DNA of 64,000 nucleotides from Azolla caroliniana (Eukaryota > Plantae > Polypodiophyta). The DNA is taken from positions 13,206,001 through 13,270,000 of the forward strand of contig JBHGNT010000018.1 of assembly GCA_043228905.1 (NCBI GenBank), written 5' to 3'. Below the pieces are notes generated by a model. That model ran no database searches. It was not told where the DNA came from and saw only the letters and a program-made list of their open reading frames with translations. This document shows positions 1 to 64,000 of the stretch, piece by piece; positions within the stretch are counted from its first letter, which is position 1; each line of letters starts with the position of its first letter. A program made the translations under genes and the position numbers.

Positions 1-1492
1 CTGGGCCTTCATATTGGCCATATCATTAGTCTGCATTTGTCGGGATTTTGGCTCCATTCTAAGCTTCTCTTTGGCCTTGACTTGCACCTTTAAACTCTCA
101 TATTTCTCCTTTACGAAGGCTTCTATGTCGAGAACTGACCTGTCTCCCCACTTCGAGCTCTCTTCCTTTAGTGGTGGCGCATTGTTGCATGTCGTTCCTC
201 TTCGATCTTCCCTCATGGGTCATGACAATGTCGACAAGATTCCCATCTTCCTCTTGTCATGTTGCTGGCATACTCTTTCAACTTCAACCCAATTCTCGGT
301 GAGGCCATTTGCTCCATAATTGTCTTCAAGTTGGATTCCAAGTGCCTTCCTTTCCTTTCGATCAACTGACTTTATGAACATAAGAACTTTACTCGCCCCC
401 ACCAATCCTTGATCCCTCTTCGAGAGTTGAGCGAAGCGACACTCAAACTCAACAAATGCATGCATAGCACTCTGGTGGGTCTTCCTCAATGACAACCATT
501 GGTCAAACTTGTATAGACCTCGTCCCTTCGGCTCTTCATGATCATATGCCTCTCGTAAAGCTTCTTCGAAGGACACCCACGAATCATGAGCTTTTTGAAG
601 CTCTTTCATATCTTTGTAGATTGGTTCGGCCACCACTCGACAAAAGTACTCCAACCTCATTGCTTCATTCACACATCTTGAATCCATTTCGGCATTGTAG
701 GCCTCTAGAAAATTTTGGACTTTGCCTCCGTTGAAATAGTCGACTCGCTCGACCATGCTTTCGATGGCTTGTTGGGCCGCATCTCTATCTTTTTTCCCTT
801 ATCTTGAAAAATCCATTATCATCTTTGACATTGCCTCCATGAGATATTCCTCGTCCATCTTCATCCTCCCATGCCGCTCTTCACGTTGGGTTCACCAAAA
901 GATGTCGCGAAGATGCGCATGCGTGTGTCGCTTGAACGGAACCACCGGGGTCTCTGACCAGGGAGGACATTTACCAAGTTATCGAGAAACAATGTTACCC
1001 TTGACAAGATCAAACGATTGATGATTATAAGAAGTACAATAAGAAGTATCAAAGATGAAAGAAGATGAACAATAGAAGTATAATTATAAGAAGAATTTTA
1101 TATTGATGATGATGATGACGATGGTGATTATCACCTATTGAGCCCCCCCGTTTACACAAGCCTTACGAGGGTTTTTATAGGTCTATCCATGCACAAAACC
1201 ATGGGCTTGGAACATGGTTTTGTGCACACGGTTTTGTACGGTTGTTTTCCTATGCCTTTTGAATATGAAAAGAAATTTACATAACATCTAAAGTACTTGG
1301 TAGTTGCCCTAATGGTAAGATAAATGTCTTTTATCTCGAAGGTGCAAGGTTCAAATCTTGCTTGCTCCCCTCTATATGCACTCGAATGCCACTAGGCCCT
1401 AGGATAATTTTCATATTTATAATCTTTTGTGTAATGTGAGTGGAACTACACTATTTCACAATTTCTCCCATTGGACACGCAACATCACGACA
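1..1492 (-). mobile_element. Ty3/gypsy LTR retrotransposon, 5' part (5' LTR 903-1492, PBS-like site, gag fragment 220-756); continues left out of the window
   Basis: LTR has TG...CA termini (tgtcgcg at 903, cacgaca at 1492). It is followed on the minus strand by tcttttggtgaaccc, the same PBS-like motif seen at 41505-41518 and ~58090. The gag-like ORF reads YFNGGKVQNFLEAY...WVSFEEAL. The element interrupts the RT of another gypsy at 1493. Confidence 0.65.
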
Positions 1493-3200
1493 CCGTCCAT
1501 TGAAATGGTACTTGGTGCATTGTGGCCTGCAACGACGTTGCGAAGTCCGCCATGTATCTCTACATCCGGTTATGCCACCGGATTTGACCTAAAAATCAGG
1601 TTAGTGTTTTGGCATTCGTTGGGGCTACTGCCCCCAGGATAACCCTTACCTTATTTGGATCGACCAAAATCCCCTCCTTGCTCACAATATGCCCTAATAG
1701 CATGCCTCTTGTGACTCCGAATACACATTTGGCTGGATTCAAACTTAGTCGCGAAATTCGATATTTTTCTAGACACCTCCGAAGATGGCCCAGGTGTTTG
1801 TCTTTCTAGTTGTACACTACAAAATCATCAAGGAATACTTGCATGAATGCCAGAATATAATCGCTGAAAATCTCCATAATGATTCGTTGAAATGTTGTTG
1901 GTGTTGTCTTTAATCCGAACCATAGTATGAACCATACGTACCATACGTGTATTTGCATTCGAGCATGGTAAACACCCTCTGAGAATGGTAAATACCATAC
2001 TTTTGGATTAACTATTTATTGTAAGGTAGAGTTTTTTTCAATGTAAAAAAGTTAAGAAGATTGCAAAAAACACATTACCTTCTTAATAACAATATGTCTT
2101 TTTTCGAATATATGCGTATAGAAATTACATGAATTACTTCAAAATTATAGAACTATAGAAAAATTACAGAAAATTACAAACTTTACAAAAAAAATCAGAA
2201 ATTATTGACCAACCACAAAACAATTATAGAAATTAGAGAGAAATTATGAAGAAATTACAAAAATTACAAAATTACAAAAATTACAAAAAAATTACAGAAA
2301 GTCCTATACTACATACTACATACTATGACCTAGGTCCTAAAGTTAAAAAATGTAAACCCTAAACCCTATTATTAACCCTAAACATACCTGAATGGGAGAG
2401 GATGGCAACTTGGTATCTCGTTGGTATGCAAAAATTAATGTTGGGAGAAGATGTGCAGTCACTAGTGTGCACTATGCAAGGATCAATCAACAGATCGTTC
2501 AAGGCTAGATGGGAGGGGAAAGGAGCAAAGGAAACGGGGAAAAATCTGAAAAAAAAAGGAAAAAAAACTAAAAAACGGAAAAAAAACACATGAATGTTTG
2601 AAAACATTCGCATTCGTTTTCCAATGTATGAAAACGAATGTTATGGCAAACGAATACATACTATGATCCAAACGTCACGACTATCGTAACAAATAGTCCC
2701 CATTCTATGATGAACGTTGTTTTTTCCTTATCAATCGGATGCATTCTAATCTGGTTGTAACCGCTGAATCCATCCAAAAAACTGTAAACCTCATGGCTGG
2801 CTACTACATCGAGTATTCCGTCGGTGAAAGGAAGCGGAAAGGTATTTGTGACCATCGCTGCATTGAGCTTCCAATAATTCACACAAACCCTGATTTTCCC
2901 GTTTTTCTTGGTTACAACCACTATTGGGCTCAACCACACAACCTACTTTACCGGTCGTATAAATCCGACCCTTAACAATTTGTCAATTTCCTCTTTCACT
3001 TTCCCAAGTTGACCTCTTCTAGCGTCGATGCCTTTACTTATTGGGATACGGCTAATTCTTTTTCCAATGCCTCGTGTGCCTGGCGAAGCTCTTGGACAGC
3101 CTCCGGGTTCAGTTCAGTTAGATCCTCCTTTATAACTTTGCCAATAACGTACGGAATTACGATTTCTGCCACATTAATCTCGAACAACGATGCCACAAAC
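1493..3200 (-). pseudogene. Degenerate gypsy pol (reverse transcriptase) fragment, same family as the element at 57628-64000
   Basis: ORF 2661-2939 WLSPIVVVTKKNGKIRVCVNY...FLDGFSGYNQIRM is nearly identical to 60996-61436. The frame continues past the MITE as FGLKTTPTTFQR...FLDDF. Stops and deletions are present. Confidence 0.85.
1921..2665. mobile_element. Non-autonomous hAT-type element/MITE (745 bp)
   Basis: TIR catagtatg (1921) / catactatg (ends 2665). 8-bp TSD atccgaac (1913-1920) / atccaaac (2666-2673). It splits a gypsy RT reading frame. The interior is AT-rich with aaattac repeats. Confidence 0.85.
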
Positions 3201-3213
3201 ATCACAACAGTCA

Positions 3214-3556
3214 TGTCAAGATTTGAACTCTTGACCTCTTGTATTATAGTCGAGTGTTATGTTCTAACGAATATATTCAAATACATGGTCATGTTATATA
3301 TATCTTAGAGATTATTAGTAGATTATCTATTTCAAGTTCTAGGAGATTTTAGAAAGTTCTAGAATTAGAAGGTTCTAGAGGATTCTAGAATATTCTCCCG
3401 AATATTGTAATGCATGTATTTCGACTCATAGTATAAACACTTGTAACCTCCGTGGTACCTTTCAAGGGATTCACACCAATCATTGACACATCAATCTAGT
3501 ATTCTCATTTCATTTCATCTTGTCTCCTTCTTCATCTTTGTCTTCATGTTCTTGTG
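3214..3556 (+). repeat. Partial LTR of a chromovirus-like gypsy (tctaga-rich), interrupted at 3557 by a copia
   Basis: Starts tgtcaag. Has a tctaga/ttctag repeat block and a TATA (gtataaa), an architecture resembling the reverse complement of the LTRs at 43556 and 48471. Confidence 0.5.
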
Positions 3557-4445
3557 TGTGACAAGTTGCGTGCGGAAGCTTGTAGACACAACCGGCTCGA
3601 CTGAATAGCGACAGAAAATGAACGAAGGTTGAATGGAAAGCTTGAAACAATACACAGAGAACGTGGGAGAGACAGAGAAGCAGAGAGAGCAAAACACACT
3701 TAAACTTAGATTCAAAAATCACTTTGTACATACAAATGTGCTTAAGAGCACTTTTTATACAAGTCCTTAAAAGGACTGACTGAAGTATTGACAAGTACTA
3801 CAATGCTCATATTGAGCTACTAACACTAACTCCTAGGAATATCACTACCTAGTAGACTAGGAGTGTAGGCATCTAACGGCCTACCAGTTCACACGTGGGT
3901 CTGTCTCTCCAATCCGGCTCTTGAATCCAGGTCTCCGATGCGGCTCACAAGTCTAACTCTCGGCTTGTTCAACTGATCCACCAATGTTGAGCTTGCTCAC
4001 TCAACACTCCCCCTCAAGCTCAACTTGAGGTCAGTATGTTATGTCAGCATCCGCCAGTCCTTGTCTCTGGCTCCTCTTGGCATCTTCACGCCTTGCTCAC
4101 GCTCCTCGACCCCTCCGGTCCCGTTTTCCATGACCCGTTCAGTTCCGTGCTCCTCGAGCTTCTCGATTGGCTTGTCTACTCATGAGTCTCATCTTGTTGG
4201 GAAATCAGTTCCTCCAAATGGGAATCATATCAGCCGAACTGGACGAGCTCGAGGAAGAAACCGGACCGGATGGATCCGAAAGGAATTCGGCCGGATTCGA
4301 TGTGAACCAGAAATTGGGACATATTGGTAAATATGTTCGGATGAGCCTATTGAGGCCATACTTGTAAATAGCCCTAAATTTATATAACTACAAATATAAC
4401 TAGGGCAACAATAGTTAGGTCGTTGTTGTATTGTTAGTCGTTGTA

Positions 4446-4489
<44 letters not shown>

Positions 4490-6084
4490 TGCAAGGAGTT
4501 GTATCAGCTGTAACCGCTTGTTGGCAAAGAAATAGAGCTCAAGGTCGTTGCCCCTGAGTTGTACCCTTCCTCTCCCTATGGTGATCCTATTCAAAGTCTA
4601 TGAACTCCCATGGTTTTGCCTCAAGAGGTTTTCCACGCTAACACATAGTGTCATCCCATTCCTGTGTAAATGTATCAATATCTACCTTTTGTGTTGTTTC
4701 TTCCATTGTACATTTGGATCTCGGTTGTGGCCGAGAACGATTCCTTACAAATTGCTATCAGAGTGAAGTTCTAAACTTCAAACAAAACAAAGTAATATGG
4801 AAGATTCAGTTGTAGGAGTTGGAGGCATGTTCTAGCTCATCGACTCCAAGTACTCAATGTGGAAGTCGAAGATGAGGGACATGCTAGTGGTCAAAGATCT
4901 CTAGTTGCCGGTACAGTTTGGAAATAAAAGAATGGATAAGATTGATATCATGACCTAGGAGGTAATGCACTTAAAGACGACAACATACATAAGATGCTTC
5001 ATTGACATGAGCGTTTACAACAACTTCAATGAAGAGAACAAGGCTCATGAACTCTGGGAGAAGATTGACATTATGTTGGAGAACAAGAATGTCGTGAATC
5101 GAGTCTTAGTATTTCGAAAAATTGTGAGGCTCAGGTATCAGGACGGCTCCAGTATGATGGAGCATATGAACATCTTCCAAGCGTTAATAAACCTGACTAC
5201 CTCGTTGGAAGTACCTCTAGTCGATTAGGTACTGGCATTGTTGTTGCTCAGATCCCTTCCGGATAGCTGGGAGACGCTGGTTGTCTCACTCGGCAACACC
5301 GGACCAGAAGGGAAGCCCTTATCCCTTCAAGAGTAAAATCGAGCTTGTTGGATGAGGAAGCTCGTCGGAAGGACGAGGCAATTTCTGACCCAAAGGCCCT
5401 AGTCACGGAAAGTGATACACATAGAGGGAGAGGCCGAAACACAAGTCAAGGACAAGGTGAAGTCAAGGGGGAGACCCACGTGCTTTTACCGTAGGAAGTC
5501 GGGGCACTTCAAGAAGAATTTCCAACACTTCCGAAAGGAAAGGGGGGGAGTCGACAATGCTGACTTGAAGAAGAGTTCCAACCAAAAGGGTACATCGGCA
5601 ATCACGACAAGTGAGGAGCAGTTGTTTCTCATGAATGAGCAAAACGAAGTGACAAATCGACAAATTGACATAGGTAGTCGATTCAGGTGCGTCGTTCCAC
5701 CTGATCCCCAATAGAAAGTGTTTCTCATCCTTGTTGGCGACAAATCGACATAGGTAGTCGATTCGGGTGCGTCGTTCCACCTGATCCCCCATAGAAAGTG
5801 TTTCTCATCCTACAAAGCGGGAGATCATGGCCTTGTAAGGATGGGAAATGAAGGTGCATGCCGAATTGTTGGCATCAGATATGTGTGCTTGGTAACGTCG
5901 ATTGGGTGTCAATTGGTACTAAAAGATGTCTGACACATTCCAAAGGTTCAACTGAACCTGATATAAGTCGGTCAGTTGGATGATGATGCCTACACGGGTA
6001 GCATCCGGAACGTTGTCATGAAATTCAGCAAAGGAAACAGAACTTCGTGACCTTCATAGATGACCACAGGTAGCGATGGGCCCA

Positions 6085-6325
6085 GTTCGGTTTCGGTTCG
6101 GTTCGGTTTTTTGGCCTTGAAACCAAACCAAACCACTTATTAAGAAAAAAAACCCAACCAAACCGTTTGAACATTTTGAAGCCATTTAAACCAAACCATT
6201 TTGAACCAAACCATTTAAGTCAAACCGTTTAGGAACAATTTAGAACCAAACCAAAGCATTTATGAAAAAATGAGAACCAAACCAAACCATTTACGAAAAA
6301 ACCAAAACCAAACCAAACCAAACCA
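6085..6325. repeat. hAT subterminal repeat array (ggttc / aaaccaaacc), transposase-3' end
   Basis: Dense run of ttcggtt and aaaccaaacc/aaaccg motifs directly inside the TIR, like the transposase-binding subterminal repeats of Ac-type elements. Confidence 0.8.
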
Positions 6326-6978
6326 CTTTAAGAAAATGTAACAAAAGACATTGCAACATCTAAACTAGAACCAGAGATTCATTAGACATAATAAACATAA
6401 GTAGAGGTTAGATAAACAAAACAAATTAGAGAAAGAAAAACAGAAATTTAGACATTTTAAATGTTTTTTGAAGAAGAATACCATAATAAACAGAAATTTT
6501 CTCATATTAAAGTTTTGTGGAGAATGTATAGATAATACACAAAAAACTAAAAGTTTTTTGGAATGAAATCCTAGAGCTTATGACCAACAATCGATCATAT
6601 AGAGTTCACATCAACATTTAAGTTTGTATCCACCATTTACAACAAAGTCAAAAATATAAGAAAAATGTGAAAAACCTCCACATAAACTAATGCTTCTCTT
6701 TTAGTTTCCAATGTTTACTTTCAGCTTGAATTACGGATTCCTGGAAGTATAAAATATGTAAAAGAATTAATTAGTAATAATAAAATAAAAACAAATTCGT
6801 AAAAGTATGCACTAAGAAATTACAATGTCTTCAAGGATCTCCAATTGCAACTTGCATTTCATGGACTTGTGAAAAAGTATCATGATTCTTGTACCATGTA
6901 CATATAAAAAACATCAAATAAGTAAAAAACTAGTAATGAAAAATAAACTTAAAGAATGAATTAAAAGGTATGCACACC

Positions 6979-9025
6979 TTATCTCCCATGATTATCACGT
7001 AACATGTAATCTATTACCTCGTCTTCACCAACAAGATCATCTAGATTAAATTTTAGTTCTTCATAAGCCATGTGAAAGTTATCTGTTATCTGAACATGCA
7101 TCCATGATCGAATACACATTTCGGCCTTGAATGTGCATGAATGTAGTTTGATCCTATCATCAAAGGTCATTTTTGTTGCTGAATTTGCCTCTTCAATAGG
7201 TACTGATGATGCTAGTATAGCAAGGTAATCACATGCCATCCTATACAGTTGTGGCATTGCAGATTTATTATCATGCCACCCTTGTAAGGGATCCTTGTCT
7301 ATGCTAGCTAAAGGAAGTCTTATGAACTGCTCAATTTCTGATCGTGAATCAGAAACAAGACTTTTATTGTGTACACCCATTAACCTCCAAATTTTAGAGT
7401 TATTATCAATAGGTTGTATTGTGGTTGAAGGTGGCTCAACACCACTCGAGAATGAGTGGTAATGGGACTCAATCATGCCTTCAACCAGCTTAATATCCAA
7501 CTCTCTTTCGATATGGTCATTTGGAATAGGCAATCTATAAAGGAATGAAAAATATTATTAAAATCAAATAAAATATCAGAAAGCATGAAGACAATTGTAA
7601 AACTTAAAGGAAAGTATTACCTAGGATCAAGAAACATTGCAATGCGTGATGGAATAGACTTTAACGATTCTTGATACTTAATTAAATATTGTAAGCAATT
7701 CTCAAACGCTTTTTGAAGCACCTCTTGTGTGAATCTAGATGATCCCGAAAGTGAAGAATCTAGAAACTGATTACAATGATTAAGTAAACAATTATAAGCT
7801 AGTGATGCTAGTGATAATGTAGGATATATTGATCCTCCTAGAAAGGTAGAAACCTCTGCAGGTGTTTCTAACCATTCCTCCATAGCATGTATGTGACTCC
7901 AATCTTCTACGGTCAAGACATAACCATTGAAATCACTTGAAATTGTTAGATCTGAAATTGTAAAATTCAATATAACTCTATCCTTGATAGCTTGCCTAAA
8001 CATCTCCAAAGAAGAATTCCATCTTGTAACAACATCAAGCCTTGGAGGTTCCTTTTCATGATGTTCAACCATCATAGCATACTTCCTATGAACTTCCCTT
8101 CGAACCTTGCTAGATCTAATAGTTTGGAGCGTTGTTCTCAACTTTTCCTTTGAGGGTGAGATAATCTCTAATGCTGACTTGATGCCCAATTGAAAAGTGT
8201 GCACCATACACCTTAACATGTGTGAGGGAGCTAAAATTTCCTTACCATGTTCATTTTGTAACAACATGCTCAATTCCTTTGCAGCCAATTGTGCATCACT
8301 AGCTCCATCAAAAATTGTAGTTAATAATCGACTTGAAATATTAAAAGATCCAAGTCGATAAAAGAGGGCATGTGCACAACATTTCCTTGATCCAACACTT
8401 GGAAATACATGCACAAAATCCAATAGCAATGAAGTGTCACTGAGTAGAAGCCCTTTAGACTACTATTTGACCATGAACCATCAAAAGTAATAGAAAATCT
8501 TGATTGACTTTTTGATAACAAATCTATCTCTTGATGGCACAACACCACATACATTTCTAAGATGGAACGTTTAATCATGTGCCTTGTCTTCATCTGATAT
8601 CCAGGTACAAGATGGTGTACGAACTCTTTAAATGCATCTGATTCCACATGTGCATGGGGCAAAGTTCCCTTGACAATATACTTCATGACAAAACAATCAA
8701 TTTTCTTCTCTAAAACACGAGATACTCTAGTAGACTCTATAGAAGATTGAATAATCTTTGAAATACCTGAATTTTGATTTGGTTCGTTTGATAGATGATG
8801 CTTTTCCATTAAATGCTTAGTTATAGTACTTGTGGATGTTGTTGAAGACCAACAAACATGGCAATGATGGCATCGTCGTCGAGGTGTGCCATTATCCATA
8901 TAAGATATGATGTGAGCATCTGTCCATGATGTACGTTGCCTTTTTCTTGACATGCTTGTTTGCCCATGGCTAACATTAATTGATGATGAGTCCATTGTTG
9001 CATGAGTTTGAGAAGATGACTCCAT
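6979..9025 (-). pseudogene. hAT (Ac-like) transposase with BED zinc finger and C-terminal dimerisation domain; frameshifted
   Basis: BED finger W..H...CHHC...HLMEKH; FSITFDG(S)W; RCMVHTFQL (CxxH); DVVTRWNS; YPTLS; AMFLDPR; WHDNKSAMPQLYRMACDYLAILASSVPIE. GT-AG intron 7620-7535 joins in frame. A deletion/frameshift at ~8430 lies between VTLH and LLDF. Splice acceptor tttatag at 9038-9039, just upstream of the ATG. Confidence 0.92.
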
Positions 9026-9653
9026 TTAATGTTGTCCCTATAAAACATAAAAAAAGAAAGCATAGTTATGTATATAATACACATATTTTATCCATAAGAT
9101 AGTAACTACCATGACTATGACTCATATATGCATGATTGCATCCTCTTATTAATTAAAATGGTCATATTGCATACACACATCTACCACATATTCTTTATCA
9201 CACCCTATAAGCCATGTGCATGCATGTTCATATCAAATTGGGAAGTAGGAATAACTAACTTCCTCTTGATGAATTTGTTTAGTGTTGAAAATTGGCAACA
9301 GAACATAATAGGAATACATGGTTTAGATAATCAAAATAGACTACCTCCTTTTGCATAGGCAACCAGGACCATACTAACATAAGGCTATGCCATTAATAGC
9401 AATAGTAAACAGCATTGTATGTACTGAGCAAATACAATGCAAACAAGTTAAAAAGCTCACAAAAACTATTAGATTCGAATGATCTCAAGCAAGAGAAAAG
9501 ATGCACAAGTAGAGGCAACACCAATATATACAATCAAACTAGGGAATTATATACTATATAAGCCATTTTTAAAACATTCCTAAAGAATCCATGATAAGCT
9601 TTCGATTCTTTCAATCTTTGATTTTTGAGAAGTGAAATACCACTAAAGAATAT

Positions 9654-12600
9654 TGTAAAGAATCAAGAGATGGATTCTTGTGAAGCGGAAGAGATATGAG
9701 TTATGTGTGTGTATGATAGAGAGTGAGTGAGTGAGAGAGACAAGGAATACGACATAGAGAATACGCAAGGTAAAAGTATATTAACAAAGGAGAAAGACTC
9801 AACTAAATACAAGGTGGGAGGAGAGTGCTTTATATAGTCACCCTCTCTCTTCATTAACTACAAGACTCATGGAGCATGGGGAATGTGAAAGCTCATAAGT
9901 TATGTGTCATAGAATATGATTCTATGACTCATACTAAATGCTAGAATACAAAGAGGTGACATAATGGTGACTCTTGACCGTTGGAGTGTCTATTCACTCT
10001 CAAGGTGAGTTCACACACTAGACCAAGTTGAGCTTGATTCTCAACATGCCCCCTGAAGCTCAAGCCGGGTCGGTTTCAGAAGGTATCCGAAATCCGCTTC
10101 GACTCGCGTTCCGAAGTCCGTGTCGACTCGCATTTATGTGGAGTTGCGGAATCCGTGCTCCAGCTTGCGTTGTGCGTAGTTGCGAAGTCTGTGCTTCGGC
10201 TTGCGTCTTCCTTCGCGGCTTTGCGCGGTAGACTGACTCTTCGTGGCTTCGTTGCGTGGTTGTGTAATCCACGCGTTATTGTGTAGTGTGCTCGGTTTGC
10301 GGAATCCACGCGTTATTGCGTAATGTCTTCAGTACTCCCCCTCAAGCTTGGCAGCTCAGGGATCGTCAATTCGAGATTGGTCATGAATTGCCATAGCTTG
10401 TCGGCTCCTAAGGCTTTAGTGAAGATGTCGGCCGTTTGAAGATTGGTGCTAATATGTTGTAGGTCGACATTGCCAGCTAGAACGCGCTCTCGGATGAAGT
10501 GATAGTGCACTTCGATGTGCTTTGTCCGCGCGCGGAACACCGGGTTCCGAGCCAGATAGATACTGCTCATGTTGTCGCAGTAAAGGGAAGTTGGATCCTT
10601 GATGGGTACGCCCAGATCCTTGAGTATTCTTTTGAGCCATACAGCTTCACATGCGGCCACTACCGCGCCCCTGTATTCTGCCTCTGTGCTCGAAAGAGCG
10701 ACGGTTGGTTGCTTTTTGCTGCTCCAGGATATTGCTCCGTTGCCGAGGGAGAAAACAAATACGGAGGTTGATCTTCTATCATCTTTGTAGCCGACCCAAT
10801 CGACGTATGTGTACCCCTCGAGTCGTATTGGCATCGCGGTCTTGTAGAGGATGCCACAATCCATTGTGCCTCTCATGTATCGTAGAACTCGCTTAACGCA
10901 ATCCAAGTGAGTATCACGCGGTGTTTGCATGAATTGACTAAGGAGACCGATTGGATAACTGAGATCAGGTCAAGTGATCGTGAGGTAGATGAGACTCCCG
11001 ATGAGTTGTCGATACTGAGTCGGCTCACACGCTTTGGTGCCAGAGTTCGCATCTAGTTTGAGATTACGATCGAGCGGGGTTGCCATGGATTTGCACTTAG
11101 CCATACCGAACTTGTATAACAAGTTGAGGATGTAGTGTTGTTGAGAGATCATGATTCCGGCCGGAGTCCGAATTACCTCGATGCCGAGGAAGTAGTGGAG
11201 CTCCTTCATGTCCGTCATCTCGAACTTGTCGGAAAGGAGGGATTTGACCTTACTGATTTCGACGAGATGCTCACCTCCAATGACTAGGTCATCCACATAT
11301 AAGATGATGACGATCGGACTAGCGGAATCACTTCGTATGTAGAGGTAGTTGTCCGATTTTGACATACGGAAGCCGATTTGATGAAGATATGGCGTTATCT
11401 TCGAATGCCAAGCATGCGGTGCTTGCTTGAGGCCGTAGAGAGGCTTCTTGAGTCGGCATACAGCTTTCGGATGGGTGCTCGAGTTGAAGCTGGGTAGTTG
11501 TATCATGTACACCTCCTCTTCTAATTCGCCTTGTAGAAAGGCGTTCTTGACGTCCATTTGATGGAGGTGCCACCCTTTCGCCACGCCAAGCGCAATTACG
11601 GTCCGTACCGTCATCATCTTTGCCACCGAGGCAAAGGTTTCTTCGTAGTGGACGCCATGCGTCTGAGCGTATCCTTTCGCTATGAGTCACGCTTTGTAGC
11701 GGTTGATGGAACCGTCAGCGTTGTACTTCACTTTGTAAATCCATCTGCATCCAATCGCTTTTTTGTGCGGTGAGGTGGGAACGAGATCCCATGTCTCGTT
11801 CTTGCGTAGTGCCTGCATCTCCTTGTTCATGGCTTCAATCCATCGCGGATCCTTGGCTGCTTAGGAAAAAGTTTCCGGCTCGCGTACTGTCGCCACCTTC
11901 ATCATAAAGGCGTAATGGTACGCCATATAATCGTTGTAGCTGAATCGGCTTATGGGGTTCTTTTCACGGGTGGATCGGCGGAGCTTTTCATTTGCAAAGA
12001 TGAGGGCTTTCTTAGCTCCGATTGGTACCTCGAAACCGCCGAACTCATTGTCGAGTGAGTGAGTCGACTCATCATCGTCGAAGCGATCGTCTTCGTATTC
12101 CGCCATTTTCGACTTGCCTTTGTCCATCTTTAGGCTAGGCCGTGATGTGCTTTGATCGCTCAAAGGCTCTTGTGGTCCGCTCAGTCGGGTCGTGATCGGA
12201 CTTTCTTCGAACATGCGTGTAAGGCAATCTTTATTCTGTATCTCTTGTTCGGCAGATTCCGGGTCGAGCTGAGTCGGAGTCGGAGTTGTCTCTGGTGCGT
12301 ACCAGGATACGGACTCGTCAAAAACGACGTCTCGACTTACTCGAGATTTTCGAGTTGAAGGGTTGTAGCACTTGTAGGTCCCTTTTGCTCCAGTGAGTAT
12401 CCTACAAGGATACATTTCTCCAACTTCGGGTCAAGCTTTTGACGCTTCTCGTCGGGGATGTGCACGTACGCTATCGCGCCGAATATCCGGGTGTGCGATA
12501 AGTCCGGCTTCTTTCCAAAGTATTTTTTGGGTGGAGGGACCTCGTGCATGCCGAATGTTGTGCATCAATTCATTAGGTAGACGGCTGTATTTGCATCTTC

Positions 12601-15183
12601 GGCCCAATATGACTTGGGCATATGCTTCTCGTTCATCATGGCCCACGCTACTTCGAGGATGTGCCGATTTTTGCACTCGGCTACTCCGTTTTGTTGCGGA
12701 GTGTGTCGGCAAGTGAATTCTTGCCAAATTCCTTCCTTTCGGAGATACGCCGTGAAATCGTCCGAGAAGTACTCCTTGCCGCCATCTGATCGAAGACAAC
12801 GTACATGTCGGCCCGTGGCTTTCTCGACTTCATTCTTGAATGTTTGGAAGTGTCCGAACACTTCGCTCTTTTGCTGAATCGGATAGATCCAAGTGTGCCT
12901 AGAAAAGTCGTCAATGAAGAACACGTAATATCGGCATCTGCCGAATGTAGCCGTCTGCACCGGTCCCCATACGTCGGAATGGACTACGTCGAGTAGACCT
13001 TTGCTCACGTTCCGCTCTTTCGGGAATGGGTGTCGGTGTTGCTTGCCGAATTGGCACGCTTCGCATACACCTTCAATCTCCTTCTCTTTGAATGTCGAGA
13101 GTCCGATGACGACTCTATTCGATTTCATTGCTTTGAGTTTGTTGAGATTGATGTGGCCGATTCACTTGTGCCATAACTCTATGTCGGAGTCGGATTTCGT
13201 GCTTTTCGCGAACATGGCGGATTTCATCTCGTGTGAATCGAGAATGAACATCCGGCCCTCTCTTCTTCCGCGTGTGATGATTCGGCCTTCGTTTTCGATG
13301 AAACACCCTTCTTGGTCGAATCGTACTTGCATCCCTTGCTCAACAATTTGGCCGACCGAGACCAAATTCTTCGTGATGGTGGGAACATGCAAGACATTTT
13401 TAATGTATGTTTGCTTACCTCTTTCGCCGAATGGAACATTGCCGATGTGCCGAATCGGGTGCATAGTATCATCTCCGGTTTCGACATAACCGGGTCGCTC
13501 CGGCTCTCGAAGTTCGAGAAACCATTCTTTATGGGATGTCATATGGTTTGAGGCTCCGGATTCAACAAACCATATGTCCTCCGAATTGAGGGCACTAGTT
13601 GAGGTAGAGGCCGACATAGAGTTTGCTCTATGTTTCATCATGAACATTCCGCCATGGTCAGAGTTGTGTGCATACATTCCGCCACAATCTTTGTAGTCGA
13701 AGTTGTTCTCGTACATTCCGCTATAATCTTTGTAGTCGGAATTGTGTCCATAATTCGTGAGTTGTTGGCTTGTGGAAGCCGATTCACGCATCTTCTTTTG
13801 GCACTCTTCTTCGTGGTAGCCGAGCTTTCCACAATATCCGCATTCGGTTGCGTTTTGACGGCTTGGGCCGGAGTGGAAGCTCCCCCTTCTTGCGAAGGTT
13901 CCTCGTTGGCTTCCGTTTTACGGCCGAAATTGGGAGTTGTTATCGTAGGTCGGACCTCATCCGCCTTGTCCTTGGCCGAATCGGCCTCTCAACCATCTGT
14001 GTCCTCTTCCTTCGTTCGAGTGCGTGTAGAGCATGTGGCCTTCCGACTCATTTCTCCTTGTACGCATGTGGTTTTCTTCGACCAATAGCATTGATTGGAG
14101 CTCGAAGAAGGAGGGAGATTTCTCCCGTGCTAGAACGGCGGTTCACATCGCGCCGAACCGTGGTGCGAGGCCGCCGAGGCATATTTGAACCATCTCATCA
14201 TCATCGATATTTACGCTTATTGAGCCAAGCGAATTGCAAAGCTCCTTGATCTTCGAGGTGTATGTCGTGATGGACATGTCCCTTTGTTGAATGTTGTTCA
14301 ACTCTTGGCGGAGTTGAAGCCTTCTTACGGTTGTGTTCGCCGCGAAAATCTTTCGTAGATTTTCCCATGCCTCCTTCGGCGTCTTGGCTTCACGAATGTA
14401 GCCAAGAATGTGATCGTGAACACATGTCACCAAGCAATACATCACGCGGCTTGCGGCTTGCTCCCATGTCGCGTATTTGGGAGCCGCTTCGGCGGGTCGG
14501 TCTTCATGTGCTCCTTTGATGTAGCTCCAATAGCCTTGTCCGACAAGGTATTGGTGCATCTTGTACTCCCAAGATGCGAAGTTGTTTCGATCCAACTTCT
14601 CGGTAGGGAGAGCGCTCCCCATTTGAGTATTCATTATGTCGATTCTTCTTCTTCTTCTCTCTTCGAATGCGAGCTATGTAGCGAAGCTACGATAGCGATG
14701 CGCCGATCCTTGGTCATTGGCGTGGAGCACCACACACGACCACGATGAGGCGAATGGGCTAGATCGAGCTACCAAATCGCTCTGATACCATGTAAAGAAT
14801 CAAGAGACGGATTCTTGTGAAGCGGAAGAGATATGAGTTATGTGTGTGTATGATAGAGAGAGAGTGAGTGAGAGAGACAAGGAATACGACACAGAGAATA
14901 AGCAAGGTAAAAGTATATTAACAAAGGAGAAAGACTCAACTAAATACAAGGTGGGAGGAGGGTGCTTTATATAGTCACCCTCTCTTTTCATTAACTACAA
15001 GACTCATGGAGCATGGGGAATGTGAAAGCTCATAAGTTATGTGTCATAGAATATGATTCTATGACTCATACTAAATGCGAGAATACAAAGAGGTGACATA
15101 GTGGTGACTCTTGACCGTTGGAGTGTCTATTCACTCTCAAGGTGAGTTCACACACTAGACCAAGTTGAGCTTGATTCTCAACA
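9654..15183 (-). mobile_element. Full-length Ty1/copia element nested in the hAT (LTRs 9654-10046 and 14791-15183)
   Basis: 393-bp LTRs differing at about 8 sites by eye. TSD aatat (9649-9653 / 15184-15188). PBS tggtatcagagc (14779-14790, tRNA-iMet) and PPT after 10046. gag-PR-INT-RT-RH order. Confidence 0.95.
10313..14634 (-). pseudogene. Copia gag-pol polyprotein, disrupted by several stops and frameshifts
   Basis: ORF pieces: gag (LDRNNFASW), protease (WFVESGASNHM), integrase (VHSDVWGP, RSDGGKEY, QQNGVAE), RT (QMDVKNAFL, LYVDDL), RNase H (ADIFTKAL). Confidence 0.92.
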
Positions 15184-17081
15184 AATATATTCCAAAAGGG
15201 CATGATAGAGTAATTCTCTTTGCTAAAGTTTTTGCGAACTATTTAATTCCAAATGTTGGATCCATCGCATGCAACTCTTCATTGGCTTCAATGTGGTGAA
15301 AGGAATGAGATGAGAGACTTAACTAATGACTTGGGCTAAAATCTAAAATAAAAATGAAGAGAACAACCACTCTATTTTTGTTAATGCATTTGTTGGGAAC
15401 CCTCAATCTGAGGAAAAAAGCCACAAAACATGTTCTAATACCCGTGTAATGGTGATTATACTCGATCCTAATACCCAACACACACATTTACTAATATAAT
15501 TGTATGTTTCACGAGAGAGAGAGAGAGAGAGATCCATACAAAAGCTTGCTTTGGATTCTAGTATGAGTAGACGAGTGTGCATTCAAATGTTAAAGTTAAG
15601 CCTATGAACTCACTTTTTTAAGTAAACCGACTCTATATCAATTCACTTAAAAGTTAGAAGTGTGGATAAATGACAGGACTGAGTATTTCTTTTTTTCAGA
15701 GGTGAAGCATGGGAATTTCCCCTTGCCTTATTCAACTATCAATCAAACAGTAAACTAAAAGAAGAATGAAGAGATTCTATTAAAAATCAGATCCAAGTGG
15801 TTGGATCAATCCAACACTAATTTCTCAAAGTGAGATTATCGACAAACATAATAGTTCCCGATCAAACCCAGCAAGACATTGTTGATGTGATCAAAGTCAA
15901 CTTACCTTAACTATCAAGGCATTGATGGATCAATCAAGGAACCAAGCATTGGATTGATGAATTATTCAAGAACAAGCCACGAGTCCTCGTTCTAGGGAAC
16001 AATATAGCAGATTAAAGAAAAGGCAAAAAATCAATTCTATGTGTTCACCAAATCCATTTTTATGTCTTATAGGGTCCAAAAGCCATCCTTTTCCATTTAG
16101 TCTCCTAGATTTGGCTTTTCATTTGAAGCCTTAGGTAAGGCTTCATATTAAGATGCTTCAAATTGCATACGGACATTAAATTATTTGCAATTACTCTATA
16201 ATATATATGTAATATATGTAATTAGTACTTTCTAAATAGATTTTGCAACTCATTTGAAGGGCAGACTTGAATACATATCAAAATCTCAAAGAATAGGCAA
16301 TGGGGATGATAGCGAGAAAGTTTTCTTTTTTCTTCATATTGTTCAAGACAACATGGTCCAACCGTACATTGGGCTTCCAGATGCTTAGACCAAGATGTTT
16401 TCTCCATTTCTTCTTGATGTAATTAAACCTCTTATCCAACTAGCAGCAAAAAGATTACCATTGTACATCAAAGAAAGACCCATGTTTGGGATGTAAATTT
16501 TAGAGGAGAATCTGTACCTGTTATCTCAGCTTCTGCTATTCCAAACATAATGAAAACTCATGTACCTACATATTTGGTTCTCGTTAAGGATGTTAATGCA
16601 TATGAAATTGAAACGGAGTTCTATGCATTTCACAAAGATAGGGCTTGGCAAGCTTTCTTGAGCATTATCAGTTCTCAAAGTCTTTGTCATATGAGTTATC
16701 TTCCTCTAAAAGGCCCAAGGATCATGCAACTGATTTGATCTCAAGATTATGAATCTGGGAGGCAAGATAACATAGAACCTGACAATGTGAAACAGCTGAG
16801 GGCCAATGGTCCTTGGTGCACGGAGCCACAACTTGTAGACCAATGGATCATCATATGATCAGCCCAGTTAGAAAGTCACTTTAGTTAGGCCCTACATAAA
16901 ATTCAAGTAAAAGGTATAATTGAGTGGATAGGTTAGAAGCTAATGCAATTTTTTTAACAAGGTTACTCTATGGTGGCATGAGAAAGACTGCCTTGTTCAA
17001 ACAACATTCTCACATAGGGGTGAGGTTTATGACGAGAGAGAGCTCAGAGCAGGAAGGAAAGAAAGTTGGGACATTTAACAG

Positions 17082-20000
17082 GGATCACGCAGGAGGGAAT
17101 GAGAAGATAAAGAAGCTGATACCTGGCATAAAAGTCTACGGAAGCTTAGAAGACAATGTTGAAGGTCAGACAGATGTGTTAGGAGATAGAGACGAAGTAT
17201 CTTTGGGAGACTCGATAACAATCAAGGCTATCCACACACCCTGGTTTGCCTACTTTTCTGTTGCAGTCTCTTTAAATTCCATGTAATAATGTTTTTTGTT
17301 GTCAGTTTATGTGAACTTAATCCAAGGACTCATATCAAGCAGACACTCATAGTTGGTTGAACTGCATAAAGTTTGTCATATTCAAGCCACATAACAGTAA
17401 GATGGCCTTTCTGCATTTGTGGAGTATAAGTCAATCTTCTTGGATATATGGCTCATGAAATTTGTCAATGGGCATCATGGAGGATAATGAATCTAGAGTT
17501 TCATCAACAGTAATAAGTATGTGGAAATATAATATCAATTTGTGTAAGGTTGTTGTCACTGGTAACATCCAATTTGAGTATTTGTCCAACGATAGAAACA
17601 TGTGCAGAAGTCTCTCGTTGTAGCAATTAAAAATATACCTAAAGAAGTTTTTTTTTATCCCCTCCAACGTCTTGGTGAATAATTATTCACCGATCCAAAT
17701 ACAAAGTCCTAAAGGATGTTCGGCCCTCCCTGCCTGCCTTCTGGTGTATTCCTCGTTGATCCTTAGCCGTGAATGGGGTCGTGTCGTGTCCATCCCAAAG
17801 TTGCATTTCTATTTTTGGAATTGCTTTAATTCTTTATGGCTTCCAATCATGGGAAGCTGCCATCAAGACTGCATCCTGACATTCTATGTCTTCATTTTGT
17901 AGTGAGCTGTCTCTGCAGCTATCCTCCCAATGTTTCAAATTCCCCATTTGAATCCATAAATTCTTCTTCTGGGTGTATTGTTTACCAATCCATCAGGTCC
18001 TAAATGAGGTTCTGCCATGGCTTCTCGATGTCTGCTGATCCCTAGTGTTGAATCAAGTCTTATCCATTCCAAAGTTCCATTGCTACTTTTGGAATTGCCT
18101 TAATTGTTTGATGGCTTCACATCACAGGGAGCTGACACTTCAAGTCTGCATCCTGACCTGCAACATCTTCATTTTGTAGTGAGCTGTCTGCAGCTGTCCG
18201 ACAGATATTTCAAATTCCCATTTGAATCCAAGGAGCTGGTTGGCCTTTATCCATTTGCTTACAACACAAAACATGTATATTCAAATTTCCAAAAATGTGG
18301 CCGAAATTTTAGCTCCAAATATGCTGAAAGTGAAACTGCTATTGATTTTACAACTTCCGTACTATCAGACGCTTGAGTTTAATGTGGGTATGAGTAGGAA
18401 GCACTCGTTTTGAGGGGAAGTACCTCCCTGATTTCTGCAAAGCATGTCCATTTTCTGGCAATATTTCCTCTTTACCATCTTAGGCATGATCTAATATGCT
18501 GGTTCCACCATTTGCTCCATCACTTGTTTTTAATGTGTGATGTGTGTGAATGGTGGGCACTCTTTTGACATGAACTCCCTTGATTTGTGCAAAGCATATT
18601 TGTTATTTCTCAACTTTCCTCGTCTACCATTCTTAGCAATCCATCATATGACTTGCTTGTTCCAGAGGATAGTTTCTACAAGTGTTATATTCATTTGCTT
18701 CATCACTTGATTATAATCTGCGTTCAAAATAACTTCCTCCTTGATTTCCTCAAACAATCTTCATTTTCTGGCTACTTTTCTTCTCCACCATACTTTGCCA
18801 TTTAAAATTTCCCTAAACTATTACTGTTACCTTATGCTTCACGAAGCACCATGCTCCATGTCATCTTTCTGTAGATATTGATATAGAGTGGGATGCTCCT
18901 CCTAGAGTTTTTGTTTTGATCTAACTGCTATGCAGGCTGCAAGCTTCTGCATGTCATCCACTTGGATTGGTTGTGCTGTGAAGATTAGTTTCCTTCCGGT
19001 GGTTTGTGAATTGTAAAGTTCAAGTTAAAGTTTTTAGCAGGGTGAATTCACATGAGCACTCGTGTTCACTCCTTGGCCGAGGCTTTTAAGCTCTGTTTTG
19101 GATCATAGAGGCTTCAGTGTAAAACTTTAACTTGCAGGTACTAATTAAAGGTTAATATCATGTTCCATCACCATTGTCATATATGTTAAGGCCAGTTTAC
19201 CATGGAGTAATGGTTTACAATACAGAGGTCATGAGAGATTAGAGCCACTCATTTTCTAGCTGAGGCTTTTGGAAACTGTCTAATTTTAGATCTTAATCGT
19301 GGGTTGTAACTTCAGTGTTAAAATTATAACGTTATGAGCAGTGGGTGCTAATTAAAGTTTAATATCATGTTCCACCACCTTTCTTGTTTGTTAAGCTTGG
19401 CTGGTTTCACATGGAGTCACAACTTACAATACAGAGGTCTTCAGAGATCAGAACCATCAGGCCATGATGACCTAGACACAGACTGCCTTGAACTTTCGTA
19501 GAAAGAGATTCACACAAGGCACCTATTATGTTGACTTAATTTAACCACATTTATCGTCACCACACAAGATACATGCGCCTCAATGACATTCATAAATCTA
19601 AAGTTAATTCTTGATATTTACAGTCACACAAGGGGTCACATATGCTGCCATGTGACTGATATCAATGAAAATCATTCAGCTATCTTTACTGGAGACACTT
19701 TGGTGAGATGGACTCTATGTTCATGTTTTATGTTTAGCTAGATAGTGCAAATATTAAAAAAGGATCTGAATAAACAGTTTATTGGAGGCTGTGGAAGGTT
19801 CTTTGAAGGTACACCTGAACAAATGCACTACTCTCTTTGCCAGAAGCTAGCTGCGTTGGCTCCAAACACCCAAGTATTTTGTGGACATGAGGTAGATTTG
19901 TTAAACATAATCACACATTAAAGTTTACATTATTTTCTTGGATGTCTCATTACCCATTATGTGCATGTAGTGTAATTTAGTGAAAAACAGAGGATCTTTA

Positions 20001-20643
20001 TTCTCCTTTTACGTTTTGTTGAATATCTACATAATCATACTAAACTGTAGATTTTTGTGACTTTTTTATTGTTTTTCCTAGTAAATATCTAGTTTTTGTG
20101 ATTTTTTCAAAGCACCCATTTTCCTTGTAAAGTTGTTCTTGAAGATGCTTGGTCAAGCGTTAAGTGCTCCCTGAAAGTTGTTTTATAACAAAAGAAGCAT
20201 ATTTGTTGCTTCTCTCTTTTTTCCTCAATGATTTCTTACACATTAATGTCTCTCTTTCTTTCTCTTCTGGATGCTTTGCTTCACCTTGTATGTATTTGGT
20301 TTGTTTCTGCAGTATACTGTAAAAAACTTGAGCTTTGCATCAGTAGTTGAACCAGATAATGTAGCCCTTCAAAGAAAACTGGCTTGGTCGAAAGACCAGG
20401 AAGCAGTGAGTAAACCTACTGTACCATCAACTATTGGTGAAGAATTGGAGACAAATCCATTCATGCGTGTTAATGTGAAATCAATACAGGTATAATGATT
20501 GAGTATTATGGAATTGTAGTGTATGGAATGGAATTAAAAATATAATACTATTAGCTTTTGTTGATCAGGATGCCACTGGGTTTAGGAATCCAACTGAGGT
20601 GATGGGGGCCTTGAGGCGCTGGAAAGATGGATGGAAGGGTTAA
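17082..20643 (+). CDS. GLX2: Hydroxyacylglutathione hydrolase (glyoxalase II, cytosolic type), 5'-truncated; exons 17082-17243, 19624-19702, 19778-19891, 20313-20489, 20569-20643
   Basis: All introns are GT-AG and splice in frame: [20 protein letters not shown]...HTP-C-HTRGHI...[18 protein letters not shown]...CGHE-YTVKNL...[13 protein letters not shown]-...[10 protein letters not shown]. No stops. The N-terminal exons (DNY, VDP, THHHW) were not found upstream within the element. Confidence 0.9.
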
Positions 20644-21063
20644 TGTGGAGAATATGGCGGTTCTGCTGTAGAGATTGTGTAATTAATGCTGTCTTCTTTG
20701 TATGCCTTGCATGAGGGTACTGTCCAAATTAACATCAACTACATGAGCCTGCAGTAATGAAAGCTCCTGGAATCAAATTCAGTTAAATTCATGAAAAATA
20801 AAGTTGCAATGGAATTACTAGCTTAATATACATTGCAGGAGAGTTGTGTCCAATCTGCCATAAAAAATTGTAATTACCATTTTTTTCGTTTAGATTTCAC
20901 AAGGTTCTTTATCCTATGGTCTATGGAGATAATTTCCAAACATATCGAAGGTTCTTTATGCAAGTGAAAATTTGAGCAGGTGGATGGAAGAGTTGTGATG
21001 ATTCTATATACAAACACAAATTACTATATATAAGACGTCGACCATGTTATGAGGTACATAACT

Positions 21064-21421
21064 AATGGACTGTCCGAGTGGAAACCTTAATAACAAATTT
21101 GGATAGAAAGGTAGTTGCCCAAAGTTTTGGTCATTACTAATAATTCAAGGTGTTCGTAGAGCATTTAATTGGACACTTGCTGAATGGCGATGGTTTCATT
21201 GTTAAATCAAGGAGCCAAAAGCATTAAAAAGTCCAAGGGCATTATCAAATACATAACTAACAAATGGACTGTCCAAGTGGACACTTTAATAACAAATTTG
21301 GATAGAGAGGAGGTTGCCCAAGTTTTCACTCATTATTAATTATTCAAGGTGTCTGTAAGGCATTGAATTGGACACACTGAATGGCATTGGTCTTGTTGTC
21401 AAGTCAAAGAGCCAAAAGCAC
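21064..21421 (+). repeat. Diverged tandem duplication (~160-bp core, ~200-bp period)
   Basis: aatggactgtcc(g/a)agtgga...gagccaaaagca occurs at 21064-21222 and again at 21263-21421. Confidence 0.8.
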
Positions 21422-22254
21422 ATCTCGAATTGGTGATCAGGGATTTGTAACAATGGGTGACGAGTGCCTTAAACAAGTGATGAAAGCAAATATTCTTGAT
21501 TTGGAGAAATAACGAGATAAAGGAAATGGGAAAAATTTGTTTTCCACAAGGAATGTCTACCATCCTCATGATGACTGCGTTTGATGTTACATGTTAGTTT
21601 TCACTTTGATAGAGTCCATAGAGGCAAGCTGGGAGCAACAAATGTGTGCTGATCTTCTAATCATAATTCTTCCAATAATGGAGGTGTAAGGATATGGTTT
21701 GATGTAAATCATTATATTTGTTACATAGGCCTATTATGCACACCAAGGTTGTGTCTTTTTTCTTGGATGGGAAAAAGAAAGTGTAATTCCATTAGGAGTG
21801 ACTTTATGTTATTGTCATACCTTTGTGAAACAATTAAAGATCCTACATTAGAGACTTTGGTTCAGTTGGTTATTAGAAAACAACATAATGATATTTATTC
21901 AGCCTCTTAGAGCTACCATGTTTACCCTCCTAAACCCACTAGTGACTTTACACCACTTTTATAAAATAGCTAATAAAGTTGGGCCTAAAAATATCCCAAA
22001 AAAGACAAGTGTAGAGCTCACAAAATTTTATGCCTCAAGTTCATTGCATGACGTAGCTAAAAAGCATTGGCATTCATGATTTTTTTTCATCGCAAAATTA
22101 ACAAAGTTCATGCACTTTTCAAGCCATATATGGAGATGTATGTTCAACATATATTTACTCTCATCAAATGGATACATATATTCAACATATTTTGACTCTC
22201 ATTATATGTATATGTATATTCAACATGAGAGTTCATAAATACTTGAGAGTTCAT

Positions 22255-22336
22255 AAACGATTTGATTTGGTTTTTGTTTTATATAAACGGTTCGGGTCAG
22301 CTTCTTTGTCTTGAAATCGAACCGTGCCCATTGTTA
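22255..22336. mobile_element. Orphan internal hAT terminus (TIR plus subterminal motifs)
   Basis: aaccgtgcccattgtta (22320-22336) matches the right TIR aaccgggcccattgcta at 15/17, preceded by tttggtttt/aaacggttcggg motifs. Confidence 0.7.
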
Positions 22337-23297
22337 CTCTTGAGCACATACTTTGCCTACAATAGTGGTGGTTCTTCCTGGAAATACTCACCACCTTCCT
22401 CGATTCTCTACATAGCTTAGGAACTAATTCTAGTGCTTGGGCAAATGTCATATTCACTTTTTTCTCTTTCAAATAATTCAACAATGAATATGACTCTTGA
22501 TGCCTAATTGGTAATCCTAGATAGTTATTCTCCTTGTTTATTCTCGAGGTTTCTTTTCTTGCTTATTCCTAGGTTTTATTGTGTTCTCTGCTACACCTTT
22601 AATTTGATTATGAAACCTGATTTAGATCCTCAAACCTTCTTCTTGGTCCTCCATCTGAGCTCTCCTTCCTATTAAAACATCATATGACTCTCCATTTAAT
22701 GACATTCCCACGGGTTATAACTTATATCTATTGACTCCCTTACTTCATCATTCTTATTAACTCCCATTAAATTAATATTATGAGCATTTACTTGATTTTG
22801 TGGCCTCTGCTCTTATGCTCGGTGTAGAATCGGGGCAATACCTCCTTCTCGCGTGGGATGTCTGCAATTTGGTGAAATGCTCCCACGCTCAAAACAATTT
22901 TAACACTACAGAGACATTTTGTTTCCCAATACATAATGGCCTTCAGGTATTGGCCTCCACCAAAAAGTTTTGACCCAATCCGTCAGTCAAATATTGGGTC
23001 AGGAAAAGGGTCACATGGAGATTTCCATGACAACTCCTTCATGGAAACCTCCACATTAGGGAGCCCGGAGGAGCATGAATGAATGCTTGATGAACAACAA
23101 AGAAGAAGAGAGATGGCTTATGAAGCATGAACCTAAACCAAATCCACATAAATTTTTCCTCAAACCTAAACCATCCACTATTGTCCTATCAATGAGACTT
23201 TGAAATGATGGTGGATATGCAATTTATCATAGTGTCTACATATGGTATGGGTGTTCCACCCCCATTGTTGTTTGATAGCTATGATCCACAACTAATT

Positions 23298-23690
23298 TGT
23301 TGGGAAAACTGGTCCCTCCGATGGGAGGAACACAAGTTGGAGAGAAGAGTAAGTCGAATGGGTCGTCAGCATCCCAATTCCCAATTCAGTCGAGGCCGAA
23401 AAAACGAATAATAATCGATTTGACTAGTTGAATCGGCCAAAGTCGACCCAAGGCTATATTTGTAAATAGTCATATATGAATATGAGTATAAATATATTTT
23501 GGGCAAGTGGTTAGGTATGATGAATTATTAGTGGCATTAGAGTGTAACTAGTGTGAGAAAGAGAGTGAGAGAGAGTTGAAACTCTGTAACCGTCAGTAGA
23601 CGAAGAAGAGCTTGAGTACCTGAATTAATTTTTCATTTTTCTATTCCGTTGAGTTCCCATGTCTCTTTAGAATTTTCTCATAGATTTGTT
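23298..23690 (+). repeat. Degenerate copia LTR remnant (family of B and the young copia)
   Basis: Begins tgttgggaaaactggtccctccgatggg and contains ggctatatttgtaaatag, as in the LTRs at 4195 and 30274. The 3' boundary is uncertain. Confidence 0.6.
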
Positions 23691-24224
23691 ATCAAACCTC
23701 AGCTGAAGTTTCCCAATCATAACTGCAATAAATTCCCCATTGTCCTAGGGGGCTCTGCAATGAATTTGTGAACAGATTGGGTATGTTGACATGTGTTCTA
23801 ATTGACACCATTTTGATCCCTCCCCGATGTCCTTGATAAATCCTCAAGACCAAGTTCATATGCAATAACATAGTCGTAACCACCTTTTAATGAGGCTTTT
23901 GGTGGTTTTAAAGGTTGAGACTCTTGCTCCTTTAATAACTTTGTCCAACTTTTTATCCTAAACCCATCATCTTGTACTCTGGTCTACATGTTAGAAAAGA
24001 TGAACAACCACCACAGGCTTGGTACCACAGCCATTATAACCCTGGAACCTCTTCTGATATCCTGGCTGGATCACTTCTTCGATACTCAAGAAATGTAAGA
24101 GGGAAGGGATAACTTTAAGAGGGACTCTTGATAGAGAAAACACTGATGTCCTTCGCCATGTTATGGTGCATAGAGGAGCATTTGCAAAATTTCTCATGAA
24201 CCTGTAAAGCATACAATGTCACCA

Positions 24225-26390
24225 CTAAATATTGAGACATGCTTGAGCATCTCCCTGTCTCAGAAGCACACAATTGACAATCTGCTCTGCACAATTCAAG
24301 TTTCCTGTGTTCCTACAAGAACTTAAAATTGAATTCCAAACTGGATGATTAGGATATAATGGCATCTTCTCAATGATTGTTGATGCCTTGTCAAATTGTC
24401 CTGAATGACCAAGAAGATTAACCATCCAGGTCTGATGTTCGATACACGGAATAATGCCATATTCCTTGTTCATGGCCTCGAAGAATGTCTCACTCTGACT
24501 GAACAAACCCAGACGACTGCATGCATTGAAGACAACAATAAAGGTCACTGGATCAGGCTTTATTCCGTCACCTAGCATTCTGTCAAAAACAGTTAAAAGA
24601 TCTTCACATTCTCCAATCTGGGAATATCCTGAAATTAGTGAATTCCATAATGCAACATCTCGAACTGGAAGATTGCTGAACACAGACTTTGCCATGCCCA
24701 GATAACCACATTTGACATACATGTCGACCAACGTGCTGGCCATGACTATATCACCTTCTAAAAAACCCTTCCTTGCAATTTCATTATGGATCTCAAGGCC
24801 TTTTCTTATTGTTCCCATAATGGCACAAGCTTTCAAGCCGCAAATATATGTAAGATGATCTGGCAGAACACCTTGATCTTGCATTACTTCAAAATACTTC
24901 ATTGTTTCCTCTCCATGCCCCTTATCTGCATATCCAGCAATCAAAACATTCCACGAGACTACATCTCTCAATTGAAGCTTATCAAACACCTCTTGTGCTT
25001 TACTCATCACACCACATTTGGCATACATATCAACCAAGGTATTGCCAACAGTCAGATCTTTACCCAATAACCCTATCCTTTCAACCTCGGCATGTATTTT
25101 TTCACCTTTGTCTTTGTCTCTTAAACTGCTACAAGCCTTCAAACATGACACGAATGTGACAGAATTTGGGGAGATACCATTATGCTGCATGTGTTCAAAA
25201 TACTTGAGTGCTTCTTCACCGTGGCCATGGTCAGCACATCCTGTGATAATTGTGGTCCATAAAACAGCATCTCGTACAGGAAGGTTGTCAAACAATTCCT
25301 TTGCTTCCTCCAGAAACCCGCATTTCACATACATGTCAACTAAGGAACTCTGAAGAAAAAGGTTTCCTTGAAAAGGTTCAATTCCAGCGTGTATCTCTCT
25401 GCCCTTGATTACAGCCCCTATGCTGCCACATGCCTTCAAACCATAAAGAAATATGATGCTATCTTGTGAGATACCCTCAAGTTTCATCTGTTCAAAACAT
25501 TTGAGTGCTTTTTCACTATAGCCATGTTCAGAATATCCTGCAATTATTGCAGTCCATGAGACAATATCACGAGCACCAGGAAGCTCATCAAAGACTTGTT
25601 CAGCTATGGAAAACAGGGCACATTTGGCATACATATCAACTAAGGTACTTCCAATGATATATTCTACCAATAATCCCTTTCTCACCACTTCAGCATGTAT
25701 TTCTTGGCCCTTATCAACTTTTCCAAGATTTCCACAAGCCTTCAGACTCCAAACAAATGTGAAAGAGTCTGGAAGGGGGCCCACTACTTGCATTTCTTCA
25801 TAATAATCAAGTGCCTTTCCAGGCATTCCTTGTTCTACATATCCTGCAATCAAAGTGTTCCATGTGAACCTGTTCCGTACGGGAATTTTGCTAAACACAT
25901 CATGTGCTTTTGCAAGTGCCCCCCATTTCACATACATCTCCACCAAAGCACTGCCAACAAGATGGTTGTGTTGGAGAAAACCCATTCTTGCCATTTCTGC
26001 ATGTATTTCCTGGCCTTCATTCATGGGTCCAGAGTCACCACAAGCTTTCACGCAGCATACAAATGTAACAGCGTTAGGAGAGACACCTTTGAGACACATC
26101 TGTCTCAAACACCCAAGGGCTTCTTTTGCTTGCATATGCTCAACATAACCTGCAATGAGTGCTGTCCATGCAACAACGTTGGGAGCCCGAATCTTTGTAA
26201 ACACTTCATGAGCCCTAGAAAGCAAGCCACACTTGGCATACATATCAATCAAGGCGCTACTAATGAAAAGATTGGTTTCCAGAAGCCCAATTCGGGCAAC
26301 CTCTTCATGTATTTCACCACCTCTTTTTGCATCCTTCAGCTTGGCACAATCTTTCAGAGAAGCTACGAAAGCATAGCCAGGGCGAGACAT
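24225..26390 (-). CDS. PLS-class pentatricopeptide repeat protein (putative organellar RNA-editing specificity factor), 721 aa, ending in a short E-like motif, no DYW
   Basis: Uninterrupted ORF with six P-type motifs (VVAWTALI, RFTWNTLI, IVSWTAII, AVLWTTII, VVSWNVLI, VALWNSLI) alternating with L (TFVCCVKAC) and S (LVDMYAKCG) motifs. Ends with L2/S2 and VWNSILSSCR. Confidence 0.95.
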   Translation of the reverse strand: MSRPGYAFVASLKDCAKLKDAKRGGEIHEEVARIGLLETNLFISSALIDMYAKCGLLSRAHEVFTKIRAPNVVAWTALIAGYVEHMQAKEALGCLRQMCLKGVSPNAVTFVCCVKACGDSGPMNEGQEIHAEMARMGFLQHNHLVGSALVEMYVKWGALAKAHDVFSKIPVRNRFTWNTLIAGYVEQGMPGKALDYYEEMQVVGPLPDSFTFVWSLKACGNLGKVDKGQEIHAEVVRKGLLVEYIIGSTLVDMYAKCALFSIAEQVFDELPGARDIVSWTAIIAGYSEHGYSEKALKCFEQMKLEGISQDSIIFLYGLKACGSIGAVIKGREIHAGIEPFQGNLFLQSSLVDMYVKCGFLEEAKELFDNLPVRDAVLWTTIITGCADHGHGEEALKYFEHMQHNGISPNSVTFVSCLKACSSLRDKDKGEKIHAEVERIGLLGKDLTVGNTLVDMYAKCGVMSKAQEVFDKLQLRDVVSWNVLIAGYADKGHGEETMKYFEVMQDQGVLPDHLTYICGLKACAIMGTIRKGLEIHNEIARKGFLEGDIVMASTLVDMYVKCGYLGMAKSVFSNLPVRDVALWNSLISGYSQIGECEDLLTVFDRMLGDGIKPDPVTFIVVFNACSRLGLFSQSETFFEAMNKEYGIIPCIEHQTWMVNLLGHSGQFDKASTIIEKMPLYPNHPVWNSILSSCRNTGNLNCAEQIVNCVLLRQGDAQACLNI

Positions 26391-26719
26391 ATTGAGCTTG
26401 ACATCAACGCTGTGGAAACATCATCTATGCATCCTAAATGGATGACATGAGAGATTCATGCTTGGCGGTAATAGTGCTAAAAAAACTGAAAAAAACGTGC
26501 TTTTGGGTGGGAACGACTGATCCAATAGGATAATGAAGACTTTTCTTTTGTAAAAAAAACATCAAATTAAAGTAAGAAAAGAAAAACGGTCTTCTTCTAG
26601 TTTTTTTTATCTTATCGGCTTAACTTAATATGGCGCAAAAGGAGGGATTACAGATACATAGTCCATAACAACTTTCCGCCACAAAGGAAAAGGCCAATCA
26701 AGGAGGTTGGATTTCATGG

Positions 26720-26945
26720 CGTAAAAAACGCCCCTCAAATACAAGTTTCTTCTGTGCGGTGAATTGACCTTCTTCTTCTTCTTCTTCTTCTCTGTCTCTG
26801 TCTTTCATCGCGCCGCCTTTCTTCCACGCAGATATGGAATGCAGAAAACGCCGCTCAAAAACAAGTTCCTTCGGGCCGGTAAATTGACCTTCTTCTTCTT
26901 CTTCTTCTTCTTCTTCTTCTCTGTCTCTCTCCTTCATCGCGCCAA
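26720..26945. repeat. ~120-bp tandem duplication containing (CTT)n, upstream of the PPR gene
   Basis: aaaacgcc.ctcaaa.acaagtt...aattgacc(ttc)n tctgtctct..ttcatcgcgcc occurs twice with a period of about 120. Confidence 0.8.
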
Positions 26946-26982
26946 TCTTCTTCCATTCTTCTTACATAATAATATATATATA

Positions 26983-27258
26983 CATAGTATGAAGTTTGAA
27001 CCATACTTACCATACGCACATTCGCATTCGAGAATGATCAATCGTTCAAGTACATATAGTAAACACCCTCGAAGTATGGTAAATACCATACTTTTGTATT
27101 CATTATCTATTATAAGGTAATTTTTACCTTAACTTTTGTAAGAAAGTTATGGTAAAAAGTATAAAAAACATAAGAATGTTTGGAGAACATACGCATTCGT
27201 TTACATTCGTATGAAACAGAATATATTGCCAATGCATTCGAGTATATTACGTACTATG
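26983..27258. mobile_element. Short MITE of the same family as 1921-2665
   Basis: Termini catagtatg / cgtactatg. Shares accatac..accatacg, cattcgag, aaacaccctc and atggtaaataccatactttt with 1921-2030. No clean TSD. Confidence 0.7.
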
Positions 27259-27749
27259 TAGTAATATATATGTGCTTACTATTTATTCAAGTTTATTGAT
27301 ACATAGACCAATTTGTGTGGGACATACTGGACACGCCAAGGAGATGCTTAACCCTCATGTTTCTAAAGAAGTACTTTAGGAAACCGTTATCCATTTTAAA
27401 GTGGCACCTAATTTGCTCATGAAATCATGCTACAATTGCCCTATACTCTAATTATATTTGGATCTCTATGGTTCTTTTCCAAAGCTCATTCCTTGGTACA
27501 ATTTTGAATACTTTTTCTCGGAGTCTACAAAACAACAACAAAGTGTTTTCCATTGAAATCAAGCTTCTTCCATAATTCTTCTTCTTTTAAAAAAGAAAGA
27601 AAGAAAGATACACGTTAGTATATTACTTGAGAAATGTACATAGAGAAACCAAAAAGAGACATTTCATCTCACTTCTATTGTGATACAAAGGTTAGTACCA
27701 ACATCTGATCAAACTGATGATATTATATAAGAAACAAGTGGAGCAATAA

Positions 27750-28610
27750 CTATGAGCTATGCAACAAAAAAGGTGTGGCATAATTCCACCTCAGACCAGA
27801 AGTTGTATCTGAAAATAAGTGAAGCCCTTGCCATCGTTTCGTAAAGGCCACTTGACGTTGCCATAGAACATCCGTTGAACCTTGTAGATCATCATATTGA
27901 CCATGTAGTGTATGGACAATTATCAACCAAAATTCAATAAGCATGGTGCGGAGATGTATGTGAGCATTATTAAAAACATCATCACATCTTGCTTTCCATA
28001 TTATCCAAAGAGCCAATGATGTAATAGTACGCCAAATAACCATATTTTCAATTTTAAACTATCGAATAAAAGATGGAAATGAAGTGAGATAGAGGTGTCC
28101 ATGGGAAATTTGAAAGACATGAGAAGCATAACATCTCCATGAAGGATACCCCATAATATTGCACCCCACGAGAAAATAGAACGAGAATAATGTTGTCTCA
28201 GCAATAAAAACAACTTACTCCAAAATTGCTTGATCCTCGGACATAACCAAAACACATGCAAAATAGATTCCATGGATGCACCACAATGCATTCCACAAGC
28301 ATATTGCTGATTTTGCCTCAAACAATCACCAATAGGAAGAGCATAATGCATCAACAACCAACGAAAACAAATAACTTTTTTTCAGCAATTGCATACTCCA
28401 CAACCATTTCCAAAATTTTGTAAGTTGCAATGCATGAACATTATTTGCAGTCCAATGCTTCATGGTAGCAAGACATTTATACTTTGATTGCAACAACAAA
28501 TTTCTACCTAGCTTAATTGAATATTGGAAAACTCTAAATGTTTACCATTTCCACTAGCACTCAACTTTTTCCATTGATAATCAGCCAGATCCTAGTCCAA
28601 ATTGTAAAGA
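27750..28610 (-). pseudogene. LINE (L1-like) ORF2 C-terminal fragment (zf-RVT)
   Basis: CGMHCGASMESILHVFWLCPRIKQFW and LALWIIWKARCDDVFNN are typical plant LINE C-terminal motifs. Frameshifted and 5'-truncated. Confidence 0.8.
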
Positions 28611-28727
28611 GGTTGTGAAAGTAAACGTGCGGAAGCGTTCGACAAATCAACTCAGTCGGATAGCAACAGAAGATGAGAAGGAAAAAACTTAACACATACA
28701 CACACATAGAGTACGAGTACGCAGGAG

Positions 28728-28803
<76 letters not shown>

Positions 28804-30273
28804 ACATAAACTCTATTAAAAAATAACACTTTGTAACTTTGTGTACATAGAATGTGCTCAAAGAGCACTTTTATACAAGGGTACTTCAATGCGCATACGA
28901 GCGTCTGTCACTGACTCCCAAAAATATGCCTACGTATTAGGTTGGATCCGTAGGTCTCTAACGGCCTACCGGTTTCAATCCGATCCGGCTCCTAGTTCCG
29001 GATATCATCCGGACACCGATCTAGTTCTCCGTTCCGGATACCGATCCGCCGATCCAGATTTGGTTGAGCTTGCTCGCTCAACACTCCCCCTCAAGCTCAA
29101 CTTGAGTTCGGATCGTGGTGTCAGTTTCTATAGTAGCCGGTCCTTCCATCCGGCTCCTTCTAGCATTGTTCCGCCTTGCTCGTGCTCCTCGTCCGGTCCA
29201 GTTTTGCTTCCTGCGATCCTTCTGGTTCCACGCACCTCGACCTCCTCGGTCGGCTTTTCTGCTCAGTAGGCCCATCTCAGCTCCTTTGCTGCTATGACTT
29301 CGGCGCTTGTCGACCCATTGGTTCCTCCGTTTCGGTGTCGACTTCCGCTACCTTCTCGTCCGCTTGGCCTTTAGTTGATCCGGCTCTTCCGAATCCAACT
29401 GTTGAACCGAATTGGCTTCCTCCGATTCATTCCAGCTCTTGTCCGAGTTGGTAGTCTCCAACTCGTCTTCCGTTTTTAGGCCCTTCACCACATCGGACCA
29501 CGTTCAAGTCTTGGCCTTCTTCTGGTCGACTCTATCCTTCTTGACTCAGCTGCCATTGCCGCTTGCTCCGACTTGTTTGGATGAGCCAACTCCTTCGGTC
29601 GGCTCGGCTTTCTTTATCTGCCCATCTCTCCCCTTGGTTCTTCCTTCCTTTCTAGTTCCTTGTCCGGTGCCATCTGTTTCCGTTCTTGTTCTCCCCCTCA
29701 AGTGCGGCACATTGAGATGTTGAATGCCGAGCATGTCTGAAAAATGTTGCAACTTGTCCGATCCGAGTGGCTTGGTGAAGATGTCGGCAACCTACCGATC
29801 CGTGTGAACATACCGACGTTCAACTTCACCGCTCAGGATCCGCTCACGAACAAAGTGATAATGCATTTCTATGTGCTTTGTCCAAGCATGGAATACAGGG
29901 TTCTTGGCGAGTTGTATGTTGCTTACGTTGTCATAGTAGATCAGGATTGGGGTCGGCACCTCGATCCGGAGGTCACGCAACAGTCGCCGAAGCTAGATGG
30001 CTTCACAAGTGGCAATTGTAGCGCCCCGGTATTCAGCCTCAATGCTCGATAGAGCCACTGTTGGCTGCTTTTTGTTGCTCCACACAATAGCCGCGCTACC
30101 AAGAGAAAACATTTAACCGGATGTGGATCGGCGGTCCGATGCATCACTAGCCTAGTCAACATCTGTTTATCTGACTAGCTCTTCAGCTATATTGTGTCGG
30201 TATAAGAATCCTCGGTCCTGCTCACGTATCGTAACAGTCGATGCGCGCACTGAAGGTGCTCCATAGTTGGATT

Positions 30274-33200
30274 TGTTGGGATTTCGGTCCCTCCGGATGG
30301 GATGTCCGGAGATGAATGACGGCAAGCCCGGTTGCGGTTACGGAACCGGATGATGAAGACCCCGGTTACGGAACCGGATGATGAAGACCCCGGTTACGGA
30401 GCCGGATGATGAAGACCCCGGTTACGGAACCGGATGATGAAGACCCCGGTTACGGAACCGGATGATGAATGTACCCGGAGAGAGATCCGGATGCGGAGAC
30501 ATATTTGTGAATATGTTTGCCAAGAGCCCTTGAGGCTATATTTGTAAATAGCCCGAAAGTCATATGTGTATAAATATGACTTAGGGCAAACAGTTTTATG
30601 TCGTTGCTCATTTTTCATGAGAAGTGAGAGCAGCCGAGAGAGAGAGTGAGAGACGAAGAGGTCGTTGCCTCTGTGTAATACCGCCGCCTGTGGCGAGGAC
30701 AGCGAGCTCAAGGTTGTTGCCTTGTAGCCTCACCATTGTACATCTCTGTGTATAGTGATAGTTGGAGTTAGAGGACTCCCGTGGTTTTTTCCCATTTAGG
30801 GTTTTCCACGTAAACATCCTGTGTGCTCTTCTCTCTGTTGTTCTTCGTGCATTCTTGTATTTCCCGTTTTCTGCGAATCGATCCTGTTCCTCGGTTGTGG
30901 CCGAGCACGGAATTGCAACAAATTGGTATCAGAGCGACGGTAACACAGAAAATGGAAGGCGCCGGTAGTGGGCCTCCGGGCATGATGGTGCTGAATGCGC
31001 AGAATTACGCCGACTGGAAGATCAAGATGGAGGATCTTCTGATTGTTCGGGACCTGTACGAACCGATTGACAGGTCGGAAATACCGAAGGGGGTACTTGA
31101 GTCGGAGTGGAAGCTCCTGAACCGGAAAGCCGTAGCGACGATCCGACAATATGTCGATGTAAGCGTTCTACAGCATGTGGCGAACGACACCAACGCATAT
31201 GAGATGTGGCGGAAGCTGTCGGGCCTCTATGAGAGGAAGAATGCGTTGAACCGGACCTCCCTGATGAGGAAGATAGTGAACCTCAAGTACCGGGACGACG
31301 AGAGTATGGTGGAACACGTAAGCACGTTCATGGGATTCGTGAACCAGCTTGCGGCGATCAAGTTCCCGTTGGAGGATGCAATGCAAGCCATCATCCTGAT
31401 GTGTACATTGCCGGACAGCTGGGAGAACTTGGTGGTGACTCTCAGCACCTCCTGCACCGAAGATAACTTGTCTCTACAAACGGTAAAGACAAGTATTTTG
31501 AACGAAGAAGCGCGTCGGAGAGATAAAGAACCGGTCTCCGACTCGAAGGTGCTGCTTACCGAATCGGAACGGGGAAGACAGTGGAACCGGAGTCCGCAAA
31601 GACGGGAGAAGTTGGGGACCCGGTCGCAGTCAAGAGGAAGGCCAACATGCTTCCACTGTGGGAAGCCGGGGCACTTCCGGAAGAATTGTCGGCATTACCG
31701 AAAGGACAACGGAGCCGACGACACCGATTCGAAGAAGTCACCGGAGAGAAACGGTGCATACCGGGGAGCCACGGACCGGAGAGGTCCGGATCGGCGAGGG
31801 CAGGACCGGAAAGGAACAACGGCACTCGCGGCAAGTGAGGAAGAAATCATGCTCATCACCGAAGAATGTGAACTAAACGTAGCCGGCGATGAGACGACCT
31901 GGGTGGTCGATTCCGGAGCATCGTTCCACCTGACCCCGGAGAGAAGATACTTCTCATCCTACACAGCCGGTGAGCATGGCTGTGTTCGGATGGGGAATGA
32001 AGGTACGTGCCGGATTGCCGGCATAGGAGACGTGTGGTTGACAACCCCGACCGGATGCAAAATGCTGCTGAAGGATGTTCGACACGTTCCGGAGGTTCGA
32101 TTGAACCTGATTTCGGCCGGGAGGCTAGACGATGAAGGCTACACGGGTAGCATCCGGAACGGTGTCATGAAGTTCAGCAAAGGGAGCCTGATAGTGGCTC
32201 GGGCCCGGAAGGTCAACACCCTGTACCTGATGAATTCCCGGCTCTGTCCGGAGGAGCTGAACGTGGCAGCCGACACTGCCGGTGAGCTGTGGCACAAGAG
32301 ACTGTGCCACATGAGTGAGAAGGGGATGAAGAGGCTTGCAGAAGACAACCTTATTCCAGTGAAGCATGTGCACCTGGAGAAGTGCACCGACTGCCTGGCC
32401 GGTAAGCAAAACCGGACCTCCTTCCACTCAAGGCCACCGATGAGACGTAGCGCACCATTGGAGCTGGTGCACACTGATGTGTGTCAGGTAGAAACGAAGT
32501 CACATGGCGGAGCCCAGTACTTTGTGACATTCATTGATGACCACAGCCGGAAGCTGTGGACGGCACCGTTGAAGACAAAGGACCAAGTGTTGTCCGTCTT
32601 CAAAGAACTCCACGCGAGAGTGGAAAGGGAATCCGGCAAGAAGCTGAAAGCGATACGAGCGGATAACGGAGGGGAATACCGGGGGCAGTTCCAGGAGTAC
32701 TGTCGCTCGAAGGGAATCCGGCTCGAGTTTACTGTGCCGAAGACGCCGGAACTGAACGGGCTGGCCGAGAGGATGAACCGGACCATAATGGAGAGGGTCC
32801 GGAGTATGCTGGCGCATGCGAAATTACCCAAGGGGTTTTGGGCTGAGGCGATGTCGACGGCGACATACGTGATAAACAGATCACCCTCAGTACCTTTGGA
32901 CGGAGACACGCCGCAGAGAGTGTGGACCGGTAGGGAAGTATCCTACCGGCATCTGAAGGTGTTCGGGTGTCTCGCATACGTGCATGTGGCAAAGGACCGG
33001 AGAGGAAAGCTAGATCCAAAGACCCGGCCATGCATATTCCTCGGTTACGGTGACGACGAGTTCGGCTACCGAGTATGGGACCCGGTCGACAAGAAGATAT
33101 TCAGGAGTCGAGACATCATCTTCATGGAGGACAAGACACTCGCCGACTGGGAGTCGGAGAAGAAGATGAAGAGCTCAAAGTCGACCGGTGAGGATCAACT

Positions 33201-35657
33201 CTACGAGGAGCAGTCCCGACCGGCAAGGGACCGGTTAGCACTCGAGGATCCGGCCGAAGACGGTGAAGAAACAGAACCGGCCGAAGAAGATGAAAATGAT
33301 ACCGGAACCGGCCCCGATCCCGAAATGGATTCCGATGAAGAAGAAGAATCGGAAGAACCGGTTACCGAAGCTCCCGAACAGAGATATCCTCTAAGAGAGA
33401 GAAGGGCCCCCCGGAGATTTCCGGAACCAGAGCACGTGCTGCTAACAGACGAGGGGGAGCCGGAAAGTTTTGAAGAAGCAAAACATGACACCCAGAGCCG
33501 CAGGTGGTTGAGTGCCATGCAGGACGAGATGGATTCCCTGCATGAGAATCACACATATGAACTTGTGGAGTTGCCGAAAGGAAAGCGGGCACTTCGAAAC
33601 AAGTGGGTGTTCAAGCTGAAACCGGGAGATGCCGGAAACCCCCCGAGATACAAAGCCAGGATCGTGGTGAAGGGGTTTCAGCAAAAGAAGGGCGTCGACT
33701 TCGACGAGATATTTGCCCCGGTAGTGAAGATGACCTCCATCCGGACGGTGCTGAGCATAGCAGCAAGCATGGACCTCGAGGTAGAACAGATGGACGTGAA
33801 GACGGCATTCCTTCACGGTGACCTCGAAGAAGAGATCTACATGCAGCAACCGGAAGGATTCGAGAAGAAAGGGAAGGAGCACCTGGTATGCCGGTTGAAG
33901 AAGAGCCTTTACGGACTGAAGCAGGCTCCCCGGCAATGGTACCGGAAGTTCGACTCCTTCATGACCGACGAAGGGTACCACAAAACGCAGTCTGATCACT
34001 GCGTGTTTGTGAAGAAGTTTGAAGGAGGAGACTCTCTAATACTCCTCCTGTACGTGGACGACATGTTGATCGTCGGACGGGACCAGGTCAAGATACGGAT
34101 GCTGAAGAAGGCTCTTCACCGAACCTTCTCAATGAAGGACTTGGGCCCGGCGAGACAAATACTAGGGATGCACATCATCCGGAACCGGAGCAAGAAGCAG
34201 TTGTGGCTGTCACAGGAAAAGTACGTGACAAAGGTGCTTAAACGGTTCAACATGTCGGAAGCAAGACCGGTCGGATCGACCCTCCCGGCAAACTGCAAGT
34301 TGTCCAGCAAGCAAAGCCCCAAGACAAAGGCTGAGAAGGAGGACATGATGAAAGTACCATATGCCTCTGCTGTCGGAAGCTTGATGTACGCAATGGTGTG
34401 TACAAGACCAGACATTGGATACGCAGTCGGAGTGGTGAGCCGGTACATGAGCAATCCCGGCAAAGAGCATTGGAACGCGGTCAAGTGGATACTCCGATAC
34501 CTGAAGGGCACGGCAAACGTGTGCCTCCGATTCGGCTCCGGTAAGCCTGAACTCGACGGCTTCACCGATTCGGATATGTCGGCTGATGCAGATACCAGCC
34601 GGTCCACATCAGGGTATGTGATGACCTATGCAGGGGGAGCCGTTTCGTGGCAGTCGAGGCTGCAGAAGACGGTTGCGTTGTCAACCACGGAGGCGGAGTA
34701 CATGGCAGCTGTTGAAGCCGGCAAGGAAATAATATGGATGAAGGACTTCATTAGAGAGCTCGGTATCCAGCAGGAGGAGTACCGACTCTACTGCGACAGT
34801 CAGAGTGCCATCCACCTTGCGAAGAATGCGGCTTATCACTCCCGGACGAAGCACATCCAGCGAAGATATCACTGGATCCGGGAAAGGATAGAAGACAAGG
34901 AGTTCGAGCTGACGAAGGTCCACACGGACGAGAACGGGTCAGATATGCTGACCAAGGTGCTCACACCCGACAAGCTGGAAGCATGCCGGAAGAGGATCGG
35001 ACTGGAGAGACATCCCATGCCGAAGTGAAGGGGGAGTTTGTTGGGATTTCGGTCCCTCCGGATGGGATGTCCGGAGATGAATGACGGCAAGCCCGGTTGC
35101 GGTTACGGAACCGGATGATGAAGACCCCGGTTACGGAGCCGGATGATGAAGACCCCGGTTACGGAACCGGATGATGAAGACCCCGGTTACGGAACCGGAT
35201 GATGAATGTACCCGGAGAGAGATCCGGATGCGGAGACATATTTGTGAATATGTTTGCCAAGAGCCCTTGAGGCTATATTTGTAAATAGCCCGAAAGTCAT
35301 ATGTGTATAAATATGACTTAGGGCAAACAGTTTTATGTCGTTGCTCATTTTTCATGAGAAGTGAGAGCAGCCGAGAGAGAGAGTGAGAGACGAAGAGGTC
35401 GTTGCCTCTGTGTAATACCGCCGCCTGTGGCGAGGACAGCGAGCTCAAGGTTGTTGCCTTGTAGCCTCACCATTGTACATCTCTGTGTATAGTGATAGTT
35501 GGAGTTAGAGGACTCCCGTGGTTTTTTCCCATTTAGGGTTTTCCACGTAAACATCCTGTGTGCTCTTCTCTCTGTTGTTCTTCGTGCATTCTTGTATTTC
35601 CCGTTTTCTGCGAATCGATCCTGTTCCTCGGTTGTGGCCGAGCACGGAATTGCAACA
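30274..35657 (+). mobile_element. Very young, intact Ty1/copia element (LTRs 30274-30920 and 35039-35657)
   Basis: TSD ggatt (30269-30273 / 35658-35662). PBS tggtatcagagc and PPT agggggag. LTRs appear identical apart from one 28-bp repeat unit. Single intact ORF. Confidence 0.97.
30952..35028 (+). CDS. Copia gag-pol polyprotein (~1358 aa from the first ATG after the PBS)
   Basis: gag with zinc knuckle CFHCGKPGHFRKNC, protease WVVDSGAS, integrase HTD...IDD...DNGGEY...NGLAER, RT QMDVKTAFL/YVDD, RNase H TDSD...AEY...SDMLTK. No stops. Confidence 0.96.
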   Translation: MEGAGSGPPGMMVLNAQNYADWKIKMEDLLIVRDLYEPIDRSEIPKGVLESEWKLLNRKAVATIRQYVDVSVLQHVANDTNAYEMWRKLSGLYERKNALNRTSLMRKIVNLKYRDDESMVEHVSTFMGFVNQLAAIKFPLEDAMQAIILMCTLPDSWENLVVTLSTSCTEDNLSLQTVKTSILNEEARRRDKEPVSDSKVLLTESERGRQWNRSPQRREKLGTRSQSRGRPTCFHCGKPGHFRKNCRHYRKDNGADDTDSKKSPERNGAYRGATDRRGPDRRGQDRKGTTALAASEEEIMLITEECELNVAGDETTWVVDSGASFHLTPERRYFSSYTAGEHGCVRMGNEGTCRIAGIGDVWLTTPTGCKMLLKDVRHVPEVRLNLISAGRLDDEGYTGSIRNGVMKFSKGSLIVARARKVNTLYLMNSRLCPEELNVAADTAGELWHKRLCHMSEKGMKRLAEDNLIPVKHVHLEKCTDCLAGKQNRTSFHSRPPMRRSAPLELVHTDVCQVETKSHGGAQYFVTFIDDHSRKLWTAPLKTKDQVLSVFKELHARVERESGKKLKAIRADNGGEYRGQFQEYCRSKGIRLEFTVPKTPELNGLAERMNRTIMERVRSMLAHAKLPKGFWAEAMSTATYVINRSPSVPLDGDTPQRVWTGREVSYRHLKVFGCLAYVHVAKDRRGKLDPKTRPCIFLGYGDDEFGYRVWDPVDKKIFRSRDIIFMEDKTLADWESEKKMKSSKSTGEDQLYEEQSRPARDRLALEDPAEDGEETEPAEEDENDTGTGPDPEMDSDEEEESEEPVTEAPEQRYPLRERRAPRRFPEPEHVLLTDEGEPESFEEAKHDTQSRRWLSAMQDEMDSLHENHTYELVELPKGKRALRNKWVFKLKPGDAGNPPRYKARIVVKGFQQKKGVDFDEIFAPVVKMTSIRTVLSIAASMDLEVEQMDVKTAFLHGDLEEEIYMQQPEGFEKKGKEHLVCRLKKSLYGLKQAPRQWYRKFDSFMTDEGYHKTQSDHCVFVKKFEGGDSLILLLYVDDMLIVGRDQVKIRMLKKALHRTFSMKDLGPARQILGMHIIRNRSKKQLWLSQEKYVTKVLKRFNMSEARPVGSTLPANCKLSSKQSPKTKAEKEDMMKVPYASAVGSLMYAMVCTRPDIGYAVGVVSRYMSNPGKEHWNAVKWILRYLKGTANVCLRFGSGKPELDGFTDSDMSADADTSRSTSGYVMTYAGGAVSWQSRLQKTVALSTTEAEYMAAVEAGKEIIWMKDFIRELGIQQEEYRLYCDSQSAIHLAKNAAYHSRTKHIQRRYHWIRERIEDKEFELTKVHTDENGSDMLTKVLTPDKLEACRKRIGLERHPMPK

Positions 35658-37229
35658 GGATTCTCCATAAATTGGTTGATCACCCCGACTGGATAACTGA
35701 TGTTGGGTCGGGTGATCATCAAGTATATAAGGCTTCTGACAATTTGTCGGAACCGTTTCTCATTGCAGGCCGGTCTGGAGTCGGGACGTAGCTTCAGGTT
35801 CCGGTCCAGGGGTGTGGAGATCGGTCGGCATTCCGTCATGCCGGACTTGTACAACATATTCAACACATAGTGTCTTTGTGAGAGCAATATGCCATCAGGG
35901 GTTCGGATCACCCCGATCCCAATAAAATAATGAAGGTCCCCTAGGTCCTTCATTTCAAATGCGCCTGATAGCTGGGACTTCACTCTACTGATTTCCTCCA
36001 GTCCGGGTTCAGTGATGACTAAATCATCAACATATAGCAGGATACAGACCGGACTGTCTGGACCTTTCCAGATGAATAGTGACGAGTCAGAATTTGAGGC
36101 CGCAAAACCCATTTTATGCAACCGGTGCATGATCTTCACATTCCAAGCCGGGGGGGCTTGCTTCAGACCGTAAAGCGACTTCTTGAGTTGGCACACTGCC
36201 GACTTGTTCATCTGTGATTGGAAACCGGGGGGTTGGATCATATAGACCCATTCTTCAAGGTTACCTTGAAGAAACACATTCTTCACGTCCATTTGGTGAA
36301 GATGCCATCCCCTTGTTGCATCAACAACCAATACCACACGAATCATTGTCATCGCTACCGGAGCGAAGGTCTTGTCGTAGTCGATTCCGTGGGTCTGTGT
36401 GTATCCCTTTGCCACTAACCAGGCCTTGTATTGGTTGACTGAACCGTCAACGTTCTACTTTACCTTGTATACCCATTTGCAACCGATCGGTTTACACTAT
36501 CAGGGAGGGTCAACCAGGTCCCATGTGTCGTTGGTATCAAGTGCCCGCATTTCTTCCTCCATAGCAACACGCCAATTTGCGTCTTTTGCTGCATCTATGT
36601 CGCTCTCCGGCTCACGCACTTCCGCCACCTTAGTCATGTACGCATAATGATGTGCCATGTACTCATTGTACCCGTACCTTATGACGATTTTCTTCTGACG
36701 GGTTGACCAACGTAGCTTTTCGTTACCCGGTTTGAGACCCTTCTTGGCTGGTTCGTGCTTCATTTCTAAAGATCCGCCTATTCCCTTTCCCGGGTTAGAT
36801 TCGCTCCGATTCGACCCTTCATTGCCGGTATCGTATTCTAGCATCTTCTTCTTTCCCTTCTCTTTGCGCGTGAACCGTCTCCTTGGTTCCTTGCGCGGGG
36901 AGAGAACGACAGAGTCTCCACTACTCGTCGGTTCTTCATCCGACTGGTCATCCCGACTCAGTCGTGCATTCGGTCCATTTAGCCGGAATGAGATCGGACT
37001 CTCATCTAGAGTACCAAATCCTTCATCTTCTTCTTGAACCTCTCCGGGCTCAAACTTCACACTCACATAACTTGACATTTAGTTGTCTGTTTCAAATGTA
37101 GTAAAGTGCATTCGGAAGCTCTTGAAGACATCCATCTTTTCGTACCAAGATATTAAACTAATATAAAATAGTATCTTCACTATTATTGTTTCATATTGTG
37201 TGTGAAGAACCGCACTTAATTTTGTACAT

Positions 37230-37560
37230 TCCATGCAATTTTCACACCGTTGCCGAAAATCTTCACGACATCCACCCCCACTAAACCGCACGTCCTCTGG
37301 TACATGCCAAGAAGAGAGAGTGTGAGATTTCGGCTACAGTGATTAGTACGATTCCTCCATTTCAAGCATGTCCATTCCCTTCACTTGAACCATTGTCGCC
37401 ACCCAATCCACCATATCATTCGCTCATTCTTTGTTTTACCATGACCAGTTGTCATGGGGTTGTCATGGCCCCTTGTTCTCCTTCCGAACATAACTGTTTA
37501 GGTTTTATGCATGTTCCACCTTTGTCCCGATCATCTCCTTTTGATGAAACTCGAAATTTG
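37230..37560 (-). mobile_element. Gypsy LTR-end/PPT remnant related to the element at 40300-42253
   Basis: cttcacgacatccacccccactaaaccgcac matches cttcacgacatccacccccaccaaaccacac at ~41217-41250. Confidence 0.55.
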
Positions 37561-38469
37561 ATTTTAGAGAGGAAGAGTTATGTTAAAAAGCAAAAACCCC
37601 AGGGAATCATAACTGATTTACTCTCTTTTCTGGTGTATTAATTGGAATAGTGTCGGAGCTCTATGTATGACTTTTAGAGATGAATAAACTTAAATTTCTC
37701 CTGGGTTGAGGGCTTACTTTACATTAATTATCAATAAAAGAAATACTGAGAAGCACAAACCTTTGAAGGTCAACATGGTGTCAAATTCTTTGTGCAATAG
37801 AAATCTAGCTCTCTGGATGTGGAATTAAGTCATTAGTTAATATTAAATTGTAAGGAAATCTTTATTTAGAAAACTACACCAATGGTGAGATAAGCACAAT
37901 CAGTGTTTCAATTGTGATTTTACAGCTCTCTGAGGTTCCCTAGGCCAGTCGTAGATGAATCACATTAAACGAAATGGTTGGCATATATGTAACAAGAGAA
38001 AACCAAATCATCAATAAGTATCTAGAGAGGAATCAACTTTTACTCAGACTAAACCATGCTCATCTCTCTATATATACCAGGAGAAAACCAAAATCTTCGT
38101 ATTTGTATAATGAAAGTCTAGTATACATTCAAAACATAACCAAACCAAAATTCTCCCTCGACATATACCACGAGGAAATTCAAAGCTTCTCACTTATTAG
38201 ACTATTGAAGAGTGTCTCATACACATTCAGAACCTTAAATGAACCCAAAATAGTCGATCAATACATACCTATGTAACGTGTTATAGTAGATTGTAGAATG
38301 TAGTAGGAACTTTGAAGAGGACTAAGGAGTTAGGAGTTAGGAGTTAGGATGAGGACCGAGGTAGCGCAGGAGAGAGTATGTACTGTAGTCTATGAAGCCG
38401 TGTAGAAGAGAGAGTCAGGAGGCAAGAGTCAATACTTAGAATTTAGGATTGGATTATTATTTTTAAATC

Positions 38470-38640
38470 TAAAAACCTAAAAACCAAACCTTTAAACTGA
38501 AACCGATAAACTGATAAGCCTTTAAACCGCTAACTCCAAAAACCGAACCGAATCGTATACTATGAAACCAAACCAAACTAATTATTTAACTTTAAACCGA
38601 TAAACCATTAAGCCACGACTTAGCGGTTCGGTGAGCTAAA
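38470..38640. repeat. hAT subterminal repeat array (aaaccg/aaacca), transposase-5' end
   Basis: Multiple aaaccg, aaacca and gaaccg motifs immediately inside the right TIR. Confidence 0.8.
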
Positions 38641-40299
38641 ACCGGGCCCATTGCTAACCACAGCTGGAAGTTGTGGGTCTCCATGTTGAAGACGAAGGAC
38701 CAGGTATTTTCTGTCTTCAAGGAGCTTCATGCGAGAGTCAAGAGAGAAACCAGCCGGAAGTTAAAGGCAGTTCAAGACGACAACCGAGGTGAATACCGAG
38801 GGTAGTTCGGGAAGTGCTACCGGTCGAAGGGAATTCTGCTCAAATACACCGTGTTGAAGATGCCAAAGCTGAATGAGCTGGCCAAGAGGATGAACTGGAC
38901 CATTATGGTGAGGGTCTGAAGTATGCTTGCACATGCTGAGTTGTCCAAGAAGTTTTGGGTTGAGGCGCTGATGACAATGACGTATGTGATAAACATATCA
39001 CCCTCAGCACCCTTGGACGAAGATATACCATAGAGAGTGTGGACTAGCAAGGACGTTTCATATTGGCATTTGAAGGTGTTCGGTTGTCTTGCCTATGTAC
39101 ATATCGCAAAGGACAAACGGGGAAAACTAGACCCAGAAACTCGGAGATGACGAATTCGGCTACCGACTGTGGGACTTAATCGACAAGAAGGTCGTTCGAA
39201 GCCGAGACATAGTCTTCATGGATAAAAAGACTATTGTTGACTGGGTGTTAGAGAAGATCACATCTTCCCGAACAGTCAGAAGTCTACAACCGACTAAAGA
39301 ACATGGAGAGTCAATTGAATTCAAGTCCACAGTTGGGAGTCGGAGGTCAGTCGGGTGTCAGAGTCAGACACAGAGTCGGATCCAACGAAGACGAAGAAGG
39401 ACCAACTCCGACTCGGATGAAGAACTAACTAAAGAAGTTGAAGAGGAGCCGACTGTATTGGCCAGGGAGAGAAGATATCCCCTTAGAGAGAGAAGGCCCC
39501 CCAAAGATTTCTGAATGAAGAGAATGTATTGCTGATCGACGAAGGGGAGTCGAAGAGCTTCGAGGAAGCAAAGAGGGACACCCACAACCGCAAGTGGTTA
39601 AGTTCCATGGAGGACGAAATGGATTCCCTGCATGAGAACCACACATACGAATTGACAGAGCTACCGAAAGGAAAGAAGGCGCTTTGAAACAAGTGGGTAT
39701 ACAAGTTGAAACCGAGAGACGCCAGAAATCCACCAAGGTATAAAGCCGGCAACGTGATGAAGGGATTCTAGCAGAAGAAAGGAGTAGATTTCAATGAGAT
39801 CTTTGCCCCGGTAGTGAAGATGACATCCATCCGGATAGTGTTGAGCATAGCGGCAAGCATGGACCTCGAAGTCGAGTAATTAGATGTCAAGATTGCCTTC
39901 TTGCACGATGACCCTGAGAAGGACATCTACATGCAGCAACCGAAAGGATTCATCAGGAAAGGGAAGGAGAACCTAGTGTGCTGGTTGAAGAAGAGCTTAT
40001 ATGGACTGAAGCAATATCCCTGGCAATGGTACTGAAAGTTCGACTGCTTTATGAAGGACCACGGGTAGCACAAGACGTAGGCCGACCACAACGTGTTCGT
40101 GAAGAAGTTTGACGGAGGAGACTTCCTAATACTCTTGCTGTATGTGGACGACCTGTTGATCGTCGGACAAGACCATATCAAAATCCGGATACTTAAGAAG
40201 GCCTTGAGCAAGTCTTTCTCGATGAAAGATATGGGTCCAGCAAGACAGATTTTGGCGATGCACGAAGAAGCTATTGTGGTTGTCACAAGTGAAGTACGT

Positions 40300-40732
40300 T
40301 TTCGCGGTTTTCCGCATGGATGCATAGAAATAGGACAGGAACACCAGGATCTCAGACCAAGGAGTCGGAATAGGGGGGAAAGGGAGGACCGTGTTGTAGT
40401 CCGGATGGCTACGCCGGTCCAATCCCCAATCACGTATTGGATACAGAATGGTACCCGGATCAGAGCGGAGTAGCTCGCCAGCTTGAGGGAGTGTATCTTT
40501 CCCCAGTCAGGATGTCGAGGAGCAACAACATGCGCACAAGTTCGCGGACTCGTACGTGCACGCAACAGATTCTAGATGGGAATAAGACATGAGCTCAGAG
40601 CACGGCCAACACACGATTGGTAGGAGCCACCCAGAAACCCCAACAAAGGGGACTCAACAAACTAATGATTAAGAGAGATTCCAAAAAGTACAACTAGGCG
40701 CGACCATCAACAATGTTTGGCACTCTCAGGAG

Positions 40733-40763
<31 letters not shown>

Positions 40764-41732
40764 GAGACAGGACAAAGAATCTCTGGTCGGGAGCACGTGG
40801 GCTGCCAACGTAAGCAGAGACTTCCTCTCCTTGTTCGAAACGGTGCAGAACACATGATGGGAAGAGAGGGAGAGGTAGAGAACTCAACGCTCAATCCGAC
40901 AACACTTCCTCCTCCTAATTCCTGGATCCCTTTCTTAGTCTTCTCTCCCTCCTTCTATAGCTCAAGGAGAGAGAGAGTTGTTACATTAGATAGTTAAGTC
41001 AACCGCTTCCGACAGAGATTTTCCTCGATTCCCTAACGTCAAACTCCCACATTCCTCTCTATCCATGTGGGTCTTTAAAGTGCCCATTAACCCTACTACC
41101 TAGTAGTTGCTAGTCCAATGTTATTACATGTTTCACACATAAAGCCTAAAATTTGTACATCTGTGTAAACACCCATTCCTGTCCGTCTAGCTCCATTTCC
41201 CTCTGTGGCGGGAATCCTTCACGACATCCACCCCCACCAAACCACACATCCTTCGGCATGTGCCAAGTAGTGTGAAGTGATGGGGATTCCGGCTCAGCCT
41301 TTATGCATCCTTTCCTGGGTTGTTGCTAATTGGGTCCTCTCCCGGATCCTTACCCTCGTCTGTGCTTTCACCCTCATCTATCTCTGGCTCTGGTTCTTGT
41401 TCACATCGCCTTTTGAAGGCCTTAATTTTCTTTCCCGCGACAGGTGCCGCTATCCTTGTCTCGTCGAGTTCCGCAAGGTGGTAGGTTGCATTGTCGTTCA
41501 CGTTGGCTTCACCAAAGATGTCACGGTTTTCCATGTGGATGCGTAGAAATAGGACGGGACCACAATGGGCTCACAAAAACATATTTCCATATATGTCCCT
41601 TCATCTGGTGAGAGGTTCTCACCGGGTCTTCCTTGCCGGGTAATCATATCCCATCCGGAGGGACCGAAATCCTAACAGAGAATTCAAAGAGTACAACTGG
41701 GTGCAGCCGGCAACATTGCTTAGCGCTCTCAA

Positions 41733-41788
<56 letters not shown>

Positions 41789-42253
41789 GAGACAAGACAA
41801 AGAATCTCTGCTTGGGAGCACACGGATTGCCAGCGTGAGTAGAGACTTCCTCTCCTTGTTCGAAATGGTGTAGAGCACAAGATGAGAAGAAAGAGAGAGA
41901 GGTACAGAACTCGACGCTCAATCCGACAACACTTCCTCCTCCTAATTCCTGAATCCCTTTCTCAGTCTTCTCTCCCTCATTTAATAGCTCAAGGAGAGAG
42001 AGAGTTGTTACATCAGGTAGTTAAGTCAACCGCTTCCGACAGAGATTTTCCTCGATTCCCTAACGTCAAACTCCCACATTCCTCTCTATTCGTGTGTGTC
42101 TTTAATGTGCCTATTAACCCTACTACCTAGTAGTTACTAGTCCAATGTTATTACATGTTTCACACATAAAGCCTAAACTTTGTACATCTGTGTAAACACC
42201 CATTCCCACATGTCTTGCTCCGTTTCCCTCTGTGGCCGGAATCCTTCATGACA
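40300..42253 (-). mobile_element. Miniature non-autonomous gypsy derivative (LTRs 40300-41226 and 41519-42253; 292-bp interior)
   Basis: 4-bp TSD acgt restores copia B RT KYVTKV. PBS-like tctttggtgaagcc next to 41519 and PPT next to 41226. The interior retains only an integrase C-terminal tail (NATYHLAELDETRIAAPVAGKKIKAF). Confidence 0.75.
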
Positions 42254-42629
42254 ACGTGACAAAGGTGCTTCAAAGGTTCAACATGGCAGATGCAAAGCCT
42301 GTCGGGAAACAGAGCTTGAAGACAAAGGTAGAGAAAGCGTAGATGACGAAGGTACCTAATGCCTCAACACTCGGAAGCCTAATATACACAATGTTTGTGT
42401 ACACAGCCGGACATCGTATATGATGTGGAAGTCTTCAGCCGATTCATGAGCAATTCGGGGAGAGAGCACTAGGCTGTTGTCAAGTGGATGCTCTAGTACT
42501 TGAAGGGCACCACGAGCATGGGCCTCTAAATCGGCTTAGGTAAATCCCTATTGGAAGGTTTTATTGATTCAGACATGTCCATTGATGTAGATACCAGTAG
42601 ATCCACGTCCGGATACATCATGACCTATG

Positions 42630-45600
42630 TGCGAGGAATCGTTCTCAGCCACAACCGGGATCCAAACGTACAATTGAAGAAACAAAAAAGAAAGTAGAGA
42701 TTGATAGAATTACATAGGAATGAGATGGCACTGTATGTTAACGTGGAAAACCTCAAGAGGCAAAACCACAAGAGTTCATAGACTCCAAATAGGATCACTA
42801 TAGAAGAGATGGATACTACAAGGAGAGACTCAGAGGCAACGACCTTGAGCTCTGTATCTTCACCAACAAGTTTCTACTTCTCATGCTTTCTCTCTTTATA
42901 CAAAAAGTAACAATACTTATATAACTTTAGGGCTATTTACAAGTATGGACTCAACAGGCTCATCCAAACATATTTACCAATATGTCCCAATTTCTAGTTC
43001 ACATCGGATCTGGCCGAATACCTTTTGGATCCATCTAGTCTAGTTTCTTCCTTCGGCTCGTCCGATTTCCATCCGGAGGGACTGATTTCCCAACAAACTC
43101 TCCCTTCACTCTAGGATGGGATGCCTCGTCAATCCGATCTGTCCCCGACACACGTCCAGCTTCTCAGCCGACAATACCTTGGTCAACATGTCCAACCCGT
43201 TCTCCTCCGTGGGGATCTTCGTCAAAGAAAAGTATTTGTCTTCTACCTTCTCCTGAAGCCAATGATATCTCCTCTGGATGTGCTTGGTCCTGGAGGGGTA
43301 GGCCGCGTTCTTTGCAAGGTGGATGGCGCTTTGACCGTCAAGCCGACCAAGAAGGTCGAGGTGTGGAGAACCGGATGGGTCATGGGAAGCGGAACTGGAC
43401 GGGTCAAGGAGCGTGAACAAGGCAAGAAGATGCCACGAAAAGCCGACTGCAAGGATTAGAAAAGATTGACATAGAGATCTGACCTCAAGTTGAGCTTGAG
43501 GGGGAGTGTTGAGCGAACAAGCTCAACTTGATCCGGATCTGTATCCAAAACCCAGTGCCACCAGTAGAAGATATACACAAGAAAGTTGAAGATAATCAAA
43601 GGGATGAGTTGATTAATTGAAAGACTCCGTAATTGGTGTTGTTCACCTTGATTGTAATCTAGGTGAACACACATATTTATACAAGTTCTGAGATTGAATA
43701 TCTCTAGAATATGCCTAAGAAATATCTCTAGAATATACCTGAGAAATATCTCTAGAATATACTCGTCTAGAATATATCATAGAACATTTCTAAAATATAC
43801 TAAACACTAGAATATTCTATATGCTAGACTATATAATATTAACCATATACAATTTACATATAACTTAAGGGTTTACAAATGGTTTATCTAATACTAATTA
43901 TTGGGTGTGTTATAGGTCAGAGGTTTGAGTCTGCGACATTATCTCCCCTCCTACGTCGCCTTCCCAAACTCGTCGCCAATTTGTGGGGATATAGGAGATG
44001 AAAATCTTGAACCACCTTCGGGGCATTTTGTAAATTTTTTGCGGGTTCCCGCCTGGCGTTAGATAAGGGGTAACCCTTCCACAAGACGAGGTATTGCAGG
44101 TGTCGACAGTGCGAGTCAAGTATTTGGTCGACCTCATATTTCTGGCCCGTCGTCAATTGCACAGGTGGTGGGGGGGCTTGGTGTCTTGGGAGTTGTGAAG
44201 CATAGTGGGGCTTGAGGAGGGAGACATGAAAAACATCATGAATACGGAAATGGGATGGAAGGGCCAGCCAGAAGGCGACGAGATTGATGCACTCAACTAT
44301 ACGGAATGGTCCCAACTTCTTGTAATCAAGTTTCTCACATGGACGGGTAGTAAAGAGGTGTGATCGTAACAACCAGACCATGTCGCCACAGACAAAGGGT
44401 GGAGTGCTAGAGCGATGGCGATCAGTGTGCTTCTTGTATCGTTCGCTAGCGAGATGAAGCTCCAAGGATAAGTCATGATGTAGCTCTTCCAAAACATGGG
44501 CTCAACCCTCTGCCGAAGGGTTCACAAAAGTGGTAGGGAGGGAAATGTTGAAGCGAGGATGTAAACCATGATTTGAAAAGAACGGAGTGACGTCAGTCGA
44601 TGCATGGATAGAATTATTGTAGGTGAATTCTGCGAGTGAAAGTAAGTTGACGCAATCATTGTGTTGGTAACTAACCGAGCACCGAAGATATTGCTTAAGG
44701 ATTTGGTTGACGCGGTCCGTCTGACCGTCAGTCTTAGGGTGATAAGCAGAGGACAACTTGACGGAGATGCCTAAAGTTTGCAGCAGGCACTGTCAAAAGT
44801 GAGAGAAAAACTGGGGTTCGAGATCAGAGATGACATCATCGGGGAGGCCATGCAAACGGACCACATGATTGAGGAGTAGATGCGTCATTCCTTCTCCGTA
44901 ATGGTTTTTGAGCATGGAGTGAAGTGAGCCATCTTTGTAAACCAATCAACAACGACCAACATTGAGTCATAACTATTGACCAAGGGTAGATTGGTTATGA
45001 GGTCCATAGAGATAGAGTCCCAAGGACCACTAGGGCATGGAAGCGGCTGGAGGAAGCCATATGGCCGATGATGAGCAATTTTGGAGCGAGCACAAAACTC
45101 ACAAGTCTTGATGTATTCTTTGTCCAACTTCCATGGTTGTGGCCACCAGTACCCTCGCGAGTTTAGTTCGAGGGTTTTCGCAACTCCGAAGTACCTTGCA
45201 AGGGGGTCATCATGGCATTCCCACAACATTCGGGTGCGACAAGGGCCCTCCGGGACGTATAAGAGATGATTGAAGAATAACAAACCATCTTGTATGGTGA
45301 AGTGGTCAAGGTCCGTCCTTTGCGGCGTCTTGGAGGGATTTTATAGAATATCTTGAATCTCGTTGGCAAATGCATCTGTGATATGTGGGAGTAACAAATC
45401 ATCTTGCAACATACAAGTGGCAAAAAAATGCAATTGGTCGGGTTTCAGCAAACAGCGAGATTGTTGAGCATGAGCGGCATCCTCGGGGCGGATGGCAAAT
45501 TTGGGTTGACGAGAAAGAACATCGGCCTTCCCATGTTGGCTACCAGGTCGAAATATGATCTCAAAATCATAGTCGGTGAGAAATGTTGATCAACGAGCCT

Positions 45601-48600
45601 GCCTTCGATTCAAAGTACGAGTACTGGAAAAATAAATTAAATTTTTATGATCAGTCACTACCTAGACACAATGTTGTGCTCCGAGCAAATAGGGGCACCA
45701 TTATTCAAAGGTGGCAATGATAGCAACAAGCTCCTTGTCGTATATTGGATAATTGATTTCGGATGCCGAGAATTTGCTGGAGTAGTAAGCCACCAGGTGC
45801 ATTATGTTGGAATCATCGGACTAGGATAAAATGGTGCCAATGGCGAAGTTAGATGCATCAATTTCCACCTGGAAGGGTCGTGTGGGGTCGGTATGTAGAA
45901 GCACGGGAGTAGTGGTAAATGCATGTTTGAGAGAGTCAAATACATTTGTGCCGCCGAGGACCATAGAAAGGGAGTACCTTTGCGCGTGAGGGTGATAAGA
46001 GGGTGGGCTAGAGTGGAAAACCCTTGGATGAAGCGACGGTAAAAATTGGCGAAGCCGAGGAAGGATTGTACATCTTTAAGTCGAGTTGGAGTCGCCCACT
46101 CCCGAATGACGGAAACCTTCTTCATATCCATCGTGATGCCATTGGGCGAGATAATGTAGCCCAAGAATTCAATCGAGGTACGGTCGAACTCGCATTTCTC
46201 ACTTTTGGCATAAAGGCCGCGCTTTCGCATGTTTGGCGAAAAAATGAGAATATCATCTAGGTAGATAACCACAAAATGATCAAGATATTTCTGGAATATA
46301 TCATTCATCATATGTTGAAAAATAGTTGGGGCATTAATAAGACCGAAAGACATTACTTTATATTCGAAATGCCCATATCGTGCTCGGAAGGCGGTTTTCC
46401 ATTCATCATTGGGCTTGATGCGGACCAGATTGTACGTGCCACGGAGATCAATTTTGGAGAAGACATGCACAGCGCGGAACCGGTCGAGGAGTTCGGGGCT
46501 CAGAGGGAGCGGATAGCGCTCGCGCACAGTGAGTTTGTTGAGACCCCGATAGTCTACACATAAGCATAGAGAGCCGTCCTTCTTCTTCACGATTAATATG
46601 GGGGCCCCGATTGGCGACTTAGAGGGTTGAATAAATCCTTTCATGAGGTTCTCATCAAGATACACTCGAAGGGCCTTTAGCTCTAGTGCAGACAATGCAT
46701 ATAGAGAACCAAAGGGTGGACACACGCCTTCTTGAAGATCAATGGGACAATCGTAGAGCCGGTGTTTAGGCAAACGATCTGCATTATGTTTCTCAAATAC
46801 ATCGGAGAAGTCTTTATACTTGTCGGGAATAACGTGGTGTGTTAGAAGTAGCTCCACAAATGGCGAGCGGGTGATGAAGTAAGGGTGGAGTAGCTGAGTC
46901 GGGATCAACCGCCTCCGAAGGATGTGAAACGGAATTGGCCTTCATAGTTGTGCGTGAGCATCCTATCTCGTTAAATGTGATCAAGGGATTGCACCAATCC
47001 ACTATTATATTGTGCGCCTCCATCCACAATAGTCCTAAGACAATCGGATGTTGAGGGGATGTGATGAGGTAGAAGGGGAGGTCCTCCTGGTGGGAGCCCA
47101 CACAAAGCCCTAATGGGATTGTAATCTTGGTAATTGCACCTAATGAGAGGACACACCCATCAATGGCTTCGACATGAATGGGTTTTGAGAGGCATACGAC
47201 GGGTATCTCATGTGCTCGAGTGAATGCGACATCGATGAAGCAAGAAGACGCTCCATAATCAAGTAAAGTGAGAGATTGAATGGAACTGGAATTAAAAGAA
47301 AGGCACACCTCCGATGTGAAATTGCTTGATGTTCTAGCAATGGAACCACGAGAATGTGGATGACGGGAGACTTCCAGTTGCACGGCTCCTATTGCAACCG
47401 GACGATGTCATTTTCCAGACTCTGGGGTCCATTGGCTTGATGGAATGGTGCACAATTACTCCTAGGACAATGGCGAAGGAGATGACCTGAGGCCCCACAA
47501 TATAGGCACAATCCATTAGCCCGCCGAAAATGTCGTTCAGCCTCAGTCAATGGCTGAAAGTGAGGTTGATCAATTTCCATTGGGAATGGAGCATCTACCA
47601 AAGTAGGGGAGCGTGACGCCACCGGCGGGAGTGATACTTAGGGTTGTACGACTGGGACATGTCATGGAAGTGAATGAGTCGAACCCCAAGTTTGGCGCTC
47701 TTCTTGGCGAAATTCAAAAAGTCGATTGTCACAATAGACTACTTGTGAAATCGGTTGCGATAACAAGGTGGGCTCGGGAAATTTCAAGAGAAGATTCTTG
47801 ACATTGCTCAGAAGGCCCCGCCAAAAGTGATCAGTTAAAGCTTGATCATCCCAGTTGATATCACATGCTAGTTGTCGGAATTCCGAAGCATAGACAGAAG
47901 CTGCACGTGAACCTTGTTCGAGTGCATAAAGCTTGGTGAGTTTTGTACGTCATTGGTTCGTCTCTCCAAATGTGGCCTCTAACTCGGCAAGGAAGGCAGG
48001 AAAGTCATCCAATAGAGGTGACGAAGTTTCCACTAAAGGTGCAAACCAAGCTTGGACCGGACCGGAGAGGAGGGTGCCCACAAGTCCAACTTGTCGAAGA
48101 CCATCTGCATAACGTTGACGTTGTAACCAAATGATTAGGCGAATTTGGTTGATGAACCCCCGGAAATGTGACCTCATTCTATCAAATTTTTCTGGGAGGC
48201 TAATCTTAGGCTCAAGAAAATGAGAAGAAGCTACATCATATGTTGGTAGAAGATTGGACTCCGGGCAAGGTTGTGGTGGGACATTAGTCTCTATGGGTTG
48301 TGAGGATATGGAGACACCAACTTGAAGTTCTTGTAACGAATTCTGAAGGGCTTCATTTTCAAGTTGGAGTTGTTGTAAGGTTGTCATTATCTAACTTAAG
48401 TCAGAAGCTGGGTCGAACATGGCTACGGCTAATGAGAAGGAGAGCTATGAGGATGGGAAGGTGAACCAACTATCACGAGTAGAAGATATACACAAGAGAG
48501 TAGAAGATAATCAAAGGGATGAGTTGATTAATTGAAAGACTCCGTAACTAGTGTTGTTGACCTTGATTGTAATCTAGGTGAACACACATATTTATACAAG

Positions 48601-49582
48601 TTCTGAGATTGAATATCTCTAGAATATGCCTAAGAAATATCTCTAGAATATACCCAAGAAATAACTCTAGAATATACTCGTCTAGAATATACCATAGAAC
48701 ATTTCTAGAATATACTAAACACTAGAATATTCTATATGCTAGACTATACAATATTAACCATATACAATTTACATATAACTTAAGGGTTTCCAAATGGTTT
48801 ATCTAATACTAAGTATTGGGTGTGTTATAGGTTAGAGGTTCGAGTCTATGACACCTAGAGACGGATCGGAGAGCTGGACCCACATGCAAACCAGTAGGTC
48901 GTTGGAGGTCTCCTAGGAGTTAGTGTCAGTAGCTTAGTATGAGGATTGAAGTACTTGTTAGTACTTCTGTCAGTCCTTTTAAGGACTTGTATTAAAGTGC
49001 TCATTGAGCACATAGTATGTACAGAGCAATATTTTGTAATTTGAGTTTTTATGTCGTTCTGTTCTCTCTGTCTCTCGCATGCGTACTCTCAGTGTGTAAT
49101 TCAAGCTTTCCATTAAACCTTAGTTCTATTTCCTGTTGCTATCTAGCTGAGCCGATTTGCCTAAGCTTCCACACATTAACTTTCACAAACCTCAAGAGAC
49201 AAAACTACGGGAGTTCGTAGACTCCAAATAAGATCATTATAGAAGAGAGGGATACTACAAGGACAAACTCAGAGGCAACGATTTTGAGCTCTGTATCTTT
49301 GACAACAGGTGATTACTTCTCACGCTATCTCTCTTTGTACAACAAGTAACAATACAACAACTCAACAACGTGCTAACTATTGTTGCCCTAGTTATATTTA
49401 TACTTATATAACTTTAGGGCTATTTACAAGTATGGCCTCAACAGGCTCATCCGAGCATATTAACCAATGTGTCCCAGTTTCTGGTTCACATCGGATCCAG
49501 CCGGATACATTTCGGATCCATCAGGTCCGGTTTCTTCCTCCGGCTCATCCGATTTCCATCCGGAGGGACTGATTTCCCAACA
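42630..49582 (-). mobile_element. Internally deleted copia element C (3' LTR 42630-43095; partial 5' LTR 49187-49582) containing a family-A LTR fragment and a chromovirus
   Basis: TSD ctatg (42625-42629 / 49583-49587). RNase H tail at 43106-43333. Plus-strand family-A PPT and LTR at ~43498-49186, itself split by the gypsy. Confidence 0.8.
43556..48853 (-). mobile_element. Ty3/gypsy chromovirus (Tf1/Tcn1-like), degenerate; LTRs 43556-43938 and 48471-48853
   Basis: TSD cccag / cctag. gag (ISLPEKFD; zinc knuckle CLYCGASGHLLRHC), protease (LLDYGAS), RT (CVDYRGLN, YLDDILIFS), integrase (HPKTDGQT), GPF motif and chromodomain (YEVDQILD...YLVLWKGY). PPT after 43938. Confidence 0.92.
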
Positions 49583-50234
49583 CTATGTAGTGGGAGTTGT
49601 ATGGTGGCAATCGAGGCTGTAGAAATCCGTGGCGCTATCGACAACAGAAGCGGAGTACATGGCGGTTGTAGAAGCCGACAAGGAAGTTATCTAGATGAAG
49701 GATTTCATTGGAGATTTAGGGATCCAATAGGAGGAATTCCGGCTCTACTCCGACAATCAAAGTGCCATCCACCTTGAGAAGACCACGCGACCTACCACTC
49801 CAGGACCAAGCACATCCTGAGGAGATATCAACGGCTCTATGAGAAGTTAGATGACAAGGACTTTGCTCTAACAGAGATCCACACAAAGGAGAATAGGTCG
49901 GACATGCTGACCAAGGTGTTGTCGGCTGAGAATCTAGATGTGTGCTGGAGACGGATCAGATTGACAAGAAATCCCATGTCGGAGTGAAGGGGGATTTTGT
50001 TGGGAAATCAGTCCCTCTGGATGGGAACCGCACGAGCCAGAGGAAAAATCGGACTGGATGGATCTCGAAGGTATCCTGATAGATCCGATGTGAACCAGAA
50101 ATTGGGACATATTGGTAAATATTTTCAGATGAGCCTGTTGAGGCCATACTTGTAAATAGCCCTAAAGTTATATAAGGATAAATATAACTAGGGAAACAAT
50201 AGTTAGGTTGTTTTTGTATTGTTTGTCGTTTTGT

Positions 50235-50270
<36 letters not shown>

Positions 50271-52330
50271 AGAGAGATACAGCTCGAGGTTGTTGCCCTT
50301 AAGTTCCCGATTGTACACTTCCTGTCCCATATAGTGATCCTGTTCGGAGTCTGTGAACTCCCGTGGTTTTGTCTCAAGAGGTTTTCCATGCTAACACACC
50401 GTGTCGTCTCATTCCTGTGTAAGTGTATCACTATCTACCTTCTGTGTTGTTTCTTCCATTATACGTTTGGATCTCAGTTGTGGCTGAGAACAATTCCTTA
50501 CACATCTCAGGTCCTTTGCTGCTATAACTTCGCTCCTCTGTGTTGGCGTTGACTTTCGCTGCCCTCTCATCCACTTGGCCTTCACTTGATTCAACTCGTC
50601 CGAATCAAATCACTCAACCGAATCGGTTGCCCCCGATTAGTTCCTGCTCTTGTGTGAATTGGTTGTCTCCAATTCATCTTCATCCTTCAGGCCCTTCACC
50701 ACATCAGACCATGTTCGAGACTTGGCCTTCATCGTCAGGTCGGCTCTGTCCTTCTTGACTCTTACGTCGTTGGCGCCGCATGGTCCAACTTTATCGGATG
50801 TGCCGAATTCTTCAATTGACTCGGCTCCCTTCTTTTATGTTGCTCCCTTTGTTTCGCCCTCATTATCCTTCTTTCTGGCTGCTTCTCTAGTACCTATTCT
50901 CCCCCTCAAGTGCGGCACGTCGAGATGTTGTAGTCCGAGCATCTCCAAGAAGTGTTGCAACTTGTCGAATCCGAGTGGCTTGATGAAGATGTCAACAACC
51001 TACCGATTATTTTGAACATACCAGAGTTCAATTTCACTACTTAGGAGCCACTTGGCACAAAGTGATAATGAACCTTGATGTTCTTTGTGCAAGCATGGAA
51101 CATGAGATTCTTGGCCAACTGCATGCTACTGATGTTGTCGCAGTAGATCAGGATCAGAGTTGTACTTCGATCCAGAGGTTTTGCAGTAGTCGCCGAAGCC
51201 ATATGGCTTTAGAGGTCGTGACGGTAGCTCCTCAATACTCAGCCTCAGTGCTCAACAGACCCAGTTTCGGATGCTTCTTGCTGCTCCATGCAACATCTGC
51301 ACTATTGAGAGAAAACATGAAACCGGATGTTGACCGACGATCAGTCACATCACCGAGGTAGTCGGCCTCAGTATAACCGATTAACTGTTCGGTTACATCG
51401 TGTCGGTATGTAATAGTCCCCGATCCTTAGTGTCGCTCACGTATCGTTGTAGTCGATGCGCGCATTGAAGGTGCTTGATGGTTGGTCTTTGCGTAAATCG
51501 ATTGATCGCCCTGATCGGATAGCTAAGGTCAGGTTGGGTGATAGTTAAATAGCTAAGGCTTCTGATGATTTGTCGAAACCGTTTCTCATTGTAGGCCGCT
51601 CCAGAATCGGACTGTAACTTTAGATTCCGTTCAAGAGGAGTGGAGATGGGTCGGCAATCCGTCATGCCGAACTTGAACAACATATTCAATACATAGTGTC
51701 GTTGAGACAACAATATGCCATCGGGGGTGTGGATCAATTTGATCCCAAGGAAGTAGTGAAGGTCCCCCAGGTCTTTCATCTCAAATGCTCCCGACAGTTG
51801 AGACTTCACTCGGCTGATTTCGGTGAGGTCGGGTTCAGTGACAACCAAGTCATTGACATATATCAGGATGCATATCGAAGCTTTTGGACCCTTCCGGATG
51901 AGCAATGATGAGTCAGACTTGGAGGCCGCAAACCCATTTTACGCAACCAATGCTTGATCTTCGAATTCCAAGCACATGGGGCTTGCTTCAAGCCGTTCAG
52001 TGACTTCATGAGTCGGCACACCGCCGACTTGTTCACCTTTGACTGAAATTCAGTGGGCTAGACCATATACACTTGTTCTTCAAGGTCTCCTTGAAGACAC
52101 ACATTCTTCACATCCATTTGGCGGAGATGCCACCACCACACGAACCATCGTCATCTTCGCTACCGGAGTGAAGGTCTCATCGTAGTCAATTCCGTGGGTC
52201 TGTGCATATCCCTTGGCCACTAATAGGGCCTTGTACCAGTTGACCGAACAGTCGGCATTATACTTTACCTTGTATACCCATTTGCATCCGATCGGTTTGC
52301 AATGTCGGGGAGGATCAACCAAGTCCCAAG

Positions 52331-55300
52331 TGTGAGGAATAGTGCGGAATACTACTCGGCCACAACCGAGTCTTGAATCATTTTGATAAGAGTGCAACAT
52401 AGGAATGGGATCAGATGTACACACAAAAGTGAGTACACTGGATGTTTACGTGGAAAGCCCTAAATGGGAAAAACCACGGGAGCCCATAGACTCCAAACTA
52501 TCACTATGAAGAGAAAGGGTACCACCAAAGACTCATAGGCAGCGACCTCGAGCTCGGTTTCTTCACCAGGTGATGGTTACAATAGAGTATCACTCTGTAT
52601 CTCTCTCCCTCTCTCTCTATCGCTCTCTCTATATGTCTCTATACAACAGTTACAACAATATGACAACAATACAACTACATACCAAAGTGATTGCCCTAAG
52701 TCATATTTATACTGATATGAACTTAGGGCTATTTACAAATATAACCTCAATAGGCTTACTCAAGAAACATATTTACAGATATGGCTCTCTTCCGGTTCTT
52801 ACCGGCTCTCTTATTCATCACTGGATCCCATCCGGAGAGACCGATTTCCCAACAATCTCCCCCTTCACTCTGGCATGGGATATCTTGTCAGCCCGATCCG
52901 CTTTCGGCACGCGTCCAGCTTGTTAGTTGTCAACACCTTGGTCAACATGTCCGACCCGTTCTCCTTCGTGTGGATCTTCGTCAACACGAACTCTTGATCT
53001 TCTACTCTTTCTCGGATCCAGTGGTACCTCCGCTGGATATGTTTCGTCCGGGAATGGTAGGCCGCGTTCTTCGCAAGGGGGATGACACTTTGAATGTCGC
53101 AGTAGAGCCGGTATTCCTCCTGTTGGATCCCTAGCTCTCCGATGAAGTCCTTCATCCAGATTATCTCCTTGCCGGTTTCCACAACTGCCATGTACTCCGC
53201 TTCCGTGGTTGACAATGCAATTGTCTTCTGCAGCCTCGACTGCAACAAAACAACTCCCCTTGCATAGGTCATGATATATCCGGATGTAGACCGGTTGGTA
53301 TCCACATTAGACTACATATCCGAATCCGTGAATTCGTCAAGTTGGGGATTCCCGGAGCCGAATTGGAGGCACATGCTCGAGGTGCCTTTCAAATACTGGA
53401 GTGTCCACTTGACCGCGTTCTAGTGCTCTCTTCTGGGATTGCTCATGAACCGGCTCACCACTCCGACTGCATATCTGATATCCGGTCGAGTACACACCAT
53501 TGCGTACATCAAGCTCCTGATGGCAGAGGCATATGGTATCTTCATCATATCTGCCTTCTCTGTCTTTGTCCTTAGGCTCTGCTTCCTGGATAGCTTACAA
53601 TTTGCCGGAAGTGTCGATCCGACCGGTTTCGCATCCGACATGTTGAACCGCTGTAGCACCTTCGTTGCATACTTTTCCTTTGACAGCCACAATAGCTTCT
53701 TCGACCGGTCCCGGATAATGTGCATTCCCAATATCTGTCTTGCCGGTCCAAGTCTTTCATTGGGAAGGTCCGGTTCAGAGCCTTCTTCAACATCTGAATC
53801 TTGACTTGGTCTCGTCCGACGATCAACATATCATCCACGTATAGGAGTGATATCAGGGAATCTCCTCCATCAAATTTCTTCACAAAGACACAATGATTGG
53901 TTTGCATCTTGTGGTACACTTGGTCGATCATCAAGGAGTCGAACTTCCGGTACCATTGCCAGGGAGCTTGTTTCAGTCCGTATAAGCTCTTCTTCAGTCG
54001 GCATACCATGTGCTCCTTCCCTTTCTTCATGAATCCTTCCGGTTGCTGCATGTAGATGTCCTCTTTGAGGTCACCATAGAGGAATGTTGTCTTGACGTCC
54101 AGTTGCTCTACCGCAAGGTCCATGCTTGCCGTTATGCCCTGTCATCTTACTACTGGGGCAAATATCTCATCGAAGTCCACTCCTTTCTTCTGTTGGAAGC
54201 CCTTCACCATGATTTGGGCCTTATACCTGGGTGGATTTCCGGCATCTCCCGGTTTCAACTTGTACACCCACTTGTTCCGGAGTGCTCTCTTCCCTTTCAG
54301 CAACTCCGTCAGTTCATATGTGTGGTTCTCATGCAGGGAATCCATCTCATCCTGCATGGCACTCAACCACTTACGACTGTGAGTGTCTCTGTTTGCTTCT
54401 TCGAAGCTTTCCGACTCCCCTCATTAGTTAGCAACACATGCTCTGCATCCAAGAATCTCCAGGGGGCTCTTCTCTCTCAGAGAGGATATCTTCGTCCTAG
54501 GTTTCTGACTACCGGTTCCTCTGTTTGTTCCTTATCTGAATCCGATTCGGGATCTTGGCTGGTTCCTGTGTCTTCTTCTTCTTCGGTTAGTTCGGTTTCC
54601 TGTCCGTATCCAGCTGGTTCGTCGAGTGTCATCTGGTTACCGTCTAGCGTCCGGTTTTCAACTAGGTAAGCCCTTGTGTCCTCAAGCCGGTTTTCAATGA
54701 ATGATCCAGAGTTCATCACCTTCTCTGATTCCTAGTCGGCAATGGTCCTAGCTTCCATGAAGCCTATGTCCCGACTCCAGAACACCTTTTTGTCGATCAG
54801 ATCCCACACCCGGTAACCGAACTCATCATCACCGTATCTAAGGAATATGCATGGCCTGGACCTTGGATCCAGCTTTGCTCTATTGTCCTCCGCCACATGC
54901 ACGTAAGCGAGACATCCGAACACCTTCAAATGCCGGTAAGATACATCTTTTCCGGTCCATACCTTCTGAGGTGAGTCTCCTCCCAAGGGTACTGAGGGTG
55001 ATCTGTTTATCACGTAGGTCACCGTCATCAGCGCCTCAACCCAAAATGTCTTGGGTAACTTGGCATGTGCGAGCATGCTCCGGACTCTCTCCATTATGGT
55101 CCGGTTCATCCTTTCAGCCAACCCGTTTAATTTCGGCATCTTCGGCACGGTAAATTTGAGCCGGATTCCCTTCAACCGGTAGTACTCCTTGAACTGCCCC
55201 CAATATTCTCCGCCGTTATCTGCTTGGACCGCCTTCAGCTTCCGTCCGGTTTCTCTTTCCACTCTCACGTGGAGTTCCTTGAAGACCGTTAGCACCTAAT

Positions 55301-57187
55301 CCTTTGTCTTCAATGGTGAGACCCACAACTTCCGGCTGTGATCATCTATGAATGTCACGAAGTACTGCGATCCAGCATGTGACTTCGTGTCTACTTGACA
55401 CACATCGGTATGCACCGGCTCTAGTGGTGCATTCCGTCTCATCGGCTGTCTTGACCGGAAGGAGGTTCAGTTTTGCTTGCCGGCAAGACAATCGGTGCAC
55501 TTCTCAAGTTGCACGTCCTTCACCGGAATGAGGTTGTCTTTGGCAAGCTTCTTCATCCCCTTCTCACTCATGTGACATAGTATTTTGTGCCACAACTCAC
55601 CGGTAGTGTTAGATGCTATGTTCACTTCTTCCTGGCATATCCAGGCATTCATCAAGTACAGTGTGTTGATCTTCCGAGCTCGAGCCACTATCAAGCTTCC
55701 CTTGCTGAACTTCATAACTCTATTCCGGGTGCTACCCGTGTAGCCTTCATCATCTAGCCGACCGGCTGATATTAGGTTTAGTCGAACCTGCGGAACGTGT
55801 CCTACATCCTTCAGCAACAACTTGCATCCGGTTGGTGTCATCAACCACATGTCTCCTATGCCGAAAATTTGGCAGGTACATTCAGTCCCCATCCGGACAC
55901 AACCGTGCTCACCGGCTGTGTAGGATGAGAAGCATTTCCGGTCCAGAGTAAGTTGGAACGATTCCTTTGTCTTCCACATTCCGATTCAGTAAGGAGGGCT
56001 TTGGCGTCGAAGATCACCTCCTTCTCTTTTCGACACGCCTCCTCATCTAGCAAGATCGACTTGACTCTTGCTAGGGATAGTTGTTTTCCTTCTGGCCTAG
56101 CTTTGCCCAACGTGACAACTAACGTCTCCCAGCGATGCGGGAGGGAACTTTGCAGGAGCAATGCGAGTACCTCATCGGTGAGAGGTACTTGCAACAAGGT
56201 TGTTTGATGTATTAGACCCTAGAAGGCATTCATGTGCTCCGCCATACTGGAGCCATCTTGGTACCGGAGCCTCACTAGCTTCTAGAATACCGAAACCCGA
56301 TTAACAACATTCTTGTTTTGGATCAGGATGCCGAACTTCTCCCAGACTTCATGAGCCTTGCTCTCTCGATTGAAGTTGTTGTACATGCTCATGTCGATGA
56401 AGCACCGAATGTATGTCATCGTCTTCATGTGCATCACCTCCCACATTGTGGCGTTGATCATATCCGGTCTCTTGTCCCCAAACTGAAATGGCAACCAAAG
56501 ATCTTTGGCCACCAACGTATCCCTCATCTTTGACTTCCACACTGAGTTGTTGGAGCCGGTGAGCTTGAACATGCTGCCAAACGATTCTTCCATTTTCTAT
56601 GTTGTTCGCTCGGATACCAGATTGTGAGGAATAGTGCAGAATACTGCTCGGCCACAACCGAGTCTTGAATCACTTCGATAAGACTGCAACACAAGAATGG
56701 GAATAGACGTACACACAAAAGAGAGTACAGAAGATGTTTGCGTGGAAAGCCCTAAATGGAAAAAACCACAGGAGCCTACAGACTCTGCACTATCACTATG
56801 AAGAGAAGGGGTACAATCAGAGACTCGTAGGCAGCGACCTCGAGCTTGGTTTCTTCACTAGGCGGCGGTTACAACAGAGTATCACTCTGTATCTCTCTCC
56901 CTCTCTCTCTGTCGCTCTCTCTATATGTCTCTATACAACAGTTACAATAATATGACAACAATACAACTACATACCAAAGTGATTGCCCTAAGTCATATTT
57001 ATATTGATATGAACTTAGGGCTATTTACAAATATAACCTCAATAGGCTTACTCAAGAAACATATTTACAAATATGGCTCTCTTCCGGTTCTTACCGGCTC
57101 TCCTCCGGTTTCCGGCTCTCTTCTGGTTCTCACCGGGTCTACCTTATTCATCACTGGATCCCATCCGGAGAGACCGATTTCCCAACA
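52331..57187 (-). mobile_element. Degenerate full-length Ty1/copia element D (LTRs 52331-52854 and 56623-57187)
   Basis: TSD ccaag (52326-52330 / 57188-57192). PBS tggtatccgagc and PPT. gag-pol remnants closely related to the young copia, with stops, frameshifts and deletions. Confidence 0.93.
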
Positions 57188-57627
57188 CCAAGTATCGTTG
57201 GCATCGAGTGCCCATATTTTTTCCTCCATAGCAGCACGCCAATTTGTGTCCTTTACCGCTTCTGTGTAGCTCTATGGCTCATGCACTTCAGCCACCTTTG
57301 TAATCTAGAAATAATGTTGCGCCATATACTCATTATATCCATACTGCATCACGGGGTTCTTCTAGAAGGTAGATTGGCACAACATCAAATTTGCCTATTT
57401 GAGGGCCCTCTTGGTCGACTCAGACTTCAATTCCGAAGGTCCGTCTTCGTTCTTTCCTGTGTCAAATTCGCTCCAATCCATATCCTCCTTGTCTGTGCCA
57501 TATTCCAACATCTTCTTCTTCCCTTTTTCTTTGCGTGTAAACTGTCTCCTCAGTTCCTTGTGCGGGGATTGCACGGCCAAGTCTCCACTACTCGTCAACT
57601 CATTGGTCATTCCAACTCAGTCTCTCA

Positions 57628-60600
57628 TGTTAGCCAGCCGGCAAGGAGTGAAGGACAGTCCAGAATATGAAAGGGCAGAAATAATCGGAGGCTGTTATTA
57701 GGATATTAATTAATTAAGTAGATTTTAGAGTAGTGAACGGACGGACCGGAATCGGTATGTCGATCTGGTTCCGGACCGGTTCATATTAGTGTGCCGGTTG
57801 GCACCGTTTTGTAGGCAGAGCCAGTGATCTATAAAAAGGCCCGGTTACATTGTAAATGGGGACGGATAATTAATAAAGCTCTATTTCCTTATCTCTGTGC
57901 ATTGATTACTATTCTGTGCTAATTACTTTCTATCTTACCCGTGTATTAAGATTAAGGATCTGTTGCTTAAGTAACGATTAAAGTCGGATTAATCGTCGGT
58001 CTAACTTTGTTCCATTGTAAGACCCTTTGGTGAAGTGTCTTCTGTAGACACCCTGTGTTAGGCTATTGTCCGGCCCTATGGAGTAACACAGATTTTGGTG
58101 ACCACGATTCCTGCATAAGCAACGAACAGTAGCGGGAATGGATGACTAGACTGGCGAGCGGACCGGTTACGGATCGAGCAAGGAGACTCGTTGAGTTGCT
58201 GCGGAGGCGAGAGGCCTTCCAGCAAGCGGCGGAAGAAATTCGTTTGGATCAATCATTTTCCAAAGTGATCTGGCGAGTGGCTGAGGAGTCACTCCGTTTG
58301 CAACAAGATTTCCACCCCGACGAAGGAAGCAACTTGAGTAGTCTTCGGGAAATGGAATCCTTGCTACGGGCATTAGCTGCAGGAGACGGCGATTCCGAAC
58401 CATTTTCGGCCTTTGAATCGAACTCGGACGGCGAATATAATGCTCATTCTAATTACCGCAGCAGTCGCAACACCCTAGACGGACCGGCGGACGAGGAATC
58501 AAATACCTCACCGACACTAGAACCAGAATTAACAAAGCTGGAAGCTACAGATCGGCCAAGGACTAAGCAAACCCCAACAACCGAAACAGAGGCAGAAAGA
58601 CCTTCCATAGAGGAAGAAAGACCTCCGACAGAGGAGGCGGAGAGACCTCCGACGGAGGAGGAAGAGAGACCTCCAACACCACCAACCCGCTTTCCAACAC
58701 CGGACGACGACATGCCGTTTCAATATCCCAAGTACCGGGATGATCCGGACGCAGAGGCCCACGTCTATGCATTTCAACAGACATGGGAAGCGAATCATGT
58801 GTCACAACGCTTAACCGCGGCTGAAGCAGAGTGCTCAAAGATGGCGGAGTTCAGCATGACATCGGAGGGGCCCGCCGCTAGATGGCGCTTGACGCAAGAT
58901 CCCAGTACCGTAACGATGTTTGAGGCCTTGAAAACTAAATTCTTACATTTTTTTCACAAAGAAGTGGATCAACGGGAAATGGTCGGCCTATTCTATACCA
59001 TCAGGCAGGAGCCCACGGAGAACATTCAATAATTTGTAATCCGATTCCAAAGAATGCACAACCAGCTCAGTCGGGCACCACCAGAGGAAGAGACTAAGGC
59101 GATATTTCCTGCAGCACTCCAGGAACCCCTACGAACGGTGTGCACAGTTATTGATTTCCGCATGAGTTCCGTCGACCAGGTCATAGACCAAGTCAGGGAA
59201 ATGGAAAACTCCAGCTCATGGCTGACGATGGGGGCACTCCAAAGAACGTTACCGACTGATGAAGACCTCCTCTTTCGACAAGCAATTCATTGTACGACTT
59301 GCCTGAATGCCGGAGATTCAGAGCTGGAGTCTACCATGTGTTCTCAATGCCTGCTTTTCCATTCCAGAAACCACACAATGGATCGGTGCGAGTATAACTT
59401 GCTGAATCGGCAAGCACCACCAATCTGCCAAATCGAACCACGGAGCAACCAAGAGGAGGAAGAAGAGCGTTGGCGGCGAGAGGAGCGTTACCGGCCAGCA
59501 CAAGATGTCCGGTACGGTGATCGAAGAAACGCTTATGACCGCGACCGGTATGATAGATATGATAGATATCAGAACTATAATGAGGAACGAAATGAGCGCT
59601 ACAACCGGGATCACTCCCCCGGGTACAACCCCAAGCAACCAACTGGACCAAGGCCAAGCACTTACTACAGGACCTCAACCGGGTGCCGGGGCGAAAGCAG
59701 AATCCAGCAACAACCAGAAGGCATATTGCTATTATTGCCGACAAGAGGGAGACTACAGTAACCAATGTCCGGTGAAAAGCTACGAGAAGTGACCAACGGT
59801 AAACATGGTGGTAGCAGACATACAACAAGTGACCACGAGGGTAAAAGGAAATGTAACAGAGTGGGAAACCCAAGAAGCCATCTGAAAGCAGGCCACCGAA
59901 TGGGTTAAAAAGGCAAACGAGCAGAATGTGGCCGAACTGGACCAACAAAAGGAGAACCTAGAGGAGACAACTGGCAATGGCCAAGCGGAAAACCCAACAT
60001 GGCACGCGTTGCAAGAATGCCAAATCATGTTGCCATTAGGTAGGCTATTGCAGTTAGTACCTTGGTTTACGGAAGGACTGAAGACGAGAATGGCTGCGGT
60101 CGGCATCACACCGGCTCCGACATTCTTTTCTAATCCGGAGGAAGGACCGACGGTAGTGGACACGAGCAGTCCGGCTATCACAACCATCATCAAGGGACGA
60201 GAGCTATCTGGAACGGTTATAGACAGAGGATCCAGCATGAATGTGATTAGCCTCTGAACTTGTAATACCCTGGGAATCCAAGACTGGGAGCCGTGCCCGT
60301 TTTGGCTCCGAATGGCGGACACAAGTTCAGTAAGGCCTACCGGATTGATACGAGATTTGGAAGTGACTATCGGAGGTCACACATTCCGCATTTCGGCAGT
60401 AGTCCTCCAACTCAATGCACAAGGAGCATACCCACTGTTGTTGGGCCGGCCATGGTTAAAAACAACGCACATCAAGCAAAACCGGCGTGGTAAAGCGAAA
60501 GTACGGGTACCTACACAACCACGTTCAAGTACCGGAAAGGAGCTGACACCGCTGTATGGGGAATGTGTCAACATGCTTGAAGGATTGGCTGATGAGGAGG

Positions 60601-63600
60601 TCGATTGGTATTTACAGGAGAATCCAAAAATTGTACCCTTATTTGAAGTCGATGTCGCCGAAGCAATGGCCCCATACATCATACTGGAGGAGGCTGGTGA
60701 AGAACCGGATAAGGAGGCCATCAGAGAGTTACGACAAGCGTAGAAAGCGTTGGAGAAGGAATTGGTAGTATCTCAATGCGTAAAAGCCTCTCAGCTGGAA
60801 GAGGTAAACCTCGGCACCGCAGAAGACGCGACACCGGTTCACATCGCTAAAGAAATGAGTCCTGAAAGGAAGACGACAACAATCACCTTATTAAAGGAGT
60901 TCCGGGACATGTTCGCGTGGTCTTACGAGGACATGCGGGGGCTAGACCCTCAATTGTATCAACACTAGATACATCTGAGTAAGGACGCCAAGTCGGTGGC
61001 GCAACGACGCTACCGGATGAACCCTAACTATGCAGCAAAAGTAAAGGGCAAAATCGACAAATTGTTATGGGTAGGGTTCATCCGACCGGTCAAGAAGGCA
61101 ACATGGCTGAGTCCGAGAGTCGTCGTACCAAAAAAGAATGGAAAAATCCGGGTATGTGTCAACTATCAGAAGTTGAATGCGGTAACGGTAACCGACGCAT
61201 TCCCACTCCCGTTTACGGATGGAGTCTTGGATGCGGTAGCCAGTCACGAAGTGTATAGTTTCCTGGACGGGTTCAACGACTACAATCAGATCCGGATGCA
61301 CCCCGATGACCAGGAGAAAACCGCTTTTGTTACCAAATGGGGAGTATTTGTCGCCGTAGTCATGATTTTCGGACTTAAAACGGCGCCGGAAACCTTTCAG
61401 CGAATCATCATGGAGATTTTTGGAGAATTTATTTGAGCATTCATGTAGGTGTTCTTAGACGATTTCGCCGTGTATAGCCAGGAAGGGGAACACCTCCAAT
61501 ACCTCCGATTATGTCTTGAGAAATGTAGGGTTTACCGGTTAAGCCTTAACCCGGAAAAATGTGTGTTCGGTGTGTCAAGCGGGGCATTACTAGGCCACAT
61601 TGTTAGCAAGGACAGTATTGCAGTAGACCCGGACAAGGTCAAAGCAATTTTGGAGGCACTGGCACCCACCACGACGAAAGCATTGAGTCGGTTCCTAGGA
61701 AAAATCCGGTGGCATAGCCGGATGCTCCGGTATCTAGCAGACTTGGCCACACCATTGCATGCCGCGGTGCATCGGACACCGTTTCAATGGACGGACACAG
61801 AAGAGAAGGCTTACCGGGCATTAAAAGTACTACTATCACAAGCACTGGTGGTGCAACCGCCGGATTGGTCTAACGAATTCCACGTATTCGTAGACGCGTC
61901 CGACATAGCAATAAGGAGTGCATTAATGCAGCTTACCGAACCCAAGTGGTATCGGCCCATGTATTATGCCAGCCGTAAGCTATCCCAGGTGGAACGGAAT
62001 TACTCTACGACGGAAAGAGAGGCCTTGGGCATGATCTATAGCGTCACCAAGTTCCGACACTATCTGTTGGGGAGGAAATTTTCCTTTCATGTAGATCATT
62101 CAACGCTACTTTACTTGGTCTCGAAAGCATCACTCACGAGTAAGCTGGCCCGGTGGACGCTATTATTACAGGAATTTGAGTTCGAGATATTGCACCGGCC
62201 AGGCATACAACATGCGGTTGCAGATTATTTGAGCCGGTTAGACTCCGGAGAAACCAGTGATGGGGTCGCAGACGAATTTCCGGATGCAGACTTGTTTAGG
62301 GTCACAGCCGAAACGACAACAAATGGCACGATCGCCGAGGAGGACAAGTGGCTCACTAACATGCACCAATTCCTGAGCACTGGCTTACCTCTACAGGAGA
62401 TGAACAGAGACGAGAGGAAAAGATTAGCAGTACAAAGACGACACTTCTGCCTACTGCAAGACACACTGTATCATAAAGGCGCGGATGACATATGGCAGCG
62501 CGCGGTGTGCAGCGACGAAAAAGACCAAATACTGCACGAAGCACACTGTGGTGTTGCCGGAGGGCATTATGTTGGGGATGCTACGGCAAGGAAAATATGG
62601 CAGAGTGGCCTATGGTGGCCAATAACATTAAAGGACGCCATCCCGTATGCTAAAGAATGCGATTTGTGATAACGGATGGGCCAACCAACCTCACCAGCCG
62701 GTGCTGCCATTGTAACCATTTCAGAAATGGGGGTTGGACTTCGTCGGCCCATTTAAACCACCAACAATGAGAACCAGCAACCGATACGTGATTGTCGCTA
62801 CGGACAACTACACCAAATGGGTGGAGGCCAAATCACTACGTGACAACACCGTGGCATCCACGACAAAGTTTTGATATGAATGTATCTGGTGCCAGTATGG
62901 ATGTCCGATCAAGCTAATCAATGACCAAGGAAGGCATTTCCTGGGACAAGTGGTGGAGAGCTTAACAACATTCTATGCGGTGGTGCATAAGAGAAGCACT
63001 TCGTATTATCCGCAAGCCAACGGATTAGCTGAATCCACAAATAAGACACTACAAAACATCCTCCGGAAAATCGTCAATGAGAACCAGACAGATTGGGATA
63101 CAAAGCTGCACAGTGCACTTTGCGCCTACCTAACAACATATAAGACAAGTATCCGGACAATGCCTTTCCGATTGGCATTCGGATTGGAAGCGGTAATGCC
63201 GATTGAATTCCAGGTTCCCAGCTTGGGGTTACAGGTTAGGGAATGCCTGAACGAGAAGGAGTCGGAAACCATCCGGCTAGCAGCACTGTGCGAACTGGAG
63301 GAACACCGGATCGCCAGCTTGATGCACATGGAACTGGAGCAACGGAGAAGGAAAGCATTCGTCGATCGACACCGGAAAGGTAACGAAAAAAGATTAGGGA
63401 TCGGCAAGCCAGTACTTATATTCCAAACCCGGATGGGTAAGATGCTGGGGAAGCTACGGTTTCAGTGGACCGGACCATATTGGATTACACGGGAGTTCAG
63501 CGGTTCGTACGAGCTAGTAACACTCGCCGGCGAAGTTATGGGTAACTGAGTGAATGGGTTTCGACTCAAACCATACTATGGACCCATGCCAAAGAACCCG

Positions 63601-64000
63601 TTTGAGTAGACAAAGGCTGACACCGCACCGGACACCAGTAAGCACGACGAGACGATAACCGGTCAGGCAATCGGCAATCACAATCCGGAGACGGGTCCGT
63701 TTGGGCTGGATACATATTAAAATAAAATAAAATAAAAATAGAAAATAAAAAATCCAATCAAACCCAACTATGCAATGGCGAGGAGTGAATGGCCACATGC
63801 AATGAAAAGGAGGGGTGAACGGGCACTTTGAAAAGCCAAGTAGTGGGCTATTTATAGCACATTAAAACGCCGCCACGTGGCAGTTCATTGCCATTATAAT
63901 ACACAACATTTGCATGCGCAAGAATCGAGAAAGGCGCGAACATGCAGAAAGAAAACCTACACCACATGGAGGCCTTCTCATTTCGCGAACAGAGAATCGC
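57628..64000 (+). mobile_element. Non-chromovirus Ty3/gypsy element (5' LTR 57628-58088; gag-pol 58142-63610 with stops); continues beyond the window
   Basis: LTR tgttagcc...gagtaaca. PBS-like ttttggtgacc. gag (PFQYPKY), zinc knuckle CYYCRQEGD, protease (VIDRGSS), RT (FLDGFNDY, FLDDF), RNase H (FVDASD, NYSTTERE), integrase (YYPQANGLAE, WTGPY). Confidence 0.92.

Follow-up and report, generated by a model that had tools for sequence, protein, structure and literature searches.

A stretch of 64,000 nucleotides from Azolla caroliniana, hereafter the window, contains a block of 32.6 kb which is bounded by the ends of a hAT transposon and encloses a hAT transposase gene, several retrotransposons, glyoxalase II exons and a PPR reading frame. 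A preliminary description of the window took this block for a single giant transposon that had moved the host genes together with its own transposase. The question raised by the locus is whether the load travelled with the element, or was assembled between the hAT ends after they had reached their present site.

hAT ends and insertion into a copia retrotransposon

Elements of the hAT superfamily have TIRs of ~5-27 bp with the consensus start YARNG, and are flanked by 8-bp target duplications. The TIRs of the block (17 bp; Table 1) match each other at 15 of 17 bases, the left one starting with TAGCG, which fits YARNG, and the right one with TAGCA, which departs from it at base 5. The right TIR is identical to the commonest version in the family (TAGCAATGGGCNCGGTT), while the left one is 2 bases off. 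Allowing for as many as 3 mismatches, the hAT end pattern is matched 3 times in the window versus 0.33 expected, and AAACCAAACC occurs in 9 copies versus 0.2 expected, every copy lying at most 260 bp from one of the two ends. The flanking 8-mers are identical at 7 of 8 bases. The TIRs, the 8-bp duplication, the AAACC arrays at both ends and the hAT transposase of the preliminary description are all confirmed, and its assignment of the element to hAT is supported by the ends, the duplication and the Dimer_Tnp_hAT domain described below.

The block splits the integrase of an old copia retrotransposon (the host copia), for which an LTR pair and a target duplication of its own had been claimed and are found, with an LTR distance of K2P 0.16. 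When the block and one duplicate are taken out, the copia flanks align without a gap over the junction to three other copia integrases (two other copias in the window and the copia in contig L023), the translated flanks reading FVTFIDDH(R/S) before the junction and WKLWVSMLKTKDQVF after it. The target reads A(C/T)CACAGC once in all three comparison copias, with exactly one copy of the 8-mer. Both hAT ends were inserted into the copia integrase in a single event, with an 8-bp duplication of ACCACAGC. The continuous integrase that was said to be restored by this removal holds at the junction, but the integrase is not intact, as ~325 bp are absent 33 bp to the left of the hAT and there are stop codons in frame.

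Table 1. Features of the hAT block and its host copia in the 64,000-nucleotide window.
Feature	Positions	Strand	Remarks
Host copia including all nested DNA, 46.3 kb	4195-50502	+	LTRs 4195-4749 and 49998-50502; CATCT/CATCT
Left target duplication copy	6063-6070		accacagg; final base unlike ACCACAGC in related copias
Left TIR, transposase-3' end of element	6071-6087	+	TAGCGATGGGCCCAGTT
Subterminal region, 3'-type end	6088-6330	+	AAACC/CCAAACC array; 74-94% identity to ends of many family members
hAT transposase pseudogene	6979-9025	-	Exon 1 9025-7621, GT..AG intron ~7620-7535, exon 2 7534-6979
Region upstream of transposase gene	9026-9351	-	93% to L041; family homology stops at 9351/9352
Non-family DNA, first stretch	9352-9653	.	
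Nested copia A, 5,530 bp	9654-15183	-	AATAT/AATAT; LTR K2P 0.021; later insertion
DNA between copia A and glyoxalase II exons	15189-16923	.	
Duplicated host segment with glyoxalase II fragment	16924-22215	+	Homology to other context stops at ~22215; left limit provisional
Truncated 3'-type end, standing alone, from another hAT of this family	22236-22336	-	TIR TAACAATGGGCACGGTT at 22320-22336, tip rightward
Moderately repeated sequence between lone end and PPR segment	22337-22628	.	
Duplicated host segment with PPR gene and flanks	22629-26962	-	95-97% identity to contigs of related ferns
Small insertion within PPR segment	23297-23612	+	Absent from relatives; copia-LTR-like start (TGTTGGGAAAAC...)
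PPR reading frame, 721 aa, PLS-type repeats	24225-26390	-	Stops inside E1 motif
LINE-like fragment, putative	27750-28357	-	zf-RVT, E 0.019 (C-terminal zinc-binding part of reverse transcriptase); weak
Copia C, 3' part	28850-30273	-	3' LTR, polypurine tract ~29083-29095, RNase H end; low-coordinate limit approximate
Copia B, 5,384 bp, nested in copia C	30274-35657	+	GGATT/GGATT
Copia C, rest	35658-37339	-	Reverse transcriptase and linker; 5' side cut off
DNA before 5' subterminal region	37340-38457	.	No match in any fetched family member
Subterminal region, 5'-type end	38458-38639	-	72-84% identity to 5' ends of L023, L047, L042, L043 and others
Right TIR, 5' end of element	38640-38656	-	Reverse complement = TAGCAATGGGCCCGGTT
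Right target duplication copy	38657-38664		accacagc

Transposase gene and normal size of the hAT family

The transposase gene attributed to the element is borne out, and is now a frameshifted pseudogene. Its positions 6979-7533 (minus strand) encode the C-terminal dimerisation domain Dimer_Tnp_hAT (PF05699; E 3.9e-13 in Pfam), which is also present in L041, the closest relative among the public loci, and in the full-length relatives P0187, P0189, P0193 and P0200. Three coding blocks align to hAT proteins of 508-785 aa. As regards the RNase H-like catalytic core of the superfamily, the middle block shares 31-38% identity with these proteins and has no hit in the local Pfam copy, while P0331 (78-86% identical) has the precomputed assignments PF27041/PF27039 (ZBED1 RNase-like). 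For the N-terminal BED-type zinc finger of hAT transposases, a candidate C-x2-C ... H-x4-H pattern is recognised by eye in CHHCHVCW...KHLMEKHH, with no Pfam hit above threshold. Compared with P0331, L041, L047 and L056, the frame is shifted by a deletion of ~34 bp at 8427/8428, where the window has ~11 nt and these four relatives have 28-45 nt; both transposase frames of L041 are open. The deletion thus deprives the copy of the uninterrupted frame of an autonomous element. Besides this loss of 34 bp and of the frame, drift has altered 2 of the 17 bases of the left end. This hAT copy is no longer able to move itself.

The same 3'-type end is found in 34 public contigs, and the identical 17-mer at the ends of 35 public loci. 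In public contigs of related ferns, members of the family measure 4.9-5.0 kb with the transposase and 0.5-0.8 kb without it. The former include L047 (4,929 bp) and L023 (5,009 bp), both with paired ends, while L042 has paired ends 823 bp apart within a perfect 8-bp duplication (GTGACAAT/GTGACAAT), and further paired-end members measure 515, 646 and 643 bp. A matching duplication is absent at most paired ends in these low-coverage public contigs, which are 1.3-2x coverage assemblies or collapsed repeats and may be mosaics.

Measured against this family, only ~3.5 kb of the block is family-derived (6071-9351 and 38458-38656), and the remaining 29.1 kb sits upstream of the transposase gene, before the 5' subterminal repeats. 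L041 shares 93-94% identity with the window over 6422-9351 and is divergent beyond; L023, L047, L056 and L024 match only as far as 9045-9060, and the 5' ends of the family match only at 38458-38656. L041 extends at least 12 kb from its 3' end without meeting a 5' end. The stretch between the promoter side of the transposase gene and the 5' subterminal repeats varies among all other family members examined, and, as it is unlike in every one of them, it turns over frequently.

Retrotransposons and other repeats within the element

Two nested copias flanked by target duplications and amounting to ~10.9 kb had been noted in the block, and copias A and B, with a total of 10,914 bp, agree with this, their AATAT and GGATT duplications and their LTR distances identifying them as later insertions. 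The LTRs of copia B are identical base for base along 619 aligned positions, one 28-29-bp repeat unit setting them apart, and its polyprotein frame (1401 aa) is uninterrupted. Copia C, in which copia B is nested, accounts for ~3.1 kb of the non-family DNA, and its remnant is devoid of the integrase core, protease, gag and 5' LTR.

The ~21.7 kb left after subtraction of copias A and B had been regarded as a cargo-carrying hAT, a figure that does not stand, as the hAT family contributes no more than the ~3.5 kb given above, and copia C and more repeat fragments make up a further part. Copia C, the LINE-like fragment and the small insertion at 23297-23612, which may be flanked by a TAATT duplication, all lie uncounted within this figure. 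The demonstrably host-derived DNA in the block amounts to ~9.6 kb.

Duplicated host segments and the lone internal hAT end

The glyoxalase II and PPR segments are also found elsewhere in other surroundings, and are thus duplicated host DNA; the presence of glyoxalase II exons and a PPR gene of host origin inside the element, as first described, is therefore upheld. Exons of the glyoxalase II fragment are seen at ~17082-17260, 19781-19909, 20301-20492 and 20566-20640, with the introns kept and with a match to HAGH_C (E 8.5e-21). The N-terminal metal-binding exons are absent, and no upstream exon is found in 15189-16923, which is at odds with the proposal that whole intron-containing genes were carried. 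L010 is collinear with the window to ~22215 and then continues into unrelated DNA without hAT motifs, and a 4.9-kb contig of species D departs from the window at 22152, followed by 2.4 kb that do not align. Organisms A and B each have two variants of 21307-21931, one near-identical and the other ~90% alike. Against this, a tree of the segment does not divide the copies into two old groups.

Copies of the PPR segment are present in contigs L001-L004 and L025. The PPR gene can not be called intact, as its open frame ends within E1 and has no E2 or DYW part, its dN/dS against the other copies is 0.34-0.74, and three of the four other copies contain premature stops. Its best relatives are from Adiantum and Ceratopteris (43-48% identity), in keeping with the fern genome that had been suspected. 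The divergence of the duplicated segments is ~0.04-0.09 in non-coding DNA, with a dS of 0.056-0.06 for the PPR gene. The two host segments are non-adjacent in related species.

Between them lies a truncated 3'-type hAT end, which shares 84-95% identity with the 3' ends of nine loci, the copy number of such ends being very high in all four species. This lone internal end is genuine. The glyoxalase II segment ends ~20-40 bp from its inner edge, the layout expected if a hAT had taken up the segment as filler. On the PPR side, the homology of relatives begins 38-49 bp (22374-22385) or 293 bp (22629) past the tip of the lone end, the contigs of species D and E starting only at these points, and the DNA to the right of the tip (22337 onward) could be the flank of a donor element. 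The position of the lone end between two host segments could also have been left behind by an event in which the ends of two elements took part.

Manner and timing of the entry of the load

The block is probably a hAT of the 5-kb family, which was inserted in one event and enlarged by nested retrotransposons and by copies of two host segments. Copias A and B are later entrants through ordinary retrotransposition, and the two host segments are duplicates. As for how and when the latter entered, we infer that the glyoxalase II segment was taken up by a hAT element as filler DNA beside its end, and that part of that element then ended up in the present one, either by nesting and deletion or by a template switch between relatives during repair. 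Whether the host segments were aboard at landing is roughly an even call. Capture is usually modelled as gap repair after excision with a template switch, by which the element is rebuilt at its existing site, so that the load may postdate the landing. The claim that host genes were moved thus goes beyond the evidence, as the target duplication and the restored flank prove only the insertion of both ends. No second locus with the same load or the same internal junctions is found among 59 fetched loci or by exact look-ups, and acquisition on the spot therefore fits as well as transport.

On the view of the preliminary description, which has somewhat less than an even chance, the element would be a real vehicle for host genes, having transposed into the copia as one unit with its non-copia filling of 15-18 kb or more, the PPR gene and the glyoxalase II fragment included, already in place. 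The lack of a second locus sharing load or junctions speaks against this, as does the capture model, under which rebuilding in place makes the duplication uninformative on the load. The divergence of the host segments falls between that of the LTRs of the host copia (0.16) and of copia A (0.021), which allows capture before landing, but equally permits capture after it. In favour of transport, the ends form a proper 5'/3' pair with one duplication, the length of L041 suggests that large members may not be unique, and maize Ds elements with large unrelated inserts, as well as a macrotransposon of up to 100 kb, are still mobile (PMC3260210).

Entry after landing, through nested insertions, excision repair with template switches, and deletions, would mean that only a 5-kb element moved, and this course is credible while falling short of probable. 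Two of the inserts, copias A and B, are certainly later, the filling is a sharp-edged patchwork (truncated copia, lone hAT end and LINE-like piece), and the frequent turnover of the same stretch in the family points in this direction, as do the Ds-like elements described from repetitive DNA, with their trapped sequences and filler DNA (Du et al., PMC3260210). However, excision and repair require that the family transposase was active at that time, and a multi-step filler of ~15 kb is far above the modal ~1 kb of Ds-like elements.

An event involving the ends of two members close together at a donor locus, either macrotransposition or reversed-ends transposition with re-replication, of which the lone end would be a leftover, is improbable. 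Host DNA beside or between the two members would have been taken along in either case. Such an event would account for three ends in one block and for host-derived DNA directly outside the internal tip, and an 8-bp border duplication is also seen in the composite insertions of 4-23 kb in maize (PMC4270019). However, the internal end is a 3'-type one with the direction of the outer 5' end, and is thus not the 5' end needed by the left part, which has none of its own, the family homology just stopping at 9351; moreover, family sequence at the right border is limited to ~200 bp, and related species do not have the two host segments side by side. An assembly error joining unrelated pieces between the two ends is very improbable in spite of the repeat-rich region with four or more related copias, as the two outer junctions correspond exactly to a single target site, which is impossible for a misjoin, the duplications at copias A and B are exact, and contigs from independent runs of organism A and of a second organism, B, match the window at no less than 99% in numerous pieces between 19.0 and 25.0 kb (e.g. 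20291-20735, 21245-21642, 21616-21931 and 23462-24136).

Comparison with known systems and implications

Maize already offers examples of gene capture and of large hAT-bounded units. Its Ds and Ds-like elements include ones with filler DNA, with fragments captured from genes and with trapped sequences, as in Ds2-22, Ds-l4-354 and the compound 7,344-bp Ds-l4-483 (Du et al. 2011, PMC3260210). Like them, the fern element has hAT ends flanked by 8-bp duplications, and contains LTR retrotransposons as well as sequence that was copied, together with its introns, from genes residing elsewhere; many of the maize elements likewise sit and decay in repetitive DNA. The fern element differs in retaining a near full-length transposase gene beside the captured DNA, in a far bigger filling (29 kb, or ~15 kb minus the three copias), in its complete open PPR frame, and in its fern host.

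Pack-TYPE elements, including Pack-hAT, likewise have TIRs and a target duplication around fragments of host coding genes as a result of transduplication, and are non-autonomous by definition (Gisby and Catoni 2022, PMC8903248). Host gene fragments do lie between the TIRs of the fern element, namely the glyoxalase II exons with introns and the PPR frame, but it also contains a ~2-kb transposase pseudogene, and would be classed by the packFinder rules as an autonomous element or a derivative of one, through the transposase match.

Ac/Ds macrotransposons, delimited by a Ds on one side and an Ac on the other, have moved up to 100 kb, most of it nested retrotransposons (cited in PMC3260210). The fern block has in common with them its very large size between hAT ends, its nested retrotransposons and its 8-bp duplication, whereas its borders are the two ends of seemingly one element. 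Assignment to this class, which would call for two bordering elements in direct orientation with host DNA between them, was rejected on the short right border, the missing 5' end on the left, and the 3'-type internal end with the polarity of a right end. Composite insertions consist of a whole element followed by its former flanking DNA (Zhang et al. 2014, PMC4270019). They resemble the fern block in having ends around many kb of duplicated host DNA, an 8-bp duplication and an internal junction; unlike them, its transposase-bearing part has no second end, and its segments derive from at least two non-neighbouring loci.

It is a rather doubtful possibility that the copia was entered by a unit of 15-20 kb or more which already contained part of another family member besides a glyoxalase II fragment and a PPR gene that could be translated, and that transposase-coding hATs of ferns are vehicles for large cargo which duplicate whole genes at the DNA level, with L041 as a second example. 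Transport of the load, if it did occur, would make the locus a natural hAT case outside maize genetics in which an open gene and gene fragments were carried far, and would bear on the duplication and shuffling of genes in large fern genomes, those of the very large PPR family among them. On present evidence, the locus presents a 5-kb DNA transposon grown ~sixfold by nesting and uptake of host DNA, a family with turnover upstream of the transposase gene in every copy examined, and host gene duplicates made at the DNA level and decaying within repeats, all of which are known processes. For annotation, caution is advisable, as both the PPR frame of 721 aa and the exons of glyoxalase II would be called as genes in spite of their location in a transposon within a retrotransposon.

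hAT ends and insertion into the host copia

The left end of the hAT element, TAGCGATGGGCCCAGTT (6071–6087), is directly preceded by accacagg, while the right end, TAGCAATGGGCCCGGTT, is the reverse complement of 38640–38656 and is directly followed by accacagc. With up to 3 mismatches, the end pattern has 3 matches in 64 kb (0.33 expected by chance), and AAACCAAACC occurs nine times, always beside the two hAT ends (0.2 expected). The matched ends, 8-bp duplication and subterminal arrays at both ends named in the preliminary description are thereby borne out.

The translated flanks of the element read FVTFIDDH(R) and WKLWVSMLKTKDQVF.... Once the block and one 8-mer are taken out, three other copias match them without gaps: B and B2, both in the window, and one in L023 (a public contig of a related fern, as are all L-numbered contigs here). 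Each of the three contains A(C/T)CACAGC once. As read from the sequence, the two hAT ends are proved to have been inserted in one event, because the 8-bp duplication is accompanied by collinear flanks; the same evidence is no proof that the element already contained its filling at landing. The earlier claim that excision restores a continuous copia integrase stands for the gapless alignment across the junction, but not for the integrase as a whole, which has stop codons in its frame and lacks approximately 325 bp (equivalent to about 32188–32512 of copia B; breakpoint 6037/6038, 33 bp left of the hAT). The host copia has its own LTR pair (4195–4749 and 49998–50502) with CATCT on both sides, as had been described.

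In L023 (5594–5776, compared with window 6038–6070 and 38665–38784), another hAT of the same family, 78% identical, lies directly against a related copia integrase, after ...VDNG; the corresponding site in the window is 122 bp upstream. This position may be due to chance in a copia-rich genome or to target preference; the two flanks are without a matching duplication, and the contig is possibly a collapsed assembly.

The hAT family and the extent of its sequence

When public metagenome contigs were scanned with the pattern of the 3′-type end (the transposase-3′ end, on the left in the window), 34 loci were identified, all from assemblies also containing the PPR and glyoxalase segments of the fern lineage. 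Paired ends delimit 823 bp in L042, with the perfect duplication GTGACAAT, and 515, 646 and 643 bp in other cases; the larger members L047 (4,929 bp) and L023 (5,009 bp) include a transposase gene. Members of the family thus insert with 8-bp duplications, and about 5 kb is their normal size. Matching duplications are absent from most paired ends in the public contigs, which are low-coverage or collapsed assemblies where mosaics are possible. All four species contain the 3′ subterminal sequence at very high abundance, with a summed contig depth of 1,300–4,600 versus about 16–28 for single contigs.

L041 matches the window over 6071–9351 at 93–94% and diverges sharply beyond, and the matches of L023, L024, L047 and L056 end at 9045–9060. 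Upstream of the transposase gene, L023, L024, L041 and the window share no similarity, and the corresponding stretches of L047 and L056, compared with the window only, have no match in it. At the 5′ ends of family members, only 38458–38656 was matched. These limits thus give a family sequence of 3,281 + 199 bp, and the remaining 29,106 bp (9352–38457) occupy a region that is different in each of the family members compared.

The closest relative of the element (L041:790–12846, 93–94%; contig coverage 15) runs for at least 12 kb from its 3′ end without any 5′ end. Its interior contains a DNA_pol_B_2 fragment (10905–11279, E 9e-12) of the organellar/viral type B DNA polymerase, the only result of a Pfam search on the frames of this interior.

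Transposase gene

Three minus-strand coding blocks (8992–8429, 8417–7602 and 7536–6991) match hAT proteins of 508–785 aa, and the hAT dimerisation domain, also present in these proteins, lies within 6979–7533(−). The searches used pieces of the gene from either side of its break. A GT..AG intron of about 86 nt lies between blocks 2 and 3, and L041 has an equivalent gap between its two open transposase frames. Where block 1 meets block 2, the joining stretch comprises approximately 11 nt in the window versus 15 codons in the hAT protein P0331 (78–86% identical), and is 28–34 nt longer in L041, L047 and L056 than in the window. The frame changes at this junction, and the gene is therefore broken; the hAT transposase reported inside the element is confirmed in this frame-broken form.

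Composition of the filling

Features between the two stretches of family sequence (window positions)
Feature	Position	Remarks
Non-family stretch	9352–9653	
Copia A	9654–15183	AATAT/AATAT; LTR K2P 0.021
Stretch between copia A and glyoxalase segment	15189–16923	
Glyoxalase II segment	16924–22215	Exons on +
Truncated end of another family member (lone end)	22236–22336	
Moderately repeated stretch	22337–22628	
PPR segment, including small extra insertion 23297–23612	22629–26962	
Small repeat	27007–27248	
LINE-like piece, weak	27750–28357	
(GA)n tract	~28740–28800	
Copia C	~28850–30273 + 35658–37339	
Copia B, nested in copia C	30274–35657	GGATT/GGATT
Non-family stretch	37340–38457	

The two nested copias of the preliminary description, A and B, were recovered with their duplications and total 10,914 bp. 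The 21.7 kb that it had left to the hAT after their subtraction is not all hAT, as it includes several repeat fragments and part of a third copia (about 3.1 kb). This truncated copia C retains the 3′ LTR and polypurine tract and lacks the integrase core, protease, gag and 5′ LTR. Copia B is a very recent insertion, with an uninterrupted 1401-aa gag-pol frame containing all expected domains, and LTRs that are free of base differences across 619 aligned positions and differ by a single 28–29-bp repeat unit. The extra insertion in the PPR segment (316 bp) is missing in related species, has a copia-LTR-like start (TGTTGGGAAAACTGG...) and may have TAATT flanks; part of it (23451–23495) is at very high copy number in all four species compared. 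Scanning the window for Rfam families and tRNAs gave no match.

Glyoxalase II and PPR segments

The glyoxalase II segment contains exons at about 17082–17260, 19781–19909, 20301–20492 and 20566–20640, with HAGH_C in 20271–20495 (E 8.5e-21). A search frame by frame gave no upstream exon with the THHH motif. Among the 18 contigs in which the segment is present, L010 differs from the window by 1.4% in the region compared, tracks it to about 22215 and then continues into unrelated DNA without hAT motifs. When contigs of four public sequencing runs were compared with window 19000–25000, a 4.9-kb contig of species D departed from the window at 22152, and the PPR-side contigs of species D and E started at 22374–22385 or 22629. 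Organisms A and B each have two variants of 21307–21931, one near-identical to the window and the other about 90% alike, and these two variants also occur at 19379–19657. The PPR segment in L001–L004 is 95–97% identical to the window (96–98% among these contigs). As both segments occur in other surroundings, they are copies of host DNA; in relatives they are neither neighbours nor beside a hAT end.

In L025 (1–2332), the final 640 bp of the PPR frame, together with DNA downstream of it (window 24865–23613; 1.25 kb), run into an unrelated 189-aa frame of the L-PSP/RidA type; this contig is either chimeric through assembly or shows the PPR segment in a third context.

The PPR gene had been described as intact. 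Its PLS-type frame of 721 aa is open, but stops inside the E1 motif, with no E2 or DYW part downstream in any frame. This stop is common to all five PPR copies, those of L001, L002 and L003 having additional earlier stops, and dN/dS between copies is 0.34–0.74. None of the RNA runs on record contains the stretch, which has no bearing on expression, and exact look-up of the first glyoxalase exon frame (16978–17286) and the right-junction frame (38620–38730) returned no record, which is uninformative either way.

Lone internal end and origin of the filling

The lone end, whose tip points right, shares 84–95% identity with 3′ ends at nine loci. Within the window, neither a partner in the correct direction (up to 5 mismatches), nor a second CTCTTGAG as candidate duplication, nor subterminal-motif clusters beyond the known ends were found. 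A complete element at 6071–22336 was considered and dropped, because the lone end is 3′-type like the left end, which would give two 3′ ends. The glyoxalase segment comes to an end about 20–40 bp short of the lone end's inner edge, a position occupied by filler DNA in Ds-like elements.

Transport of the load together with the element and its acquisition on the spot, after landing, are about equally probable, because no second locus with the same internal junctions was found among the public loci compared. The repair of excision gaps, with template switches, is the process to which capture by cut-and-paste elements is attributed (discussed in PMC3260210); it rebuilds the element at its existing locus. 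A two-element event, either a macrotransposon or a composite insertion (PMC3260210, PMC4270019), fits poorly with an internal end that is 3′-type and has right-end polarity, a transposase-bearing part without its own 5′ end, and a right border where family sequence amounts to no more than about 200 bp.

Maize hAT elements include intron-containing gene fragments captured from other chromosomes, compound elements trapping foreign sequence, nested LTR retrotransposons, decaying copies that prefer repetitive DNA and very large mobile units (PMC3260210). Pack-hAT elements have already been described (PMC8903248), as have many-kb composite insertions that show 8-bp duplications (PMC4270019). What is less usual in the present element is that captured host DNA accompanies a nearly full-length transposase gene, that the filling is so large, and that the host is a fern.

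Timing

The LTR pairs differ by distances of 0.16 (host copia), 0.021 (copia A) and 0 (copia B), while the two glyoxalase-segment variants of organism A differ by about 4–9% and the two PPR groups have a dS of 0.056–0.06. These distances place the duplications between the insertions of the host copia and copia A, and do not show whether they came before or after the hAT landed. In the glyoxalase-segment tree, copies with and without a 28–34-bp stretch at 19965 are mixed within species-level groups, and the two old groups expected, element-borne and parental, were not recovered; no dating is drawn from this tree, because low-coverage contigs may be mosaics.

Surroundings of the host copia

The host copia sits inside another copia-like element (3982–4189, 50508–52333 and 57188–57596), which is interrupted at the CATCT duplication, is 73–79% related to copia C and has its own nested copia (52331–57102). 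Further nested structures within the host copia, at 40733–42253 and 43559–48847, are two direct repeats (91%) separated by about 1 kb and an LTR element with a K2P of 0.044.

What the first reader, a model, noticed from the sequence alone, without database searches (positions are those of the whole stretch)
24225..26390. Intact PLS-class PPR (RNA-editing-factor type) riding inside the transposon
The 2166-bp ORF has no disablements, although the carrier's transposase is frameshifted, its TSD and TIRs have accumulated mismatches, and the host copia is riddled with stops. That contrast suggests purifying selection after the move (inference). PLS-PPR families are known to be greatly expanded in ferns and other heavily editing lineages, usually attributed to retroposition or tandem duplication. 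DNA-transposon carriage would be an additional route for spreading editing-specificity factors. The protein ends in a short E-like motif without DYW, so it would need a deaminase in trans.
Basis: partly seen in the sequence, partly recalled or inferred. Interest (0 to 1): 0.8.

Follow-up and report, generated by a model that had tools for sequence, protein, structure and literature searches.

The report
PPR gene copy inside composite hAT
An unbroken 721-codon reading frame for an RNA-editing-type PPR protein lies inside a 32.6-kb cut-and-paste (hAT) transposon in a fern genome, but it lacks the usual front end, most of its closest relatives are broken, and continued selection is not shown, so it is best read as an ordinary case of transposon gene capture.

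Summary
Window 24225-26390 (-) is an uninterrupted 721-codon PLS-class PPR ORF. It ends after the E1 motif, with 7 residues of E2 and no DYW.

It lies inside a real hAT-bounded insertion, 6071-38656. The TIRs match 12/13 and the 8-bp TSD matches 7/8. Two other copia copies in the window run straight across the insertion point.

The caveat is that the ORF starts inside a PPR motif with no leader. Fern homologs carry a median of 257 more N-terminal residues.

A third hAT terminus at 22336 means the carrier looks like a composite (macrotransposon-like) element. The PPR lies in the DNA between the inner and outer right ends.

The selection inference is weak:
- The transposase has only one lesion, a ~34-nt deletion, so there is no real contrast with the PPR.
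- Changes on the window's own lineage are 5 synonymous to 5 replacement (P 0.05-0.13).
- At least 7 of the 11 close relatives found on public contigs are broken, and several share the same lesions.

This is a new member of a known kind (Pack-type or macrotransposon capture by hAT). First readers of this scan noted three other hAT elements with PPR fragments in this genome; I did not check them.

The parts
24225..26390 (-). Uninterrupted 721-codon PLS-class PPR ORF: L-S-(P-L-S)x5-P2-L2-S2-E1 plus 7 aa of E2, with no DYW and no N-terminal leader
26391..26940 (-). Degenerate 5' region. An in-frame TGA lies 10 codons upstream of the ATG. There is a possible acceptor TTTCCACAG at about 26412. A tandem duplication (26725-26791 / 26845-26911) sits next to a (GAA)n run and carries weak relics of an S-motif end ('LVFE.RFL..SAW').
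   Evidence: each relic hit is non-significant on its own
23114..24224 (-). 3' flank. Stretches 24105-24224 and 23114-23297 are shared with public relatives L001 and L002. Stretch 23298-24104 is specific to the window. Homology ends at 23114.
6063..6090 (+). Left TSD copy (6063-6070, ACCACAGG) and left hAT TIR (from 6071, TAGCGATGGGCCC...), followed by subterminal GGTTCGG/AAACC repeats up to about 6400
38644..38664 (-). Right hAT TIR (ends at 38656; reverse complement TAGCAATGGGCCC) and right TSD copy (38657-38664, ACCACAGC)
22324..22336 (-). Internal third hAT terminus of right-end type (reverse complement TAACAATGGGCAC, 10/13 to the left TIR). Its outer flank CTCTTGAG matches no TSD.
6979..9025 (-). 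hAT transposase gene. It is open except for one ~34-nt frameshifting deletion at about 8418-8428. It has a probable GT..AG intron at about 7534-7619 and a C-terminal hAT dimerisation domain.
9654..15183 (-). Nested copia with a perfect 5-bp TSD (AATAT), LTRs 98% identical, and a broken pol
30274..35657 (+). Young nested copia with a perfect 5-bp TSD (GGATT), LTRs about 100% identical, and an open 1401-aa polyprotein ORF. It sits inside an older truncated minus-strand copia fragment (about 29323-30268 and 35663-37078).
4647..6070 (+). Host copia, left part (gag-protease and the start of integrase). It has a ~330-bp deletion 33 bp left of the hAT insertion point.
38665..40263 (+). Host copia, right part (integrase core and reverse transcriptase). 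It is contiguous with the left part once the hAT and one TSD copy are removed.

Best explanation
The ORF is a copy of the 3' 2.2 kb of a fern PLS-class PPR gene of the DYW-less clade that ends after E1. It sits as passenger DNA in a composite hAT element.

The proposed history is as follows. An autonomous hAT (left end 6071, transposase, own right end at 22336) lay next to a stretch of ordinary genomic DNA. That stretch held the PPR copy and copia debris, and it ended at a second hAT right end (38656). Transposase used the two outer ends, and the whole unit moved as one piece into the integrase region of a copia, making the 8-bp duplication ACCACAGC. At the time it was about 21.7 kb. Two copias later nested inside it and brought it to 32.6 kb.

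The insertion, the three termini and the nesting order are shown. The composite origin, and the PPR having arrived with the unit, are inferred.

The PPR copy has no leader peptide and a decayed 5' region, and most of its closest known relatives are broken. Its open frame is therefore most simply explained by youth plus inherited constraint from a functional ancestor. Selection after the move is not needed. Whether it is expressed or still works is unknown.
For: Insertion:
- TIRs match 12/13 and the TSD matches 7/8.
- The joined host flanks align without a gap to two other copia copies that carry the target octamer once.

Composite structure:
- Only three credible termini exist in the window, in the order L, R', R. 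No left-type partner for R' exists other than 6071.
- The outer right end matches the left end better than the inner one does (12/13 against 10/13).
- The interior holds a truncated copia fragment that is not a clean nested insertion.
- Both complete copias have perfect TSDs, so they are separate insertions.
- Precedents exist: mobilisation of neighbouring insertions as one Pack-TYPE element (PMC8903248), and 10.3-kb and 28-kb Ac macrotransposons (PMC9910405).

PPR status:
- There is no leader, and an in-frame stop lies upstream.
- The 150 nt upstream show no similarity to P-motif DNA. No PDF-type upstream exon was found.
- Eleven close relatives were found. Seven contigs are broken, four of them by a shared frameshift at codon ~174 and three by a shared stop at 670.
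- The transposase has one lesion against none in the PPR.
- The window lineage shows 5S:5N, P 0.05-0.13.
Against: - Homology with relatives L001 and L002 stops at 23114, 778 bp from the inner terminus. The simple model predicts collinearity up to that terminus.
- No left end was found for a second element.
- No second copy of the composite, and no donor locus, could be searched for.
- Some signal of constraint exists. Window against L001 gives dN/dS 0.19. No indels occur in 713-1118 coding bp, while the flanks are full of them. In the PPR-array part of the window lineage the count is 5S:1N.
- All 13 P and S motifs that I read by eye (the first S, five P/S pairs, P2 and S2) keep canonical specificity residues.
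- Under pure neutrality at 1.0-1.4% lineage divergence, the chance of an open frame is only 0.0004-0.16, depending on indel rate.
Confidence: 0.55

Rival explanations
1. The PPR is a working, DYW-less editing-specificity factor that has stayed under purifying selection since the hAT moved it. hAT carriage is then a route by which such factors spread in ferns.
For: - The frame is open over 721 codons with no indels against relatives.
- dN/dS is 0.19-0.63 against relatives, and the window lineage shows 5S:1N within the array.
- The specificity positions are canonical.
- The C-terminal end is normal for its fern clade.
- Chance survival is only 0.0004-0.16 if the copy has been neutral for its whole lineage.
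- First-reader notes report three other hAT elements with PPR fragments in this genome (unchecked).
Against: - There is no targeting leader and the 5' region is decayed.
- Window-lineage changes are not significantly biased, P 0.05-0.13.
- Four of the five replacements on that lineage fall in the last 22 codons.
- The private replacement rate is no lower than in broken relatives.
- At least seven of the eleven close relatives are broken.
- The transposase is almost as intact as the PPR.
- The constraint signal may date from before the capture.
Confidence: 0.2
2. The hAT did not carry the PPR. The PPR segment (from at least 26420 down to 23114) entered an already resident hAT later, by segmental duplication, repair-mediated copying or another mobile element.
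For: - The segment shared with relatives has a sharp boundary at 23114, not at a hAT terminus.
- The hAT interior has clearly accepted later insertions.
- The region 23001-23300 is rich in subterminal-like or telomere-like motifs, which might mark another element.
Against: - No TSD, poly(A), TIR or Helitron-like end is seen around the PPR.
- The 5' boundary is unknown.
- The three-terminus layout and the truncated copia are explained without this extra event.
Confidence: 0.2
3. The 32.6-kb interval is not one insertion. The outer termini belong to unrelated events and the TSD match is chance.
For: - The host copia lacks about 330 bp close to the junction.
- The TSD and TIRs are imperfect.
Against: - The deletion lies 33 bp away from the junction, and the junction itself is seamless in two reference copias.
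- A 7/8 TSD at fixed ends has a chance of about 4e-4. A 12/13 inverted TIR has about 0.04 expected per window (my arithmetic).
Confidence: 0.03

Closest known systems
Ac macrotransposons and composite insertions of maize (Huang and Dooner 2008; Wang et al. 2022; PMC9910405)
   Same: Both are hAT superfamily elements with outer 5' and 3' termini of separate elements used together. Both carry tens of kb of intervening host DNA, show an 8-bp TSD, and retain an internal terminus.
   Different: This case is in a fern and is an old, fixed event. Movement is inferred from a paralogous empty site, not seen genetically. No left end of a second element was found. The shared homology of the cargo stops 778 bp from the inner terminus.
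Pack-TYPE transposons including Pack-hAT, under the neighbouring-insertion capture model (Catoni et al. 2019; PMC8903248)
   Same: Host gene sequence lies between TIRs, and the architecture fits two same-orientation insertions mobilised as one with a mutated inner TIR.
   Different: Pack-TYPE elements are usually small, non-autonomous and carry short fragments. This one also carries a transposase gene and a 2.2-kb open ORF. Amplification of this element was not shown.
Fern PLS-class PPR proteins that end after E1 (Adiantum capillus-veneris and Ceratopteris richardii models, 43-51% identity)
   Same: Both have a PLS triplet array with a P2-L2-S2-E1 end, no DYW, and the same C-terminal stopping point.
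   Different: This copy lacks the N-terminal leader and the first motifs that nearly all of those proteins have. No identical or near-identical annotated gene was found.
PPR family expansion by retroposition (O'Toole et al. 2008, as cited in PMC3814199)
   Same: Both involve an intronless PPR copy at a new locus.
   Different: No poly(A) tract or target-site duplication flanks the ORF. The copy shares at least 1.1 kb of non-coding 3' flank with its relatives, which a retrocopy would not.

Membership tests
PLS-class PPR protein (editing-factor type) | Tandem P, L and S motif triplets | tested here: met
   Pfam gives PPR_2 at 3e-85 and PPR at 4.5e-82. A 306-nt DNA periodicity appears six times. 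Manual parse into 20 motifs.
PLS-class PPR protein (editing-factor type) | C-terminal P2-L2-S2-E1-E2 extension | tested here: inconclusive
   P2, L2, S2 and E1 are present by inspection and by alignment to homologs. E2 is cut after 7 residues. Pfam E_motif gave no hit at E 0.01. The same ending is the rule in its fern clade.
PLS-class PPR protein (editing-factor type) | DYW cytidine deaminase domain | tested here: not met
   No PF14432 hit, and I saw no DYW-like sequence in the three frames translated downstream of the stop.
PLS-class PPR protein (editing-factor type) | N-terminal organelle-targeting sequence | tested here: not met
   The ORF starts 2-3 residues before an L motif, and acidic residues fall within the first 30 aa. 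There is an in-frame stop 10 codons upstream. Homologs have a median of 257 extra N-terminal residues. No upstream exon was found.
PLS-class PPR protein (editing-factor type) | Site-specific RNA editing activity, or a matching organellar target | not testable with these tools
   No organelle genome or editing map of this fern is at hand.
hAT superfamily DNA transposon | 8-bp target-site duplication | tested here: met
   ACCACAGG / ACCACAGC, 7 of 8. The target octamer occurs once in two uninterrupted copia copies.
hAT superfamily DNA transposon | Short terminal inverted repeats with subterminal repeats | tested here: met
   12/13 match. GGTTCGG/AAACC motif density peaks at both ends.
hAT superfamily DNA transposon | hAT transposase with a C-terminal dimerisation domain | tested here: met
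   PF05699 at 3.9e-13. Homologs at 87-89% identity span the gene, which carries one frameshifting deletion.
Composite hAT (macrotransposon or Pack-TYPE by neighbouring insertions) | An extra internal terminus of the same family, with host DNA between the inner and outer ends | tested here: met
   The terminus at 22324-22336 shares the TIR core and the GGTTCG motif. The PPR and non-hAT DNA lie between it and 38656.
Composite hAT (macrotransposon or Pack-TYPE by neighbouring insertions) | A donor locus, or further copies of the same composite | not testable with these tools
The single metagenome scan gave two relatives without hAT ends.
Processed retrocopy | Poly(A) tail and flanking target-site duplication | tested here: not met
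   No A-run lies downstream of the stop. The non-coding 3' flank is shared with relatives.

The most novel reading that the evidence does not exclude
A hAT macrotransposon moved a still-selected, DYW-less PPR specificity factor to a new locus, where it is expressed from acquired 5' sequence. Together with the other hAT-borne PPR fragments noted in this genome, this would make cut-and-paste transposons a recurrent route of PLS-PPR family growth in hyper-editing ferns, alongside retroposition and tandem duplication.
Probability: 0.12. Interest if true: 0.65.

Novelty: new member of a known kind. Interest (0 to 1): 0.35.

Why it matters
Large PLS-PPR families in ferns track their heavy organellar RNA editing, and how those families grow is only partly understood. 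This locus is a clean, checkable example of a DNA transposon relocating a long open PPR sequence. The proof is a paralogous empty site, an 8-bp duplication and three termini.

It also preserves the intermediate architecture that the 'neighbouring insertions' and macrotransposon models of gene capture predict, in a lineage far from maize. On present evidence it does not show that a working editing factor was spread this way. Its value is as a well-documented capture event and a candidate for expression and copy-number tests.

Tried and rejected
- Truncated DYW gene: rejected. I saw no E2 or DYW remnant in the three frames translated downstream, and the whole fern clade ends at this point.
- Retrocopy: rejected. 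No poly(A) tract or TSD was found, and the non-coding flank is shared with relatives.
- Hidden upstream exon with a leader or an OSB-type PDF motif, a lead from earlier notes on this genome. tblastn of 119 homolog N-termini gave only weak hits. No PDF tripeptide exon lies on the minus strand between 26391 and 38656. A plausible acceptor at about 26412 remains, so this is not excluded.
- Decayed P motif just upstream of the ATG: no DNA similarity, z about 0.
- Partner left terminus for the inner right end: none was found within 2 mismatches.
- Host copia discontinuity. An apparent 320-bp offset turned out to be a separate deletion 33 bp from the junction.
One metagenome scan gave only two DNA relatives.
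- Pfam on the transposase core: no hits even at E 10. A word search gave usable homologs instead.
- Search of the scan's own notes by sequence: blank.
- The large representative search, structure prediction and fold search were not used, because the protein family was never in doubt.

Full report
**The ORF**

Window 24225-26390 on the minus strand is a single 721-codon ORF with an ATG start. Pfam scores it as PPR throughout: PPR_2 at 3e-85 and PPR at 4.5e-82. The DNA shows six in-register copies of a 306-nt unit, the length of one P-L-S triplet.

I parse it as L-S-(P-L-S)x5-P2-L2-S2-E1, followed by 7 residues of E2 and a stop. Pfam finds no DYW or E-motif family in the ORF, and I saw no DYW-like sequence when I translated the three frames downstream.

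The best database hits are fern proteins from Adiantum capillus-veneris and Ceratopteris richardii, at 43-51% identity. Those proteins stop at the same place, with a median of 18 more residues. So the short ending is normal for this clade and is not a truncation.

All 13 P and S motifs that I read by eye keep canonical residues at the two specificity positions (T, S or N with D or N).

**What 'intact' hides**

- The ORF begins 2-3 residues before an L-type motif.
- An in-frame TGA lies 10 codons upstream.
- Of 119 homologs, 113 carry at least 21 more N-terminal residues; the median is 257. Those extra residues are a leader plus further motifs.
- The 150 nt upstream show no similarity to P-motif DNA.
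- N-termini of homologs find no upstream exon.
- No PDF-type exon of the kind earlier notes report for PPR genes of this genome lies upstream on this strand.
- Weak relics of an S-motif end sit 300-500 nt upstream, in a tandem duplication beside a (GAA)n run. This suggests the array once ran further 5'.
- A possible splice acceptor, TTTCCACAG, lies just after the upstream stop, so a distant 5' exon cannot be excluded.

**The carrier**

A left hAT TIR starts at 6071 and a right one ends at 38656; they match 12/13. Both are backed by GGTTCGG/AAACC subterminal repeats. They are flanked by ACCACAGG and ACCACAGC.

Both flanks are copia sequence. When the left flank is joined to the right flank minus one duplicate, the join aligns without a gap to two other copia copies in the window, and each of those has ACCACAGC once. 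The site encodes the integrase motif FVTFIDDHSRKLW. An apparent 320-bp offset in the host copia is a separate deletion 33 bp away from the junction.

The interval 6071-38656 is therefore one hAT-bounded insertion. Inside it are:
- a hAT transposase gene, 6979-9025 on the minus strand, with Dimer_Tnp_hAT at 3.9e-13;
- two complete copias with perfect 5-bp TSDs, AATAT and GGATT, whose LTRs are 98% and about 100% identical;
- a truncated older copia fragment;
- glyoxalase-like exons reported in another note;
- the PPR.

**Composite structure**

A third terminus of right-end type ends at 22336. Its reverse complement is TAACAATGGGCAC followed by GGTTCG. No other credible terminus exists in the window, and its outer flank shares no TSD with anything.

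The order is therefore left end, transposase, inner right end, PPR, outer right end. The outer right end matches the left end better than the inner one does (12/13 against 10/13).

This is the layout predicted when two neighbouring same-orientation insertions are mobilised through their outer ends (PMC8903248). It is also the layout of the 10.3-kb and 28-kb Ac macrotransposons of maize (PMC9910405). Without the two later copias the unit was about 21.7 kb.

Two points do not fit neatly. No left end of a second element is seen. And homology of the PPR locus with its public relatives stops at 23114, 778 bp short of the inner terminus.

**Relatives**

The exact protein is not in the collection. 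Close relatives, at 93-97% amino-acid identity, occur only as ORF fragments on short ENA metagenome contigs: P0014, P0121-P0126, P0197-P0199 and P0135.

- a shared frameshift at codon ~174 on four contigs;
- a shared stop at codon 670 on three contigs, counting L002;
- a private frameshift near codon 100 on one contig.

Three N-terminal fragments start at the same Met as the window copy, so the truncated 5' end is ancestral to this close group.

One metagenome scan returned DNA for two relatives, L001 and L002. Coding identity to the window is 97.3-97.9%, with no indels. The alignable flank is 92-97% identical, with many indels.

I could not tell whether these are paralogs in one genome or orthologs in related ferns.

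**Selection**

- Pairwise dN/dS is 0.63 (window against L002), 0.19 (window against L001) and 0.34 (L001 against L002).
- Assigning changes to lineages over 236 shared codons gives 5S:5N for the window, 6S:3N for L001, and 1S:7N including the stop for L002.
- Under mutation models with transition and CpG bias, the window's count has P 0.05-0.13 and L001's has P 0.005-0.02.
- Four of the window's five replacements fall in the last 22 codons.
- Across 708 columns the window has 10 private replacements (1.4 per 100), no fewer than the broken relatives.

So a constrained gene exists or existed in this group, but constraint on this copy since its move is not shown.

Homologs P0200 and P0201 align to the transposase in one frame down to 8429 and in another from 8417. 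Fifteen homolog residues correspond to only 11 nt of the window, which means one ~34-nt deletion. The rest of the gene is open, and the gap at 7534-7619 has GT..AG ends typical of an intron.

One lesion in about 2 kb against none in 2.17 kb is no contrast. The host copia is older than the insertion, so its decay is not informative.

Under strict neutrality at 1.0-1.4% lineage divergence, the chance that the PPR frame stays open is 0.0004-0.16, depending on the indel rate assumed. That leaves room for some past constraint but does not date it.

**Verdict**

The structural observation is right, and it is sharpened here by the empty-site proof, the composite architecture and the order of nesting.

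The functional inference is not established. The copy lacks a leader, most of its closest kin are dead, and its own lineage shows no significant excess of silent changes.

Gene capture by hAT elements and macrotransposons is already known. First-reader notes (unchecked) list three more hAT elements with PPR fragments in this genome. I rate this a new member of a known kind, of moderate interest.

Noticed in passing
window 6034-6037: The host copia lacks about 330 bp (the GAG-pre-integrase domain and the start of the integrase core) relative to two other copia copies. The gap lies 33 bp left of the hAT insertion point and is separate from it.
   Followed up: yes
window 23001-23300: This region has the highest density of GGTT[TC][AG]/AAACC-type motifs outside the two hAT ends. 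It could be a relic subterminal region of another hAT or degenerate telomere-like TTTAGGG repeats. It lies in the 3' flank shared with relatives L001 and L002.
   Followed up: partly
P0135 (ENA contig of 1426 bp): This PPR fragment has a 73-aa N-terminal extension of further motifs. It is only about 35-40% like the window over the first 50 or so residues, then about 97% identical, and it shares the codon-174 frameshift. It is either a recombinant paralog or a chimeric low-coverage assembly.
   Followed up: partly
window 27056-27216 and 1965-2633: A small dispersed repeat (81-85% identity, two blocks) lies upstream of the PPR and again near the window start. It may be a MITE.
   Followed up: no
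window 21684-21758 (-): A short stretch translating to TLVCIIGLCNKYNDLHQTISLH weakly resembles a PPR L motif (five homolog N-termini, E 0.04-0.6). It lies inside the autonomous part of the hAT.
   Followed up: partly
window 30272-30497 and 35037-35206: The LTRs of the young copia contain 28-bp tandem repeats whose copy number differs between the two LTRs.
   Followed up: no
window 40733-42253: Direct repeats of about 495 bp at 91% identity (40733-41226 and 41758-42253) interrupt the host copia's pol. They look like a small LTR-type (TRIM-like) insertion.
   Followed up: no
window 7534-7619 (-): The hAT transposase gene appears to have one short intron with GT..AG ends right after the conserved FLDPR motif.
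   Followed up: partly
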